From positions 1-53,634 of the IMG/VR virus record IMGVR_UViG_3300026187_000020: DNA of 53,634 nucleotides; one strand, 5' to 3'. This DNA is from a virus (lineage: Duplodnaviria > Caudoviricetes). Below, one piece after another: positions 1-53,634 of this stretch. Below the pieces are notes generated by a model, which did not search any database, was not told the origin of the DNA, and saw only the letters and a list, made by a program, of their open reading frames with translations. Made by a program: the position numbers and the translations under genes. How positions within the stretch are numbered: the stretch's first letter is position 1; each line of letters opens with the position of its first letter.

Positions 1-1724
1 ACCTCATAAGTTACTTCGTCGTGGTAGAATAGAAGAATTTTACTATCAATTTTTGCTTTAGCAAGTTCCTCATGGATCATATTGACAGTATACTTCATAA
101 CAACAGCTTCAGCACCTTGAATGAGATAATTCAAAGCCTTATGCCGTTCTTCACTGCTAAGTTTAATAGGACGACCATCAAGGCCAATAATATATCCTCT
201 AGTCTCAACAGCTCTATTACATTGATTAATAAGGTTAACAAGTTTAGGGAGCGCTGCTTTATACTTAGCAACAGCTTTCTTGGTCTCATTAACAGACTTG
301 TTAATATAGCCACTAAGCTTTTGAGCACCTGCTCCGTAAAGATAAGCAAAGATAAATCGCTTAGCTTCATTTCGTGTACAGCCAATAATATCGGCATTCA
401 TTTGATGAATATCCCCTTCGAGCACCTGTTTGGTAAACTCTGGGTCATTCATATAGTATGCCAATAGCCTGAGCTGGCAAGCAGCTGAGTCAGCAGACAC
501 CAGTTTAGTGCCGCTAGGAGTAATAAAAAGTCTCCGAAACTCAGGGCCAAGAGTGGCTTTTCCGCTCGGTAGGTTTGCAATGATTTTATGAGTTTGTCTA
601 AAAGTTGGAGTACCAATGTTAAAGACGTCACCATGTAGACGGCTGTTATCATCGACATATTCAAACCATCCTTCTAAGATTGATTTACGAGAACGTAAGG
701 TATAGTACTCCATAAGAGCTTGTCCTACATCTCCGAGTGGTTCCAGTGAACTATCGGTGAGTTTTGCAGAGACCTTGACGAATTCTCCATTGATGCGCTT
801 CCAGTTCCAATCGTCCGGTTTCCAGCCGATTGTTCCCAAGTAAGATTTAACCGTATCAGTGTTGCCAATATCACCAACACTAAAATCAACCCGACAAAAA
901 CTCCCATCATCTTTAAAGAAAGGGCTAGAGTTAACATCGGTGTCCAAAGGAAGCTTAAACCAACGGATAAGGTGGGTATTAAGTTTTCCTGCTTTCGTGT
1001 AAGTCGGTTTCTTTTCGATTGCATAGCGTTTTCCTGTTATTTCTTCGTGTTCTTTTGTTGTATCAGGATCAACCACTACTGCTTTGCCCGGAAGTTTAGG
1101 GTTAATGAAATTAGAAATTTCTACCATCCGGGAGTCAATAGTGTCTCGAAGTGCATGTGCAGCTTCTAAATCAAATTTCCAACCATTCTCACACTGTTCC
1201 GCCATAATGCCATCCATTTCAATTTCTGAACGGAGGGCTTTAAGAACATCAGGTCTTTTATGCTTATTTATATAGTACTTTAGTTCCTTCATCAAATACT
1301 TATAAACTTTAGTACCGAGTCTAACGTCTTGTTGCATATATACAAACATATCTTCGTTAAACTCTTCCCAACCACCCTCATAATCACCCTTGTTATCTTT
1401 GAAGAATTCACCCCAAGCCTTCAAGGAATGACCAAAGCCAAATCGACGATAGTTAAGTAGTTGAGACATTACTTTAGTGCATTGCACTACTGCTTTAGGT
1501 TCCCACTCGTAGTTGCTTAGTTTCTTTAAGGCAGGTACATCATAACCCATAGCATTATGAGCTACAATGATATCTGCTTGATCGAGTAAATCTAAGAACT
1601 CCTTGAACTGATGCGGTCGAAACCAATACTCTTTTCCAGTATCAACATCAATCGCACCAGCACAATGGAACTTAGATATTTTTGGCAGAAGGTTATCTGC
1701 CTCAATATCAAATACTAGTTTCAT
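1..1724 (-). CDS. T7-like family A DNA polymerase (3' end outside window)
   Basis: Not in the ORF track because it has no stop in the window. I translated segments by hand from ATG 1724: exonuclease motifs MKLVFDIEAD and AHNAMGYD, motif A SADSAACQLR (491-468), motif B RNEAKRFIFAYLYG, motif C FYHDE (~29-15). Motifs A and C are in frame with the start. Confidence 0.95.
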   Translation of the reverse strand, partial: MKLVFDIEADNLLPKISKFHCAGAIDVDTGKEYWFRPHQFKEFLDLLDQADIIVAHNAMGYDVPALKKLSNYEWEPKAVVQCTKVMSQLLNYRRFGFGHSLKAWGEFFKDNKGDYEGGWEEFNEDMFVYMQQDVRLGTKVYKYLMKELKYYINKHKRPDVLKALRSEIEMDGIMAEQCENGWKFDLEAAHALRDTIDSRMVEISNFINPKLPGKAVVVDPDTTKEHEEITGKRYAIEKKPTYTKAGKLNTHLIRWFKLPLDTDVNSSPFFKDDGSFCRVDFSVGDIGNTDTVKSYLGTIGWKPDDWNWKRINGEFVKVSAKLTDSSLEPLGDVGQALMEYYTLRSRKSILEGWFEYVDDNSRLHGDVFNIGTPTFRQTHKIIANLPSGKATLGPEFRRLFITPSGTKLVSADSAACQLRLLAYYMNDPEFTKQVLEGDIHQMNADIIGCTRNEAKRFIFAYLYGAGAQKLSGYINKSVNETKKAVAKYKAALPKLVNLINQCNRAVETRGYIIGLDGRPIKLSSEERHKALNYLIQGAEAVVMKYTVNMIHEELAKAKIDSKILLFYHDEVTYE

Positions 1725-1881
1725 CAAATATTTCTTCCAAGGTTTGTTCTGCTTCACAGCTTCTAATTAAGCGATATAGCCGCTTAGCACTTATAATAGA
1801 CATGCTTTTATCATCTACTTCTCCCAACTCATAGAGTCGAGTTGCAAGGCGGTCAACCACTTTTTCTTCAAACTTAGTCAT
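1708..1881 (-). CDS. hypothetical protein (57 aa)
   Basis: Hand-translated ORF MTKFEEKVVDRLA...FDETSI*. It fills the gap and overlaps both neighbours. Confidence 0.6.
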   Translation of the reverse strand: MTKFEEKVVDRLATRLYELGEVDDKSMSIISAKRLYRLIRSCEAEQTLEEIFDETSI

Positions 1882-2089
1882 TGTTTGGTCCTAACAGTCC
1901 TGTAAGAAGGGCATCAATATTAAACAGCTCATCTGTAACATTGTCTAAAAGATCTGACTCATAGTCGCCAGTCTCCTGTAGATAATGAATAGCAGACTTT
2001 ACTGAGTGCAAAGCCCGTTCAATATCACCCCGTACTATTTCTAGCTGCTTCTCTTGTTCAAGCTTAAACATCAATTCTTCGTCAATCAT
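1874..2089 (-). CDS. hypothetical protein
   Basis: Tightly packed ORF with ATGA overlap to the upstream gene. Confidence 0.7.
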   Translation of the reverse strand: MIDEELMFKLEQEKQLEIVRGDIERALHSVKSAIHYLQETGDYESDLLDNVTDELFNIDALLTGLLGPNND

Positions 2090-2343
2090 CCAAGGTCTCC
2101 ATCAACAAAATCAGGCCATTCATCTTCAATATTAAGTTCTTTTTTACGAAGTTCCCATGCTTCGGGAAATCCGCTCATGTGGGAATCAGTCATTGCTTCA
2201 TGATTTCCCCATACTCTAGCAGTATAACCGTTATATACTGATAGAACATCTTTTCGACTCCAGTCGGTGGGGATAAGCATCCCCTTAACCGACCAGTAAA
2301 GTCTATTAGCTTCCTTGTAAACGTGAGAGGGTAAGTTATGCAT
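2086..2343 (-). CDS. hypothetical protein
   Basis: Likely start MHNLP at 2343, after an AGGAG RBS; packed in the operon. Confidence 0.7.
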   Translation of the reverse strand: MHNLPSHVYKEANRLYWSVKGMLIPTDWSRKDVLSVYNGYTARVWGNHEAMTDSHMSGFPEAWELRKKELNIEDEWPDFVDGDLG

Positions 2344-2866
2344 TTCGCTCCTTAATGACATTAACTAAATAGTTGGCATACCACTGAATCTTCTTGGCAT
2401 CTTGAAGATCGTCATCTTTCTTACCAAGACGAACAGCATACTTGAAAATCTGACCAAGCAAATGAGCCTCAACACCATTATGATGAGACAAGATATACTC
2501 CATCAGATTCATGTATTCAAGACCATCAGTAAACTTTTCGTAAGCTTCTGATGGAATTAGCTTATAATGACTAGGGTTAATAACTGCCTCTTGCTGATCT
2601 TCTGTCATATTAGAAAAATCACCATGAAACTCTGGTTTTTCTTTCTGGTGATAAACTTCTGCGTTATATCTCCATTTAACTATATCTGAAGGGAGTTTAA
2701 GTTCTTGCCATTCAACAATACTTTCTTTAATTTTATTATAGGTGCGACCATCTCTCCGCATCAGATCAAGAACTGATCCTTTAGGAATTTCCAATTCGCT
2801 ACCGTCAACGTCATTCCAGCTATTCTGCTCAAGTTCTTTCATAATACGTCTCTCTACTCTGTTCAT
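2336..2866 (-). CDS. DUF3310 / T7 gp1.7-like (nucleotide kinase-like) protein
   Basis: C-terminal INPSHY ... KYAVRLGKKDDDLQDAKKIQWY signature; start position uncertain. Confidence 0.8.
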   Translation of the reverse strand: MNRVERRIMKELEQNSWNDVDGSELEIPKGSVLDLMRRDGRTYNKIKESIVEWQELKLPSDIVKWRYNAEVYHQKEKPEFHGDFSNMTEDQQEAVINPSHYKLIPSEAYEKFTDGLEYMNLMEYILSHHNGVEAHLLGQIFKYAVRLGKKDDDLQDAKKIQWYANYLVNVIKERNA

Positions 2867-3255
2867 TAGCCACCTGCAACTTCGTTCCACACACGCCGAT
2901 CAACAGAATGTGTCCAGTTTTCTGGGCGAAGGGCTTTTTCTAGATACAAGGCATCTTTTCTAGTTAACCCTTCAGCTATAATTCGGAAGCCGATTTTTCC
3001 TTGTTTTTGGAATTGATCTAACATTTTAATAACAGTTCGCATTCTTTTACGATCACCTCGTTTACACTCTAAAGTTTCTATACGATACCTCTCAGGTATT
3101 GTTGAGTAAGGTGCAAGTCCGATGTAACCCCATTTTAGTTCTGAGGGAACCCATCCTCGGGTCATTCCTGTGTAAAACCAATGGTAAACAAAATATTCAT
3201 TGGTTACATTGCTCATATGAAACTCTTTCATTTCTTCCGAGTACCACTTAGCCAT
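2866..3255 (-). CDS. GIY-YIG family nuclease-like protein
   Basis: YFVYH...GYIG...ERY...DALYLE...WNEVAGG matches the GIY-YIG pattern (Y, YIG, R, E, N); likely start MAKWY. Confidence 0.6.
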   Translation of the reverse strand: MAKWYSEEMKEFHMSNVTNEYFVYHWFYTGMTRGWVPSELKWGYIGLAPYSTIPERYRIETLECKRGDRKRMRTVIKMLDQFQKQGKIGFRIIAEGLTRKDALYLEKALRPENWTHSVDRRVWNEVAGG

Positions 3256-3311
3256 TCTACCGCCATTCTGTTTGTTGTTTTTTCCAAGTACAAATGTTAG
3301 TCTTAGCATCA

Positions 3312-3545
3312 TCAAGAAAAAAGACGTTCATTAGCCCAACTTTCTGAAAATGCCTTTAAATCCTGAACTTTTGCTTTAAGCTCTGCCTTATTATCAAAGC
3401 CATACATTTGTGCCGCTAGTTGTTCTGCATTGTACCTGCTATAACCAGCATCATACTCTAGAATCGCAGCTCGCTCTTCGAAAGCATCATCTAGATCATA
3501 ACCATCAATCCATTCATATTTTCTCATAGGAATACAGTCTCCCAA
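3312..3545 (-). CDS. conserved phage hypothetical protein
   Basis: FEERAAILEYDAGYSRYNAE motif, familiar from small phage proteins. Confidence 0.7.
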   Translation of the reverse strand: MGDCIPMRKYEWIDGYDLDDAFEERAAILEYDAGYSRYNAEQLAAQMYGFDNKAELKAKVQDLKAFSESWANERLFS

Positions 3546-3727
3546 AGTTGATCTTCATACCACTTGAAAATTTCTTTTTTAGTGCGTTCACCGAGAGGTC
3601 GCCCATCTTCTTTAAAGATATCTGTGACAAACCAATCGTCTCCGTCTTTTTCGCCTTCTACTAGAATTTCAGCCCAGTTAACATGGCGTAAACTTATTTT
3701 CATCCAGCCGTGCATTTTACTCTCCAA
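3524..3727 (-). CDS. hypothetical protein
   Basis: Packed minus-strand ORF. Confidence 0.65.
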   Translation of the reverse strand: MESKMHGWMKISLRHVNWAEILVEGEKDGDDWFVTDIFKEDGRPLGERTKKEIFKWYEDQLWETVFL

Positions 3728-3905
3728 ACCATTTTCTCATAAAAGCCCGAAGGTCTTTTTCATTTGCTAGTTGAGTTACAGTGTTATGGTAAACACCCTC
3801 TGGTCCTAAAATAGCAATTTCAGGTTTGCCATTAATAGAAACAATCGAGATATCTTCTACTTCGTTAATCGGAATTAACACTTGATTACGAGTAAAGTTT
3901 TCCAT
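3717..3905 (-). CDS. hypothetical protein
   Basis: Packed minus-strand ORF, likely start MENFT. Confidence 0.65.
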   Translation of the reverse strand: MENFTRNQVLIPINEVEDISIVSINGKPEIAILGPEGVYHNTVTQLANEKDLRAFMRKWFGE

Positions 3906-4098
3906 CTTCAAAAGCCTTAACAATTTTGGTTTCTACAATTCTAACATCACTTCCAGCTCCATCTGCGTAGTACAGATTAAAACGAGCAGAAGCTTGTTCA
4001 TAAGTGTCAAAAATCCACATTGGCTCCCAATAAAAACCATCCTCGTCTTCATCGTAAGACCAGACATGGACTTCATACATTCTTGGCGAAAATCCCAT
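3886..4098 (-). CDS. hypothetical protein
   Basis: TAATG overlap with the upstream gene. Confidence 0.7.
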   Translation of the reverse strand: MGFSPRMYEVHVWSYDEDEDGFYWEPMWIFDTYEQASARFNLYYADGAGSDVRIVETKIVKAFEDGKLYS

Positions 4099-4538
4099 TA
4101 GCCTTCATACTCCATTGCTGCTTGAATTGCTTCGTCTAAATCATCATGAACTTCTGTTGCCATAGCTGTCATGAATGGATTCAAATGATCTTCAGGATTT
4201 TTCCAGACAATAATAGTTTTGTGCTTCATATGAGCAAACATAACTTCAGCGGCTGTTCCTTGGGCTTTTACGCCTTCATGATTACGCATGTCAACAAGAA
4301 GAACTTCACACCGTGCAATATCACGAAGATCTTGTTTAAAGATCCTATTTGCAATATTACGATCTAGTCCCTTATCTTCAAGTGATTTAATGTGATATGG
4401 CGTTCTACGAGTAGGATCTAACACACTAATTCCTGCATGTTCTAAATCCATCGTAGCGTGTTCACGCCATTCTTTCATTTCAGAACCGGACATTCCAGCC
4501 ATTGGTCCTGCAAGATATACACCTTTACATAGTTTCAT
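4098..4538 (-). CDS. nucleoside 2-deoxyribosyltransferase / dNMP N-glycosidase family protein
   Basis: VYLAGPM, LDPTRR, DLRDIARCEVLLV and GTAAEV motifs; GGAGAG RBS before ATG 4538. Confidence 0.85.
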   Translation of the reverse strand: MKLCKGVYLAGPMAGMSGSEMKEWREHATMDLEHAGISVLDPTRRTPYHIKSLEDKGLDRNIANRIFKQDLRDIARCEVLLVDMRNHEGVKAQGTAAEVMFAHMKHKTIIVWKNPEDHLNPFMTAMATEVHDDLDEAIQAAMEYEG

Positions 4539-5091
4539 AGTACTCTCCAGTAATAGCTTTTGCATGGATAAAAGATACTTCATCAGCATCTTTAAAGTGT
4601 TTTGGATACTTGTCTGCAATTAGTTCACACCAAGTATTCCACCAATATTCTGTTCCTTTTTGTTGAACAAGGTCAATGTATTCATTAATCCTTTTATTCC
4701 CCTTAAAGTAAGTATTAGAGATACCTAAACGAGTTAGATTATGAACATCTAAGCAAGCAGTATCCCGACCCATTAGCTGGAGTACAAAGCTTGCTTTGAC
4801 AACACCTAAGCCATTTATTTTAGTTAATTCTTTCGTAGCTTCTTCTAATGGTAGATTATCGAGATGCTTAAGTGTAGTCTTAAGCTCATTAAAACTGATT
4901 AAGGCTTTCTTTCGATTACCCCATGCTGATTTAGAATTTTCTTTATTTAGCAGGAGATCTTCTGTTACTCTCTCAATGTTATAGAAGCGTTCTCGAATAG
5001 AACCAATAACAAAAGTTACAACTCTTTCAAGACCTTTATCGTAGTCATTATCAATAAAGTCTCTAATTGCTTTTACATCACGTTGATACAC
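4525..5091 (-). CDS. HhH-GPD superfamily DNA glycosylase-like protein
   Basis: LTKINGLGVVKASF (helix-hairpin-helix with Lys) followed by TACLDVH (catalytic-type Asp); GTG start with GAGG RBS. Confidence 0.75.
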   Translation of the reverse strand: MYQRDVKAIRDFIDNDYDKGLERVVTFVIGSIRERFYNIERVTEDLLLNKENSKSAWGNRKKALISFNELKTTLKHLDNLPLEEATKELTKINGLGVVKASFVLQLMGRDTACLDVHNLTRLGISNTYFKGNKRINEYIDLVQQKGTEYWWNTWCELIADKYPKHFKDADEVSFIHAKAITGEYYETM

Positions 5092-5108
5092 TTTATGCCT
5101 CTTGGCTT

Positions 5109-5141
5109 AATAAAATAGGGGAAGACCGTTAAGTCTCCCCC
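5109..5141 (-). terminator. intrinsic terminator after SSB
   Basis: Minus strand GGGGGAGAC-TTAACG-GTCTTCCCC followed by TATTTTATT. Confidence 0.7.
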
Positions 5142-5161
5142 AATTGTTTTAGGTGTTGTTT

Positions 5162-5695
5162 TTAGAACGTCAGCTCGTCATCAAGCTCATTACTTGCTAC
5201 AAACTGATCATCATCTACAGACTGATTATCTGCAACTTTGATTACCTCCATTTCTTCAATAGCGAAGTCGTCTTCACGGGGCTTCGGTGTGTATTCACGG
5301 AGAGTAGTTACTTGGACGGCCATCAGCATACTTGCAATGCCTTTACGACCGCCTACGTTGTATTCATATTGGTAAATACGAACATTACCAATAGAACCAT
5401 TACCAAGGGTGTTAGGATCAATCGGAGAAAGATCACCACCAACAAGGTTAACAGGGTTTTGCGGATTGCCATCCCGCTTAAGCGTCTTCTTCTTTAGAGA
5501 CGCCTTATAGAAAACACCATCATCGTCATCATCAGTTTTGACATTGATGTCCATGTCCTTCCATTGTTTAGCTTGTGCTTTATTACGAGTACGAATCTGA
5601 ACTTCCCAAGTCGGGTTATTCTGATCAAACATAGCATTAGGCTTCTTTGGGTCCAGCTTAGCAAACCACAGTTCAACGTTCTTCAATACAGCCAT
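5162..5695 (-). CDS. T7 gp2.5-like single-stranded DNA-binding protein
   Basis: OB-fold-type pattern (LGNGSIGNV, LMAVQV), acidic tail ending in Phe, position in the replication module. Confidence 0.85.
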   Translation of the reverse strand: MAVLKNVELWFAKLDPKKPNAMFDQNNPTWEVQIRTRNKAQAKQWKDMDINVKTDDDDDGVFYKASLKKKTLKRDGNPQNPVNLVGGDLSPIDPNTLGNGSIGNVRIYQYEYNVGGRKGIASMLMAVQVTTLREYTPKPREDDFAIEEMEVIKVADNQSVDDDQFVASNELDDELTF

Positions 5696-5742
5696 TTTAA
5701 TATTCCTCTTGGATAGATTTTAGTAGTTTCAGTGAACAATTG

Positions 5743-5762
5743 TTCTTTAACGTCAGGTATTA
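5743..5762 (-). promoter_or_regulatory. phage RNAP promoter, class L (TAATACCTGACGTTAAA|GAA)
   Basis: One of 4 near-identical copies, all at gene boundaries; T7-like 17-nt geometry, predicted +1 at 5745. Confidence 0.85.
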
Positions 5763-5763
5763 T

Positions 5764-5970
5764 TTACCCAATAATTTCAATCTTATAGTCGTAGTTGTCT
5801 TCATACAACTCGGCATAAGTTTCTTCTCCGTCAATTTCCATGATGACTTCGATATAACCATCGCCAAGCGCTTGAACAAAACCCGCATGAGTTTCATTCT
5901 CAAACATCACAGCAATACGATTACCGATTTTAAGCGAAGGCAAAATCTGAGCCAATGACATTCCGTACAT
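5764..5970 (-). CDS. hypothetical protein
   Basis: AAGGA RBS; overlaps the 3' end of the RNAP gene. Confidence 0.65.
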   Translation of the reverse strand: MYGMSLAQILPSLKIGNRIAVMFENETHAGFVQALGDGYIEVIMEIDGEETYAELYEDNYDYKIEIIG

Positions 5971-8098
5971 CTAGGTTTCCTTTCTCTGGTACTAGATCAA
6001 TTGAGTTTAGTTGCAAGAGAACTTTCTCTAGCGGGTTAGCTTCATAGAGTTCGACAAACTTTTCTCTGACATGGTAGAACATTTTGTTCATATTGCCAGC
6101 ATGAGATCCAAAAGAGTCATGAACGACAGTGACTGGATAGTCAGCATCGTGAATGCACATAGTAAGATGAACAGCATCAAGACTATGAACCACGTTGGGC
6201 GCTGCACCTGTTTTTTGTTTACTCTCATTAATAGTTGTCTCTTCCCATACTTGGATTTGGACTTTAATAATATCATCACCATACTTTAGCTCAGTTCGCT
6301 TATTAGTAGGCTTACGATATGCTTGAAATACAGGAAACCCTGTAATTGGTGAAATCCAGTTCATATGCTCTTTCCGTTCATTTGCTCTTTCAGCAACTGT
6401 TTGGAAGAGTCTCAACATACGAGCTGGCCCCTTAAGCTCCTCATAACAGGTATCATATACCAGAGTGCCAAGGAGTGCTCCCCAGAGATGCTCTTTGTCT
6501 CTTAGATAGGGGGAGATATCCCGAGTGTCTTCTATTACCTGTTGACCCATACCGTAGGACGTACCACCATAGCCTAGTGTCATGACATTACGCTTGACAG
6601 TCTTACGTTGGATTTTCTTGTCTTGGATATTGTGCCAGTATACAGGGAATAGTTTTACTCGGAGATCTCTATTTTGATTGCGCCAAGTTTGTGCTGCTTG
6701 AAAAGCCAAAGCCTTTCTTTCAGACTTATCTGGAGCAGTGTTGTATTCGTTTTGTAGCCTATTAGCTGTTTCGAATACCTCTTGAAACTTATCGATAGTC
6801 TCCTGATCAGTCTCCTTTACCATCTTATCAAGACGATTCCACACCTTCTCAGCAATGAACATATAAACATCACCGGGGAGATCTTGTGGAACAAGGTTTA
6901 CTAGTGGTGCAACCTCATCGTCTTTAGACATAGCAACAAGGTGTTGAACACCGTTGTTAGAACCGTCAATATAAACAGGTAGACAACTTGGGAAGTCTTC
7001 TGTTGCATGTCCATCACCATGCCAATTAGATAGCATAGAGAGTTCATAACAAGCAGAAAGAAAGCTGAAAGGCTTATCTGCCTTCATCCAGCCAGTTTCT
7101 TCCATTGGTCGATCTGCATACATCAACAAATCATCTAAATTGTCTTGTACCCACTGTACACGATCATCAAGACTTACTTTGTCATTACCCCATACGTTTG
7201 CAGTATGAACACATAGCCAGTAGTAGCCCTCTTCTCCAAGAGGTACTGCTTCATCTAGCATTAGAATTCCCTTAGCATTATCGCTAGATTGTTCATGCAA
7301 GAAAGCAGTATTAGGGTAAATACGGCCACGAAAGTCAAGATTATACAGGTGGTAGAATGGTCTACCAATGTGCTTTTCTGCTAGTCTCTGAATAGCTTCA
7401 GCTTCGATAATTAACGAAGCCCGTTTAATTGGGTCAATCTCCTTGGTAAACTTAAAAGGATTCTGTTCTGAAGTCATACATTGTTTATAAACTTCAAATA
7501 CTGGTTCGTTAATTCGCCAAGCGGTATGACTAAGCTTGTTAAGAGTATTAACAATATAGCTCATATCATTTTCTTGGAAATACTTTAGTGCAGCCTCATA
7601 ACCTTTCTTAATTACACTAATACCAGTGTCAATATGATAAGCTTCTCCCTGCCAATCTTCAGGTGGTGCGCTGACAGGAAACATATCAACTTTCTCTGTA
7701 TCAACTAGATCCATTAGTTCTTTAATGGCTTTCCAGTCTTTAGCATAAAGAAAGTAAGATCTGTGCTTATCCTTTTTACCATTACGATAAGTATGTTTCT
7801 TTCTATATCCCAGTATCCCAAGTTCAATATAGCTGATTAGCACAAACCAACCACCTTGAACATCTAGAATACTGTTTTGTTTTTGACGTAGCTTCTGTCT
7901 TAGTCGTCGACCAATACTACTTGCTACATCTACTAGTGTTCCGTTTCTTTCTAACCCCTTGAGTACGTGAATGTAAGAGAATTCTATGATATCTCTAGCA
8001 GACATATTTGTTAAAAAGTTAGCTGCTTGTCGTTTATCAAGAATTGATTTACGATATTCTAGATCTTCAGTTAATCTGTCTAGAATAGTTAATTCCAT
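5930..8098 (-). CDS. T7-like single-subunit DNA-directed RNA polymerase (RNAP-2, ~722 aa)
   Basis: LDFRGRIY, motif A IDGSNNGVQH, motif B RKTVKRNVMTLGYG, APNVVHSLDA, motif C VHDSF; GGAGGA RBS favours start MELT at 8098. Confidence 0.97.
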   Translation of the reverse strand: MELTILDRLTEDLEYRKSILDKRQAANFLTNMSARDIIEFSYIHVLKGLERNGTLVDVASSIGRRLRQKLRQKQNSILDVQGGWFVLISYIELGILGYRKKHTYRNGKKDKHRSYFLYAKDWKAIKELMDLVDTEKVDMFPVSAPPEDWQGEAYHIDTGISVIKKGYEAALKYFQENDMSYIVNTLNKLSHTAWRINEPVFEVYKQCMTSEQNPFKFTKEIDPIKRASLIIEAEAIQRLAEKHIGRPFYHLYNLDFRGRIYPNTAFLHEQSSDNAKGILMLDEAVPLGEEGYYWLCVHTANVWGNDKVSLDDRVQWVQDNLDDLLMYADRPMEETGWMKADKPFSFLSACYELSMLSNWHGDGHATEDFPSCLPVYIDGSNNGVQHLVAMSKDDEVAPLVNLVPQDLPGDVYMFIAEKVWNRLDKMVKETDQETIDKFQEVFETANRLQNEYNTAPDKSERKALAFQAAQTWRNQNRDLRVKLFPVYWHNIQDKKIQRKTVKRNVMTLGYGGTSYGMGQQVIEDTRDISPYLRDKEHLWGALLGTLVYDTCYEELKGPARMLRLFQTVAERANERKEHMNWISPITGFPVFQAYRKPTNKRTELKYGDDIIKVQIQVWEETTINESKQKTGAAPNVVHSLDAVHLTMCIHDADYPVTVVHDSFGSHAGNMNKMFYHVREKFVELYEANPLEKVLLQLNSIDLVPEKGNLDVRNVIGSDFAFA

Positions 8099-8167
8099 AT
8101 ATGTTATCCTCCGAACAGGCATTGTATAATTATTATACCCTGTTATTTAGAATCATGAACAATATTA

Positions 8168-8233
8168 TTATTTGTCAGGAGTAGCGTTTACAAACATCAT
8201 AACTACCACCATGCAAATAATACCTATTGTCAT
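8168..8233 (-). CDS. 21-aa hydrophobic peptide
   Basis: MTIGIICMVVVMMFVNATPDK*, preceded by a GAGGTG RBS. Confidence 0.4.
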   Translation of the reverse strand: MTIGIICMVVVMMFVNATPDK

Positions 8234-8245
8234 ATATCACCTCAG

Positions 8246-8296
8246 AAAAAAAAAAATAGTTTAATTTGGTAAGCCCCCGCCCCGAAGGGCGAGGGT
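8246..8296 (-). terminator. GC-rich UUCG hairpin with displaced U11 tract
   Basis: ACCCTCGCCC-TTCG-GGGCGGGGGC, then TTACCAAATTAAACTA and T11. Confidence 0.55.
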
Positions 8297-8302
8297 AAAA
8301 CT

Positions 8303-8533
8303 TTACGAAAGATTCGGGTTGTTCTTCAACAGAGTCTTGAGCCAGTTACGAACACTGGCATCAGTAACTCCATACTTGCTTGCTACATCAGCAAACGAGT
8401 AACCTTCAAGTACTTCACTCGCAGCGATTACTCGCATACGATTGGTGATCCCTGCATAACGATGACCTTGACCTACATAGTAGCTTGGGGCTTTTTTGGT
8501 GTTACGGATCTTTGTACTTACAGACTTAGCCAT
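8303..8533 (-). CDS. small helix-turn-helix DNA-binding protein
   Basis: YSFADVASKYGVTDASVRNWLK HTH pattern; strong GAAGGAGATAT RBS. Confidence 0.8.
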   Translation of the reverse strand: MAKSVSTKIRNTKKAPSYYVGQGHRYAGITNRMRVIAASEVLEGYSFADVASKYGVTDASVRNWLKTLLKNNPNLS

Positions 8534-8619
8534 GAGATATCTCCTTCATTTGGCATTGTAGACCTCTGTGGTCTAAAAGACCCACTATTGCTAATGGGCT
8601 AGTTAAACTACAGGGAGGT

Positions 8620-8658
8620 TGATACATACTGTATCATTATAGATACGCTAGTTTTCTC
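8620..8658 (-). promoter_or_regulatory. early promoter/hairpin element, class E copy 4
   Basis: GAGA-N8-GTATCTATAA-TGATACA-GTA-TGTATCA. Confidence 0.8.
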
Positions 8659-8800
8659 GGTTTTCAAACCAGTCTTCTAGATCATCATCTTTAGTAGGAA
8701 CATACTCTTGATAAGTATGCCCCCATTTCTCATCAATCTCTTTTACAAGATTGCTGAAAGAGATCTTGTCTAGATGCTCTTTCTTTTCTTCAGGTGTCAT
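8648..8800 (-). CDS. hypothetical protein (50 aa)
   Basis: Hand-translated MTPEEKKEHLDK...FENREN*. Confidence 0.6.
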   Translation of the reverse strand: MTPEEKKEHLDKISFSNLVKEIDEKWGHTYQEYVPTKDDDLEDWFENREN

Positions 8801-8807
8801 TTTAGTT

Positions 8808-9011
8808 TTAGTAGCCATACATTGGTTCCCTCCAAATTGACGTTACAGTGTGGATATCGCTATCAATAGCTCCATAAAGCCTAAAAGCCTTAGTTCTAGC
8901 TTGAGCTTCGGCGTCTTCAAAAGACTCTTTGCTTTCAGCAACAATTCGGAAGTTCTTCAACTCTCCCCAAAAACCATAGTCTGCGGTGCCTTTAATCTCA
9001 GCTGCGTACAT
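8808..9011 (-). CDS. hypothetical early protein
   Basis: GGAG RBS, TAATG overlap. Confidence 0.7.
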   Translation of the reverse strand: MYAAEIKGTADYGFWGELKNFRIVAESKESFEDAEAQARTKAFRLYGAIDSDIHTVTSIWREPMYGY

Positions 9012-9136
9012 TAGTTTATCTCCAGTGTTGGTAGTTGGTACTCTCCATCGATGATGAAGAAAGGATTGACTTCAGTAGTAAACTCGTAGTCTTTCCACGA
9101 GTTCATGTATTCCACAAAGAAGTTATAGTCAAGCAT
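9011..9136 (-). CDS. hypothetical protein (41 aa)
   Basis: Hand-translated MLDYNFFVEY...LEIN*; GGAGG RBS. Confidence 0.6.
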   Translation of the reverse strand: MLDYNFFVEYMNSWKDYEFTTEVNPFFIIDGEYQLPTLEIN

Positions 9137-9275
9137 CTTGAAGTTCCTCCGCTTTTACTTGATCTTCAAGTGAAGTCAAGACCTGATTAATCAAGTCTTG
9201 TGCTTCGTCAGTTCTTCCTGCCATCAAAAGCATAAGAAACATCTCAAGTTTGAACTTCATCTGTTTCGCAGTCAT
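9129..9275 (-). CDS. hypothetical protein (48 aa)
   Basis: Hand-translated MTAKQMKFKL...LQDA*; AAGGAG RBS. Confidence 0.6.
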   Translation of the reverse strand: MTAKQMKFKLEMFLMLLMAGRTDEAQDLINQVLTSLEDQVKAEELQDA

Positions 9276-9286
9276 TCTACTTCTCC

Positions 9287-9673
9287 TTACTTGTAGAACA
9301 TGTGATTGCCAACTTTACCAACGTATTCTAGGTCAGAGACCCAGAAAGGACGGACATAATCGGCGTGATAGTGCGTAGCACCAGTACCAAACAACATGTT
9401 TGGATTCTCAAGGACTTCTTCAGCTAGTTTCTGAATATGTCCCCATTCTACTCGGTCAAGATGACTCATCCGAGTAGGATCGTCGTGTTTCCCATCATGA
9501 GTCCATGAAAATTGTTTAGTTTGCCAAACAACTCCACAAACTGTATCAGGATAGTGAGGTGAATCAACACGATTCAAAGTAACCTCTGCAACCATCATCT
9601 GGCCGTCAATAGGTTCATTACGAGCCTCAAAAAACACATTGAGGGCTAGGCACATAGCTGCTTCCATGATCAT
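9287..9673 (-). CDS. SleB/CwlJ-like cell wall hydrolase (Hydrolase_2)
   Basis: CLALNVFFEARNEP...VTLNRV...YPDTVCGVVWQ..QFSW...GATHYHA..V.P.W...GNHMFY. Confidence 0.92.
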   Translation of the reverse strand: MIMEAAMCLALNVFFEARNEPIDGQMMVAEVTLNRVDSPHYPDTVCGVVWQTKQFSWTHDGKHDDPTRMSHLDRVEWGHIQKLAEEVLENPNMLFGTGATHYHADYVRPFWVSDLEYVGKVGNHMFYK

Positions 9674-9924
9674 TTTCTTCTCCTCTTGGGTATTGGTCTT
9701 TTCAATCCTAGATATATATCTAGAAAGAAAAAGCCGATTGCAGTGCCAATATTAAAGCTTCCCGTTATATCAAACCCGTGGGTTACAAGAAAGCCAAGTA
9801 TTCCGACAATGCCGACAAATAGTGAAGGCGAGCCGAAGTAGTTGCGGTGAGATTCTAGAAAATAGCAAATAACTGCAAATCTAAATGCAATCATTACTAT
9901 TATAGTAGCGACGATATCTTCCAT
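9670..9924 (-). CDS. membrane protein
   Basis: Three hydrophobic segments and a basic C-terminus; start moved downstream of the hairpin at 9948-9965. Confidence 0.6.
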   Translation of the reverse strand: MEDIVATIIVMIAFRFAVICYFLESHRNYFGSPSLFVGIVGILGFLVTHGFDITGSFNIGTAIGFFFLDIYLGLKRPIPKRRRK

Positions 9925-9947
9925 ATTACACAAAGCCCGTACAATTG

Positions 9948-9965
9948 GCGGGGCCGAAGCCCCGC
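9948..9965 (-). other. UUCG-capped RNA hairpin
   Basis: GCGGGGC-TTCG-GCCCCGC just after a stop codon; no U tract. Confidence 0.6.
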
Positions 9966-9974
9966 TGTTTGTTT

Positions 9975-10409
9975 TTATTGACATCCATCGTTTAGAATGT
10001 CAAGCGTTGTGCCAATCGCCATGCCCATGACACCAACAGTTGCCATCATTGATGCGGTAAATGGCAACCACGGACCAGAGAATGCAGCCAAGCCCAGGTA
10101 TGACCCAGACATTCCAGCACCATAGCCAACTGTCGTTGCACTGACTTGTGTACCAGTCATAGCAATTGCAGCTCCGTAAGTTGCACCAGCGGATGCGCCA
10201 ATTATGGCACCATCTGCATTTTCAACAATGCAGTTACCGACGTCCGACAAAATGTTTGTCGAGTTTATCGAAAATCTTTGAGCGTCTGTCAGTTCAATTA
10301 CTATACCAGCGTCTTTAAGTCTGGCAAGTCCGTCATTGTCAGCGACGGCAGTAGTCGAAGTGCTTGCAACTACAAACACAGAGAGAATAGTGGTTACGAT
10401 CTTTTTCAT
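9975..10409 (-). CDS. exported protein with Gly/Ala-rich hydrophobic C-terminal half
   Basis: Signal peptide MKKIVTTILSVFVVA...AVA; GxxxG-rich segments. Confidence 0.75.
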   Translation of the reverse strand: MKKIVTTILSVFVVASTSTTAVADNDGLARLKDAGIVIELTDAQRFSINSTNILSDVGNCIVENADGAIIGASAGATYGAAIAMTGTQVSATTVGYGAGMSGSYLGLAAFSGPWLPFTASMMATVGVMGMAIGTTLDILNDGCQ

Positions 10410-10440
10410 GTTGATCTCCTCTTGGTTTCCACTTGGTTGT

Positions 10441-10478
10441 TGATACTATTGTATCATTATAGATGCCTAAAAAATCTC
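10441..10478 (-). promoter_or_regulatory. early promoter/hairpin element, class E copy 3
   Basis: GAGA-N8-GCATCTATAA-TGATAC-AATA-GTATCA. Confidence 0.8.
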
Positions 10479-10668
10479 ACTTTTTAGACATCATTTTGGC
10501 ATTATTTTCTGCTTCATACTCACGATATTTTCTAGAAGCCAAAATAGCAACTACGATATCACCCGCATAAAATAATAGTACTAATGCCCATACTATTAAC
10601 CACGGCCAATAAAAATTCCAAGTCATTTGACCGTACAGCTCTGCGAGTGTAAAAGTTTCTTGTTCCAT
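10477..10668 (-). CDS. small single-pass membrane protein
   Basis: Trp-rich TM segment; GAGGAG RBS; lies between the two direct repeats. Confidence 0.75.
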   Translation of the reverse strand: MEQETFTLAELYGQMTWNFYWPWLIVWALVLLFYAGDIVVAILASRKYREYEAENNAKMMSKK

Positions 10669-10701
10669 GGTATATTCTCCTCTTGGTTTCCACTTGGTTG
10701 T

Positions 10702-10739
10702 TGATACTATTGTATCATTATAGATGCTACAATTTTCTC
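10702..10739 (-). promoter_or_regulatory. early promoter/hairpin element, class E copy 2
   Basis: GAGA-N8-GCATCTATAA-TGATAC-AATA-GTATCA. Confidence 0.8.
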
Positions 10740-10987
10740 ACTTTTTGTAGCATTATATCTGCAAATTCAACTTGTGTCATAAAGCAATTATTTGCAATAT
10801 CATACCATTTTGACCATTCATTTGTCCATTTATTATTTCTTAAATCTAATCCTGTTTTATCAAGCAAATTAATAATTGCAAATTGACCATCCCATTCGAC
10901 AATTCCATATTTGTAGCTACTAGGGAGTCGCTTGGCGTTAGCAATTGCCTCAATAAATTTTTCAGGTTCTTTGATCCACATAGTCAT
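10727..10987 (-). CDS. hypothetical early protein
   Basis: AAGGAG RBS directly after class E copy 1. Confidence 0.75.
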   Translation of the reverse strand: MTMWIKEPEKFIEAIANAKRLPSSYKYGIVEWDGQFAIINLLDKTGLDLRNNKWTNEWSKWYDIANNCFMTQVEFADIMLQKVRKL

Positions 10988-11002
10988 CTCCTTTTGGATA
11001 GT

Positions 11003-11040
11003 TGATACTAATGTATCATTATAGATGCCTTAATTTTCTC
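11003..11040 (-). promoter_or_regulatory. early promoter/hairpin element, class E copy 1
   Basis: GAGA-N8-GCATCTATAA-TGATAC-ATTA-GTATCA, immediately downstream of the late-operon terminator. Confidence 0.8.
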
Positions 11041-11073
11041 ACTTTTTTGTACGGGCTTTCTGACGTATTTGAT

Positions 11074-11101
11074 AAAAAAGGCCACCCCAAGCGGGATGAC
11101 C
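11074..11101 (-). terminator. intrinsic terminator closing the structural operon
   Basis: GGTCATCCC-GCTT-GGGGTGGCC-TTTTTT. Confidence 0.85.
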
Positions 11102-11106
11102 AGTTG

Positions 11107-11409
11107 TTATTTACGCTTCCATGAGCGTCTATTTTTATTATTTTGAGAACGATTAGAGTTCTTCAAATTACTCGGCTTATTATTTGCTCGATTTCTATCT
11201 TTGTGATCAACAGGTCCAGTGGTCTTTTTTCCTGTTGACATTTCTTTTATAATGCGGTGAACGTAGTACGCCTTCCCGTCAATACGGACAGTTTTGTAGC
11301 CATCGCCATGATTAGTTCCGGCAGGAGATCCCGCAGAACTTCTTCCACGGGATTCCTTCCAATATAACTGCCCACCTTTTCTTGTGAATAGTTTATTCCA
11401 ATTAGGCAA
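11107..11409 (-). CDS. HNH endonuclease
   Basis: GY..VRIDGK.YYVHRII...VDHKDRNRANN..SNL...SQN. Confidence 0.9.
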   Translation of the reverse strand: MPNWNKLFTRKGGQLYWKESRGRSSAGSPAGTNHGDGYKTVRIDGKAYYVHRIIKEMSTGKKTTGPVDHKDRNRANNKPSNLKNSNRSQNNKNRRSWKRK

Positions 11410-14400
11410 AACGACCTCTTTCTTTGTTTGTCATATTAACTCCCTGTGTAATCTGAGGAATCATAGCGACAATCTCTTTACGAGTCTGTCTAGATACATC
11501 ACCAGAAACATTAATATTGTATACTTGTTGAGATTGACCTGAGTCTTTAAATATTCTGTTAACCTGATTAGCAGGCACAACAAGTTCACCCGGAGTTAGC
11601 ATGGCAGGAACAGAGTCCTTTCCAATCTGAGAATATGGAGTACTAGGTACAATACCTCCAGAGCTAAATCTGAATAATGAGAAGATGCTCCCGAATCCAC
11701 CAAATAGTGAACCAAAGATATTTCCAAGCCCGCTAGTCAAACTACTAAAAAGAGAGCCAATTCCACCTAAAGCTCCGCCCTCTGAGAATAGTCCCTTAAA
11801 GATACTATTTTCACCAAACAAAGTTTTGCCATTAAATAGTTCAGACTTCTCAGCGCCGTCTTTAAATGATTTTGAAGCCTTTTCGCCCCATGTACCACCC
11901 ATACTAAGAAGGTTGTCAAAGATGTTATCGCTATTACCAAACATTCCTTCAAAAAGTTTGTCGGCAAAACCATCTACAAAACTATCAACAACTCTGCTTG
12001 TAAAGGAGTCTAGTAACATAAGACCAAACTCTTTAAAGTTTCCTGTCTTTAACGCCTCTTTGAAGCCCGCCCTAACATCTGCAAGGAAGGCTTGCCCCTG
12101 CGTCATGCCGTAAGTAGAATCTCCTCCACCTCCTGCAGCTGGCGCTGGCGCTCTGTCTCCCGCTACTCCTTCAAATTCAGACTGAAGAATAGCAGCATCA
12201 ACTGCTCGTGTTTGTGCACCTACTGCTTCTTCGAGTAGTTCTTCGGCTCTGATTAGACGACCTTTTAAGAACACATCATTTGGATTTTCCGTTAAAGCCG
12301 TTTCAATTGCAAAAAGACTATTTTCTAATTTGGTAACAGAGTCTTCAGAAGTAAGGTAGTTGTCTAAGTTAATTCCAGACAAAACACCTTCTTCAATTAA
12401 CAGGTTAACCTCTTCAATTGTGTAGCCAGTAGCCTCTTCGACTGATCCAGGCCGTAATTGCGGAGCGGGAGGTGTCCCCTTTACAAATCCTGTTAGTCTA
12501 CCACTATTAAGAGAGTCCATAAATGTACGACCATACTTTTTAACAGCAGAGGCTTGGACAACAAACTCACCATTGGAAAGTCTAGCGGGAATCATGTCAT
12601 CTGTTGGGCCACCAGAACCAGAAATATAGCCACCAGAGCTATAGCCGGGGGTCATAGAGTAACCTAATGCTGGAACAGCAGCTCTATACTCAGAAGGAAC
12701 TCCTTTTAATGTCTCAATATAGCTCCCTAATGCTTCAGTCAGAAGGCCAAGAGAGGTCGTCATGTTATCAACTTGCTCTACTTGTTCACCTTTAACAATC
12801 TCTACATCAGAAAGCCTTGAGAAAGATTCTGTCATAGCATTTGCAATTTCTGTAGCACTTAAGCTATTAAGAACATCTTCTCTAAACTGATCATTAATTT
12901 CACCTGCAGCGTTTTCTGAAGCCTTTGCAACCCCAGTATTTGTTACTGCGCTATTAATAGAATTAATCAACCCTTGAGAGGTAAGTACAATGCTAGAGAC
13001 GTCGCCTTCATTAAAACCAGCAAACAAGAGTGGGTTTAAAGCAGAAAGGTCTATTTCCCCTTTAGTAGTCTTAAATTGCTCGTTTAAAGCCGCAATGAAG
13101 GGGGTTGCAAACTTCTCGTCCTTTAAAACAGTTTTCCAAGCTTCGGAGACAGGTACGCCTTCTGAAATTAGCCTAGCCACTTCAGATTTGGTTGCAATAA
13201 ATGCATCATTATCTTTAAGGACTTTTGCAAAGTTTTGAGTAGGTTTTGACAGGCTATCAAATATCGCCCCTGATTCATTTAAGGCTGCGAAACCAGAAGC
13301 GAGATCTTCAGTTGTTGCGTCTATAAGCTTATTATTAGCTCTTGAGGTATAAGCGTAAAGAGCGCCAATACCCACTACGAGGGCAGCTCCTGCCCCTGCA
13401 ACACCAAGCCCAAGTGAAGCAAGGATGCCTGTAGAAATTGATCCCCAGATAAAGGTTCCGAGTTTCAATCCAGCTGCTGCAATACCATCATAGACAACTT
13501 GTGCCAACATAGCGGATCCAATAAATGCACCAATTTCTACAGCTAGACTCGCTCCATCACCCAAATCAAGAGCGTCTGAAATTTGAGATCCAATCTTAAC
13601 TGAGCCTATTAAACCAGCGCCCAATACAATCCCTGTTCTAAGGAATGTAGCTATTCTTGTTTTAAACAAGTTTGCTGCTGCAGAAGATTTTTTAAAATCA
13701 GCAACTTTATCGGGGTCTAATACAGGTGAAGGTGGCCCTGCTTGATTTCTTCCTTTGGGAGCCTCGGTAATAATATTTCCTTGAGAATCTCTCTTATAAA
13801 GATCCGGGGCATCCCCCGTAAGGGCAGAGGTAAATCCTGCAAACTGACCGCTAAGAAGGTCTAATAAGAATAACCCCCCGGACAACATAGCTGCTCTAAC
13901 ACTACTTGAGAAGAAAGCCGCAGTAACACCTACTACAATAACCCCCGCTAAGGATTTAGCAATTGGGTTTTCAGAAACAATCTTATCAAAGTCAAGACCT
14001 TCTAAAGTGCCTTCCCCAATAGCGGCAACTGTCTGAGAAAGATTTCCGATTAAGCCACCATCACCCTCAATCTTGTTAGAAATTGCAGTAAAGAGTGATT
14101 TTGATACTTTGGCAGCAAAAGCTTCAATGCCCTCGGCTGTCCAATTTGTAGTAAGAAGCTGAATCCCAACAATTCTAAGTAAGGCTCCCTGAGCGCCATA
14201 CTTTAAAAACGCAAGCCCACCTAAAATTGTATTACCCAAAGTAACATCAACCGCTTCACTTACAAATTCACTCCAGTCAAATCCAGTAACTTTGAGTTTA
14301 ATGCTTTGGTATTGCTCAGATACAGAGTCAGAAGCATTACCTGCAACGGCAACAACCCCAATGAATTTACCGTTTTCATCAAACAATGAAGAAGCTTTGA

Positions 14401-16813
14401 ACTTTTCTTCAATTTCCGTAATTTGATTGCCAATGTTCTTACTAATGTTTTCAAGATATTTAAAAATACCTCGTTTCTCTAGACCTTGTCCTGATTCATC
14501 AATGTCTTTATAAACAATAAGAGTAAAAATCCTAGAGATCTCATTCTTTAAGTTTTCAAAAACTTCTTTAACCTTTGTTTTAAACTGTTCAAACCTACTT
14601 AGGGCAGAGCCGTCGCCCTCCATAACTTCCTTAGCTTTGTCGTTTACATCTTCAACAAGGTCGGTAAAAGAAGAATTACCAATAACAGTATCGTAAAGAT
14701 CTTGAAAGAACCCTTTAACGTCTTCTACAAATTGTTTAATTGTGGCCACTGGGCCAGAACCAAGAAGATTTTGAGACTGCGCTTTAATCCCGTCAACCAT
14801 CTTAACAAAGCCAAAGAAAGGAGACTTTTCATTAGGCAACATTTCAGTAACGCCGGGGCCGACTAGTTGCTCGGCATATAGCGGCTCTGAGAAGTCCTTG
14901 CCCAAGTAGTCAATAGACATCTGATTTAGACTACTCAGCTTTTCTTTAATTTTCTCTCTAGCATTTTCAATTGCAACTGTAAATGTATTAACTAAAGATG
15001 AGGTTAGAGTTTCTGGGCTTCCAAAATTAATAGTAGACCATAGGCTAGAGATATAAGCACTTACATTTTCATAGGCGCTTAAGATACCTGAGAATACAGA
15101 GTCTTCATTAATGACTTTTTCTTTTTGGCCCGGACCTACTTCCTTAGTTACATAAAGTGGTCTGCTAAATAATTCCTTAAGACCTTCGCCCGAAAGCTTG
15201 CTCTTAATGTTGTTTTCAAAACCAAGGAAATCAATGCCTCGTGCAGCAAGATCTAGAGCAGAATTATAAGCATCAGTAATTGAACGTGTTAGAGGGCGGG
15301 GTTCATAAAATGTTTCAGAGCCACCTGGGCCGATAATTGTAACTTCTTTGTAAAATACAGAACGAATTGCGTCTTTAATACGACTCTTTAATTTTAGGAG
15401 TTTTGCTTTGTTACTCGCTATAACTTGATCAACAGTATTATCCCCAATTACTAGAACTTTAAAGTCTTCGTATGTAAACCCTTTAATATTTTCAAAAGAT
15501 GCTTTTGCAGAGTCTACAATAGATTGGCCAAGAAGCCCCATTGCCTCCCCAAAAGGGCGAGCTACATAGGTTGTTTGAGTACCGTCAGGGGTCTCAAATG
15601 TTTGTTTTTCGTAGAATATATTTGTAAAATATTCTTCAAGTTCCTTTTTAGTTTGTCTAAATCTTGCTTTGGTTGTTGTCTCATCAGCTCCAAAAACATT
15701 TTTATAAAAGAAATCTTTAACTGTTTTACTAAGATCTCTTTCGGCATAAATAGGGTCGCCAAAAGGAGTGTAGCTAATAACTTCGTCGGTATAGAAAATG
15801 CCTTGAGTAATTTCTCTGACTTTTTCTTTTATTCTTCGGCTTCCCTTGATAAGCCCAACAATAGCTTTGTCAAATATCTTGACTAAATTAACCCCAAAGA
15901 GTCCATCTAATGCGTTATTAATGTTTAAAAACTCTATATAAGCTCCAGTAGTAAAGGCAAAAACATTAACTTTAATTGCTCTTAAGTTAGCATCTAGTGT
16001 TCTTCTAAAATACCAAACTCTAGTAGTAAAAGATTCGATGATATTAACAAAGAAGTTTGATACACCAATTTGCCTATCTACTTCTCTAATAGCTGCTGTA
16101 AATTCATTCTTAAATACGGCAGAAACACTAGTAATAGTTTTGCCTAAAAGATCAAAGTCTTCGTCAATAACCCCAATTTGGCTTTCAATAGCTGTTAACA
16201 CAGTTTCAGCTGTTAAAACACCATCTTCTGCTAAACTTTTAAGTGCCCCTAGCTCTACACCTAAGCCATCAGCAATAGCTTGTGCTACTCTAGGAATTTG
16301 TTCTCTAACAGAGTTAAGTTCTTGGCCCCTTAATTCATTTGCAGCAAGACCTTGACCTAACTGAATAAGAGCTGCATTCGCAGATTCAGCGGACGCACCT
16401 GAGATAACGGTAGCTTTTTGGATAGCCTCTGTTACTTGCAGCAGTCTTGACGCATCAATATCTTTCATTGCCATGCCGAAGCGGTTAAATACTTCAACAG
16501 CACCTTCTACTTTGGTTCTAGAACGAGCGGCAATATCAAATAGTTGTTCTAGTCTTAGTCCAGCTTCATAGCTATTTTTAGTTACGAGATTAACTCTGTT
16601 CTCAAGATTTTTAATACTATCAGATGCGTTATTAATTCCAGTAATAACCCGAGCCGCTCCAAATGTAGCACTAATACCAAGGGCAAGATTTCTAAAAGTA
16701 GTGATAGTTTTAGAAACGGATGTTTCAATATTTTTTACTGACTTATCTAATTGATTAAGATCTCTTCTTGCCTGTGCCGTATTAGCACGGACTCTAATTT
16801 CTACACCACTCAT
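11402..16813 (-). CDS. tail tape measure protein
   Basis: N-terminal tape-measure domain (ALIQLGQGLAANELRGQELNSVREQIP), 1803 aa, C-terminal SSGG...DSVPAMLTPGE motif. Confidence 0.95.
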   Translation of the reverse strand: MSGVEIRVRANTAQARRDLNQLDKSVKNIETSVSKTITTFRNLALGISATFGAARVITGINNASDSIKNLENRVNLVTKNSYEAGLRLEQLFDIAARSRTKVEGAVEVFNRFGMAMKDIDASRLLQVTEAIQKATVISGASAESANAALIQLGQGLAANELRGQELNSVREQIPRVAQAIADGLGVELGALKSLAEDGVLTAETVLTAIESQIGVIDEDFDLLGKTITSVSAVFKNEFTAAIREVDRQIGVSNFFVNIIESFTTRVWYFRRTLDANLRAIKVNVFAFTTGAYIEFLNINNALDGLFGVNLVKIFDKAIVGLIKGSRRIKEKVREITQGIFYTDEVISYTPFGDPIYAERDLSKTVKDFFYKNVFGADETTTKARFRQTKKELEEYFTNIFYEKQTFETPDGTQTTYVARPFGEAMGLLGQSIVDSAKASFENIKGFTYEDFKVLVIGDNTVDQVIASNKAKLLKLKSRIKDAIRSVFYKEVTIIGPGGSETFYEPRPLTRSITDAYNSALDLAARGIDFLGFENNIKSKLSGEGLKELFSRPLYVTKEVGPGQKEKVINEDSVFSGILSAYENVSAYISSLWSTINFGSPETLTSSLVNTFTVAIENAREKIKEKLSSLNQMSIDYLGKDFSEPLYAEQLVGPGVTEMLPNEKSPFFGFVKMVDGIKAQSQNLLGSGPVATIKQFVEDVKGFFQDLYDTVIGNSSFTDLVEDVNDKAKEVMEGDGSALSRFEQFKTKVKEVFENLKNEISRIFTLIVYKDIDESGQGLEKRGIFKYLENISKNIGNQITEIEEKFKASSLFDENGKFIGVVAVAGNASDSVSEQYQSIKLKVTGFDWSEFVSEAVDVTLGNTILGGLAFLKYGAQGALLRIVGIQLLTTNWTAEGIEAFAAKVSKSLFTAISNKIEGDGGLIGNLSQTVAAIGEGTLEGLDFDKIVSENPIAKSLAGVIVVGVTAAFFSSSVRAAMLSGGLFLLDLLSGQFAGFTSALTGDAPDLYKRDSQGNIITEAPKGRNQAGPPSPVLDPDKVADFKKSSAAANLFKTRIATFLRTGIVLGAGLIGSVKIGSQISDALDLGDGASLAVEIGAFIGSAMLAQVVYDGIAAAGLKLGTFIWGSISTGILASLGLGVAGAGAALVVGIGALYAYTSRANNKLIDATTEDLASGFAALNESGAIFDSLSKPTQNFAKVLKDNDAFIATKSEVARLISEGVPVSEAWKTVLKDEKFATPFIAALNEQFKTTKGEIDLSALNPLLFAGFNEGDVSSIVLTSQGLINSINSAVTNTGVAKASENAAGEINDQFREDVLNSLSATEIANAMTESFSRLSDVEIVKGEQVEQVDNMTTSLGLLTEALGSYIETLKGVPSEYRAAVPALGYSMTPGYSSGGYISGSGGPTDDMIPARLSNGEFVVQASAVKKYGRTFMDSLNSGRLTGFVKGTPPAPQLRPGSVEEATGYTIEEVNLLIEEGVLSGINLDNYLTSEDSVTKLENSLFAIETALTENPNDVFLKGRLIRAEELLEEAVGAQTRAVDAAILQSEFEGVAGDRAPAPAAGGGGDSTYGMTQGQAFLADVRAGFKEALKTGNFKEFGLMLLDSFTSRVVDSFVDGFADKLFEGMFGNSDNIFDNLLSMGGTWGEKASKSFKDGAEKSELFNGKTLFGENSIFKGLFSEGGALGGIGSLFSSLTSGLGNIFGSLFGGFGSIFSLFRFSSGGIVPSTPYSQIGKDSVPAMLTPGELVVPANQVNRIFKDSGQSQQVYNINVSGDVSRQTRKEIVAMIPQITQGVNMTNKERGRFA

Positions 16814-16829
16814 GTATTCCTCCTTAAAT

Positions 16830-16874
16830 AAAAAAGCCCCCTAATGTATCTCGATAAGAGAGCCATCAGAGGGC
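16830..16874 (-). terminator. intrinsic terminator/attenuator upstream of the tape measure gene
   Basis: GCCCTCTGATG...CATTAGGGGGC 11-bp stem followed by TTTTTT. Confidence 0.7.
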
Positions 16875-16880
16875 ATAATT

Positions 16881-17210
16881 TTAATTAGGGGTTAACAAGC
16901 CAATCTTAGTTAGTACTTGTTCAATAAAGTATTTTGGGGCTTGTCTACTGTGCCCATTGTTTAAAACCGAAATATATTCCACCGGGTTTTCAATTTTTCC
17001 TGAAATAAATTTGTTGGCTTCCATTTGTTTTTCGCTACTCCAACCAGAACGTGCTTTACCAGTATCTACTGGTGTCACAACTCTTAAGGTTTCTGTAGCA
17101 TAATCTATTCTTTCGCCAATTTCTATATTAGAGAGGGCTGCGATTTCTCTCTCAACCCTTTCCATTTCTCTTTTAAAACTGACTTTATCAAGCGTAATTT
17201 TATTTGCCAT
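16881..17210 (-). CDS. HK97 gp10-like neck/tail completion protein
   Basis: TPVDTGKARSGW and NPVEYISVLNNGHSRQAP motifs. Confidence 0.85.
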   Translation of the reverse strand: MANKITLDKVSFKREMERVEREIAALSNIEIGERIDYATETLRVVTPVDTGKARSGWSSEKQMEANKFISGKIENPVEYISVLNNGHSRQAPKYFIEQVLTKIGLLTPN

Positions 17211-17553
17211 CTTTAAAATTAGGTTTCCAAGAACCATCGCCTCCCTTAGCTTTAAGCATTAGATCTAATATTTTACCTTTTGGTAGTGCCTTATCATCTT
17301 CTAATTTAGATTGTTCATGATTATGAATCTGTTTTAAAGCCGGGAATATAGTCTCTGGGTGCTCTTTTACACCTTGCGCTCTTAGAAGCATATAGGCTCT
17401 CTGATCATCTCTCCATCCAACAGGACGACGATTAAAGAACTCAAACCATTTAGTAAGCTCATCGTATGGCATATAGTCCATTATTTGATAGACAGGTATG
17501 CCTAATTGATAAGCAACTTCATAAATAGCTTCTTCCCGCTCGGTTAGTTTCCC
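17200..17553 (-). CDS. tail assembly chaperone, -1 frameshift extension (gpT-like)
   Basis: The -1 frame is open from the slippery site (LTEREEAIYEVAYQLGIPVYQIMDYMPYDEL...) into ORF 17200..17481. Confidence 0.85.
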   Translation of the reverse strand, partial: GKLTEREEAIYEVAYQLGIPVYQIMDYMPYDELTKWFEFFNRRPVGWRDDQRAYMLLRAQGVKEHPETIFPALKQIHNHEQSKLEDDKALPKGKILDLMLKAKGGDGSWKPNFKDGK

Positions 17554-17843
17554 GAGGAATTCCCTAAACCAGAATAAGACATAATACTTTCTGAAAGGGT
17601 GTTTAGCTCCCCCAACGGAAAGTTTTCAAAGTCATCATCAGTAAGCTCATCAGCACCAACAACGGCAAGCCTAATAACTTCTTTTAACAAATCAATCTGA
17701 GCTGACTCAGACTTAGATTTTTGGCTGCTCTTGACTAAATCTTGAACCTTAAGAACTTGAGCTACTGACAGCTTTTTAACTTCAACTTTATCACCCATAA
17801 AATCAAATTTCTTAGTGATATTTTTACCAACCAAATGTTTCAT
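17544..17843 (-). CDS. tail assembly chaperone (gpG-like)
   Basis: Lies between the major tail and tape measure genes; ends G GGA AAC TAA. Confidence 0.85.
   Translation of the reverse strand: MKHLVGKNITKKFDFMGDKVEVKKLSVAQVLKVQDLVKSSQKSKSESAQIDLLKEVIRLAVVGADELTDDDFENFPLGELNTLSESIMSYSGLGNSSGN
17547..17553 (-). other. programmed -1 frameshift slippery site GGGAAAC
   Basis: X XXY YYZ heptamer in the correct phase, just before the stop codon. Confidence 0.85.
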
Positions 17844-17849
17844 AATACT

Positions 17850-18086
17850 TTATCCAATTCTGTCTTTTTCTATAAATAATTCTGGATTGTGAGCTTGAAA
17901 GTCATCAAGCATTTTGCGCACAGTGTGAAGCACTGAAAGCGTTTCAAGGCATTCCTTGCCTTCTTTTGAGCCTTCGTCAAAATCTTGAAAACGGTCAAAA
18001 CTTTTACGAATACTAATATCAACACTCCGTCGCATATGACGGAACGTAGTTCTCATAACAAATGTTTTACTAAATGGTTTATCCAT
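17850..18086 (-). CDS. hypothetical protein in tail module
   Basis: 78-aa ORF between the major tail and chaperone genes. Confidence 0.75.
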   Translation of the reverse strand: MDKPFSKTFVMRTTFRHMRRSVDISIRKSFDRFQDFDEGSKEGKECLETLSVLHTVRKMLDDFQAHNPELFIEKDRIG

Positions 18087-18142
18087 AATACTCTCTTAAA
18101 CTGGGGAAGAGAGGGCCGGGAGGCCCCCTCCTAATTATACTA

Positions 18143-18682
18143 TTAAGCTGCAGCAACAGTAGCCGGACCAAAGAAATCGGTCTGCGATGACAGAGTCACA
18201 GTTGCAGTTGTTGCGTCAGTAAGAGACGGATTCACCAGAATCGCTTCAATTTTACCAATGAAGTAGAATTCAGTGTTCTCAACTGCAATGGTCGAGTCTG
18301 AACCTTCGGCAGCAGTTACAGGTGCCGAGGCCATCATGAAGCGGAAAACTGCACGAGTGCCGACAAGGTCGTGAATAGCCGACATGTCTTCTGCGACATA
18401 GTTAACGGTGATTTCCAGAGTCGGCGAGTCCGCCTGCCCCTGGACCTGCGATGAAGTTGCTTGACCGAAAACAGGAACGTTTACGATGTTTGCCGGAGTA
18501 CCAATCGACGGGAATTCACGAACCGAAGGCATACGCACGTGGTCTGCGTCCGGAGTGCCTGGAACAGTACCAACAAACAGAGCTGCGCACTCGGCAGCAG
18601 TGTCGGTGTCAGCAGGGATAGTTCCAGTGAACATGTCGAGGTAGGTGTAGATGCCTGCTCCCAGAGTTGAAATATGAGCCAT
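18143..18682 (-). CDS. major tail (tube) protein
   Basis: Position; VREFPSIGTPANIVNVPVFG...QGQADSPTLEITVNY pattern; high-expression codon bias; followed by a hairpin at ~18110-18131. Confidence 0.85.
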   Translation of the reverse strand: MAHISTLGAGIYTYLDMFTGTIPADTDTAAECAALFVGTVPGTPDADHVRMPSVREFPSIGTPANIVNVPVFGQATSSQVQGQADSPTLEITVNYVAEDMSAIHDLVGTRAVFRFMMASAPVTAAEGSDSTIAVENTEFYFIGKIEAILVNPSLTDATTATVTLSSQTDFFGPATVAAA

Positions 18683-18684
18683 TT

Positions 18685-19086
18685 TTATTCTCCAAATATT
18701 TTAAATGGTATGATGTATCGTGCGCTATAAAGCGCTGAATTAGATGGGTCTAGCCCTTCCACGTTTAAATAAGATGTACCAAGCTCTGTACCATTAGTAA
18801 GTTTTTTGCTTTGAAGCACAGTGTCAAGAATATCTGAGATTGCCATTAATCTAGATTGTCCTTCACCAGCTTTAACAAAAATCTTTACTGCTACAAGACC
18901 TTCAATTGTCTTATCTCCGCCATGAGCATTGTAGTTGCTATTAGATGGCAATACCATCACAATGCAATACTCTGTCTCATTGCTTTTGTCACCTTGATAG
19001 TTATCAGGATAAGCCTTAATATTATTACTTGTCCAAGAAGAAGATGCAAATACAGAATTAACATCATCTAATACATTATTATACAT
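18685..19086 (-). CDS. tail terminator-like protein
   Basis: Size and position directly upstream of the major tail gene. Confidence 0.65.
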   Translation of the reverse strand: MYNNVLDDVNSVFASSSWTSNNIKAYPDNYQGDKSNETEYCIVMVLPSNSNYNAHGGDKTIEGLVAVKIFVKAGEGQSRLMAISDILDTVLQSKKLTNGTELGTSYLNVEGLDPSNSALYSARYIIPFKIFGE

Positions 19087-19087
19087 A

Positions 19088-19423
19088 TTAGACCTCCTTC
19101 TTTAAAATAGCGTCAATGGTAAATCCATTATCACTATGATCAACAATACTATAGGTTTTTCCATCAATCTCCAAAGAGTCATATACTGATAAGTCAACAC
19201 CAGATTTCATGATAGCAGTTACTGTAAATCCTTCACCAGAAGATCTTTTAGTTGTTTGCAAAATAACATCTACAGTAGAAGTAGAGTTAGAGCTTACAAC
19301 TGATCCAGTAGCAAAGTCAAAATCAGAAACTGTCTTGCTAACAAGAGTTCCGGTTTTAACAAGGTCTCCAGCAGCAGTAAATGCCTTATTAACAGCAGCA
19401 GTTACTTTTGCTGAGAGTGACAT
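19088..19423 (-). CDS. head closure / head-tail joining protein
   Basis: Size, beta-rich composition and synteny. Confidence 0.65.
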   Translation of the reverse strand: MSLSAKVTAAVNKAFTAAGDLVKTGTLVSKTVSDFDFATGSVVSSNSTSTVDVILQTTKRSSGEGFTVTAIMKSGVDLSVYDSLEIDGKTYSIVDHSDNGFTIDAILKKEV

Positions 19424-19929
19424 TAGTTCGCCCTCCACCAGCTTGAGCCCATACCGAACGACCCTCTTCGAATAAGCGGTCTTAATGGTTTAATAACAAA
19501 GTTAGGAGTAATAGACGTTCTAGTGACGTCATTGTTACTATCACTTACACTAATGTTACCAATAGAAATACTTTCGTAAGTCTGAGTAGTTTGTGCAAGT
19601 AAATCTTCATTATTTACAAGGTGAAGTGCTTGTTCATAAACAGCTACTTTTACTTTATCAGGAATAGTGGACTCAGAGATAGTAATCTCCATGCCCATTC
19701 TATCATCCCAGTAAACAGCATATTTACGAGGCCACGCTAGAGCTTGGGAAGAGCTAACAGCAGTGCCAATCCAATGATTATTATCAATGATTTGTGTCGC
19801 TGTGACTAATGCTTGTTCTTTAATCTCATCATAAGTCTGCGTCCAGTTGGCAGAGTCAATGCGAGTCTCAAAGTACGTATCAGCATTAGCCACGGTTACA
19901 TAACTATTAGTATTGAGTACTAATGCCAT
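19423..19929 (-). CDS. head-tail adaptor (DnaT-like family)
   Basis: NSYVTVANADTYF...KEQALVTAT...QALAWPR...IPDKVKVAVYEQA. Confidence 0.85.
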   Translation of the reverse strand: MALVLNTNSYVTVANADTYFETRIDSANWTQTYDEIKEQALVTATQIIDNNHWIGTAVSSSQALAWPRKYAVYWDDRMGMEITISESTIPDKVKVAVYEQALHLVNNEDLLAQTTQTYESISIGNISVSDSNNDVTRTSITPNFVIKPLRPLIRRGSFGMGSSWWRAN

Positions 19930-19945
19930 TAGCTCCTCCTATTAA

Positions 19946-21061
19946 TTACGAGTGGAAGATCGGGAGGATGCCCAGATTCAGGCTGTCCATCTTGCGGCCC
20001 CACGAAGCAGCAGCTGCGTAGTTTGCGTTGGTGGCGAATGCAGTGGTTGCACCAGCCCAATCATACCCCATCGGATGCATGACATAACCCCAACGATACC
20101 AAACGTTAGTCGAACCACCACCAGTGTACGAAGCAGCGTTACGGTCAACTTCAACAGGAGTCGGCAGACCAATGTTAGCAGCAGCAACCGAACCCGGCTT
20201 GATAACGAAGGTACACTTGTCCGACTGACCGTTCAGATCACCTGCAGCAGCAGAGATCATCTGGTTTGCACGAGTCAGGATTAGGCGGAACTTACCCGCA
20301 AAGATGGTGTTGAAAGTCAGGTTGCCATCGGTGACAGGGGTGTCGTCAACCAAGTTAGCAGCACGCATTTCAGCCATTTGCTCAGGCGAAGTAACCAGAT
20401 ACATGAAGTCAGGCTCATGGTCTTTGAAAGCAGCGCCGATCGAACGGAACAGACGCTCACCACGAGCAGCACCAATAGCAGTCGAGTCAAACAGCTTACG
20501 CTCGTCCGAAGCACCAGTTGCAGCCGCACCATGCAGGCCAGCAGCGTTAACGTCAACAAAGAAGCCAGTTGCAGAAGCATCGGCGTCGGTGTCAAAATCA
20601 ATGATACCACCGTTACCAGTACCACCTGCGTCACCCAAAGTAGTTTCGTACAGCGAAACACCCTTCAGAACCGACAGCAGAGCGTCATGCTCGTCTTGAG
20701 CACGAACTTCAGCAAAGTCACGAGCAATCTTGGCCAGACCATCTTGCTTCGACACGACTTCCTGCATGTTCACCTGCTCGGCACCGAAGGTGCGCAGGGT
20801 CTTCACGTAGTCAGCTACATCGGTTGCGATGGTGGTGTACGTACCGTCAGTTGCAGACGACAGCGATGCAACATTGACGTTTGCCGACAGAGGCTTGTAC
20901 CAACGGAACTGACCGATAAACGATTCGCCAGTCGGGTTGATGTTCTGGTCAGCTGCAACGATACCAGTGCTGTTCAGTTTCTTAGCATTGGTGTAAGCTT
21001 CATCCGAATAAGCCGAGATTGCAAGGGCAATATTCTGAAAGTCAGTATTTGTAATAGCCAT
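19946..21061 (-). CDS. major capsid protein
   Basis: 371 aa, follows the scaffold gene, C-terminal YVMHPMGYDW...W motif, strong codon bias. Confidence 0.9.
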   Translation of the reverse strand: MAITNTDFQNIALAISAYSDEAYTNAKKLNSTGIVAADQNINPTGESFIGQFRWYKPLSANVNVASLSSATDGTYTTIATDVADYVKTLRTFGAEQVNMQEVVSKQDGLAKIARDFAEVRAQDEHDALLSVLKGVSLYETTLGDAGGTGNGGIIDFDTDADASATGFFVDVNAAGLHGAAATGASDERKLFDSTAIGAARGERLFRSIGAAFKDHEPDFMYLVTSPEQMAEMRAANLVDDTPVTDGNLTFNTIFAGKFRLILTRANQMISAAAGDLNGQSDKCTFVIKPGSVAAANIGLPTPVEVDRNAASYTGGGSTNVWYRWGYVMHPMGYDWAGATTAFATNANYAAAASWGRKMDSLNLGILPIFHS

Positions 21062-21081
21062 TTCTATTTTCCTTTAATATT

Positions 21082-21759
21082 CTAAATATTATAATTTCCT
21101 AATTGGCCTTTAGCAGCCGCATTTAGAATTTCTTGTGTTGTCATTTGAGAGATTGACTTCTGGCCGTCAGTATTAGCAGTGCCCGCAGGCTTGTCTGCAC
21201 CAGAGCCAGAATTAGTCTTCACTCTAAACAAAAATGAATTATCTTCACTCGTTGAGTAAGCTTTAATAAAATCTTGAATGGTTGTGCCTGACTGGTGAAC
21301 CCATGAACCTTGTTCATCTTGAACTAGTTGCTCAACGATATCACGGTAAGCCATTTGGCGAGAACGATCATTTCTAAAGTCTAAAGCACCAAGAGCAGAA
21401 TTAACTACATTGTCCCGGTTAAGCTTAGTATTTTCTTCTTCAAACACTTTGAGCTTTGCCTGAGCTTCTGCAAGTTTCATCTCAAGGGCTTCTTGAAGTT
21501 TACCTTCTTCTTCAAGTCGCTTAATCTGTTCTTGTTTTTGTTTTTGTTCGATTTCAGCTGCTTTCTTAAGAGCCTCATCACGTTCTTTTACCATACGATC
21601 CATGTTAGACTTCATTTGAGCAAGTCTTTCTTGAACCGCTTTTTCAACCGGATCATCTACTTCTTCTGAAGAAGTTTGTTGTGTTTCTTCTTCTTCTTGA
21701 ACAGATTCTTCGGTTTCAGTTTCATTTACTTCATTTTCGATTTTATTTTCTTCACTCAT
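21082..21759 (-). CDS. capsid scaffolding protein
   Basis: Acidic N-terminus, coiled coil, directly upstream of the major capsid gene. Confidence 0.85.
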   Translation of the reverse strand: MSEENKIENEVNETETEESVQEEEETQQTSSEEVDDPVEKAVQERLAQMKSNMDRMVKERDEALKKAAEIEQKQKQEQIKRLEEEGKLQEALEMKLAEAQAKLKVFEEENTKLNRDNVVNSALGALDFRNDRSRQMAYRDIVEQLVQDEQGSWVHQSGTTIQDFIKAYSTSEDNSFLFRVKTNSGSGADKPAGTANTDGQKSISQMTTQEILNAAAKGQLGNYNI

Positions 21760-21845
21760 AATTATATCCTTTCAAGCACAGCTTGAGTTATTTTTTTATG
21801 TGTCACAGACACGTTAAATAAAGTCGCATAGGCTATTACAAATAA

Positions 21846-24800
21846 CTATGGACCAATGCCATACCAATCCTCCCCAGTTTTAAAGGGAGATAGTATGTCT
21901 TCTCTTGTAATTTTATTATTAGGATCAATAAGACCTAAATCAGTTGCCTCTTTTAGAAGCTCATTATAAGATGATCTAGAGAGACCTTGACGTCTCATCT
22001 CTCTTAGAGTCTTCCTTATAGTGTCACCACCAAGAGCATCTGCATAGATGGTTCTTAGTGCGTCTTTAGATCGCCTTGCATCACCAATATTAGTGAAAAA
22101 AGCGTCATGGATTGTGGCAGTAGGTACGTTATTTTTCCGCCCCCACAAATGAAATCTACGGACTAATACAGCATCATTGCTGTGATTTCCGTTAACTCCA
22201 AGACCAATTCTTGCATCATTTAGAGAGCCTTTCCCAAGTAGCTTTCCGTCTTCTGCTGCATCTTCGTAAATGTTAGCAATTCTACGCCCACTTGCAGGGT
22301 CTCTAAATTCTATTCTTTCTTGAATCTTAGGCCGATACCTCTGAGTCATAATTTTTCCGTCAAAAGTAACCCAAGGAATATCTACTTTTTGAGTTTCATT
22401 GACATAAGTTACTGCCGCCTTTTTCCAGAAATTAATAAAATTATCTGTAACAGGCGCTCTAGCTGACATGTTTTTACTCATAATCCTAGAGATTTCTGAA
22501 AAATCTTTAGGACCAATAATACCTTTACGAGAACTGCTCATTTTAAATACAAAATCAGCAACATCAGGGTGAATGTCTTGGGCGTCTTTAAGCAAGGTTC
22601 TTCCAGCAGGTTGACTCTTGTTTACAAGTTCAACAAGTTCTTTTCTAAATGAAACTAACTCTGCTTCAGTTGCTGTAGCTCCAAGACGATTAGCCACTTT
22701 AATTTTACCATCAATTATTCTAAGCTGAGAATTTAATTCTTCTTTAGTAATTGTGATAAAACCCTTTTCTTCAAGAACTTTAGCAAACTTATTAGCCACA
22801 TTAGCAGTTTTAGTTGCAGCTCCCGCCCCATAAAATGAAACCATGTTTTGAGCCTTAGCGGCTTTAGCCAAATCCTCCCAAGTTAACCCAGCGTCTCTTA
22901 ATGCAGGGTTTTTTAAGAACTCTGGATCATTCACTGTATCCATTGCAACAAGGTCATACAGTCTGTTCTTTTGTTTAGTAGCAAGAACATTAGACGCTTG
23001 TGCGATAGACCTATCACCAGTAGACAATGCGATGATTTGTGCCCCAGAAGAACTAGCATCATTTTCAATCATTAATCTAGTTCTATAGCTCTCAATAGGC
23101 CGTCCTGATTTTAAATGATCATCAATACGTTTATATTCTAAAGCCATTCTAGTCATTTTTGGAACTTCAGCACCCTCAAGGTTCTTAATTAGAGGGTGTT
23201 CAAGGAATTCTCTAATTCTTCTGTCTCTTTGAGTAGTAGATTGAAGAATTTCCCCAAGTTTAATTAGGTCTTTCTCATGTCTTCTAAAGATTTCTCTTCG
23301 TCCGTACTGAGTTAGAGCTTCTGTTCCTGGGCCAATCATTGCGCCAATCTGAATCTTAAGTTCATCTAAGGCTTCTTCTGACATATAAACTGCTCGACCC
23401 GAATTTAAGAAAGGTCTAACAACTTCACCACCTGTTGGGGTGAGATAACCTCTGTGATAGACACGACCTCTAGAGTCAATAAAAGCATTTGTTCTAAAAG
23501 ACTTTCCTCTTTGAACATGATACTTAACCGTTGACATAAGGCCATAGCCCTGTTCACCTCGGTTTAAAATTTCATGCCTAAATTCATTAATGCTATCATA
23601 GTATTTAGTGTTACCTCTTGGGTCTCTAAACCTAACAACATCATCCATAAAAGTAGCAAATTCAGCATCTACCTGATATTCAACATCCATGACATGATTT
23701 AGCATTTCTGCCATTTCTCTATCAATCTGTTTTTCGTCATAATCAGCGAATTTGTCTCTAGAAATAATAGGTATTCCTGTATCATTACCTCTAGCATCTA
23801 TGTATGTCTTTTTACCAGCTTTTACATATAGACGATCTCTTTCGTTAGTATTACCTAAGCGTCTTGCAATAGTAACTCGGCGTTCAGCTTCTTGTAGCTT
23901 TATTAAGTTTTTATCAACTACAATTACTTCCCGAGAGATAGTATCAGCCCAGCCACCGGAAGCTCTTCCGGTTTCTAGATCAATAACCCCTCGTCGGGTT
24001 TTACCTCTAAACTGTACTTTAATGTAACCATTGTCCACCATGTATTGAAGGATAATAGAACCTTCTTTATGGTAGTCTGCTAAGTTATGTTTTGTAAAAG
24101 GTACTAAATTCTCAAAATCTTTAGAAAACTGCTTACCAATATTAATGGCAAGGGTATCATAATCTGTAGACTGGCCTGATGCAATTAGTTTAGCAATTTT
24201 AGTTATATTATCTAGAGCCTTTTCATCCACTAAAGATGACTTAGGTCTTTTAGAAATAACTGCAAACTCATAGTCTAGAATACTCCGAATAACTTCTCTT
24301 TTTTTAGAATATATTCTTGTAATCCAGCTATCCGTCGGCTCTCTATCAAAGGTAGATTTATAAAGTTTATACGCCTTATCAAAACCAGTGTCTTTTAACA
24401 GCCGCTTAATAAGTTTTTCTCTTGTAGGATACTTATCAATTAACTTTCTAAAATAAACTCTCAAAGGCGCTCTGCCTGTAAAGTATAATTTTTGAGCTAA
24501 TTTTTTACCTTCTGTTCGACGCCAAGCATCAATAAATCTTTGATCTTTGAGCAAATTATCTTGAAGCTCTTGGAAGTTATAATACTTACCCAAAATCTGA
24601 ACTTGAGGAGTATCTTTGGATAAGTAACTAACAAACATCTCAGATCTTTTTCTTGATCTTACGTCAAGAAGTCGTGATACGTTTTGAACAGCAAATCTAT
24701 TTTCTGCTCTAACAACAGAAGAAAAGTCCTCCCATAGCCGCTTGTCATTATAGAATCTTTCGAATACTACTCTGAGATTTTCAACTATTACTGTTTGTTG

Positions 24801-26600
24801 GTTGACTGAAACCTTATCATCTAAACTGGCTACTAAACTCTCAATAAACTCTTTGTCATCAGGACGAAGTGTTTTTGAATTTCTCATAAAATCTAGTCGT
24901 TCCTGATACAGGTTAAAATCAGGATCATATAGATTATTATTTTTAATTTCGCCAGTTAATGGATCTGCGCTGAAATTTCTTTCATCAAACTCATTACCAA
25001 CTCTACGTCTAGACGCTGTTTTCCCAACTAAGGAAGTGCCTTTATAATCAGTCAAAGATAGCGTTTTAGTGTAATCATCAGAGTCTAAAAGGAACATATT
25101 CCTTAACGCTTCTTTGTTCTTTGGGCTTCTTGTCAGATCAGAGGGTCTGCTTACAGATAATCTAACTTCTTCATCTCTTATTCTTTGTCTAGGTTTAAAG
25201 ATAGAAGTAATTTCGGCAGCTCTTCGTCTTAGAGTTTGTATTCCAATTGCAGTACCTGTTGGTGTAACAAATTCTCTAGCGTCAATTGCACCGCCTCTAA
25301 AAAGCTTTGCTCTCTCTTCATTTCCAAGAAGCTTTACTTGTACAGCAAATGATTGGCGCTTTAGCCATTCATTAAAACTTTGTATAATTGAAGGAACCCC
25401 GTTAAACATCTTAGTATCGACTAATGCAAGCTTATCCTTCTTAATTCTAGTTCTTGCAGGAAAAAACTTACCTGTAAAGTCTGTTTTACCAATAGACTTA
25501 TCCTTAAAGATAATAGAGTCAGGATCAAAGGCATGATCATTTCCCATAAGAAAAGCATTTCTTACAGTTTTATCTGCCGACTGAATCTGTCTATACATAA
25601 ACGCTTCCCGGTCTCTTTGAAACTGTTCAGTAGCGCCTCCGTATTTCTTAATAAGAGCTTGCTTTTCAGCATAGCTTAAATCACCCTTTTTAAGAATAAA
25701 TCCATTTTTCTTTGCCCAAGCAATTGTTTCTGCGTCTTCGTAAAATTCATGATAAACATATTTAGGCTTATAGGCTTCTATTCTTTTCTCTACAGCTAGA
25801 ACATTTGATTTTGTATGCTTTTCCCCAAATACAGCAATATTATTTGTAGCTACTTGCTCCATCTCTTCTTTGCTTTTGAGAACAGGAACAATACTGCTTC
25901 GACAATTCCAATGTAATGGAGGAATAAAGCGCCTATCATCAATATCATAAACTTTACCATTATGATATGAACAAATGGGACTTGTTCTAGCATCTAGAAT
26001 GGCTGTAAACATAAAACCTTTTACAATATCTCTATTGTCTTCAGCAACTTTTTTCAATGCTGCTGTCTGAGTAGAGGTGATAGCGGTTCTAGTCAAAGCT
26101 CTCGCCTGATACTCTGTAATCTTAGTAGTTTTTAAGACGTCTGCAATTATTTCTTTTTGACTCTTCCCTCTTGCAAGCCCGAGCCGAACTTTACTTTGTA
26201 TTCTAACAAGTTCTCCTGCGGAAACATTTCTGATATTAGTAGTAAGATCAGAAGGGCCTTTAATGTTTGGCCCTGTAATTTGCGCCAGAAGTTCTCTTGT
26301 TTTAGGTTTTTTTACTTCAAAAAAACGTGAAACTTCTCTGTGCAAGTTATCACTATGAAAGTCTAGTTGAGAAGTAGAAAATTCTAAAAGAGTATTTCTT
26401 TTATGAGATAGAAGTTCTGTTCCAAAGCGGCTAACTTCTGGGGTTAAATCCGCTCGGATATCTCTCTGCAGTAGGGATTTGATATTTGCTCTATGTCGCC
26501 GAATAATTCGTCTATTTTGAACTTGGACGCTTTCTTCATAGAGCCTAACATCAGTCATATGATCAACAATACGATCAAAAAGTTTATCATTTACAGTCAT
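21846..26600 (-). CDS. MuF/SPP1-gp7 head protein fused to a single-subunit RNA polymerase (putative virion RNAP, RNAP-1)
   Basis: N-terminal MuF (LTRTA, AILDARTSPIC, PPLHWNCRS). C-terminal RNAP motifs: IDSRGRVY, ENDASSSGAQ, KAQNMVSFYG, NGNHSNDA, TIHDAF. One uninterrupted ORF between portal and scaffold. Confidence 0.93.
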   Translation of the reverse strand: MTVNDKLFDRIVDHMTDVRLYEESVQVQNRRIIRRHRANIKSLLQRDIRADLTPEVSRFGTELLSHKRNTLLEFSTSQLDFHSDNLHREVSRFFEVKKPKTRELLAQITGPNIKGPSDLTTNIRNVSAGELVRIQSKVRLGLARGKSQKEIIADVLKTTKITEYQARALTRTAITSTQTAALKKVAEDNRDIVKGFMFTAILDARTSPICSYHNGKVYDIDDRRFIPPLHWNCRSSIVPVLKSKEEMEQVATNNIAVFGEKHTKSNVLAVEKRIEAYKPKYVYHEFYEDAETIAWAKKNGFILKKGDLSYAEKQALIKKYGGATEQFQRDREAFMYRQIQSADKTVRNAFLMGNDHAFDPDSIIFKDKSIGKTDFTGKFFPARTRIKKDKLALVDTKMFNGVPSIIQSFNEWLKRQSFAVQVKLLGNEERAKLFRGGAIDAREFVTPTGTAIGIQTLRRRAAEITSIFKPRQRIRDEEVRLSVSRPSDLTRSPKNKEALRNMFLLDSDDYTKTLSLTDYKGTSLVGKTASRRRVGNEFDERNFSADPLTGEIKNNNLYDPDFNLYQERLDFMRNSKTLRPDDKEFIESLVASLDDKVSVNQQTVIVENLRVVFERFYNDKRLWEDFSSVVRAENRFAVQNVSRLLDVRSRKRSEMFVSYLSKDTPQVQILGKYYNFQELQDNLLKDQRFIDAWRRTEGKKLAQKLYFTGRAPLRVYFRKLIDKYPTREKLIKRLLKDTGFDKAYKLYKSTFDREPTDSWITRIYSKKREVIRSILDYEFAVISKRPKSSLVDEKALDNITKIAKLIASGQSTDYDTLAINIGKQFSKDFENLVPFTKHNLADYHKEGSIILQYMVDNGYIKVQFRGKTRRGVIDLETGRASGGWADTISREVIVVDKNLIKLQEAERRVTIARRLGNTNERDRLYVKAGKKTYIDARGNDTGIPIISRDKFADYDEKQIDREMAEMLNHVMDVEYQVDAEFATFMDDVVRFRDPRGNTKYYDSINEFRHEILNRGEQGYGLMSTVKYHVQRGKSFRTNAFIDSRGRVYHRGYLTPTGGEVVRPFLNSGRAVYMSEEALDELKIQIGAMIGPGTEALTQYGRREIFRRHEKDLIKLGEILQSTTQRDRRIREFLEHPLIKNLEGAEVPKMTRMALEYKRIDDHLKSGRPIESYRTRLMIENDASSSGAQIIALSTGDRSIAQASNVLATKQKNRLYDLVAMDTVNDPEFLKNPALRDAGLTWEDLAKAAKAQNMVSFYGAGAATKTANVANKFAKVLEEKGFITITKEELNSQLRIIDGKIKVANRLGATATEAELVSFRKELVELVNKSQPAGRTLLKDAQDIHPDVADFVFKMSSSRKGIIGPKDFSEISRIMSKNMSARAPVTDNFINFWKKAAVTYVNETQKVDIPWVTFDGKIMTQRYRPKIQERIEFRDPASGRRIANIYEDAAEDGKLLGKGSLNDARIGLGVNGNHSNDAVLVRRFHLWGRKNNVPTATIHDAFFTNIGDARRSKDALRTIYADALGGDTIRKTLREMRRQGLSRSSYNELLKEATDLGLIDPNNKITREDILSPFKTGEDWYGIGP

Positions 26601-26626
26601 CTAGTACTCTCCTGAGTAGTTAAATG

Positions 26627-28198
26627 TTACTCTAAAATTTGAGGTTCATTTGCAGCCTGTGCTGGGCTTGTGACTAGAGGATCAGTTTGAATTTCTTGAA
26701 CCGCCTCTTCATCACTATAGTCAGCAGGTAAATAGTCATTATATTTTGCGATATTAACAAAGGTATTACGGCTAATAATACCCGTTTGGTACCATTCTGA
26801 AACAAGACGCATAGCACCTTCACCACCAACCATAGGTGCAAAGTCACTAGACATCTGGAATTCTACATCCATGCTGGTATATTCTGTACCATATTTCCAG
26901 TTAAGCATAAAAGCAATAACTTCTCTCATAGTGCCGGAGACTTTAGCGTTAAGCGTACCAAGCTGTGCTGTTTGGGAGGCATTGCGGATTTCCAACGCTA
27001 CGCCAGAAGCGGCCTGCTCAGGCGATAACATACGGATACCCATCTTAGCCATCTCTTCAACAGTAGCTTCAATAGCTCTATCCATATCTGAAAGTGCTGC
27101 AGTAGGTGTTTCCAGTACGCTAATACTCTCATCCTTACGTACACGAAGCCAAGTGCCAAGACCCGCATTTACAATGTTCTCAAACTCTTCATCAGTCATG
27201 TCAGACTGTACAACAGGTGTATAAGTAGCTGCGCCATAGAGCAAGTGGTTACGTCTTGATGTCTTGTTATACAAAGAGATTTCTCTATCAACAAGAGGCA
27301 TCAGAACAGGCTCTACAGGGTCATACTGACCATTAAGAGGCCAAGCGGGAATTCTGTTAAGTCTTTCACCAAACATAGTTGGGTAAACTGTATTAACTAA
27401 CGTAAAGTCTTTTGAGAACCCATCTTCGTAATCAGTTCGTGCGTCACCATTAAGAACTTTAACTTGATTATTGCTATTTTCATTTTCGTAGTAATCAATA
27501 ACAAGTTTACCCTGTTCATCAAGATAATGATCAGCAACACAATCTACATAGTTAGCGTGCCAAGGATTACTTTCTTTATAACGCTTCTTATAGAAACGAG
27601 TAATAAAGCGAGACAACATCTTTCTACGAGTAAGAGGATGTACATCTGTTTGAATGTTGATAACACTTTCCGCTTCCATAAGAACAGGATAAGGATTGAT
27701 CATTGCTCTTTCTTCAGGAGTCAGCATGTCATACTGCTCCTCAGTAAGCTCAGGATAATCAACATAAACCCATGCTCTAGAAGTTTGAAGTTCTTCCCAC
27801 AAAGAATTATCAAGGAAGTTAAACAAAGACAAACCATCAAGAGTAAAGTTAGTCTTAATCCAATCATAAGCTTCTTCAGGAAGTTCTTCTGGTAGTTTAA
27901 GATGAGAGTCTTTACGTAGCAAAGCACTAATAAGAACTTTACAATACTGTGCAGTTAATCCTGGGAGTTCTGCTTCTGCTTTATAGAAGTCATATTGCTT
28001 CTGAGTCATAGAAGGAGAGAAAGGAATCAGAATATTAGTATAGTCATACTCAATAAATTCATCATGAGCTTTAACGTTATCTTGTCCTTGAAGAACAGCT
28101 CTAGACTTTTTCCATAAAGGCTTTAGAGACTCATAGCTATCACTGGGATCAGCTACAGAAGTCTTCATACTCTTTGTTGGTTTAGTTAACTGTGCCAT
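26627..28198 (-). CDS. portal protein (DUF4055-like)
   Basis: 523 aa, first gene of the head module, SGVALEIR and ISRNTF motifs. Confidence 0.88.
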   Translation of the reverse strand: MAQLTKPTKSMKTSVADPSDSYESLKPLWKKSRAVLQGQDNVKAHDEFIEYDYTNILIPFSPSMTQKQYDFYKAEAELPGLTAQYCKVLISALLRKDSHLKLPEELPEEAYDWIKTNFTLDGLSLFNFLDNSLWEELQTSRAWVYVDYPELTEEQYDMLTPEERAMINPYPVLMEAESVINIQTDVHPLTRRKMLSRFITRFYKKRYKESNPWHANYVDCVADHYLDEQGKLVIDYYENENSNNQVKVLNGDARTDYEDGFSKDFTLVNTVYPTMFGERLNRIPAWPLNGQYDPVEPVLMPLVDREISLYNKTSRRNHLLYGAATYTPVVQSDMTDEEFENIVNAGLGTWLRVRKDESISVLETPTAALSDMDRAIEATVEEMAKMGIRMLSPEQAASGVALEIRNASQTAQLGTLNAKVSGTMREVIAFMLNWKYGTEYTSMDVEFQMSSDFAPMVGGEGAMRLVSEWYQTGIISRNTFVNIAKYNDYLPADYSDEEAVQEIQTDPLVTSPAQAANEPQILE

Positions 28199-28280
28199 AT
28201 TTATATTTTTCCTCTTATTAGAGTATATATTTATAATAATACATAATTACAATTAAATACCCTAATAAACCCAGGGGTTA

Positions 28281-28300
28281 TTCTTAAACGTCAGGTATTA
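28281..28300 (-). promoter_or_regulatory. phage RNAP promoter, class L (TAATACCTGACGTTTAA|GAA)
   Basis: Repeat copy upstream of the portal gene; predicted +1 at 28283. Confidence 0.85.
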
Positions 28301-28370
28301 TTAGGGAGGACCGCAGCCCTCCCTTTTAAGAGACTTTCAGAAAGATGCGATGTGCCAGTCTGTCTCTTTA

Positions 28371-28390
28371 TTCTTAAACGTCAGGTATTT
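28371..28390 (-). promoter_or_regulatory. phage RNAP promoter, class L (AAATACCTGACGTTTAA|GAA)
   Basis: Tandem copy 90 bp upstream of the previous one; predicted +1 at 28373. Confidence 0.85.
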
Positions 28391-29226
28391 TATCGTGTCA
28401 TGCGTTTGTAGGTTTTTGGACCCACGATGCCATCAGCTTTTAAGCCGTTATCTGCTTGCCAAGCCCTGACTGCCTTATCGGTCATTTTGCCAAATACTCC
28501 ATCTGGCGTTTGTCTAAGGACTCTTTGAACCTTTTTAACTGCTTCACCAGTAGAACCAATTTTTAACAGGATTGAAACTGCACCGGGCTTGTAAGTACCG
28601 TTGAGAACACTCATACAGCGGGCATAACGCTCTTTACGATCCCTCAAACCAATGTCGCCACCATTAATCTTTTTAGTTAACGCAGCAACATCGCCAGTAT
28701 CGGCAATATTGTTCAGATTTCGCTTGTCCCAGAACCAAAGGGCAGATGCCAAAGCACCTTCTTTAGTTTCAACCCACTTAGCAGCTTCTTCAGCTGTCAT
28801 ATCAAAGTCTTTAGCAAAAGCAGTATAGTTATTTCTGCCAGTAAGCTGTTTTAAGCCCCGTCCTCGGAACCGCCAGCCGTCACCTTCTTCGGTGTTACCA
28901 AGAGCGCCTTTCTTAGAGCGATACTCATCCATGTAAACATAGTTAGCAATTTTCTCCGGATTACGGGCATATTCCGCAGCGTCACGCTTGCCTTCACCAA
29001 AGTAACGACCAAAGACAGAGTTAAGTGCTTTTTCACTATAATTAAGGTTTTCTTCCAAAGCTTTGAAATCATTACTCTCATGACCAGCTTGCGAAATAAA
29101 ACCAGCAATCCGCTCAGGAGTATCAATGTCATACTTTTTAAATGCCTTATTCAGTTCTTTAGCCCAAGCTTCCGTTTCTTGATTACCCGGAATCATAGCT
29201 TTGAGTTGTTCAGCTGTAATTTTCAT
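28390..29226 (-). CDS. endolysin, GH19 catalytic domain with C-terminal peptidoglycan-binding domain
   Basis: FISQAGHES, EENLNYS, GDGWRFRGRGLKQLTGRNNY, TKKINGG; C-terminal DGVFG..T..AV..WQ...GL.ADGIVG..T. Confidence 0.95.
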   Translation of the reverse strand: MKITAEQLKAMIPGNQETEAWAKELNKAFKKYDIDTPERIAGFISQAGHESNDFKALEENLNYSEKALNSVFGRYFGEGKRDAAEYARNPEKIANYVYMDEYRSKKGALGNTEEGDGWRFRGRGLKQLTGRNNYTAFAKDFDMTAEEAAKWVETKEGALASALWFWDKRNLNNIADTGDVAALTKKINGGDIGLRDRKERYARCMSVLNGTYKPGAVSILLKIGSTGEAVKKVQRVLRQTPDGVFGKMTDKAVRAWQADNGLKADGIVGPKTYKRMTR

Positions 29227-29675
29227 TTCTTCCCCATAAACTTAGATACGGCTCTATTACCAAACCAAAATGAGATAATTGCTGCAAATAATGCTTGAGT
29301 TTCAGCATCAAACATTAAATTAACACCCATCATCCAATCTCCGCCATCTTGCATGACTTTAATCATAATTACGGCTTTCGTGGCCATGAATAAAGCAAAA
29401 AACAAATAGGTGATAACAGGACGGACAGATGCTGCCAGTCCAGCAGAAAATCCACTACTGGGGTTAGCATAGTTGTAAATAGCCTTTGTTTCTTCAATTT
29501 CAGCTTGCTTATCTAAGACCTTAACTTGAAGGTCAACACCTTGTGCGGCGAGCTCTCCTCTAATTTTTAGTTCTTCTAACTTGTGTTTGTGATCTTGTTT
29601 TTGCTTAAAGAAGTCTAATACCTGTGGTAAAAATGACGTACCAAAGCCAAGAACACTACCTAATAATGCAATCAT
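29223..29675 (-). CDS. holin-like membrane protein
   Basis: SVRPVITY and IISFWFGNR motifs, TM segments, ATGA-coupled to the endolysin gene. Confidence 0.75.
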   Translation of the reverse strand: MIALLGSVLGFGTSFLPQVLDFFKQKQDHKHKLEELKIRGELAAQGVDLQVKVLDKQAEIEETKAIYNYANPSSGFSAGLAASVRPVITYLFFALFMATKAVIMIKVMQDGGDWMMGVNLMFDAETQALFAAIISFWFGNRAVSKFMGKK

Positions 29676-30007
29676 TAATAATCCTCTTCTCTACTTTCTT
29701 TCTTAGACATATAGGCATTAGCACCAAAGAAAGCACCAAGAATAAGGCTAGTTGCAGGGAAATAAATAGAAGCCATACTACCTAAAATTTCTGCTGCGTC
29801 TCCAATTTTTAATAATGAAGCTGCAACAACAAAGAAAGGATAACCTAACATGCCAAACAAAACATACCAAACCATTTTTCTTTGTTGATCTCTTTGTGCG
29901 TCTTCGTCGTCTAACCGCCGTCTACGATCTTCAAACTCTAATTTTTGCCATTCAGCTTTGTCAATAGTGCCATCGCCATTAATGTCTGCTTTTTCAAATT
30001 CGGTCAT
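29675..30007 (-). CDS. EF-hand-containing two-TM membrane protein
   Basis: DINGDGTIDKAE loop followed by two hydrophobic helices. Confidence 0.75.
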   Translation of the reverse strand: MTEFEKADINGDGTIDKAEWQKLEFEDRRRRLDDEDAQRDQQRKMVWYVLFGMLGYPFFVVAASLLKIGDAAEILGSMASIYFPATSLILGAFFGANAYMSKKESREEDY

Positions 30008-30014
30008 GATTGCC

Positions 30015-30434
30015 TCACTTTAAAGGATTGTTGTAAAGTTCATCCATGGCTTTCCAGATATCATCAATTTCATTATCATAGACATCTAGTTTGTCGCCAA
30101 TACTATTAGTGATAGTTTCAGACTTTTCTACTTTAGATCTTAAATCTAATAATTGAGTTTGTTGAGATAAAATAGTCTGCATATTAGTAGTAAGTGTAGC
30201 CAGCTTTTCGCTTAACCCCCTAACATCATTATCTTGAATAGCTTGTTCAAGGGTTTGAACCCGGCTTTCAACATCTAATACAATCTCGATATTTTCTTCA
30301 ACACCATAAAATCTGTTTACAACATCATAACCATAATAAATTGTTCCGCTAATTGCGGATAAGATAGGCAGGGCAGCAGCAATGTACCACCCTTTAAAAG
30401 TAAACCTACCTACTTTTAATTCAGTATCTTCCAT
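30015..30434 (-). CDS. membrane-anchored coiled-coil protein (possible i-spanin)
   Basis: N-terminal TM segment followed by a heptad-rich region. Confidence 0.6.
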   Translation of the reverse strand: MEDTELKVGRFTFKGWYIAAALPILSAISGTIYYGYDVVNRFYGVEENIEIVLDVESRVQTLEQAIQDNDVRGLSEKLATLTTNMQTILSQQTQLLDLRSKVEKSETITNSIGDKLDVYDNEIDDIWKAMDELYNNPLK

Positions 30435-31243
30435 TAGTTAACCCCCTGAGAGGGCAACACACCATACTGATTAATATAAACACCAGCGTTATAAACATCC
30501 GCCGCTGTCTTCGTATCATTTGTTAAATAATTAGACCAACCTGCAGCAAAGCCAGCGTCTCCCCAAGTAATAGCAAACTCATCAACACTCTGAGTATAAG
30601 TAATAGCGGTATAAGTACCAACCATAAAGTTACCCTGAGCAGCATAGCTGTCAATACTTGCAGTCAATTCAGAGTTATTCGACGCTGCCATAAAAGCACC
30701 TGCTTGTTGGGCAAAGTATTCTACTTGAGAAACTGCTTCATTGTATGCGTCAACTTCTGCTGCTTGAATAGAGTATTCTTCAGTGACAAGCATTTCTTGT
30801 AAAGCAACTTGTTCGGGCTTAGTGTCTGCCACAGAGGCGGCTTCTAAAGTATTAGTAGCCATAGCAATTGCGCTAGTTGCATTAACTAAGTTATCAACTG
30901 CAATTTCTAAATTATACATAGCTGCCGAGGCTTCTTGCGAAAACAGCTGTTGGGCAGTTTGTGCAATAGCATAATCATACGCTAAAACATTAGCCATAGC
31001 ATCTTGATAAGCTATAAACATAGCTTGAGTGATAAGGGCTTCGTCTAAAGCTTGGTCTTCAATAACACCGCCGATAGAGGCGTAGCCAACAGCACCATTA
31101 GTAAGTGTAATAGACATTTCTAATCGCCCATCAATTACTTGCATACTGTTAATAAGACTATTCAGATAGTCCTGACCCTCTTGTGCTAGAGCTACGGAAC
31201 CGCTCAGAGAGAGAACCACGGTCAATAGGAGCTTCTTCAACAT
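30434..31243 (-). CDS. exported acidic alpha-helical protein
   Basis: Signal peptide MLKKLLLTVVLSLSGSVALA. Confidence 0.75.
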   Translation of the reverse strand: MLKKLLLTVVLSLSGSVALAQEGQDYLNSLINSMQVIDGRLEMSITLTNGAVGYASIGGVIEDQALDEALITQAMFIAYQDAMANVLAYDYAIAQTAQQLFSQEASAAMYNLEIAVDNLVNATSAIAMATNTLEAASVADTKPEQVALQEMLVTEEYSIQAAEVDAYNEAVSQVEYFAQQAGAFMAASNNSELTASIDSYAAQGNFMVGTYTAITYTQSVDEFAITWGDAGFAAGWSNYLTNDTKTAADVYNAGVYINQYGVLPSQGVN

Positions 31244-31823
31244 CTATAAGTTTCCTTCCTATAGCGAGCAAGCTATCCCAGAACTTTTTGTCTTTAGTAT
31301 AGCCTACAATATAAACATAAGGTTTTTCTCTATACTTTTCAAAAGCTTCTCTGCCAATAAGGAGTCTATTTGAGTCTACATCCATAATGGGGCAGGGTGT
31401 ATTTGATAAAGCCATAGCTTTAAAAACCTGTGCATCTCTACACATCAAGGAAATACCTGAAACTTGTAGGCCAAGCCCACCAATAGTTTGAGGTGTTCCT
31501 AATAGACGTGCATCTTTTCTTCTATTACATTCGGGATCTTGTGTCATCCCGCCTTCAGAGATACCTATAATACTTAACTGTAGACCTGTTGATTGAGGAA
31601 TAAGGCAGGAGTCATTCCCACCACCCCCCATAACTGTTGGACTTACTGCGGTCATAACAGGGGCAGGGTTGCCCGCCCCCGTTGCATTGTAATTATTAGT
31701 TGTGTTATTCGAATCTACAGCGCTGTCTTCGATGTTAGTATTTAGATCTCCTGTAAAATCATTGCTCTGGGCGTAAGCGGGGAGGCTTAACGCTAGCAGA
31801 GCTAATAAGAATATCCGTATCAT
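31158..31823 (-). CDS. exported Cys-containing protein
   Basis: Signal peptide MIRIFLLALLALSLPAYA; four Cys residues. Confidence 0.75.
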   Translation of the reverse strand: MIRIFLLALLALSLPAYAQSNDFTGDLNTNIEDSAVDSNNTTNNYNATGAGNPAPVMTAVSPTVMGGGGNDSCLIPQSTGLQLSIIGISEGGMTQDPECNRRKDARLLGTPQTIGGLGLQVSGISLMCRDAQVFKAMALSNTPCPIMDVDSNRLLIGREAFEKYREKPYVYIVGYTKDKKFWDSLLAIGRKLIDVEEAPIDRGSLSERFRSSSTRGSGLSE

Positions 31824-32055
31824 TCTTACACAACCTTTCTAGCTTTTTTAAGTCAAAACACAATAGTTCTATTGCTGCTTCTCTTTCACCTAGTACTGCT
31901 AAAGTCTTAGCTGTAGCATTTCTTTGACACACTATGTCATTTTTAGGACAAGCATCGGCGAAATAAGTTGGATTTGTTATTTGAGAACAACCTGGCAATA
32001 TAACTATAATGAAAAATATAAATCTAAGACTTATAGTCGGGATTAGATGTTTCAT
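31759..32055 (-). CDS. putative lipoprotein
   Basis: Hydrophobic leader with lipobox-like ILPG-C. Confidence 0.6.
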   Translation of the reverse strand: MKHLIPTISLRFIFFIIVILPGCSQITNPTYFADACPKNDIVCQRNATAKTLAVLGEREAAIELLCFDLKKLERLCKNDTDILISSASVKPPRLRPEQ

Positions 32056-32064
32056 TGGTCCTTA

Positions 32065-32337
32065 TCACTCCGGAGGTGTGGGCCAAACAATAGCACCGGG
32101 GAAGCCCTCTTGTAAAGTAATATCCCGCAGTTCTTGTCGGTAGGTTCTCCAAGCAACTTGATCTACAGGTGCGTCAGGAACTTGGGTCCAGTCACAAGAG
32201 AGAAGTCTTTTATTCCTCTCATACCTAGCTTCTTTTGCTCTTTTCTCAGCGTAATTTAGGTCAACTCGCTCCTCAACCTCACTCTGGGATAGTTCACGAA
32301 TAACTTTCTTGCCATGCACTAATTCGATTATAGTCAT
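32065..32337 (-). CDS. tail fibre assembly chaperone
   Basis: RNKRLLSCDWTQVPDAP...YRQELRDIT.Q.GFP..I.WP..P. Confidence 0.9.
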   Translation of the reverse strand: MTIIELVHGKKVIRELSQSEVEERVDLNYAEKRAKEARYERNKRLLSCDWTQVPDAPVDQVAWRTYRQELRDITLQEGFPGAIVWPTPPE

Positions 32338-35300
32338 TGCTGTGATCTCCGTTTGAAAAGCTTGACTACTCCGTCTATGAAAGTTCCAGATGCAGCTTTT
32401 AACTCTATACGGTCTATCCGCTCAGTCCCTTCTACTGCGATAGCCATTCCAGCAGACGTCATACCTAGCCATTGTGATTCAACATCTGTCGCAGTTGTTA
32501 CTTTATAGCGGAGAGTTACGCTCTCAGCTTGACTATAAGCTACGTCAGTATGTTTTCCTTCTGGGTTGATTAAGTTATAATACCCAAAAGAATAATTTAA
32601 GTTACTGCCAGAATCTCTCTGATCCACTACATCATCATGCCAGACGTTAGCGGTTTCTCTGTGTAGCATTGCCAAAATCGACGTATTGGTACTTAACAAC
32701 AAATTCGTCCACTCGTAACGGTACTCATAGCCTTCGTCCAAGATACCGGAACCAATGATTTGAACGTCGGGGTCTGTAGATCCGTCGTAAAGGACATCAA
32801 CAAGCTTCCATGTGTTGTCCAATGTAATTTCAGTAAGTCCTGAGAAGTCTGATAGGACGGACATATAACCGTCACCACCGTCACCGCCAACGCCAGCACC
32901 ATTATCTGAGGGGGTAGCGCCAGCGCCACCCGTACCTTTAGTCAACTTGACATAGGCCGAGTTAGAGAAACCACTTGTGTCAACAGTTTGGGTGACGACT
33001 TCGCCAGCACTACCTCCATAACCTGAATCACCGTAGTAGGTCTTGAAGGTGCCAAACTCAATATAGTCGGCGTAACCACCACCGCCGCCGCCAGCACCAA
33101 TTCCACCATTACCACCATTAGTCTGGAAGCCGCCGCCAGCGCCACCATTACCGTAAGGGGAACTTTCACCAGCAGTACCAGAAACTTTATAAAGGCTGTC
33201 TTGGTTGCTCAAGCCACCTGAACCACCAGTAGCAGTGATAGTAGTGTACAAAGTACCGCCGCTGTCAGGGTCGCCGTCATAGACCTGCACTGTCGTAGAG
33301 GTACCGTCACCTCCCGGAGAAAAAGCTGAGTCCCAAGAACGGTCAGAGCCTCGGCCACCTCCGCCGCCGCCGCCTACAGCAGTAACAGTAATACTGGGAA
33401 CGACACCAATATTCTGTTTACCATCCACAGAATAGACAGTAGCAGAGCTAGAGGGAGCACCAGTCCAGAGGGTAGGGTTGATTAAGTTAATACCACGGTC
33501 ATCTGATATGGTTATAGCACTTGGCGTAGCACCATCAGAGCTTACAGTAAGTTCAAAACCAATTTCACGGGCAGTACCACTGCCAGAAGCACCACTACCA
33601 TCCGCAGTAGAAATAAAGATTTCGCCAACATCGTTACTATCAGCACCAAAGTCGGTAACAAAATCTGTTGAACCTACAGTAATAATCTCGTAAGTCTTAC
33701 CAGTCTTGAATGACGTTGCAGCAACGTTCCCTTTACCCTTGCGGCCAAAGTAGTAGCCGGGAGTATATATATCGCCAGCAGCATTTTTACCACCCACAAA
33801 ACTGGAGGCTGCGTTCTCCATTGTTAGGGCTTCGTTAATAGTGACACTACCTAAATTCGCATTGATAGCAGCTAGGCTGGTCACATTCATGTTACCAGCA
33901 GTAATAGTTCCTGCTGCAACCTTAGTTCCAGTAATAGTACCGTTAACAAGCAAGTTACCGTCAATAAATTCAGCCTGGTATACCCAATTTCCTGAACTAT
34001 TTTGAATATAAGCTACAACTGTGTCAGTATCCGTACAAGCAATAATAAATCTATCATCTTGTACAATATCTAAATTACCACCAGTAGCTGCGTCCCACGC
34101 AGCATCAATTTCAGTTTGGTCTGGAGAAGTAGTTCCGTAATAAGTCTCTGCGTCTCTACTAGTGGTACTATCTTCATAACGCCACCAACCAGCACCACGA
34201 GACCCCGTGGCACCATCAGCGCCCGCCGGACCCTGTGGGCCTTCTGGACCAGTAGCACCATCTGCGCCGTCGTCACCAACAAACTTAGCCCAAGTACCAG
34301 TAACATCATTAATATCAAAATCACCGTCATATTCCCAATAAAGAACGTATTTTTGATCAGTTAGTGTTACAGTCTTATTAGTACCTGAAGAATCATCTGC
34401 ATAAATTGGTTTTACTTGGCCAACCGTCTTAAGCTGAACGCTTTGATTAGTAGTTGTAACACGATTGGAGATACTGCCTGAAATGGTCTTAGTACGAACT
34501 GAAAATTGATAATTAGCAGTTTGAAGTCCAGTAACATCAATAGAAGTTGAACGAGTAATGCCAACCATAAACCATGTTGTACCATTATCAGAAGAGCCTT
34601 CTACAATATACTCTGGCGAGCTAATACCTTCAACCCCAGTCCAAGTTACTTTTCCAGAAGCTGTGCCAAGATTATCTGCTGTAGTAGAAAATGAAACATT
34701 AGTAGGTAAGGGAATTTCAAAGTCTACATCTCTAATAACAGAATAGGCAATGTCATCTTCAACATTCCAAGCTAAAGTAGTATAATCAAATTTATAACCA
34801 GTAATTTCTACTGTAAAGTCATAATTAATCTTAACACTTTCTACTTTAATATACTCAGCAGAGGCTAAGCCTAAGTTATTTGATTGTAATGTGATAATAT
34901 CTCCGGGTTCTACTGTTAAGCCCTTTCTAGTAGTAACAAAGCTAATAGTATAAGAACTTCTAGAGCGTCTCACTTTTTCTTCAGCGTAGGCTAATGCCTG
35001 AAACTTATTAACTACTCCATCAGGATACAGAGAAGTATGCGCAGGGATATCATTATCTTCACCAAGATAAGTTGCATAGGTTGCAGATGTTAAGTTTGGC
35101 CAAGAGACTGTATCTGATTTAAAGTTCTCAAATTCATTGTTAAATGATACAGTAACGTGATTAAAACGTTCACCTGCTCGGGGCCAAGAGATTTGGACAC
35201 TTTCTCTAACAATGTCATCTTCAGTAAACGAATGCTTAGAATCAACAAGATTAGCGGTTTCAGTTTCATTCTCAGGATAACTAACTAGAAGCTTATACTT

Positions 35301-36386
35301 GCCCTCGCTATTCCAGAGGAAACTTGCTTGCCCCATACAATCAAGGAATCTGGTAATATTATCTCTTAAAGATTCTTCAGTATCAAGAGTCATATTACAT
35401 TCGTATAATTTAACAGTAGCTACACCCGGTGACGTTGTAGTTGAATAAGTCGGGATTCCTGAACCATCAACAGAAACTGAATAAAGTGTTTCAGTGTCTT
35501 CTGCAAAATAAAGATATCCTTCGTGATATTCATCCATATCAGATGTCGGAAAGGCAGAATAAGAGCTATAAGCAAAAATAGGCTTAATACCATTTACTTG
35601 TCCGCCATTCATAGCATCCACTAATACATCAGAGTCACAAACAGAAGCTGCATTATAGAACGACTCTAAGTCAATTTCAGAGGTTGTTAAACCCCTGCCA
35701 AAGTCATTATTTAAGAGATAATCTAGTAAACAATAAGCAGGGTTATTAGAATACTCGTAGGTTGAGTTTAAAGTATAACTACCGCCGCCGTTGTCAGTAA
35801 TCTTTCTAACTTTCCGCCCCTTAACTAAATAAGTAATATTAGGTGCGCCTCTGTATTGAGGGTTATCTCGGTTTAAGTTAAAGAAATTAGTAGCATATGC
35901 TGCTTTAGTAAACTTATTAGAGTTTGGAATACCATTTGCAAAAGCCGCAGCATCGTAAGTGCCGCCATTATTATGAATAGTAATTCTGTGTTGAAACTTA
36001 CTATTATTTTCTTCCATTTCTTTTCTTGTACCACGATAATCGATATCGTCAACAAGAACGTGTTGGACACCTTCAATACCTTCATAACACAATGCAGATT
36101 GTTGAATTAAGACTTTATTCTTTTCGCCAGAAAAAGTACTGTTAGCAAAATTCTGAGCAAATTGGGAATCAGAATTTTCAGTTGCAGAAGTATAGCCATT
36201 TTGAACTTTATACTTAACAGGAAACCCCGAAATAGCTTGCTTACCATAAACAATAGGGAGATTATTGGCCCCGCTTGGGCCTTTAATGTTTTGCCCCTTA
36301 AGCTTATCCAGTTCTCTTTGTTGTTTATTATATTGAGAAATTTGGTAAGCCGTAGACAAAATAAAGAGGACTGTTTCAATACCCAT
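32334..36386 (-). CDS. central tail fibre / host specificity protein (lambda J-like) with Gly-rich C-terminal domain
   Basis: LPIVYG, VKGRKV, YSNNPAYCLLDYL...FGRG, LTVEPGDII, FN3-like segment, IDGNLLVNGTIT. Confidence 0.9.
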   Translation of the reverse strand: MGIETVLFILSTAYQISQYNKQQRELDKLKGQNIKGPSGANNLPIVYGKQAISGFPVKYKVQNGYTSATENSDSQFAQNFANSTFSGEKNKVLIQQSALCYEGIEGVQHVLVDDIDYRGTRKEMEENNSKFQHRITIHNNGGTYDAAAFANGIPNSNKFTKAAYATNFFNLNRDNPQYRGAPNITYLVKGRKVRKITDNGGGSYTLNSTYEYSNNPAYCLLDYLLNNDFGRGLTTSEIDLESFYNAASVCDSDVLVDAMNGGQVNGIKPIFAYSSYSAFPTSDMDEYHEGYLYFAEDTETLYSVSVDGSGIPTYSTTTSPGVATVKLYECNMTLDTEESLRDNITRFLDCMGQASFLWNSEGKYKLLVSYPENETETANLVDSKHSFTEDDIVRESVQISWPRAGERFNHVTVSFNNEFENFKSDTVSWPNLTSATYATYLGEDNDIPAHTSLYPDGVVNKFQALAYAEEKVRRSRSSYTISFVTTRKGLTVEPGDIITLQSNNLGLASAEYIKVESVKINYDFTVEITGYKFDYTTLAWNVEDDIAYSVIRDVDFEIPLPTNVSFSTTADNLGTASGKVTWTGVEGISSPEYIVEGSSDNGTTWFMVGITRSTSIDVTGLQTANYQFSVRTKTISGSISNRVTTTNQSVQLKTVGQVKPIYADDSSGTNKTVTLTDQKYVLYWEYDGDFDINDVTGTWAKFVGDDGADGATGPEGPQGPAGADGATGSRGAGWWRYEDSTTSRDAETYYGTTSPDQTEIDAAWDAATGGNLDIVQDDRFIIACTDTDTVVAYIQNSSGNWVYQAEFIDGNLLVNGTITGTKVAAGTITAGNMNVTSLAAINANLGSVTINEALTMENAASSFVGGKNAAGDIYTPGYYFGRKGKGNVAATSFKTGKTYEIITVGSTDFVTDFGADSNDVGEIFISTADGSGASGSGTAREIGFELTVSSDGATPSAITISDDRGINLINPTLWTGAPSSSATVYSVDGKQNIGVVPSITVTAVGGGGGGGRGSDRSWDSAFSPGGDGTSTTVQVYDGDPDSGGTLYTTITATGGSGGLSNQDSLYKVSGTAGESSPYGNGGAGGGFQTNGGNGGIGAGGGGGGYADYIEFGTFKTYYGDSGYGGSAGEVVTQTVDTSGFSNSAYVKLTKGTGGAGATPSDNGAGVGGDGGDGYMSVLSDFSGLTEITLDNTWKLVDVLYDGSTDPDVQIIGSGILDEGYEYRYEWTNLLLSTNTSILAMLHRETANVWHDDVVDQRDSGSNLNYSFGYYNLINPEGKHTDVAYSQAESVTLRYKVTTATDVESQWLGMTSAGMAIAVEGTERIDRIELKAASGTFIDGVVKLFKRRSQQ

Positions 36387-36952
36387 CAGATTTTCCCCCA
36401 ACCTAAGACAGCTTCATTATCTTCAAACACTGAATCATAAGAAGTATCAGTTGAAGAAAATTGATCCATACCATCACGACTAATTTTAATAAGTTTAACT
36501 TGATCAAGGTCTGACATAGGGGAGGTGCCTTCAAGAGTAGCAGTCTTTGTTTCCCAGTTAATATCAACAGCAGGACTATCAACATAACCTTTATAAACAG
36601 AGACAATATCCTCTGTGCCAACTAAAGGATCTCCATTAGAGTCCAGGAAGCCAGCGTAAACTGTAATATTTTTACCAACAACTCCAGCCTTGAATTCTTC
36701 TATAAAAGTTTCATCAAGATCTGTTAAAACCACTCTATACGCTTCTCTGTCAACAATTGAAGAACTTTTGGGGGAATCTACTTCAAACAAGCCACCATCA
36801 GAGGTCCATGTTTGTGAATCCCAAGTAATATCTCGGCTAAAAGAAGTTAAGTAGTAAGTAGAAGAAAATTCTAGCTTAATTAGAAAGAAATATTTAAGTC
36901 GATCTTCGTTGTCAATAACAGTTTGGACAGCAGTACTAAATGTTCTAGCCAT
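36386..36952 (-). CDS. minor tail / hub protein (DUF2163 or L-like)
   Basis: YYLTS...ITWDSQTW...YKGYVD pattern; upstream of the J-like gene. Confidence 0.7.
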   Translation of the reverse strand: MARTFSTAVQTVIDNEDRLKYFFLIKLEFSSTYYLTSFSRDITWDSQTWTSDGGLFEVDSPKSSSIVDREAYRVVLTDLDETFIEEFKAGVVGKNITVYAGFLDSNGDPLVGTEDIVSVYKGYVDSPAVDINWETKTATLEGTSPMSDLDQVKLIKISRDGMDQFSSTDTSYDSVFEDNEAVLGWGKI

Positions 36953-37542
36953 TAGATTGCCTCCACTAATGTAATAGACCCCACGTTAGAAAGAACACCA
37001 TCTGTAAACGTAATACCAGTAGCATTATCAATACTTCTAAAGTAAGTAAGTATCACGTCGCTACCTGTTTTACAGGTATGACTTGTAGTTAGTGATTGTC
37101 TTAAGGCCGGGTAAATATTAACAACACCATTGCTAAGTCTATCTGCTGTTGTAATATAAATCTTGTCATGATTAGAGAATTTAATAAAAGAGCCTTTTGG
37201 TAACAAATTTCCGTTATTATTGCCTATAGGAACTGAAGTCGCACCTGAAGAAGTAATAGCAGTTATTGTCATGTCCCCCGAAGTTGTACGGGCTTTGTCA
37301 ACACTAGGTAACTGCGGCATAATCATGGTTTCACTAGAATCCAGCCCGGTAATAGCCCCTAACAAAGTATCAACTTCAGTATCAGGAGTATCTACCGTAA
37401 CAAAGTTTAGCTCCCATCGCTGATGGTCTTGAGATGCTCGTTGGGTCTTCAAAGACACAGTTGTCATATCAAAGAAAGGTTCATTTGATAAAATCGTAAA
37501 AGGAGTTACAATTAATGAACCTTTGTAGTAGTAATTAGCCAT
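36952..37542 (-). CDS. distal tail protein-like
   Basis: QRWEL, KGSFIKFSNHDKIY, IYPALR and terminal LVEAI; synteny. Confidence 0.65.
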   Translation of the reverse strand: MANYYYKGSLIVTPFTILSNEPFFDMTTVSLKTQRASQDHQRWELNFVTVDTPDTEVDTLLGAITGLDSSETMIMPQLPSVDKARTTSGDMTITAITSSGATSVPIGNNNGNLLPKGSFIKFSNHDKIYITTADRLSNGVVNIYPALRQSLTTSHTCKTGSDVILTYFRSIDNATGITFTDGVLSNVGSITLVEAI

Positions 37543-37544
37543 AG

Positions 37545-37988
37545 TTAACTCCTAATTGGTCTAGCTATGAAGGTCATTCGTGTTTCTACAGGCATAACCT
37601 GAAGTTTATTACAAATTCCCTCATTTGTTTCTTTTGGTGAGACCCAAAATTCACCGTCACAAATAAAGACGCCACTTAAAAATGCTACATCGCCTAGTTC
37701 TGGTCTCTTAGAACTAACGAGCCGATAATTACAATACTCTGCAAAGTCATAAATAGAGTATCCTTCTCTAGCTAGCTTTACAACAAATTCTCTAGGAGAG
37801 TTCCAAAGAAACTTAATAAGGTCTCTAGCCTTAGATGCTTCACCACGAAGTTGGTAATCATATTCAGCAAATAAAGCGAAACAATCGTTGGTTCCTCTTG
37901 TGTAATTCTCGCAGTCTTTAGTTATCAAATTTATTCGATTAACCGCCCGCTGCAGGGCTTCTGACATTTCTTCGACTGTGTAATACAT
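37545..37988 (-). CDS. NlpC/P60-like tail-associated protein (lambda K-like)
   Basis: YTRGTNDCFALF and PELGDVA motifs. Confidence 0.65.
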   Translation of the reverse strand: MYYTVEEMSEALQRAVNRINLITKDCENYTRGTNDCFALFAEYDYQLRGEASKARDLIKFLWNSPREFVVKLAREGYSIYDFAEYCNYRLVSSKRPELGDVAFLSGVFICDGEFWVSPKETNEGICNKLQVMPVETRMTFIARPIRS

Positions 37989-38020
37989 ACTTCCTCCAGA
38001 GTGCTACAGAGTGCCTCAGA

Positions 38021-38076
38021 GAGACACAGTAGAAGCCCCTGGATAGGTACCCCCATCCAGAGACTCTTTGTGTATC
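38021..38076 (-). other. long intergenic RNA hairpin (possible RNase III site)
   Basis: AGTCTCTGGATGGG-GGTA-CCTATCCAGGGGCT 14-bp stem, extended by ACACA/TGTGT. Confidence 0.55.
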
Positions 38077-38767
38077 ACAGACGCTCTTCTATGAACATTT
38101 TTACGAGGTCTGCTACAATATCTGAGCGAACAATATCATTCACTCCAAACTCAATAACAGGTAAGTCAATACCTGCCTTTTTAACTTTCCAACAGAATTC
38201 TACTAAGTCTTTACCATTACGTACATCTGACTGAGCAGGGTCGCCCATTAAGATTAACTTAGTATTTTCTCCAATACGAGTAGTAATTGCTTTTAACTCA
38301 TCTATACAAAGGTTTTGAGCTTCATCTACGAGGACGAGAGCGTTATCATAGGAACGCCCACGAATAGTCTCGATAGGTTGGATCTCAATTTGACCTTTGT
38401 TTAACAAATATTCAAACTTACTCTTTCCAAATGCTTTACTTAGAACTTCTAACATTGGCATTAGCCAAGGTGTCATCTTTTCTTGTATTGTCCCCGGAAA
38501 GTGTCCGAGGGTCTTCCCCGTAGGAACATTGGCTCTAGTTAATACAATCTTATCGTATTTACCCTTTTGAAATAGTTGAGCAACTGTTCCTGCGCTACAG
38601 TAAGTCTTACCTGTTCCTGCACAACCTAGTGTGACAGTAATGGGGTAAAGCTTAATAGATCGAATTAGTTCATCCTGTTTTTCATTTTTAGGAATGACTG
38701 TAAATCTATAAAGCTGATATACATCCTTATTATTCTTTTCTGCATAGCGGGATTTGCGTTTGGACAT
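38075..38767 (-). CDS. phoH: PhoH-like ATPase
   Basis: PKNEKQ, GCAGTGKT, LGHFPG...EK..PW, IRGRSY, LVDEAQN, GDPAQSD, DIVRS. Confidence 0.96.
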   Translation of the reverse strand: MSKRKSRYAEKNNKDVYQLYRFTVIPKNEKQDELIRSIKLYPITVTLGCAGTGKTYCSAGTVAQLFQKGKYDKIVLTRANVPTGKTLGHFPGTIQEKMTPWLMPMLEVLSKAFGKSKFEYLLNKGQIEIQPIETIRGRSYDNALVLVDEAQNLCIDELKAITTRIGENTKLILMGDPAQSDVRNGKDLVEFCWKVKKAGIDLPVIEFGVNDIVRSDIVADLVKMFIEERL

Positions 38768-38824
38768 TAAGTCTCCTGTTGTTGCTTAATTAAAGGTTCC
38801 TCTTTTAAGGATGCCTTATTGTTT

Positions 38825-39112
38825 TTAAGGTTTTTCCGGCCAAGTCACGTCATGTGGGAATCCAGCCTGATCGGTAATGTCACGAAGAGCCTGACGGTAG
38901 TCAATCTGGGACTGCGTCATGGTGTTGTCAGACAAAGCCCACCAGTCGGTTTCCGACAATAACTCATTCCGATTTTTCCTAATTTCTGTAGCTGACTCTA
39001 CTTTCTGATAAGAAAAACCTCCACTTGAGAAATTCTCCACCATAAAAGCCTCTTCGGCCACAATAAGATTTATAATTTCACCGTTTTGAAATACTTTGTA
39101 TTTATTAGACAT
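38825..39112 (-). CDS. tail fibre assembly chaperone
   Basis: RNELLSETDWW...YRQALRDITDQAGFPHDVTWPEKP. Confidence 0.9.
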   Translation of the reverse strand: MSNKYKVFQNGEIINLIVAEEAFMVENFSSGGFSYQKVESATEIRKNRNELLSETDWWALSDNTMTQSQIDYRQALRDITDQAGFPHDVTWPEKP

Positions 39113-42100
39113 TAGTATACTCCATCTGGTGCTGCAAAGACATAAATGTAAACACGACCTGCGCCACCGTCACCCCCATTAGCCGAGCGGCCACCTGTAT
39201 CACTGTCGGAGCTTCTAGCGATAGCACCGCCACCCCCACCACCGGGGGCTAAACCATTACCCGCTGTCGAGGAATAACCAGTTGCGTTAGGAGAGTTCAC
39301 CCAAGCCCCACGACCACCTAATGTTTGCTCCAGAGCACCCGCCCTACCGTTAGGATGTGGACCTGCAGTTGGGTCTGTGAAAGTCATGTTTTCTATAGTG
39401 TCACCGTTAATCGTGTTGGTGCGAGTGGTTGCGTCAGCACTCAAAGCACTTCCCCTGGGTGTTGCACCGTGACCGACGTTCCAACCAGAAGCCGAGGAAG
39501 CTAGTGAAATAGTTCTGGCAGCTTGACCTGCTGTGTTAGTATCACCACCAGAAGCAGTCCCGCCTGTACCACCTGTAGAGGTTGCAACAGAATTTGACGT
39601 AGCACGAACACCATTACCAGCGCCTCCACCACCTGCGGTAAGGCTAACACCAGTACCTGTCACAGTTGTTGAGCCACCTGCCGTAGCTGCTTGAGATTCA
39701 GACGCATCTGATACGCTACGACCGAGACCCCCAGCACCTACAGTAATGGTTAAGTCAAGGTCGGAGGTCGGTTCTAGCAATTTAGCCACCCAACCACCGG
39801 AACCACCACCTGATGCAGTAGTTGCGCTGGAACTATCATCGTCGATAGCTCCCGCACCGCCACCACCGCCACCGCCAACAGCAATAACTAGGGCTTTTGT
39901 ATTTGCGGGGATGGTTACTGTTTGAGAAGACGATATGGATAGAGAATAATGTAATACCGTGTCTGCACCACCAGCGTCAGCCCAGCTGAACGAGCCATCA
40001 CCGTCAGAAGTCAGAGCCTGACCTGCAGTGCCGTTACCAGTAACGTTAAGTTCGGTTGCGCCAATAGAGTTTGAAGCAACGCTTGTCAGAAAAGCAGAAG
40101 CGTGTTGTCCGTCCAGTGTGTCGGCATCTAGGCCAGAGCCAGTACCGTCCACAGTTTTAATAGATGTCAACAACTCGCTTGCGGTCGGATTGACTTCAGC
40201 ACCAGCTTCAATGCCGTCCAACTTTGTGCCATCTGTGGCTACATTACGGCCATCAACATTACCAGAGACAACGATGTTGCCAGTGATGTCTACACCTGTG
40301 GTGGTGGTGGCGAGTTTGGTGGAGTTGTTGTAGTAAAGATTTACAGCACCATTTTGGTCAGCTGTAATCATGTTCTCATTGTCAGCAGAGTTCTTTATAC
40401 GGAGATTACCAGCAAGTAACTTGAGGTTCCCTGTACCTGTATCCGCAATATAACTATTCGACCCATCATGGTAAATCCCAAGGTCGTTTGCCGCACCAAA
40501 AGTGGCCTTGACGTTATCGCTGAACTTTAAGTCTCCAGAGGTCTTCGTGTCAGCGGTATCGCTGCGAAGGAACTGGGTACTGTTGATACCATCCAGAGTG
40601 TCAGCGTCTCCACCAGCAGCAACCCAACTAAATGAGCCATCACCATCAGACGATAGTAACTGCCCTGCAGTACCGTTACCAACTACGTTTAGCTCAGAAG
40701 CGCCTACAGCATTAGCTGCAATCTCGGAAGAGCCTACAGAGTCAGCGGCGAGGGATACAGCGATTGAAGTTGTACCAGTGCCTGTAACATCACCACTAAG
40801 AGTGATAGTTTGGTTGCCTGTTAGGTAGGAACCAGCAGGTTGGATACCCGCTTCCGCTAAGGTGTTGTTAATCCACGCACTACCGTTCCACTTTAGGATT
40901 TCACCTGCAGAGTTAGACGTGATAGTAGTATCAGACAGGCTGTCCAGAGTACCACCACCACCAGCAGCATCTGCGGCATCCCAGCGCGAATTAGCGTTAT
41001 CCCACGCCAACACTTGGCCGTCTGTGGGGGCCATTGTGTTTACATCAGAGAGAGCCTCAATACTGATAGAGCCGAGGGCTGTAGTGACATTAGTTGCGTC
41101 TGTTACGTCTGCACCAGCTTCAATACCATCAAGCTTTGTGCCATCTGTAGCTACGTCTCGACCGTCTACTGTACCAGATACAGTAATGCTGCCATCTACA
41201 TCAAGGGCTGTTGCAGGGCTGCTTGCCCCAATACCTACGTTACTGGTACTAGCATCCACAAACAGCGCGTGAGTGTTAGTCGCGCTCTCGACGCGGAAGT
41301 CGTAGTCGCCACCACCATCATTAATAGTAACAGGCGCAGCTTCAATATTTATCGAGCCTGTGTTCGTTGAAATTCGACCAGAAGCCGTCCCATCTCCGTC
41401 AAAAAACTCAATCTTATAGTTTTCTCCAAAATTGTTATCTGTACCGCCTTGGATTTTTATGCCTTTGGCGTTTGTCGAATCTCCATCGTTGATGAAACTA
41501 GCGATATTCCCCGTGACAGTACCATCCACAGTCAGACCATCGCTGGTCAAAGTCCCAGTGATGTCTACACCTGTGGTGGTGGTGGCGAGTTTAGTGGCTC
41601 CACTAAGTTTTAGCTCAACAGAACCAGTAGAGGAATTAGTGCTAAGATATTCTAATACGCCAGAACTAGATTGAAGTTTAATACCAGTAGAACCACGAAG
41701 AATTAAGTCGCCATCTCCAGCGTCCCAAATATAACTATTCGACCCATCATGATAAATCTGCAAATCAGACGCACCACCAAAAGTGGCCTTGACGTTATCG
41801 CTAAATGCTAAGTCTCCGGAAGTCTTAGTATCAGCAGCATCGCTACGAATGAACGAAGAGCTATCGATACCATCTAGAGTAGCAGCGTCAATACCAAGAG
41901 CATCAATGTCAGCCTTAGTCTGGTCAGCCGTAGCGCCAGCTTCAATGCCAGCAAGTTTATCACCATCAGCAAGCTCAATAACAGTCCCACCAGTGGTCTT
42001 TGTATATAATTTCTTATCGGCGAGATTAACTGCAATCTCTCCCGGCTCCAACGAACCAGCAGCAGGAACGCTACTTGCGGTTGAAGACTTCTTATGAATA

Positions 42101-42114
42101 ATCTTAGTTGCCAT
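39112..42114 (-). CDS. tail fibre protein with internal duplication and Gly-rich tip
   Basis: DADTLDG repeats, duplicated module, C-terminal AVGGGGGGGAG domain, followed by a chaperone gene. Confidence 0.88.
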   Translation of the reverse strand: MATKIIHKKSSTASSVPAAGSLEPGEIAVNLADKKLYTKTTGGTVIELADGDKLAGIEAGATADQTKADIDALGIDAATLDGIDSSSFIRSDAADTKTSGDLAFSDNVKATFGGASDLQIYHDGSNSYIWDAGDGDLILRGSTGIKLQSSSGVLEYLSTNSSTGSVELKLSGATKLATTTTGVDITGTLTSDGLTVDGTVTGNIASFINDGDSTNAKGIKIQGGTDNNFGENYKIEFFDGDGTASGRISTNTGSINIEAAPVTINDGGGDYDFRVESATNTHALFVDASTSNVGIGASSPATALDVDGSITVSGTVDGRDVATDGTKLDGIEAGADVTDATNVTTALGSISIEALSDVNTMAPTDGQVLAWDNANSRWDAADAAGGGGTLDSLSDTTITSNSAGEILKWNGSAWINNTLAEAGIQPAGSYLTGNQTITLSGDVTGTGTTSIAVSLAADSVGSSEIAANAVGASELNVVGNGTAGQLLSSDGDGSFSWVAAGGDADTLDGINSTQFLRSDTADTKTSGDLKFSDNVKATFGAANDLGIYHDGSNSYIADTGTGNLKLLAGNLRIKNSADNENMITADQNGAVNLYYNNSTKLATTTTGVDITGNIVVSGNVDGRNVATDGTKLDGIEAGAEVNPTASELLTSIKTVDGTGSGLDADTLDGQHASAFLTSVASNSIGATELNVTGNGTAGQALTSDGDGSFSWADAGGADTVLHYSLSISSSQTVTIPANTKALVIAVGGGGGGGAGAIDDDSSSATTASGGGSGGWVAKLLEPTSDLDLTITVGAGGLGRSVSDASESQAATAGGSTTVTGTGVSLTAGGGGAGNGVRATSNSVATSTGGTGGTASGGDTNTAGQAARTISLASSASGWNVGHGATPRGSALSADATTRTNTINGDTIENMTFTDPTAGPHPNGRAGALEQTLGGRGAWVNSPNATGYSSTAGNGLAPGGGGGGAIARSSDSDTGGRSANGGDGGAGRVYIYVFAAPDGVY

Positions 42115-42166
42115 TGGGCGATTCTCCTATGTGTGAGGAAGGAGGAACCTATGGAGGCTCCCCCTC

Positions 42167-42186
42167 TTCTTTAACGTCAGGTATTA
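42167..42186 (-). promoter_or_regulatory. phage RNAP promoter, class L (TAATACCTGACGTTAAA|GAA)
   Basis: Identical to the 5743-5762 copy; predicted +1 at 42169, followed by a 5' hairpin. Confidence 0.85.
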
Positions 42187-43818
42187 ATACGAGCCACCAT
42201 CAATGATGACATCACCGAGAGTTTCTCCGCCCAATGACCATTGACCTGCTGATTCATCCCAGAGGAATGAAACATTAGCCGAAGTACCTCGTTCAATTTC
42301 GATACCACCATCCTGCGATGGTGCTCCAGTTTCATCTGAGTTAAGAACAATAATGGAGTCGCCAATAGCCACTTCATTAGAGTTTACTGTAGTAGTTGTA
42401 CCATTAACCGTTAAGTTGCCAGTAATAATTGTATTACCGCCAACGTTAAGGTTTCCTCCAACACCAACACCACCAGTTACCTTTAAAGCACCTGTAGTGG
42501 TTGAAGATGAGGCGGTATTGTTAGTAATGCTAACAGCAGTACTAGTAGTTGCACCCCGACCAGTAACACTCGCAAGAGTGTCGCTTTCCGAAGTTAAATA
42601 AGAACCTGATGGTTGAATGCCTGCTTCTGCTAAGGTATTATTGACCCAAGCTGTGCCATTCCACTTTAAAATCTCTCCAGATGCTACGCTTGTTACTGTA
42701 ACGTTAGAAAGATCTTGAATATTCTCACCAGTAATTCCCGTCAGATAGCTTCCAAGATCACTAATCTGTGATTCTGTAATACTAAGTGCTGCTTGGTGTT
42801 GTGTTACATTGCTCTGTGCAATCCGGCCATCTGCGAAAGTGCCACTAGTAATAGCACTAGCTGCATGAGTATGAGACGCAGCAGCTACTCCAGCTTCAGC
42901 AAGAGTATTGTTAACCCAAGCTGTACCGTTCCACTTTAGGAGTTCTCCAGAACCAATAGTAGTAATTGTAACATCAGCAAGAGCAGAAAGGTTATCTCCG
43001 GATACATCCGTAATATAACTTCCGAGATCACTAATTTGTGATTCAGTGATACTTAAAGCTGCTTCGTGTTGAGTAACATTAGATTGAGCAATTCTTGCAT
43101 CGGCAAAAGTACCGCTAGTGATAGCACTAGCTGCGTGATTGTGTGATGCCGCAGCAATACCTGCCTCTGACAGAGTATTGTTAATCCAAGAAGTGCCGCT
43201 CCACTTAAGAATTTCACCTGAAGCAATATTGGTAATAGTTACATCAGAAAGATCCCCCAAAGGTTCAGAAGTAACATCTCCAATGTAAGCCCCAAAATCA
43301 CTAATCTGTGACTCGGTAATACTTAGAGCAGCCTGATGCTGAGTAACGTTGCTTTCAGCAACTCTTGCATCATTAAAAGTTCCAGAAGTAATATCTGAAG
43401 CGGCGTGAGTATGTGTGGCTGCTGCATAGGAGCCTGCAGGTTGAATTCCTGCTTCTGCTAAAGTATTGTTAACCCAAGCAGAACCATTCCACTTAAGAAT
43501 TTCACCACTACTATTAGAGGTAATCGTTACGTTTTCTAGAGAATCTAGAGTTGAATAGCCCGAAGCATTAAAGGCTGTTCCATTATAGGCTTTTAGAATA
43601 TCATTTGCAGTGTCATACCACAAATCACCTTCTGACGCATTAGAGGGAGCGGTTGCACCTACATAAGCGCCGTCTAGTCTAACAATAGCATTACTATTGT
43701 CTTTTGTATAAATTTTACGGTCAGCAAGGTTTACAGCGAATTCGCCCTGTTCCAAGTCTGCCGCAAGAGGAGCGCCACCTGACGTAGAACTCTTCTTAAT
43801 GAGAATTTTGGTTGCCAT
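42184..43818 (-). CDS. repeat-rich fibre protein
   Basis: About 3.5 tandem ~90-aa repeats (GEILKWNG..W.NNTL.EAG; HxH; SNVTQH.AALSITESQISD); N-terminus paralogous to 39112..42114. Confidence 0.85.
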   Translation of the reverse strand: MATKILIKKSSTSGGAPLAADLEQGEFAVNLADRKIYTKDNSNAIVRLDGAYVGATAPSNASEGDLWYDTANDILKAYNGTAFNASGYSTLDSLENVTITSNSSGEILKWNGSAWVNNTLAEAGIQPAGSYAAATHTHAASDITSGTFNDARVAESNVTQHQAALSITESQISDFGAYIGDVTSEPLGDLSDVTITNIASGEILKWSGTSWINNTLSEAGIAAASHNHAASAITSGTFADARIAQSNVTQHEAALSITESQISDLGSYITDVSGDNLSALADVTITTIGSGELLKWNGTAWVNNTLAEAGVAAASHTHAASAITSGTFADGRIAQSNVTQHQAALSITESQISDLGSYLTGITGENIQDLSNVTVTSVASGEILKWNGTAWVNNTLAEAGIQPSGSYLTSESDTLASVTGRGATTSTAVSITNNTASSSTTTGALKVTGGVGVGGNLNVGGNTIITGNLTVNGTTTTVNSNEVAIGDSIIVLNSDETGAPSQDGGIEIERGTSANVSFLWDESAGQWSLGGETLGDVIIDGGSY

Positions 43819-44369
43819 TAGAAGCTACCTCCCTGAATTATAGTGTTTTCGTTTTGTATAGTAGCTGTCGCTTCATATTTAAAAGAAGTACCATTATATA
43901 CAAGTAAAGAACCATCTGTTCTAGAAGTGTTATCAACATCTCCTAAACTACTTGTTGTTGCAAAAGTATGTTCTCTATTTTCCCAAGAACTACTTGCAGA
44001 ATTATAAACGAGTACTTGATCATTTTGAAGTCCAGTAATATTTACATTACTAAGACTATTAATATCAGTTAAAGAGGATACATTTCCCGCATTAATTTCG
44101 TTTTCAATTCCTGCTCCATTTGTAACAACAATTATTAGTTCACTGGATGCGTTAATATACGCACTCGTAACAGAATCGCCTTTAGAGCCTTGAGATCCGG
44201 TTCTACTAAGACTAACCTTTAACTCATTTTTATCCATAGATAAATTGTAGTCAATAGTCTTAACAGAAACGTCATACTCAACAGGTACTACATTTAATAC
44301 TTGACTTCCTCTTTCGAGGTTTATACTATACTTTGTTGGATTTAGAGTTAATTCGTATTTAGTAGACAT
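43818..44369 (-). CDS. fibre-associated structural protein
   Basis: LSNVNIT..QNDQVLVYN...W repeats; ends IQGGSF, like the neighbour's IDGGSY. Confidence 0.7.
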   Translation of the reverse strand: MSTKYELTLNPTKYSINLERGSQVLNVVPVEYDVSVKTIDYNLSMDKNELKVSLSRTGSQGSKGDSVTSAYINASSELIIVVTNGAGIENEINAGNVSSLTDINSLSNVNITGLQNDQVLVYNSASSSWENREHTFATTSSLGDVDNTSRTDGSLLVYNGTSFKYEATATIQNENTIIQGGSF

Positions 44370-44843
44370 TTACGCCTCCGAAGGGCTATAAAGTACCTCT
44401 ATTAATCCACGCAATGGTTTCCACACCTGTTTTGCAGTGCCAATACCACCATCATCAATCTCTAGTCCAATAAAACCATAAACAGGGCTATCTGGTGTGG
44501 GGGCTTGTGACCAAGAATCAATAAGTGTTTCAGGAATCACTATTTTAAAAATATTATCTGTGTTATCAGCATCAATAATATCTAAATTAGTTACCTGCCC
44601 GCCAGACTTAGCTGTTTTAGGAACTGTGCCGTTCCCATCATTATCGCCTTCTACTACTTTAGCGGTAATAGTGGCGCTAGATAAATTAGTCATCCAACTA
44701 ACTGTAATCTCAATTTGTATTTGTTCACCGTCTACAAGAGAAATTAAAGCAGTGCCATCATCAGCGATTGTATCTTTGGATGGCGAAGTAATACGACTTC
44801 TACCCATAGGCTGAGTAGTCGTAGGGTTTGTTATTCGAGCCAT
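44370..44843 (-). CDS. putative structural/adaptor protein
   Basis: Beta-rich 157-aa protein in the fibre block. Confidence 0.6.
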   Translation of the reverse strand: MARITNPTTTQPMGRSRITSPSKDTIADDGTALISLVDGEQIQIEITVSWMTNLSSATITAKVVEGDNDGNGTVPKTAKSGGQVTNLDIIDADNTDNIFKIVIPETLIDSWSQAPTPDSPVYGFIGLEIDDGGIGTAKQVWKPLRGLIEVLYSPSEA

Positions 44844-44875
44844 TGTTGTTCCCTTTCTCGATCCTCAGATGGAGA

Positions 44876-45388
44876 TTATGCGGACAAGGCAATTGCTTGC
44901 TTGACTGCTTTTAGTATTTTGTCGAGTTGTGCGTCCTGCTCTGGCGTCAACGCCCCTGTAGAAGTCTCTACTGTTTGAGCAAGGTTTGATACCGTGGCGA
45001 TTACACCGCCGCCGGGGTTAATTATAAAGGGTTTTAGAGAGGGGTTATCATGATACAAGATACCATTAACTTCTACTAAATCGTTGACTACGATTTGCCA
45101 GTCATTAATTAAGAAGTAAACGTCAGCCGTAAATTGTCCATCACCTGCGGGGTCGCCGCCTGTAGTGCGGATAGCAGGGAGAAATTTTGCATTATCTCTC
45201 ACCTGCATCCATTCTTTCCAACCGGAGTAAATATCTCTCTTTACAGAGATTTCACTCTCGCCTTCATTTATAATGATTCTTTTATTAGCACCATCAAAAG
45301 TAACTTTTTGATTGCCATAAAAATCATTTGAAGGATCATAATCTGCCCAAAACTCCCAATAACCATAGTTAAAGGCTAGAGTGCTCAT
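44876..45388 (-). CDS. putative virion structural protein
   Basis: DIYSGWKEW...RTTGGD...YFLINDW; shares its N-terminal pattern with 47427..49040. Confidence 0.7.
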   Translation of the reverse strand: MSTLAFNYGYWEFWADYDPSNDFYGNQKVTFDGANKRIIINEGESEISVKRDIYSGWKEWMQVRDNAKFLPAIRTTGGDPAGDGQFTADVYFLINDWQIVVNDLVEVNGILYHDNPSLKPFIINPGGGVIATVSNLAQTVETSTGALTPEQDAQLDKILKAVKQAIALSA

Positions 45389-45390
45389 AA

Positions 45391-47409
45391 TTAACCTCTA
45401 AGCTCTTTCCACTTAACGTCTACGTGTACGCCAGTTGCGTTAGTATAAGCAGAGGCTGGACCTATACGGTGTACCACAATCGCCCAGAGGAACTCAGAGC
45501 CAAAGTTGCCCCACAAGTCAGCACTACCTGCTACGTATGTCCCTACTTCACTTGAGGTGTCATAAGGGGTGGTGAATCCTGCATCAGTGTACAACTCAGC
45601 AGTGTTTGATCCAGTAATCTTAGGATAAACAACTTGACCTTCGATACCAGTCATAGCTGTAATGCTACCAGAGGTGTTTTCCACAATAGTTAGGGGATAA
45701 CCCTCACGGAAGATATGATACTGGTTGTCAGTAGGAACAGAACGAGTTGAGTTATCCTCAACCGTAATTACCGCAGGGCTTGCCTTAGTAATCGCCGTAA
45801 TGCTTGAACGATGTTGACCACCATTCTCAGCGTAGTTCTTAACAGCACTGTTTGACATCTGAGTGTAGATTTCAGAAAGGTCTAGGTTAAAAGAGCCTTT
45901 GCCATAACCGACATAAATCTCACCACCACGGCCGGGGTTGAACTCGTAGAAAGTAACATCAGTCGGATCTACTAGCTCTTCAACCGAAGAGGCAGGTCCA
46001 GTACGTTGCCACTGATAAGGTGTTACACTGTTGCTACCGATGATAGGCTCAACATATAGTTCCACCTTAACATGCACATCCTCAACAGTTACGGAGTCGT
46101 GGGCGCAAACTGCAATTTCTGTGGGGAAGTAAATAGCACGGTTAGTACCACCCGCAGCATAGGTAGCGGCGGGACGCATAACTGTAGCAATAAAGTCATC
46201 ATCAGTGGTAGCTGTAGATGGGATTGTAACAGTAGGTGCTGAGTTACGGCCAGGGATACCATAGTCGATAGGTTCAATTTCCGACTCAGTGTAGACAGCA
46301 GCACAGTAGACGTTCATGCTATGTGCAGAACCGATAGCTACACCATTAGCTTTTTGTACAAAGCAGATAGGTAGTGAGCCAGTACCCGTGACAGGCGGTA
46401 CATAGTTGTTGCCGTGGTAATATTCATGACAGACAATACGTTGCCCATTGTAGAATACACCAAAGCGAGTACGACCCGCACCTAGCCACTGAACGTCAAT
46501 CCAATAGAGGTTGTCCTTGGTCACGTCCAAGGTCATCTGAGAACGACCAGTGCCATCTAGCGGGTCAATGTTCCAGTCTGCTTGTGCAATATTTGTGTCT
46601 ACAACAGATCCTGTGACATCACTACGAACAGTCGCATAAAGGTTGCCATCAACTTGCTTAAACAAGAAACCATTACGGGCCTCAAACATACCCCAAGCAC
46701 GAATGAGGTTTGTAGCTCCTGTGTCACCTAAAGCCAAGGTTCCCATGAAGGTATGGGAAGAGCCAGGAAAATAGGTATGGTAAGTGTTTGACGTTTGGGT
46801 AATAACTTCGTCTGCTGAGTTACCATCTACTGTCAAAACAGCAGCACGGTAGTTAGCATTCCAAGTAATCGACGCACCAGTCTGGGAAATAGTGTTGCTA
46901 AACTGACTGGGGAGTGTACCTGTGTTAAACACATAGTCCCCAAGCAAAGTAGCCCCAGAGGTGCGAAGTTTACCAAAAGCATCTAGCTGTGGGTTGCCCT
47001 CGGCAAAGCGTACATTAGCTGCACCGAAGTTATCAATGTCCAAACCGTTTTCAGGGTTGTCGTAACCAATAATATTATTGGAGTTAATCCAAACATCTAC
47101 AGAGGTAGAAACAACACCACGAACAACTCCGTCAGAGTCTTGAATGTCTTCGCCAACTGTCGGGTTTAGGTTTTCGTATTGTGCACTCTTAGAGTAGTGG
47201 ACCTCCAGAATACCAGAGGTTCCACTCTCATATACCCCGTGAACATGCACTGTCCACCCGCTAGTCGCCAAGGTGTACCTTTCCCCGATAACCCAATTGT
47301 AGTCAGAGGGAGTCTTACCCGTGTAAGAAATCTGAGCGGTATGCTTCAGACGTACACGTTTACCTGTACTGTCTGGAGGGATTCTTGTAAAATTTCGTTC
47401 ACCGGACAT
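45391..47409 (-). CDS. putative virion structural protein (beta-sandwich/lectin-like)
   Basis: DAFGKLRTS, YFPG, WNIDPLDGTG, WLGAGRTRFG and ITAITKASPAVIT motifs, typical of phage structural proteins. Confidence 0.75.
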   Translation of the reverse strand: MSGERNFTRIPPDSTGKRVRLKHTAQISYTGKTPSDYNWVIGERYTLATSGWTVHVHGVYESGTSGILEVHYSKSAQYENLNPTVGEDIQDSDGVVRGVVSTSVDVWINSNNIIGYDNPENGLDIDNFGAANVRFAEGNPQLDAFGKLRTSGATLLGDYVFNTGTLPSQFSNTISQTGASITWNANYRAAVLTVDGNSADEVITQTSNTYHTYFPGSSHTFMGTLALGDTGATNLIRAWGMFEARNGFLFKQVDGNLYATVRSDVTGSVVDTNIAQADWNIDPLDGTGRSQMTLDVTKDNLYWIDVQWLGAGRTRFGVFYNGQRIVCHEYYHGNNYVPPVTGTGSLPICFVQKANGVAIGSAHSMNVYCAAVYTESEIEPIDYGIPGRNSAPTVTIPSTATTDDDFIATVMRPAATYAAGGTNRAIYFPTEIAVCAHDSVTVEDVHVKVELYVEPIIGSNSVTPYQWQRTGPASSVEELVDPTDVTFYEFNPGRGGEIYVGYGKGSFNLDLSEIYTQMSNSAVKNYAENGGQHRSSITAITKASPAVITVEDNSTRSVPTDNQYHIFREGYPLTIVENTSGSITAMTGIEGQVVYPKITGSNTAELYTDAGFTTPYDTSSEVGTYVAGSADLWGNFGSEFLWAIVVHRIGPASAYTNATGVHVDVKWKELRG

Positions 47410-47426
47410 ATTTTATTCCTTAATTA

Positions 47427-49040
47427 TTACGGGTTATCGTAGTTACGTTCCTGTGCAGGTGCAAGCAAGAAGGTGTTACCAGAACCCTCGTTAATAGTAT
47501 AATCAACTGAAATGAACTGACCACCACTCAAGCCAATGCCAATCAGTTTTACGTTAGTTGGTGTGTCTGCTGTCCGGCTCTTTTGCGTATTCTTCGAGAA
47601 GGCATAGTCAAAGGAGACGTCAGAACCAGAGTAAGTACCAGTAATATCTGAACCAAGGTTATCTTGAACAAGCTCTGCAGTTGCCGTACCATAGTCTGTC
47701 GAGATGAACATAAAGTATTCAAAGTCGCCAGAACCAGCGAAGGTACCAAATTGGATAGTACCAGATGCAACTTTCGGGAAGAGGTAGAAAGTACCATCGT
47801 CTGCTTTAAACTTAACGTTAGCATAGAGCGAAGTATTGAGGCCAGCGATGTAAACACCATCGCCAGTGGTTGCTTGCGAAGTACCTGTTTCCAGAGTGCT
47901 ACCAACAAAGTTAAGCAGCGGAACCTGAACACGACCAATTAGGTTAGTGATTTCACCATCAACATCGATATCGCTGGTGCTACGGAGCAAGTACTGAACT
48001 TTTTCATAGATTTGCTGAAGAGTTGCAACACCCGAAGCGTCAGTAACTTCAACACTATAGCTTTCATTTGTAGAGTCTTGGTTAACATCGTAGCTTTTCG
48101 GGTTAGTAGTCCAGTAACCAACAGTAATACCTGCATGAATTGAGTCTACTGTACCACCCTGAGTAGAAGCACTGCCGGGATCCGAAATAGACAATTCAAA
48201 GGAGTTGGCGTCTGGAACATCTGTAATATCCCCAGTTACATTATAACCAGATGGTAGCATACCAGAAATAGTCACTGAGTCTCCAATAGAGAATCCATGA
48301 CCCGTTGCCGAGTAAGTCGCCGTACCACCACTAAAGCTTGCCGAAGTGACAGTTGCTGTACGTGTAATATCAGCATCAGCCGCTGAAATGTTCAGGTCTG
48401 TACCATTAGACAGCGGGAAACGATAAGTAATGTAGGTTAGCGTAGACGCACCAACAGCGGTCGAGCTTGATTGTGCATAAGTTTTACCAGCTTCCCGGCA
48501 GAAAATGTTAAACACATCTGCTGTTTCACGATAATCAAAATCGCTAGCTGCACCATAGGTGGTGTCGCCAAACACTTGAACAGCTTCGTTAACTGGACCT
48601 TGATAGGTGAAGTTTTGAGCACCCTGCGAGACGCTGTTATCAACAAATTCATAGTAGGGTTGGTCTGTGGCACCAATGGAACCCAGCGACACAACGCCAA
48701 TGTATTCGCTAATAACGTTGCCGTTTGCATCTTTTTCTGCCCAACCAGCTGTACGAATCAGTTTACGAGTAGCAGCGTTTGCAGGTGCCCAGCCGTTAAT
48801 AAATTCAAACTGTTCAGGAGTAATCGCTTCCATGGGGAAGGGGTATTTAATAAAAGTTGCGTCAGCCTTCCAACGCTCTTTCAGGTAAGAGTACAAGCAT
48901 TGTCCAGTGACACCACCAGTAGCCCCTTCGTCAGTAACCGAACCTGTCGTAACAATCTCAATAGTTTTTGCTGAGACATTAATATTGATATCAGTTCCGT
49001 TAACGTTGGATAGGGAAGTAGGATCTGAAATAAGTGGCAT
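47427..49040 (-). CDS. putative virion structural protein
   Basis: 537 aa, S/T/G-rich; LYSYLKERW...YPFPM motif; ends ERNYDNP. Confidence 0.75.
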   Translation of the reverse strand: MPLISDPTSLSNVNGTDININVSAKTIEIVTTGSVTDEGATGGVTGQCLYSYLKERWKADATFIKYPFPMEAITPEQFEFINGWAPANAATRKLIRTAGWAEKDANGNVISEYIGVVSLGSIGATDQPYYEFVDNSVSQGAQNFTYQGPVNEAVQVFGDTTYGAASDFDYRETADVFNIFCREAGKTYAQSSSTAVGASTLTYITYRFPLSNGTDLNISAADADITRTATVTSASFSGGTATYSATGHGFSIGDSVTISGMLPSGYNVTGDITDVPDANSFELSISDPGSASTQGGTVDSIHAGITVGYWTTNPKSYDVNQDSTNESYSVEVTDASGVATLQQIYEKVQYLLRSTSDIDVDGEITNLIGRVQVPLLNFVGSTLETGTSQATTGDGVYIAGLNTSLYANVKFKADDGTFYLFPKVASGTIQFGTFAGSGDFEYFMFISTDYGTATAELVQDNLGSDITGTYSGSDVSFDYAFSKNTQKSRTADTPTNVKLIGIGLSGGQFISVDYTINEGSGNTFLLAPAQERNYDNP

Positions 49041-49044
49041 ATCT

Positions 49045-49236
49045 TTATTCCTTAATTAAATTTATTTGATAATTAGGAGTAACAACTATTGCAGTTGTGT
49101 TATCCTCATCGAAAAGCAGCTTATCGATAGCTACCACGTCCCCATCCGGGAAAGTCATAATATTACCAACTTCTAAAAACTCTATTCTCTCACCAATGTG
49201 TTGACCATCTGTAGTGCTAGCTATAATCCAAGCCAT
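49045..49236 (-). CDS. hypothetical protein
   Basis: AAGGA RBS; fills the gap between neighbours. Confidence 0.65.
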   Translation of the reverse strand: MAWIIASTTDGQHIGERIEFLEVGNIMTFPDGDVVAIDKLLFDEDNTTAIVVTPNYQINLIKE

Positions 49237-49253
49237 TTATATATTCCTTTTTA

Positions 49254-50837
49254 TTATGGGTTTTCATAGACTCGGTCCACAACCTGCTTCACGGCAATAG
49301 TGTCGTTAGTTGACTTATAAGTATAATCTACATAAATGTCTCGATAGCCTGTGGCGAAGATGACATAAAACCCCGATTGACCCGCAATAGTGTGACTAAA
49401 AGTAAAACTAGTTCCACTATTTTCTACTCCGCCTACTTCTGTTGCGCTAGCTGGGTCTGTGCCATTATAAAAGCGAACTTCAGAGTTAGATTGCAACCCG
49501 GTTAGTGTAATATCCGCCCCTGCTTCGATAGTAACAGTAGCACCAGCAGTTCTTACTGAAGGAGTGTCCCCGCCGCTCACAGTTAGCGTAAAGCTACCAG
49601 AACTAATATTAACATAAACAGCTTCATTTCCAGTAGTACCAGAGGTAGAGCCGGGAGTCCCGGCATAGCCTGAATAGGTTATGTTGCTAAGGGTTGCTTC
49701 CGTACCGCTAGTAATTTCAATAGCATGGCCTGTACCAGAAGAAGTAAAGGCCGTATTATTTAGGTTTTGACCGAGATCTACTCCTGAGTTATCTAAAAGA
49801 ACAGCTGATGTAGCTGTACTTCCATTAATAACACAATTCGAAATAACTGCTTGATTTTGGTCTATCTGACCACACCTGCGGAAAACTGTTTCATTAACTG
49901 TTGAATTAGAAAGGAAACCAAAAGTATCCATATCAACAAAGGTGCAAGATTCGAAGTTAATATCAGCATCATCGTTAGCTAAAAAGTAACCCTTAGAGGT
50001 TGTGCCAAGAGAACTAATAGAAATGTTTGTCCAATCTACTCTGCTAGTAGCTTGGTTAACTTCAATACCATTAAAAGTAGAGCCTACCTTTGTTGTATCA
50101 GCAATAAAGATAACACGGTTGCTATCTCTAAAATCTACTGGTGAAGTGCCATCTCCTAGTTGCATCAACCCTTGCATGGTGTAAACACCGTTAGCGTAGA
50201 TGAAACAGCCCCACTGGTTAGCTAGGGTGTTAGATGTGTCGCTTAGCCCACCAAACGTAGCGTAGCCATTTGCTAAGTCACCATCAGTGATCGTGAAGCT
50301 ACGACCAACACGCATAGCGTCAATCTTAAAAGGGAAACCTTTCGACGGACCTGAACCGGGAACGTTCCAGCGAACACCGAATTGTGAAGTACCTGCTCCA
50401 CGACCAGTAATGTCTGCTGTAATCGTAGGGTCAACTACGTAGCACTTCCAGCCACCGATCTGGTATGTGTCACTACCATCCATGTAGTAGAAGTCGATGG
50501 CATTGGTCGCAGATCCGATAGCAACCTGTACACCTGCACCATCAGCGTCAGCAGGGACAAGGGTATCAAGTGACTGGGCCACATCAGCTTTAGTCCAGAT
50601 CCAAACCGCATCACCTGATGCAATAGTCTGTGTGGATGCAAAGACCATACCACGAGCAGCATTAGAAAAGGGGTTACGTGATACTGCGCTAGAGCCTTGA
50701 ATGTAGTCATCAGTCTCAGGGTCAGTTAGTGCGTTCTGACCACCACCCCCAGACGAAATGAGCGTCCAAGTGCCAGTACCGCCGTCAGTAAAAATCTCTT
50801 GATTAGTTAATTCTGTTGTATAACTAGGTGCTGCCAT
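49254..50837 (-). CDS. putative virion structural protein with beta-helix-like segment
   Basis: FESCTF / ISNCVI / LNNTAF repeats; ends DRVYENP. Confidence 0.75.
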   Translation of the reverse strand: MAAPSYTTELTNQEIFTDGGTGTWTLISSGGGGQNALTDPETDDYIQGSSAVSRNPFSNAARGMVFASTQTIASGDAVWIWTKADVAQSLDTLVPADADGAGVQVAIGSATNAIDFYYMDGSDTYQIGGWKCYVVDPTITADITGRGAGTSQFGVRWNVPGSGPSKGFPFKIDAMRVGRSFTITDGDLANGYATFGGLSDTSNTLANQWGCFIYANGVYTMQGLMQLGDGTSPVDFRDSNRVIFIADTTKVGSTFNGIEVNQATSRVDWTNISISSLGTTSKGYFLANDDADINFESCTFVDMDTFGFLSNSTVNETVFRRCGQIDQNQAVISNCVINGSTATSAVLLDNSGVDLGQNLNNTAFTSSGTGHAIEITSGTEATLSNITYSGYAGTPGSTSGTTGNEAVYVNISSGSFTLTVSGGDTPSVRTAGATVTIEAGADITLTGLQSNSEVRFYNGTDPASATEVGGVENSGTSFTFSHTIAGQSGFYVIFATGYRDIYVDYTYKSTNDTIAVKQVVDRVYENP

Positions 50838-50839
50838 GC

Positions 50840-51619
50840 TTATACCTCCACATCAGTTATGCTGGTTAAATTGCCTTCAGCATCATAGTTAAACGTTCTT
50901 GTTAAAGTTGTATCTACCTTGTAGTAGACTAGTTCAGAAATATTAGAGTCTGTGTCATAAGAGAAAGTTTTATACTTCCCACCTGAGTAATCAATTCTAC
51001 TAATATTTCCATCTGAATAAGTAAAAGTCGGGTTTAAAGGGGATGCTTCTCCGTCAGCCCCAGCAGGCCCCGTCTCGCCTTGAATACCTTGAGGGCCTTG
51101 TGGGCCAGTCTCACCCTGAATACCTTGGGGGCCTTGTGGCCCAGTATCACCCTGTGGACCTTGTGGACCAATATCACCTTGGATGCCCTGTGGACCTTGT
51201 TCACCTTGAATGCCCTGTGGACCTTGTGGGCCAGTGTCCCCTTGAGGACCAGTTGCACCAGTATCCCCTTGAATACCTTGAGGGCCCTGAAGCCCTGTTT
51301 CACCTTGGATACCCTGCTCGCCTTGAGGTCCAGTATCGCCTTGTGGCCCTTGAATACCTTGTGGGCCTTGCTCTCCGGTGTCACCTTTGGAAACCATAAG
51401 CTCCCAATTAGTTAGATTACTGGGAAGGCTATTAGTATTATCTGCTATAGCAACGTAAGCAGAGCCATCATAGAAAACAACATCTCTATTACTATAATTA
51501 GTAGTGCTATCCCAAACGCCCTTCCAAGGATTTCCACTAGCACCCTGTGCACCTACTCTTTCTAAGGAAAGTTTTAAGATAGGGGATGACTTTTCTAGAT
51601 TATAACTGTATACTGCCAT
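50840..51619 (-). CDS. collagen-like fibre protein
   Basis: Long Gly-X-Y run (GPQGIQGDT), N-terminal WKGVW...Y...DVVFYDGSAY module, C-terminal YD-like repeats. Confidence 0.9.
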   Translation of the reverse strand: MAVYSYNLEKSSPILKLSLERVGAQGASGNPWKGVWDSTTNYSNRDVVFYDGSAYVAIADNTNSLPSNLTNWELMVSKGDTGEQGPQGIQGPQGDTGPQGEQGIQGETGLQGPQGIQGDTGATGPQGDTGPQGPQGIQGEQGPQGIQGDIGPQGPQGDTGPQGPQGIQGETGPQGPQGIQGETGPAGADGEASPLNPTFTYSDGNISRIDYSGGKYKTFSYDTDSNISELVYYKVDTTLTRTFNYDAEGNLTSITDVEV

Positions 51620-51726
51620 TATTATCCTCCTGTCAATCCTCGGATGGGCTAGTTATGGTTATCAGCACTATTCTTAAAACTGTTAAAGCTACCGCTACTG
51701 CCTAAAACAATAGCGATATCCTGATA

Positions 51727-52050
51727 TTACATACCGCCACGACCACCACGGGTATTGCGGATGCCAAGTACGCTCTTGACTTTCTGTGTGCCACGAGCTC
51801 TCATAGTACGAGCCTTGGCAGAAGCAAGTTGTGCCTTTTTCAATGCAGCCTTACGAGCAGCAGTCATCTTAAAAGCTGCACGACGCTTGATATTACCTGC
51901 ACTCGTGTTGCGGCCAATGGCAGCTACTGATGCGCCAGTTACACGGCTTGCAGCACCATACGCTTTTCTACGCATATTGGCACGAGCTGTTTTTCTTGTT
52001 CTTTTTGCGCCAATTCTTTCACGCAGTTTTTGTGTATTTGATTTAGCCAT
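51727..52050 (-). CDS. Arg/Lys/Ala-rich basic protein
   Basis: Very basic with a single acidic residue; paralogous to the upstream gene. Confidence 0.8.
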   Translation of the reverse strand: MAKSNTQKLRERIGAKRTRKTARANMRRKAYGAASRVTGASVAAIGRNTSAGNIKRRAAFKMTAARKAALKKAQLASAKARTMRARGTQKVKSVLGIRNTRGGRGGM

Positions 52051-52083
52051 TATAATTTCCTCTTCTTTATTTTAATTGATTAA

Positions 52084-52674
52084 TTACGAGCGTCTACGAG
52101 CGGCTGACGATGCTCTTTGGGCTTTCTTTAATGCAGCTCGACGGGCAGCGGTAAATTTATACCGACGACGAATGTTACCTGCACTAGTATTTCTACCAAT
52201 AGCTGCAACAGATACTGTTCTGCCAGTTACTTTAGAAGCTACTCTAGAAGCTGCTGCGTAGCGGTTTGCTCGTTTCAGTGCTTTTCTAGTCTTTCTGGCT
52301 TTTTCTTTACGTAAACGTCTTCGAAGTTGCGATGTACTTTCATTTGTACCAGTTTTAAAACGATACCTTGCCGTTTTAATTCGAGTACGAAGACCGCCGC
52401 TAACACCTGTTACAGAATTAGCAACTCTTTCAGCAGTCCCAACAGCAATACCAGCGTAAGTACCTGGTGCTCCTATGACTCCTGCTGTAAAGCTTTTAAG
52501 GCCTCCTTTTTGAATTCTGTTAAGAGAAGCCATCTGTGATGGGCTAGATGTAACTTGTCTACCCGCTCTAGTCATATTACCCGAAGTAAGGCCCCTTGTT
52601 GCATTATACAGCAAAGCTATATCACTGCGCCAACTTGCCCTAGAAGAAGAAATTGGTTTTAATGGTTTTGACAT
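52084..52674 (-). CDS. Arg/Lys-rich basic protein
   Basis: Likely start MSKPLK, with the same AGGAAATTATAATG leader as its paralogue. Confidence 0.8.
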   Translation of the reverse strand: MSKPLKPISSSRASWRSDIALLYNATRGLTSGNMTRAGRQVTSSPSQMASLNRIQKGGLKSFTAGVIGAPGTYAGIAVGTAERVANSVTGVSGGLRTRIKTARYRFKTGTNESTSQLRRRLRKEKARKTRKALKRANRYAAASRVASKVTGRTVSVAAIGRNTSAGNIRRRYKFTAARRAALKKAQRASSAARRRS

Positions 52675-52699
52675 TATAATTTCCTTTCTTTGCTTATAA

Positions 52700-53634
52700 T
52701 TAGAAACCAAAGCCACGCTTAATGACTGCGGTTCCTGCTCTGACTGGATATAAATACTCTACAGCATAGCGTAAAGCATCTGTCCAGTGTTCAACACCTT
52801 CCTTTTTATCAATCGTAGCACTATCTGGGTTAGACTCTACCCACTGTGTACGCTCTAGAGACTTAACGGTATTAACACATCTAGGGTGAACTAGTATGTC
52901 AATATCGCCATTGGCATTCTTAAACTTTTTATTTACAGCTGCTACTGAGTCTACAATCGGCGGAGCCTTGTTATGTGCTCTGGTAGCTATACCATGTGTC
53001 TCTAGGATTCTGAAATCAGTAACACCGACAGCAGCTGAAGTTTTTCGTGCCCTCCCTGCGGGATCAGGATAAGAAATGATACGATGATCTTTATACTTAT
53101 CCTTAAGCGCCCTCGCAAGGGTTTCAGTATCGGGGTGTCCCTGCATCTCATCAATGATGTGAATTTGATTGCCCCGAATAGCAAAGATAACAGAGGCCAT
53201 GATACCAACGTTAAAGTCAATAGCGACATGAACGTCTTCTCTGTCCTCAAAATATGGAAGTGTGTTATCTATGTGATCTTTACGATTAAACGTATAGAAC
53301 ACATTATTGCCAGAGTCCTCAAAGCTAGCTGTATATTCTCTAGCAAACTTTAAAGGGTCTAGCGTTAATTTCACCCTATCAATTTCTTCCTCATCGAGAA
53401 AGGGTGAATCCTTATAAGTATAATGATAGCTTTTCCAGTCATCATCATAGTCTTGTCTGTTATACATCTCATAAAAATAGTCATAACCACTAGGAGTACT
53501 AATAATAAGTGCTCGACCAGGGTTAGCCCCCCATTTAGAAGCGTTCTGTCTGGACCAACGAGTTGATACACATGGCTGAATGATAGACTCCCAAGATTCC
53601 TTGAGGTTCATACCAGCACCCTTCCATGAAGTAA
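52700..53634 (-). CDS. terL: terminase large subunit (5' end outside window)
   Basis: RALIISTP coupling motif, FAREYTASF, nuclease motifs VAIDFN, YPDPAG and HWTDALRY; frame open to the window edge. Confidence 0.95.
   Translation of the reverse strand, partial: TSWKGAGMNLKESWESIIQPCVSTRWSRQNASKWGANPGRALIISTPSGYDYFYEMYNRQDYDDDWKSYHYTYKDSPFLDEEEIDRVKLTLDPLKFAREYTASFEDSGNNVFYTFNRKDHIDNTLPYFEDREDVHVAIDFNVGIMASVIFAIRGNQIHIIDEMQGHPDTETLARALKDKYKDHRIISYPDPAGRARKTSAAVGVTDFRILETHGIATRAHNKAPPIVDSVAAVNKKFKNANGDIDILVHPRCVNTVKSLERTQWVESNPDSATIDKKEGVEHWTDALRYAVEYLYPVRAGTAVIKRGFGF

What the first reader, a model, noticed from the sequence alone, without database searches (positions are those of the whole stretch)
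5743..42186. Two single-subunit RNAPs and two promoter families define a transcription cascade
Seen: a second, stand-alone T7-like RNAP (5930-8098), clearly divergent from the MuF-fused one. There are two unrelated repeated motifs with non-overlapping distributions. Class E has four copies confined to 8620-11040, upstream of the RNAP-2 gene. Class L has four copies, upstream of SSB/replication genes, portal (twice) and a fibre gene. Known: T7 uses host RNAP then one phage RNAP, Xp10 is a siphovirus with one such enzyme, and N4 uses vRNAP then a heterodimeric RNAP II. Inference: injected RNAP-1 reads class E and makes RNAP-2, which reads class L for replication and structural genes, including new RNAP-1. 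This could give two orthogonal polymerase/promoter pairs.
Basis: partly seen in the sequence, partly recalled or inferred. Interest (0 to 1): 0.88.

Follow-up and report, generated by a model that had tools for sequence, protein, structure and literature searches.

The report
Two phage RNA polymerases, two promoter sets
A marine tailed phage encodes two T7-type RNA polymerases, one fused to a head protein that is probably injected with the DNA, and two unrelated promoter families, which suggests it may transcribe its genome without the host's polymerase.

Summary
The window is a 53.6-kb viral contig with all genes on the minus strand. It is syntenic with the Naomviridae roseophages DSS3_VP1 and DSS3_PM1.

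- **RNAP-2** (5930-8098) is a clear T7-like polymerase.
- **RNAP-1** (21846-26600) is a 1584-aa MuF head protein whose last ~785 aa model as a complete T7/mitochondrial-type polymerase. All catalytic motifs are invariant in 27 aligned sequences.
- **Class L** (TAATACCTGACGTTWAAGAA, 4 copies) has the layout of a T7-type promoter. Its -12..-8 bases change between clades together with the RNAP-2 specificity loop.
- **Class E** (AAAAAGTGAGAAAA-N5-GCATCTATAATGA plus a hairpin, 4 copies) heads the small-gene block that ends in RNAP-2. It stays nearly unchanged in clades whose RNAP-1 or RNAP-2 is only 52-60% identical to the window's. Its exact form occurs only in this family among IMG/VR contigs.
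- Class E has TATAAT but no -35 box. In 41 of 59 distinct copies a hairpin with a variable stem starts at the G right after TATAAT. That placement fits a T7-type start site better than a sigma-70 one.

The cascade (injected RNAP-1 reads E, which makes RNAP-2, which reads L, which makes new RNAP-1) is the best reading, at about 0.55. No result shows directly which enzyme reads class E, and host RNAP remains the main rival. It is a new variant of the known virion plus non-virion polymerase schemes (N4, P23-45, AR9). I found no paper describing it.

The parts
5930..8098 (-). RNAP-2: stand-alone T7-like single-subunit RNA polymerase (722 aa from the conserved ATG at 8098; the ORF reaches back to 8122)
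   Evidence: PF00940 E 7.7e-86. T7 RNAP in PDB E 2.7e-63, with motifs A, B and C aligned and a C-terminal FAFA. The conserved start codon and RBS appear in the alignment of 18 upstream regions.
21846..26600 (-). RNAP-1: 1584-aa MuF minor-head-protein fusion. It has a MuF domain, a disordered linker, a helical region of unknown fold and a complete T7-like polymerase.
   Evidence: Pfam PF04233 plus PF00940. 425 homologues found; the 120 listed are 935-1602 aa and most carry both Pfam families.
25890..26201 (-). MuF (SPP1 gp7 / Mu F) domain of RNAP-1, aa 134-237
   Evidence: PF04233 E 6.8e-14. Residues 1-250 are modelled with pLDDT around 90.
21849..24203 (-). Polymerase module of RNAP-1 (aa 800-1584)
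   Evidence: AF2 model with pLDDT 86.4 and pTM 0.80. Foldseek top hits are T7 RNAP and yeast/human mitochondrial RNAP, E 5e-18, TM about 0.5-0.6. The family profile hits T7 RNAP at E 1.5e-6. Key residues of the DxRGR, NDASSSGAQ, K..M..YGAG and HD motifs are invariant in 27 sequences.
11003..11047 (-). Class E copy 1 (predicted +1 G at 11017), before the 86-aa ORF 10727-10987
   Evidence: RNA hairpin from the G: -4.6 kcal/mol, z -5.6.
10702..10746 (-). Class E copy 2 (predicted +1 G at 10716)
10441..10485 (-). Class E copy 3 (predicted +1 G at 10455), before ORF 9975-10409
8620..8664 (-). Class E copy 4 (CCGAGAAAA variant, GTATC core, 7-bp stem; predicted +1 G at 8635), before the HTH gene and RNAP-2
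   Evidence: A class E copy lies within 1.7 kb upstream of RNAP-2 in 28 of 31 relatives.
5743..5762 (-). Class L copy (predicted +1 G at 5745), between RNAP-2 and the gp2.5-like SSB gene 5162-5695
   Evidence: A class L core lies 183-238 nt after RNAP-2 in 35 of 36 relatives.
28281..28300 (-). Class L copy (TTTAAG subtype), proximal promoter of the portal/RNAP-1/head operon
   Evidence: A class L core lies upstream of the portal gene in 29 of 29 relatives, with two copies in 18.
28371..28390 (-). Class L copy (TTTAAG subtype), distal promoter upstream of the portal gene
42167..42186 (-). Class L copy before the 1000-aa glycine-rich fibre gene 39112-42114
11080..11101 (-). Terminator-like hairpin plus T run that closes the structural operon (TMP, HNH) just before class E copy 1
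8303..8533 (-). 76-aa helix-turn-helix protein, the first gene after class E copy 4. A gene of this kind precedes RNAP-2 in most of the relatives aligned.
   Evidence: PF13542 HTH E 4e-8; weak Sigma70_r4_2 match at 0.0027. Alignment.
8246..8295 (-). Conserved GC hairpin followed by a run of 9-16 T between the HTH gene and RNAP-2. Probably an attenuator.
   Evidence: Present in the 18 aligned upstream regions; sequence.
8116..8142 (-). Nested hairpin (CAGG-GTATA..TATAC-..CCTG) just 5' of the RNAP-2 ribosome-binding site. Stems change compensatorily between relatives.
   Evidence: Alignment (for example CGAG-GTAC..GTAC-CTCG and TGGG-GTAC..GTAC-CCCA).

Best explanation
This is a two-polymerase transcription programme in a siphophage of the Naomviridae lineage.

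Step 1 (inferred). RNAP-1 is a complete T7/mitochondrial-type polymerase fused behind a MuF minor-head domain. It is built into the capsid next to the portal and leaves with the DNA.

Step 2 (inferred). In the cell it recognises the four class E promoters. Each is a bipartite element of about 32 bp: AAAAAGTGAGAAAA, 5 variable bases, then GCATCTATAAT. Transcription starts at the G that follows. Most transcripts therefore begin with a 5'-terminal stem-loop.

Step 3 (the wiring is shown; expression is inferred). The class E block encodes small membrane proteins, a cell-wall hydrolase and an HTH protein. RNAP-2 follows, after a terminator-like hairpin and oligo-T attenuator.

Step 4 (well supported by comparison, not by experiment). 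RNAP-2 is an ordinary T7-like enzyme. It recognises the 20-bp class L promoters (TAATAC-CTGAC-GTTAAA, then G at +1) before the SSB/replication genes, the portal/RNAP-1/head/tail operon and a fibre gene. In doing so it makes the next generation of RNAP-1.

Host RNAP may not be needed at all.
For: (1) RNAP-2 is a T7-type enzyme.

(2) The RNAP-1 polymerase module is confidently modelled (pLDDT 86.4). It matches T7 and mitochondrial RNAP across alignments of about 820-920 columns, comparable to the length of T7 RNAP (E 5e-18). The catalytic residues are invariant in 27 homologues of 51-81% identity.

(3) The MuF domain and the gene position directly after portal are conserved in 425 homologues.

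(4) Class L has the T7 layout. It begins TAATAC at -17..-12, has an A/T-rich -4..-1 and starts at G. Its -12..-8 is CCTGA in the window, GGGTG/GGTTA/GGTGA in DSS3_VP1 and GTGGA in L042. A re-spaced ..TAATGACCAAAGG form occurs in clades with 53-58% RNAP-2 identity. The RNAP-2 specificity-loop residues differ in the same clades.

(5) The wiring is conserved. Class E lies within 1.7 kb upstream of RNAP-2 in 28 of 31 loci. A class L core lies 183-238 nt after RNAP-2 in 35 of 36 loci and upstream of portal/RNAP-1 in 29 of 29.

(6) Class E is not a canonical sigma-70 promoter. It has no -35 hexamer at 16-18 nt and no TG extension, and the sigma-70 scan does not list it. The scan finds no excess of sigma-70 sites: 54 against 49 +/- 7.

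(7) In 41 of 59 distinct class E copies a perfect inverted repeat starts at the (A)TGA immediately after TATAAT. It has at least 8 different stems, 3-7-nt loops and total lengths of 13-20 nt. Random positions give 279 of 3000. That variation points to a hairpin rather than a fixed-spacing protein operator. An RNA hairpin there needs a start site at or before that G, which is too close to TATAAT for sigma-70 but normal for a T7-type enzyme. The class L copy after RNAP-2 likewise starts GAAC-loop-GTTC at its +1 G.

(8) The exact class E motif occurs in 68 IMG/VR stretches, and all belong to this family. The motif is exact where RNAP-2 is only 53-60% identical and differs by only about three bases in G005, where RNAP-1 is about 52% identical.

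(9) Long records that carry class E also carry RNAP-1: the window, DSS3_VP1, DSS3_PM1, G005, G006, G008, G009 and G010. It is missing only from G007, which is 65% complete.
Against: - No result shows which enzyme reads class E. There are no start sites, no RNA runs and no virion proteomics.
- Class E contains a perfect sigma-70 -10 box (TATAAT). Its invariance across clades is also what a universally conserved host sigma would impose.
- The box at about -27 plus a -10 box recalls T4 middle promoters (MotA box plus sigma-70 -10).
- 18 of 59 class E copies have no hairpin.
- The RNAP-1 loop aligned to the T7 specificity loop is only 56-89% identical across the family. Positions aligned to T7 R746 and N748 vary, although class E does not change.
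- A strong hairpin and T-run lies between the last class E copy and RNAP-2, so RNAP-2 expression needs read-through.
- The class E block contains membrane proteins and a cell-wall hydrolase that look like late or lysis functions.
- dU-DNA, which would explain independence from host RNAP, is not established for this phage. No homologue of the DSS3_VP1 dCTP deaminase is present in the 78% of the genome available.
Confidence: 0.55

Rival explanations
1. T7-style scheme. Host sigma-70 RNAP reads class E through its TATAAT box and makes RNAP-2, which reads class L. The MuF-fused RNAP-1 is packaged but does something else, for example priming, pulling in DNA or transcribing a few sites not recognised here. 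Alternatively it is redundant.
For: All class E copies have a perfect TATAAT. The motif is invariant across clades that probably infect different hosts, which a conserved host sigma would explain. T7 and Xp10 use host RNAP for early genes (recalled knowledge). A hairpin and T run before RNAP-2 is a bacterial-type terminator layout.
Against: There is no -35 hexamer at 16-18 nt and no TG extension, and the consensus scan does not list these sites. The invariant GTGAGAAAA and GCATC blocks have no role in sigma-70 recognition. The hairpin begins 1 nt after TATAAT, so it could not be in the RNA if the start were 6-8 nt downstream. Its variable length argues against an operator. This reading leaves a conserved, catalytically intact, virion-type polymerase without a promoter class.
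Confidence: 0.25
2. Host RNAP reads class E only together with a phage factor that binds the GTGAGAAAA box at about -27. This would be sigma appropriation, as at T4 MotA/AsiA middle promoters. The factor is either injected or made from an unrecognised pre-early promoter.
For: The architecture is bipartite: an upstream box, 5 variable bases, then GCATC-TATAAT. An HTH protein with weak sigma-70 region 4 similarity is encoded in the block.
Against: That HTH gene is itself behind a class E promoter, so it cannot start the programme. No pre-early promoter class was found. DSS3_VP1 also has a core-only copy without the box (position 67793). The hairpin argument is the same as above.
Confidence: 0.08
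3. N4-like mechanism. Injected RNAP-1 recognises class E as an extruded DNA hairpin, and the start site lies downstream of the stem-loop.
For: The hairpin stems of 5-8 bp and loops of 3-7 nt are the size of N4 early promoter hairpins (recalled knowledge). Stems co-vary. The enzyme is virion-type.
Against: 18 of 59 copies lack the hairpin. Loop sequences are not conserved, whereas the 32 nt upstream are. The RNAP-1 fold matches T7 and mitochondrial RNAP, and no N4 vRNAP chain is among the roughly 40 hits listed. Class L also has a hairpin that starts at its +1.
Confidence: 0.07
4. RNAP-1 acts late. Newly made RNAP-1 reads class E late in infection to switch on the lysis-like genes, and RNAP-2 is made early from some other signal.
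For: The class E block holds membrane proteins and a Hydrolase_2 cell-wall hydrolase. RNAP-1 is made from a class L operon.
Against: No conserved promoter lies between the last class E copy and RNAP-2; only a terminator-like hairpin, a tiny ORF and an RNA hairpin are there. RNAP-2 would then have no early promoter. A separate endolysin with a peptidoglycan-binding domain sits in the late region (28390-29226).
Confidence: 0.05

Closest known systems
Coliphage N4 and Schitoviridae: virion RNAP gp50 plus RNAP II
   Same: A virion-carried polymerase of the T7 superfamily is thought to transcribe early genes, which encode a second T7-family polymerase for the next class. N4 biology is taken from the abstract of PMC4496689 and passages of PMC5512222; promoter details are recalled.
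   Different: N4 is a podovirus. Its vRNAP is about 3500 aa, is fused to a metallopeptidase region rather than MuF, and reads DNA hairpins. RNAP II is a two-subunit enzyme that needs cofactors, and late genes use host RNAP. Here the phage has a tape measure. The virion enzyme is 1584 aa and MuF-fused, with a T7/mitochondrial-like fold. The second enzyme is a single full-length T7-like chain with a classical duplex-type promoter that also serves structural genes. PMC5512222 (2017, passages read) stated that N4-like virion RNAPs occur only in N4-like phages and prophages.
Thermus phage P23-45: tape-measure-fused virion RNAP plus non-virion RNAP (PMC10770324; only the abstract in the search listing was seen)
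   Same: It is a long-tailed phage in which a polymerase fused to a structural protein transcribes pre-early genes, including the gene for a second phage polymerase. The cascade logic is the same.
   Different: The P23-45 virion enzyme is a two-barrel RNAP related to cellular RNAPs, and the carrier is the tape measure. Here both enzymes are single-subunit T7-type and the carrier is the MuF head protein.
Bacillus phages AR9/PBS2 and phiKZ-like jumbo phages: virion and non-virion multisubunit RNAPs (PMC7598289, PMC9209446; abstracts in search listings seen)
   Same: Transcription is independent of host RNAP and uses an injected and a newly made phage polymerase with different promoters. AR9/PBS2 has dU-DNA, like the cultured relatives of this phage (DSS3_VP1; PMC8323127, passages read).
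   Different: Those are multisubunit enzymes of jumbo myophages. dU-DNA is not shown for this window.
   Same: RNAP-2 and class L behave like T7 RNAP and its roughly 20-bp promoter (TAATAC..., +1 G, 5' stem-loop). Specificity-loop and promoter co-variation resembles T7 versus T3 (recalled knowledge).
   Different: T7 early genes are read by host RNAP and there is only one phage polymerase. No MuF-fused enzyme is present.
MuF-domain polyvalent or polymorphic effector proteins (PMC5512222, passages read)
   Same: A MuF head domain is fused to an enzymatic cargo that is predicted to be delivered into the cell with the DNA.
   Different: The passages read mention enzymatic effector domains fused to MuF in general terms. 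I found no mention of an RNA polymerase as MuF cargo.

Membership tests
T7-like single-subunit RNA polymerase (PF00940): RNAP-2 | Sequence match to the family profile and to T7 RNAP | tested here: met
   PF00940 E 7.7e-86; T7 RNAP 1aro E 2.7e-63.
T7-like single-subunit RNA polymerase (PF00940): RNAP-2 | Catalytic motifs A (DGS..G.QH), B (K..VMT..YG) and C (HDSFG), and the C-terminal FAFA | tested here: met
   All are aligned to the T7 residues in the HMMER alignment.
T7-like single-subunit RNA polymerase: RNAP-1 polymerase module | Family profile match above the curated cut-off | tested here: met
   PF00940 32.3 bits against a cut-off of 22. The family profile A1 hits T7 RNAP at E 1.5e-6. The single sequence has no PDB hit.
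T7-like single-subunit RNA polymerase: RNAP-1 polymerase module | Right-hand polymerase fold with a T7-type N-terminal domain | tested here: met
   AF2 pLDDT 86.4. Foldseek to T7 and mitochondrial RNAP: E 5e-18, TM 0.5-0.6, about 820-920 aligned columns.
T7-like single-subunit RNA polymerase: RNAP-1 polymerase module | Catalytic Asp of motifs A and C, Lys/Tyr of motif B, and the DxxGR motif | tested here: met
   D243/R245/G246/R247, D382, K450/Y458/G459 and H699/D700 are invariant in 27 sequences. Assignment to the T7 motifs follows the alignment plus recalled motif names.
N4-type virion RNAP (Schitoviridae gp50) | Giant protein of about 3500 aa with a metallopeptidase region, in a podovirus context | tested here: not met
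   The protein is 1584 aa. Only MuF and RNA_pol were found in Pfam at E <= 0.01. The genome has a tape measure. The listed Foldseek hits are T7 and mitochondrial RNAP, not N4.
N4-type virion RNAP (Schitoviridae gp50) | Packaged in the virion and injected | not testable with these tools
   This is inferred only from the MuF fusion and the gene position after portal.
MuF / SPP1 gp7 minor head protein (PF04233) | MuF domain, with the gene directly downstream of portal in the head module | tested here: met
   PF04233 E 6.8e-14. Portal is at 26627-28198. DSS3_VP1 has the same order.
T7-type promoter (class L) | About 20-bp conserved element, co-oriented with the genes and in intergenic DNA | tested here: met
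   165 of 176 non-window matches to a loose class L regex lie on the same strand as the anchoring RNAP gene.
T7-type promoter (class L) | Bases around -12..-8 co-vary with the polymerase specificity loop | tested here: met
   The window, DSS3, L042, L029 and L175-L202 clades differ in both. Which residues contact DNA is inferred from the alignment to T7.
T7-type promoter (class L) | Transcripts start at the predicted +1 | not testable with these tools
   No RNA run was listed.
Sigma-70 promoter (class E) | -10 hexamer TATAAT | tested here: met
   Perfect in all 4 window copies, and in most of the 59 distinct copies.
Sigma-70 promoter (class E) | -35 hexamer 16-18 nt upstream, or a TG-extended -10 | tested here: not met
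   The -35 position reads AAAAGT and the bases before the -10 are ATC. The class E sites are not in the scan list.
Naomviridae (DSS3_VP1-like phages) | Shared gene content and order with DSS3_VP1 and DSS3_PM1 | tested here: met
   RNAP-1 is 62% and RNAP-2 57% identical by tblastn. The order TerL, PhoH, tail, endolysin, portal, MuF, MCP, TMP, small genes, RNAP, SSB, DNA pol is the same.
Naomviridae (DSS3_VP1-like phages) | dU replaces dT in virion DNA; dCTP deaminase and dTMP phosphatase genes | tested here: inconclusive
   No homologue of the DSS3_VP1 deaminase is in the window. However, 22% of the genome is missing, and base content cannot be read from the sequence.

The most novel reading that the evidence does not exclude
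A whole, globally abundant lineage of marine siphophages (Naomviridae and relatives; 425 MuF-RNAP homologues found) runs a programme independent of host RNAP with two orthogonal single-subunit polymerases. The first is a previously unrecognised, capsid-delivered T7/mitochondrial-like enzyme. It would have its own bipartite promoter of about 32 bp, which has stayed almost unchanged while the second enzyme and its promoter diversified. This would be a third independent invention of the injected-plus-made polymerase cascade. It would be the first in which MuF is the delivery vehicle for a polymerase.
Probability: 0.5. Interest if true: 0.85.

Novelty: new variant of a known kind. Interest (0 to 1): 0.78.

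Why it matters
If correct, this extends virion-delivered transcription to an abundant and poorly studied group of marine phages. Until now it is known from N4-like, crAss-like, P23-45-like and jumbo phages.

It gives the large MuF fusion protein a function. That protein is currently annotated only as "head morphogenesis" or "minor capsid protein".

It offers a reason why phages with non-canonical (dU) DNA could ignore host RNAP.

It also supplies two compact, naturally orthogonal polymerase/promoter pairs. Natural variants of the class L pair come with it, and these could be tested directly as synthetic-biology parts.

The cultured relatives DSS3_VP1 and DSS3_PM1 on Ruegeria pomeroyi make every step testable.

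Tried and rejected
- **RNA evidence.** The look-up of sequencing runs (kind rna) on 5000-12000 listed no RNA holder.
- **RNAP-1 against PDB.** The single sequence gave no hit. The family profile was needed.
- **N-terminal half of RNAP-1 (aa 1-799).** The model has pLDDT 76.5. Foldseek found no PDB match at E <= 0.001. The protein atlas gave no usable hit for aa 385-800. The 385-800 region therefore remains of unknown fold.
- **EBPR siphovirus 1.** Its MuF-RNAP homologue (32% identity) is interrupted by an HNH gene. I found no RNAP-2 and no obvious repeated promoter in the first 50 kb of that partial record, so it was no help for co-variation.
- **G005 clade.** One class E copy was found, but I could not define its class L equivalent. 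The candidate TTATAGCTAAGAGGT is unconfirmed.
- **RNAP-1 loop against class E.** The loop is more conserved than the rest of the protein, but it is not invariant. This argument is therefore weak and I do not lean on it.
- **5' hairpin at class L.** A loose regex gave 23 of 122 matches with an inverted repeat at +1..+3, against 279 of 3000 random positions. Many regex matches are chance sites, so only the copy after RNAP-2 is cited.
- **Rejected reading.** The TATAAT just upstream of RNAP-2 (8131-8136) is not a host promoter. It is part of a covarying hairpin, and the sequence is not conserved.
- **Scripts that failed or used a wrong pattern and were redone.** (window too short, fixed in 94), and the class E part.
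- **Literature.** Searches found no paper on a MuF-fused RNA polymerase or on Naomviridae transcription. In PMC8323127, PMC12669031 and PMC12697855 the terms "RNA polymerase" and "RNAP" occur 0 times in the main text. The supplements of PMC8323127 might hold annotation tables or virion data that bear on packaging.

Full report
**What the window is.** The window is a complete IMG/VR viral record of 53,634 b. It is linear and CheckV estimates it 78% complete. Every substantial ORF is on the minus strand.

PHROGs and Pfam give the following order along the minus strand: TerL C-terminus, fibres and virion proteins, PhoH, distal tail and tail proteins, endolysin, portal, MuF fusion, major head protein, tape measure, HNH. 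Then comes a block of small genes, RNAP, a gp2.5-like SSB, a nucleoside deoxyribosyltransferase-like gene, a kinase-like gene and DNA polymerase, which is cut by the contig end.

This order matches the roseophages DSS3_VP1 and DSS3_PM1 (family Naomviridae, written Naomviridae in NCBI taxonomy). Their MuF protein and RNAP are 62% and 57% identical to the window's by tblastn. Those phages are siphoviruses with dU in place of dT (PMC8323127, passages read).

**The two polymerases.**

RNAP-2 is a standard T7-like enzyme. It matches PF00940 at E 7.7e-86 and T7 RNAP at E 2.7e-63. Motifs A, B and C and the terminal FAFA align to T7. Its conserved start codon is the ATG at 8098.

RNAP-1 is 1584 aa, with MuF at aa 134-237 and a weak PF00940 match at aa 1161-1538. 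The large protein database returned 425 homologues. The 120 listed are 51-96% identical over aa 900-1584 and 935-1602 aa long, and most carry both Pfam families. Where they are named at all, they are annotated as "head morphogenesis" or "minor capsid" proteins.

An alignment of 27 of them has the following invariant: the DxRGR motif, the Asp of NDASSSGAQ, the K/M/YGAG residues of motif B and the HD of motif C. The profile finds T7 RNAP at E 1.5e-6.

The AF2 model of aa 800-1584 has pLDDT 86.4 and pTM 0.80. It superposes on T7 RNAP and on yeast and human mitochondrial RNAP over about 820-920 alignment columns, comparable to the length of T7 RNAP (E 5e-18, TM 0.5-0.6). No N4 vRNAP chain is among the roughly 40 hits listed.

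The N-terminal half consists of a confident MuF domain (1-250), a disordered linker (250-385) and a helical region (385-800). That region has no structural match.

**Class L.** On the coding strand the motif is TAATACCTGACGTT(A/T)AAGAA. There are four copies against 0.03 expected.

If the G of AAG is read as +1, the motif has TAATAC at -17..-12, as in the T7 promoter (recalled), an A/T-rich -4..-1 and a G start.

In relatives a class L core lies 183-238 nt after RNAP-2 in 35 of 36 loci. It also lies within 900 nt upstream of the portal gene in 29 of 29 loci, twice in 18 of them. The copies upstream of the portal gene carry TTTAAG instead of TTAAAG, both in the window and in relatives.

The complete DSS3_VP1 genome has 12 co-oriented copies of its own version, ATAGGGTGCGTTAAAGAG.

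Between clades the -12..-8 bases change. They are CCTGA in the window, GGGTG/GGTTA/GGTGA in DSS3 and GTGGA in L042. The L029 clade has a G-to-C change at -6. Clades with RNAP-2 at 53-58% identity have a re-spaced ..CCTAATGACCAAAGG form before the SSB gene. The segment of RNAP-2 that aligns to the T7 specificity loop changes in the same clades. This is the pattern expected of a T7-type polymerase and its promoter.

**Class E.** On the coding strand the motif is AAAAAGTGAGAAAA, then N5, then GCATCTATAATGA, followed in all four window copies by TGATAC-loop-GTATCA. The four copies lie between a terminator-like hairpin that ends the TMP/HNH operon (11080-11101) and RNAP-2.

Across 153 loci I found 59 distinct copies (75 in total). 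Of the 72 outside the window, 70 are on the same strand as the RNAP gene that anchored the locus. A copy lies within 1.7 kb upstream of RNAP-2 in 28 of 31 loci.

The exact motif occurs in 68 stretches of the 2.9-million-contig IMG/VR collection. Of these, 67 carry homologues of the window's TMP, HNH, hydrolase, RNAP-2 or SSB in the same order. The 68th is a 1.4-kb piece of a contig that holds RNAP-1.

The motif is exact in DSS3_VP1 (two copies, plus a core-only copy at 67793) and in clades whose RNAP-2 is 53-60% identical. It differs by only about three bases in the complete 73.8-kb genome G005. There RNAP-1 is about 52% identical and the early block is inverted, and class E sits at the head of the leftward block.

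**Who reads class E?** The motif contains a perfect TATAAT. However, the position 16-18 nt upstream reads AAAAGT and there is no TG extension. The consensus scan does not list these sites and finds no excess of sigma-70-like sites in 1-20000 (54 against 49 +/- 7).

In 41 of 59 distinct copies a perfect inverted repeat begins at the (A)TGA directly after TATAAT. At least eight different stems occur: TGATAC, ATGATAAA, TGATATA, TGATAGA, TGAGA, TGAACT, GAACC and TGATACA. Loops are 3-7 nt and total lengths 13-20 nt. The same test at random positions succeeds in 279 of 3000.

Variable spacing and compensatory stems point to a nucleic-acid hairpin rather than a dimeric operator. Folded as RNA from the G, the window copies give -4.6 to -4.9 kcal/mol with z from -3.5 to -8. 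The class L copy after RNAP-2 likewise begins GAAC-loop-GTTC at its predicted +1, in the window and in many relatives.

An RNA 5' hairpin that begins one base after TATAAT requires a start site at that G. This is the T7-type geometry (A/T-rich -4..-1, then G). It is not the sigma-70 geometry, where the start is 6-8 nt after the -10 box (recalled).

Two more points fit. RNAP-2 has no conserved promoter of its own. RNAP-1 is made from a class L operon. Together these make an injected RNAP-1 the most economical reader of class E.

Records of at least 45 kb that carry class E also carry RNAP-1 in 8 of 9 cases. The exception, G007, is 65% complete.

**What speaks against, and what is not shown.**
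- Nothing here measures transcription or virion content.
- TATAAT and its invariance are also what dependence on a conserved host sigma would produce.
- The box at about -27 plus a -10 box resembles T4 middle promoters.
- 18 of 59 copies lack the hairpin.
- The RNAP-1 loop aligned to the T7 specificity loop is 56-89% identical across the family, and some putative contact positions vary while class E does not.
- A GC hairpin plus a 9-16-T run precedes RNAP-2 in the relatives aligned, so read-through is required.
- The class E block encodes membrane proteins and a Hydrolase_2 protein.
- The dU rationale is unproven for this phage. No homologue of the DSS3_VP1 dCTP deaminase (PMC12697855, passages read) is in the window.

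I put the full cascade at 0.55. The sub-claim that class L is the RNAP-2 promoter is about 0.85. The sub-claim that class E drives the block containing RNAP-2 is also about 0.85.

**Comparison with known systems.** The logic is that of N4, P23-45 and AR9/phiKZ: an injected polymerase makes a second polymerase.

It is not a member of the N4 vRNAP family. The size, partner domains, phage morphotype and nearest folds all differ. The carrier (MuF) and the combination of two full-length T7-type enzymes in a siphophage are new as far as I can see. The 2017 survey of polyvalent virion proteins states that N4-like virion RNAPs occur only in N4-like phages and prophages (PMC5512222). The three Naomviridae papers do not mention an RNA polymerase in their main text. 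Four further searches found nothing. Supplements could not be read.

**Verdict.** This is a new variant of a known kind, with interest 0.78.

Noticed in passing
window 8116-8142 (-); same place in L004-L048: A nested hairpin (CAGG-GTATA..TATAC-..CCTG) lies directly 5' of the RNAP-2 ribosome-binding site. Both stems change compensatorily between relatives. It may be a translational operator or a processing site controlling the RNAP-2 level.
   Followed up: partly
window 8246-8295 (-): A GC-rich hairpin followed, after a short spacer, by a run of 9-16 T is conserved between the HTH gene and RNAP-2 in the 18 regions aligned. It looks like an attenuator that limits read-through into RNAP-2.
   Followed up: partly
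window 8303-8533 (-): A 76-aa helix-turn-helix protein (ISL3-type HTH, with weak sigma-70 region 4 similarity) is the first gene behind the last class E copy. An equivalent gene precedes RNAP-2 in most of the relatives aligned. It is a candidate transcription cofactor or shut-off factor.
   Followed up: partly
window 28281-28300 and 28371-28390 (-); L052-L127: The class L copies upstream of the portal gene carry TTTAAG where the other copies have TTAAAG. This holds in the window and in relatives. It may be a strength or timing subclass, like the T7 class II and III promoters.
   Followed up: partly
window 10752-10780 (-): The best sigma-70-like match in 1-20000 (ATGACA-17-TATAAT, 11 of 12) lies inside the 86-aa ORF, just upstream of class E copy 2. 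It may be chance.
   Followed up: no
L131 (EBPR siphovirus 1, JF412302) 25771-31144: A distant MuF-RNAP homologue (32% identity) is split into two ORFs by an HNH endonuclease gene. No RNAP-2 homologue was found in the first 50 kb of that partial record.
   Followed up: partly
G008 contig 12251-14888 (-) and G006/G007 RNAP-2 (open frames of 471 aa): In some relatives RNAP-1 is read in two frames with a TGA between them. In others the RNAP-2 open frame is only 471 aa. This suggests insertions (intron or homing endonuclease) or frameshifts in polymerase genes.
   Followed up: no
L156-L159 (G005, 73,778 b, rated 100% complete): This clade (RNAP-1 about 52% identical) has replication and early genes, including RNAP-2, on the opposite strand to the structural genes. 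A single class E copy sits at the divergence point (58104, minus strand).
   Followed up: partly
window 42620-43429 and 51012-51388: Fibre genes hold three 270-nt tandem repeats (65-72% identical). A second fibre gene holds collagen-like repeats with 27-36-nt periodicity.
   Followed up: no
L011, L012, L031, L039 about 3 kb downstream of RNAP-2; L049 17793 (DSS3_VP1 67793): Core-only copies of class E (GCATCTATAAT without the GTGAGAAAA box) occur outside the early block in several relatives. In DSS3_VP1 one sits right after a terminator and before a 660-aa conserved protein.
   Followed up: partly
window 11107-11409 (-): An HNH endonuclease gene overlaps the end of the tape-measure gene. It is present in many but not all relatives.
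   Followed up: no

Follow-up and report, generated by a model that had tools for sequence, protein, structure and literature searches.

Head module and MuF-RNA polymerase gene

The window, i.e., the whole stretch of 53,634 nucleotides of viral DNA analyzed here, contains in its head module an open reading frame (21846 to 26600, minus strand) that starts with ATG, is free of internal stop codons and encodes 1584 amino acids plus the stop. Directly upstream lies the portal protein gene (26627 to 28198, minus strand; phrog_145, E 1.1e-49; Pfam DUF4055), and directly downstream the gene for the head scaffolding protein (21082 to 21759, minus strand; phrog_206, E 1.6e-9), which is followed by the major head protein gene (19946 to 21061). 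The initial annotation of this DNA, made from the sequence alone, had read this frame as a single MuF head protein fused to a single-subunit RNA polymerase (RNAP) and had placed it between portal and scaffold genes, and the profile matches of the neighbors bear out this placement. All genes of this phage are on one strand, its G+C content is approximately 40%, and it encodes a long tape-measure protein of the siphovirus type. The genome is 78% complete, with most of the replication module missing. A scan of the window against Rfam at gathering thresholds gave no match.

Residues 1 to 250 (25851 to 26600, minus strand) correspond to an N-terminal MuF or SPP1 gp7-like head domain. Its Pfam core, Phage_Mu_F (PF04233), spans residues 134 to 237 (25890 to 26201; E 6.8e-14, 53 bits versus a cut-off of 29.6), and the fusion protein also matches the head morphogenesis family phrog_241 (E 7.4e-43), in agreement with the earlier assignment of the first ~240 residues to MuF. 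Across 46 sequences, the invariant residues of this domain were D203, T206, C210, P228, H230, C233, R234, and S235. The domain is followed by an alpha/beta insertion at residues ~255 to 400 (25401 to 25838, minus strand), which appears to be subgroup specific and is missing from the ~1450-residue homologues; it was deduced from the homologue length classes (1451 to 1463 versus 1584 to 1602 amino acids), the consensus and the structural model. A conserved, mostly helical middle region with predicted pLDDT values mostly above 80 occupies residues ~401 to 620 (24741 to 25400, minus strand). The ~370-residue stretch between MuF domain and polymerase (residues ~250 to 620) matches no known fold. 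In a fold search of the PDB, the N-terminal 620 residues had 0 matches at E ≤ 1e-3, so that neither the MuF part nor the middle region has a solved structural relative in this library. A complex predicted for the portal protein (523 amino acids) and MuF residues 1 to 260 scored 0.21 (mark, 0.32), based on an alignment of 25 rows, a value that speaks neither for nor against binding.

Residues ~621 to 1584 (~960 amino acids; 21849 to 24740, minus strand) form what is predicted to be a complete T7-like single-subunit RNAP module. Pfam RNA_pol (PF00940) was identified at residues 1161 to 1538 with a modest score (E 6.2e-8, 32.3 bits versus a cut-off of 22; 33.9 bits in a genome-wide search), so that both domains for which an HMM scan had been proposed, Phage_Mu_F and RNA_pol, exceed their Pfam cut-offs. 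The fusion protein also matches the RNA polymerase family phrog_414 (E 2.2e-26) and, just with E 1.3e-5 over 88 residues, the N4-like phrog_2166. The proposed structural comparison with T7 RNAP was positive: the AF2 model of residues 601 to 1584 (pLDDT 80.7, pTM 0.76) matched T7 RNAP chains in Foldseek with E 7.9e-19 over ~1000 aligned columns and 832 to 862 target residues, with a TM score (target) of 0.50 to 0.58 and mitochondrial RNAPs next in the ranking. The fold of the whole enzyme, namely, N-terminal domain, thumb, palm, and fingers, was recovered at an identity of ~13% in the structural alignment. By sequence, T7 RNAP was reached only with a 37-sequence profile (the window protein and 36 homologues of 48 to 78% identity), and a phmmer search of the PDB sequences with the whole fusion protein gave no match.

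All five single-subunit RNAP motifs are present, within 3 nt of the coordinates that the initial annotation stated. The DSRGRVY motif (residues 1042 to 1048; 23457 to 23477, minus strand) aligns with DWRGRVY at residues 421 to 427 of T7 RNAP, its D, R, G, R, and Y being invariant. Motif A, NDASSSGAQ (23037 to 23063, minus strand), contains the predicted catalytic residue D1181, which is invariant and aligned to D537 of T7 RNAP and to motif A of a second polymerase, RNAP2, described below. An NHSND motif is found at 22173 to 22187, and the invariant motif C, IHDAF (22098 to 22112, minus strand; H1498 and predicted catalytic D1499), is aligned to IHDSF (H811-D812) of T7 RNAP and to VHDSF of RNAP2. 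In keeping with the claim that both catalytic Asp residues are intact, DxRGR, the Asp of motif A and the His-Asp pair of motif C do not vary among the 37 aligned sequences. The probable motif B, KAQNMVSFYG (22827 to 22856, minus strand), has invariant K, M, V, Y, G, and A residues, among them K1249, M1253, Y1257, and G1258, and finds its best local match in KTVKRNVMTLGYG, the motif B of RNAP2; in T7 RNAP, the motif B Lys and Tyr-Gly are K631, Y639, and G640. Alignment by hhalign of the fused-polymerase profile with RNAP2 alone or with a 20-sequence RNAP2 profile misplaced motif B, at probabilities of 4.0% and 2.4%, respectively; in this low-confidence result the RNAP2 motif B was set on residues 1316 to 1330 of the fused polymerase. 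An hmmsearch with the RNAP2 profile recovered motif A alone. The Lys and Tyr that had been described as an intact motif B pair are therefore invariant and agree with RNAP2 in the local match, whereas the two low-confidence hhalign runs placed motif B elsewhere. Sequence, profile, and fold evidence fully supports a MuF domain joined to a T7-like RNAP that is complete and appears catalytically intact, in a protein encoded in the head-gene module.

Occurrence of the fusion in other phages

Other assemblies yielded no fewer than 117 protein clusters with the same MuF-RNAP architecture. Among the best 120 clusters listed, 117 possess MuF according to precomputed Pfam data (97 MuF and RNA_pol, 20 MuF only), and the remaining three, with RNA_pol only, are from contigs of ~6 kb. 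The N-terminal MuF domain was also present in all seven distant representatives (24 to 30% identity). Four of five long related contigs carry a stop-free homologue, of which three are complete (1451 to 1463 amino acids) and the fourth runs off the end of its contig. The search for further examples suggested at the outset also found the fusion in two cultured phages of the Naomviridae, DSS3_VP1 and DSS3_PM1. In EBPR siphovirus 1 the fusion gene is split by an HNH open reading frame, and at the break there is a group I intron match that falls short of the gathering score (E 1.7e-8). For the distant fusion type P0219, a search for isolates yielded 0 relatives in viral_contigs, and of 1073 matching phage records none reached a coverage of 80%.

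Positions 21000 to 27500 are contained in single Logan contigs (22 and 30 kb) with 0 differences, in runs that may be the source sample. Identical pieces were found in an independent estuary run, and for the independent run X4, 2 of 30 bins were without cover. An assembly chimera or a hidden stop codon had been named as findings that would speak against the fusion; it is intact in other assemblies, and the Logan contigs do not differ from the window there. The architecture shared by the clusters, the intact reading frames on related contigs, and the Logan contigs rule out an assembly chimera. We conclude that the fusion is genuine and maintained by selection.

A broader reading of this kind holds that the gene is a chimera, conceals a frameshift, or encodes an inactive, polymerase-derived structural cargo. 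The modest RNA_pol score of 32 bits and the failure of phmmer to match any PDB chain may be cited in its favor, but the uninterrupted architecture in many assemblies and two cultured phages, together with the identity of the Logan contigs (with the above proviso on their source) and of the pieces from the estuary run, argues against an artefact, and the invariant catalytic motifs and the recovery of the whole T7 RNAP fold argue against a dead domain. We consider this reading very improbable.

In agreement with the statement in the initial annotation that no characterized example was known, no description of a MuF-RNAP fusion was found in the literature passages searched. In its main text, the paper on the isolation of Naomviridae reports no virion proteomics.

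Second polymerase and two classes of promoter-like elements

New here, alongside the MuF-RNAP fusion, are a second RNAP and two motifs, termed class 1 and class 2. RNAP2 (5930 to 8122, minus strand) is a free-standing, canonical T7-like RNAP of 730 amino acids (PF00940, E 7.7e-86; phrog_414, E 5.4e-136; N4-like phrog_2166, E 2.4e-42). DSS3_VP1 has the same pair of a fused polymerase and a second RNAP. The two polymerases of the window share only a remote kinship (BLASTP E 0.01), on which ground the possibility that the fused polymerase is a recent duplicate of RNAP2 was rejected. Since no second RNAP was found in the partial record of EBPR siphovirus 1, the demonstration of a two-polymerase scheme is confined to the Naomviridae-like group.

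Class 1 is a conserved motif of ~32 nt, aAAAAAgTGAGAAAAntaanGCATCTATAAT followed by GA, that is confined to the interval from the end of the late operon to RNAP2. The window has four copies on the minus strand, all with a hairpin (TGATAC-ATTA-GTATCA in copy A): copies A (11003 to 11047), B (10702 to 10746), and C (10441 to 10485), as well as copy D (8619 to 8665), whose upstream half is more diverged and which precedes an HTH gene and RNAP2. Just before copy A, a terminator-like stem-loop with a T-run (11080 to 11101, minus strand) closes the late operon, and DSS3_VP1 has the same element. Class-1 sites occur in 29 of the 56 sequences examined and are invariably on the coding strand (70/70). 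The exact pattern was found in 62 stretches of viral contigs and nowhere in 596 Gb of cellular genomes. Wherever these stretches left room, the tape-measure gene was upstream (46/46) and RNAP2 downstream (20/20). In DSS3_VP1, where the copies were missed by a direct-repeat scan of the early region and found by reading the sequence, the motif is identical, even though the alignment to that genome at 70% covers no more than 5% of a 22-kb stretch.

Every class-1 copy contains a perfect TATAAT, and an additional sigma-70-like site (11/12) lies just upstream of copy B. In T7, three tandem strong promoters stand ahead of the RNAP gene and the host RNAP carries out early transcription; the order of tandem promoters and RNAP gene is the same here. 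The class-1 elements might therefore be part of a T7-like scheme, in which the host RNAP reads them via the TATAAT −10 box and thereby supplies RNAP2 for the remaining genes. The packaged MuF-RNAP would then have another job and could pull in the genome by transcription, provide replication primers, or serve a small subset of genes. However, a sigma-70 scan detected neither a passing −35 element nor a TG extended −10 in any of the four window copies, and ~25 further positions, spacer and GCATC included, are conserved beyond the needs of sigma-70. The identity of the motif between phages with barely aligning genomes and its absence from the cellular genomes searched also weigh against this scheme, which would moreover leave a conserved, predicted intact 960-residue polymerase without a defined role. 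On balance, we regard it as rather unlikely.

Class-2 elements precede middle and late genes and have the shape of T7 promoters, with AATAATACCTGACGTTAAA followed by GAA. They are located, all on the minus strand, directly after RNAP2 and before a gp2.5-like SSB gene (5743 to 5764), in two copies ahead of the genes for the portal protein and MuF-RNAP (28281 to 28302 and 28371 to 28392), and upstream of the tail-fibre gene at 39112 to 42114 (42167 to 42188). The motif changes with the RNAP2 clade, taking the form ACCTGACG, ACCTGACC, or, in DSS3_VP1, AGGGTGCG/AGGTGACG. The position of the fusion gene behind class-2 elements, with the late genes, would also suit a protein that is not ejected, or not even packaged, and works in the producing cell as a polymerase of the late stage or coupled to packaging, anchored by MuF at the procapsid or portal. 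This we judge improbable: in both the window and DSS3_VP1 the late genes would already be covered by RNAP2 and class 2, the class-1 elements are restricted to the early region, and MuF/gp7 proteins are described as lying inside the head and acting when infection starts (PMC6316719).

Proposed transcription scheme

The reading that we prefer, and that is probably the best explanation of these data as a whole, is that a packaged MuF-RNAP reads class 1 at time zero and RNAP2 reads class 2. The fusion protein would be a low-copy internal head protein, targeted to the procapsid by MuF and, by analogy, via the portal, and its C-terminal two thirds would be a complete, predicted catalytically competent T7-like RNAP. 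Because its gene is in the late module, behind class-2 promoters, MuF-RNAP would be made late; it would be packaged and then exit the capsid together with the DNA. In the newly infected cell, it would be the sole phage polymerase at time zero and would read the class-1 promoters, present in two to four tandem copies directly after the late-operon terminator, which in turn would drive the small early genes and the RNAP2 gene. RNAP2 would then read the class-2 promoters before the replication, head, tail, and lysis genes. We infer packaging, ejection, the assignment of polymerases to promoters, and independence from the host RNAP; class 1 would fall to the fused enzyme by elimination only.

The initial annotation had deduced a packaged polymerase from the fusion. 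The presence of RNAP2, of family-specific class-1 elements that lack a −35 element and are absent from the cellular genomes searched, and of T7-like class-2 elements strengthens this deduction and, taken together, suggests a two-polymerase logic as in N4. The arrangement fits the logic of N4, put together from other components in a siphovirus that belongs to the Naomviridae lineage.

It is about an even question whether Naomviridae-type marine siphoviruses carry out all of their transcription without the host RNAP, with an injected, MuF-tethered polymerase acting on a bipartite promoter of unusual length (~32 nt), followed by RNAP2. Class 1 would then consist of an upstream GTGAGAAAA box and a GCATCTATAAT initiation region, and the conserved middle region of the fusion protein may contribute to its recognition. 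Because cultured members carry dU in place of dT, as was shown for the DSS3 phages (PMC8323127), both polymerases may be adapted to uracil-containing templates. A deoxycytidylate deaminase homologue was not found in the window, a 78% complete genome, at the position where DSS3_VP1 has it.

To our knowledge, packaged phage RNAPs outside the multisubunit type follow mainly one paradigm, the 3500-residue N4 enzyme. If correct, the scheme would represent a second way to package a single-subunit RNAP, independent of the first and far smaller, its carrier being the general capsid-targeting module MuF, until now tied to toxins and host-modifying cargo, and would provide a concrete function for a protein annotated merely as a head protein. 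It would also offer a reason why this family, with dU-DNA in its cultured members, could be free of host transcription. Both DSS3 phages can be grown on Ruegeria pomeroyi DSS-3, a model bacterium, and thus provide a cultured system for the scheme, and one genome may yield two mutually orthogonal single-subunit polymerase/promoter pairs. Naomviridae were reported in a 2025 study to be abundant in seawater and under-sampled (PMC12669031).

Comparison with known systems

Direct orthologues of the fusion protein are DSS3_VP1 gp108 (YP_010105321.1) and its DSS3_PM1 homologue, with 62% identity over 91% of the protein. They are annotated solely as "head morphogenesis" or "minor head protein-like protein" and lack the ~130-residue insertion of the window protein. 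The DSS3 phages share with the window the gene order, the second RNAP, and the class-1 motif, whereas the G+C content of the window phage is lower.

The fusion protein shares with SPP1 gp7 and Mu gpF the N-terminal PF04233 domain and the location of its gene beside the portal gene. In the case of SPP1 gp7, the portal targets a few copies to the procapsid interior, where the protein supports the start of infection (PMC6316719), and delivery of cargo was proposed for gp7-like proteins with C-terminal cargo (PMC6316719, PMC5512222). The cargo of MuF-fused polymorphic toxins consists of toxins or host-modifying enzymes (RelA/SpoT, nucleases, ADP-ribosyltransferases, and others), whereas here it is the phage's own polymerase; the toxin genes are followed by an immunity gene, whereas the window fusion, with its C-terminal polymerase, is followed by the scaffold gene and no immunity gene.

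The likeness to T7 RNAP (gene 1) comprises a full-length fold match and alignment of the DxRGR, A, and C motifs. Both phages have their genes on one strand, and the class-2 elements resemble promoters of the T7 group, with a TAATAC start and an A/T run before G. T7 RNAP, in contrast to the window fusion, is free-standing; it is made early and is not packaged.

Virion RNAPs are also known from the crAss-like phage phi14:2 (gp66) and the jumbo phages phiKZ and AR9, in which they are packaged and make early transcription independent of the host. These enzymes are of the two-barrel, multisubunit type, with a fold unrelated to that of T7-like enzymes. AR9 and PBS-type phages have uracil DNA, and the present scheme, if true, would parallel the AR9/PBS2 strategy with single-subunit enzymes, in a lineage reported to be abundant in seawater.

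A further parallel is that with N4, in which the virion RNAP gp50 is likewise a larger protein with a single-subunit polymerase domain of the T7 family, its gene located with the late genes. In N4, too, another phage RNAP of the canonical kind (RNAPII) serves the next stage, and there are few special early promoters with hairpins, the position of the hairpin being different in the window phage. N4 is a podovirus (Schitoviridae), whereas the window phage is of the siphovirus type. In the BFVD fold search the fused polymerase was nearer to T7-like RNAPs (~1e-20) than to N4-like virion RNAPs (1e-12 to 1e-9). N4 gp50 has ~3500 amino acids, a central polymerase, an N-terminal injection region of its own, and, at its C-terminus, a region for encapsidation that includes a zincin-like peptidase domain, and is described without MuF (PMC5512222), whereas the window fusion combines, in 1584 amino acids, a MuF carrier of ~250 residues with a C-terminal polymerase, MuF and RNA_pol being the only domains found by Pfam.

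Domains and fold of the fusion protein

The window corresponds to a complete, linear IMG/VR virus record of 53,634 bases (CheckV completeness 78%), in which all long ORFs are located on the minus strand. The gene of MuF-RNAP, in which a MuF head domain is joined to a T7-like RNA polymerase (21846..26600, (-)), has an ATG start, 1584 codons and no internal stop. It is flanked upstream by a portal gene (26627-28198, (-); phrog_145, E 1.1e-49; Pfam DUF4055) and downstream by the genes for a scaffolding protein (21082-21759, (-); phrog_206, E 1.6e-9) and the major head protein (19946-21061, (-); phrog_247, E 1.2e-26). The initial annotation had described a single uninterrupted 1584-aa frame between portal and scaffold, which is confirmed, and the motifs it quoted lie within 3 nt of where it had placed them. 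Two repeats were seen elsewhere in structural genes: three tandem 270-nt units of 65-72% identity in the tail-fibre gene (42620-43429) and a 36-nt periodic repeat near the right end (51012-51388).

The HMM scan that had been proposed identified both domains above the curated Pfam cut-offs, namely, Phage_Mu_F (residues 134-237, E 6.8e-14) and RNA_pol (PF00940; residues 1161-1538, E 6.2e-8); in PHROGs, a head morphogenesis family (E 7.4e-43) and an RNA polymerase family (E 2.2e-26) were matched. A phmmer search of the protein against the PDB matched no chain. A 37-sequence profile matched T7 RNAP (E 1.4e-5) in three colinear stretches, aligning DSRGRVY with T7 DWRGRVY (421-427), the motif A Asp with D537, and IHDAF with IHDSF (H811-D812). 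An AlphaFold2 model of residues 601-1584 (mean pLDDT 80.7, pTM 0.76) gave 74 Foldseek matches in the PDB at E<=1e-3. T7 RNAP chains ranked first (E 7.9e-19, TM up to 0.58; about 1000 alignment columns over 832-862 target residues), followed by the yeast and human mitochondrial RNAPs. Among predicted viral structures, the best match was the homologue from a DSS3 phage (E 3.5e-102); podovirus T7-like RNAPs scored about 1e-20, against 1e-12 to 1e-9 for N4-like virion RNAPs, so the suggested structural comparison favors T7 over N4. The T7 RNAP fold matches and this order show that the modeled polymerase module is a complete T7-type enzyme, including the N-terminal domain, and is structurally closer to T7-like than to N4-like polymerases.

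In an alignment of the window protein with 36 homologues of 48-78% identity, all 37 sequences share DxRGR; N1180, D1181, A1182, S1183, S1185, G1186, A1187 and Q1188; K1249, M1253, V1254, Y1257, G1258 and A1259; H1473, N1475 and D1476; and H1498 and D1499. The earlier claim of intact catalytic motifs therefore holds for both Asp residues; K1249 and Y1257 are likewise invariant, but their assignment to motif B is less certain. Two hhalign runs against RNAP2, the second, free-standing T7-like polymerase of this virus, placed the motif B of RNAP2 on the non-conserved residues 1316-1330, at low probability (4.0% and 2.4%). When local alignment was limited to the interval flanked by motif A and the WVTxDG block, it paired KAAKAQNMVSFYG of MuF-RNAP with KTVKRNVMTLGYG of RNAP2. 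The original placement of motif B is accepted as probable on the basis of conservation, the alignments being in disagreement.

In the model of residues 1-620 (pLDDT 85.8), the MuF part consists of four long helices and a small beta unit. It is followed by an alpha/beta insertion (~255-400), which according to protein lengths is confined to a subgroup of 1584-1602 aa, and by a conserved helical region (~401-620). A fold search with this model against the PDB returned no match at E<=1e-3. As far as sequence and fold can show, the protein belongs to both the MuF family and the T7-like RNAP family.

Authenticity and distribution of the fusion

Other fusions of this type, a search for which had been suggested, are numerous. 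Residues 700-1584 were compared with proteins of 871-2772 aa, and 484 of the 8000 candidate clusters scored had E<=1e-3. Among the best 120 of these 484, precomputed Pfam assignments revealed 97 clusters with both PF04233 and PF00940, 20 with PF04233 only, and 3 with PF00940 only (935-1180 aa, on ~6-kb contigs); the source names of these proteins are exclusively "SPP1 gp7 family head morphogenesis protein," "minor capsid protein" or "hypothetical protein." An exhaustive search of 50%-identity representatives retrieved 150 with E<=1e-3, of which 61 also reached E<=1e-30. When the seven remotest of the long representatives (24-30% identity) were scanned, Phage_Mu_F was found at the N-terminus of every one, and three of them exceeded the RNA_pol cut-off. 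Of 50,697 phage records, 827 matched MuF-RNAP, nearly all via MuF alone, and coverage of at least 80% was reached in only four, corresponding to DSS3_PM1, DSS3_VP1 (two records) and EBPR siphovirus 1.

A stop-free homologue was present in four of five long related contigs (three complete ORFs of 1451-1463 aa and one cut by the contig end); none was found in the fifth, which is 62% complete. Logan contigs from two runs, possibly the source of the window itself, span 21000-27500 in one piece without a difference, and identical shorter pieces occur in an independent estuary run. The homologous fusions, stop-free ORFs and spanning contigs exclude the assembly chimera or hidden stop codon that had been considered. 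Of the runs that contain the window, three, possibly its source, are labeled soil metagenome and one is labeled estuary metagenome.

The EBPR siphovirus 1 gene is annotated in pieces, as gp47 (head protein), gp48 (HNH endonuclease) and gp49. Because a group I intron match is found at the break (JF412302.1, 9179-9405; RF00028, E 1.7e-8, 40.5 bits, short of the gathering score of 50), the sequence points to a spliced, continuous product. Eight of the representatives, 1112-1182 aa long, stop at ~519-559 of the query, and several shorter ones, of 260-345 aa, start at ~540-565. Together with the split gene, these suggest that insertions recur near the motif B region.

Among cultured phages, the closest relatives are two members of the Naomviridae that infect Ruegeria pomeroyi, Bacteriophage DSS3_VP1 and DSS3_PM1. 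Their orthologues, labeled "head morphogenesis" in RefSeq, share 62% identity across 91% of MuF-RNAP, and gene order is common to the window and these phages; DNA-level alignment covers just 5% of a 22-kb stretch. dU was reported to substitute for dT in both phages (PMC8323127), and the main text of that report contains neither "RNA polymerase" nor "RNAP." Naomiviridae-like particles were described as abundant in seawater in a 2025 study (PMC12669031), whose accessible text does not mention RNA polymerase. The region 2866-3315 (-)/2336-2890 (-) includes a nucleotide kinase gene, which DSS3_VP1 also has, and the ORF at the position of the DSS3_VP1 deoxycytidylate deaminase has no similarity to the deaminase and no Pfam or PHROG match. 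A portal homologue of 77% identity (P0311) is labeled "Paracoccaceae bacterium" by NCBI, a possible hint as to the host.

Two polymerases and two classes of promoter-like elements

RNAP2 (5930-8122, (-)) is a canonical T7-like RNAP of 730 aa (PF00940, E 7.7e-86; phrog_414, E 5.4e-136). The same pair exists in DSS3_VP1, where the second gene is annotated "RNA polymerase." Since BLASTP matches the two enzymes of the window just marginally, at motif C (E 0.01), the pair is old and did not arise by recent duplication.

Four copies of an early promoter-like element (class 1) were identified: A (11003-11047), B (10702-10746), C (10441-10485) and D (8619-8665), all (-). Each consists of a motif, AAAAAGTGAGAAAAttaaGGCATCTATAATGA, and, after it, a hairpin, TGATAC-loop-GTATCA. 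They directly follow a terminator-like element at the end of the late operon (11101-11080), and the small early genes and RNAP2 are located downstream. Immediately ahead of this terminator, the tape-measure gene overlaps at its end with an HNH endonuclease gene (11107-11409, (-); phrog_99, E 1.4e-27). The early genes include a cell-wall hydrolase of an endolysin family (9287-9673, (-); phrog_938); a second hydrolase, an endolysin with a PG_binding_1 domain, is encoded before the portal (28390-29226, (-)). Between copy D and RNAP2 lies a 76-aa helix-turn-helix protein (8303-8533, (-); HTH_Tnp_ISL3, E 4e-8) with weak similarity to sigma-70 region 4, a candidate transcription cofactor or regulator.

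DSS3_VP1 carries two copies of the identical 32-nt sequence in the same position behind the same terminator. With up to 5 mismatches allowed, 29 of 56 sequences contain the motif, at a total of 70 sites (47 distinct; consensus nnaAAAAAgTGAGAAAAntaanGCATCTATAATGAta), every one of them on the coding strand. A hairpin of at least 5 bp starting at TGA follows 31 of the 47 distinct sites versus 1.0% of shuffles. The stem takes eight different complementary forms, with 3-9 nt in the loop, although these come from related loci and are not independent events. The exact pattern had no match in 596 Gb of bacterial and archaeal genomes and occurred in 62 IMG/VR stretches, with a tape-measure homologue upstream on the same strand in all 46 that have at least 1.5 kb upstream and an RNAP2 homologue downstream in all 20 that have more than 4.5 kb downstream.

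The second element (class 2), AATAATACCTGACGTT(A/T)AAGAA, has what we take to be the shape of a T7-group promoter. Its copies, all (-), are located directly after RNAP2 (5743-5764), before the portal (28281-28302 and 28371-28392) and before the tail-fibre gene (42167-42188). The first gene behind the copy that follows RNAP2 encodes a gp2.5-like single-stranded DNA-binding protein (5162-5695, (-); phrog_112, E 8.4e-10), which fits a T7-like middle (replication) module. All 45 class-2 sites, in 31 sequences, are on the coding strand, and their sequence differs by RNAP2 clade: ACCTGACC where RNAP2 identity is 74%, and AGGGTGCG or AGGTGACG in DSS3_VP1, at about eleven sites, some before the portal. 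Between the window and DSS3_PM1, RNAP2 is 57% identical and the fused polymerase module 65%, a parallel to the variable class 2 and invariant class 1 that is only suggestive.

A model for early transcription

The portal recruits a few copies of SPP1 gp7, the prototype of MuF proteins, to the procapsid, and gp7 is required for efficient initiation of infection (PMC6316719), and delivery of the C-terminal cargo of MuF proteins has been proposed (PMC6316719, PMC5512222). Since class-2 elements precede its gene, which belongs to the late module, MuF-RNAP would be made late, during head assembly. Once injected, it would transcribe from class 1, yielding early proteins and RNAP2, which would then transcribe from class 2. 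The class-1 elements have to be read in advance of any phage protein synthesis.

The main rival is a T7-like scheme in which the host RNAP uses the TATAAT box of class 1. A sigma-70 scan called none of the four window copies for want of a -35 match, and sigma-70-like sites are not in excess in the class-1 region (27 found versus 21.5 +/- 5.5 expected). One site matching 11 of 12 positions (ATGACA-17-TATAAT; 10752-10780, (-)) was seen just upstream of copy B, the only copy to have it, within the preceding small gene. Given this need for reading before protein synthesis, the lack of a -35 box, the conservation of ~32 nt in barely alignable phages and the absence from cellular genomes, the simplest reading is that MuF-RNAP reads class 1 and RNAP2 reads class 2. 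If transcription starts at the G of TGA, as suggested by the T7-like register, the hairpin after TATAAT may form a 5' stem-loop of the transcript; alternatively, it may serve as a structural element of the DNA, as in N4.

Comparison with known systems

The initial annotation knew of no characterized example of this architecture, and literature searches covering the main text of papers likewise found no description. In a 2017 survey of packaged effectors (PMC5512222), the accessible text reports many MuF fusions, none of them to an RNAP, and N4-like virion RNAPs confined to N4-like phages and almost always fused to a metallopeptidase. The proposed scheme works like that of the N4 virion RNAP, yet MuF-RNAP falls outside that family: it lacks the giant protein and the peptidase-containing encapsidation region, uses a different carrier, and has a polymerase fold closer to that of T7.
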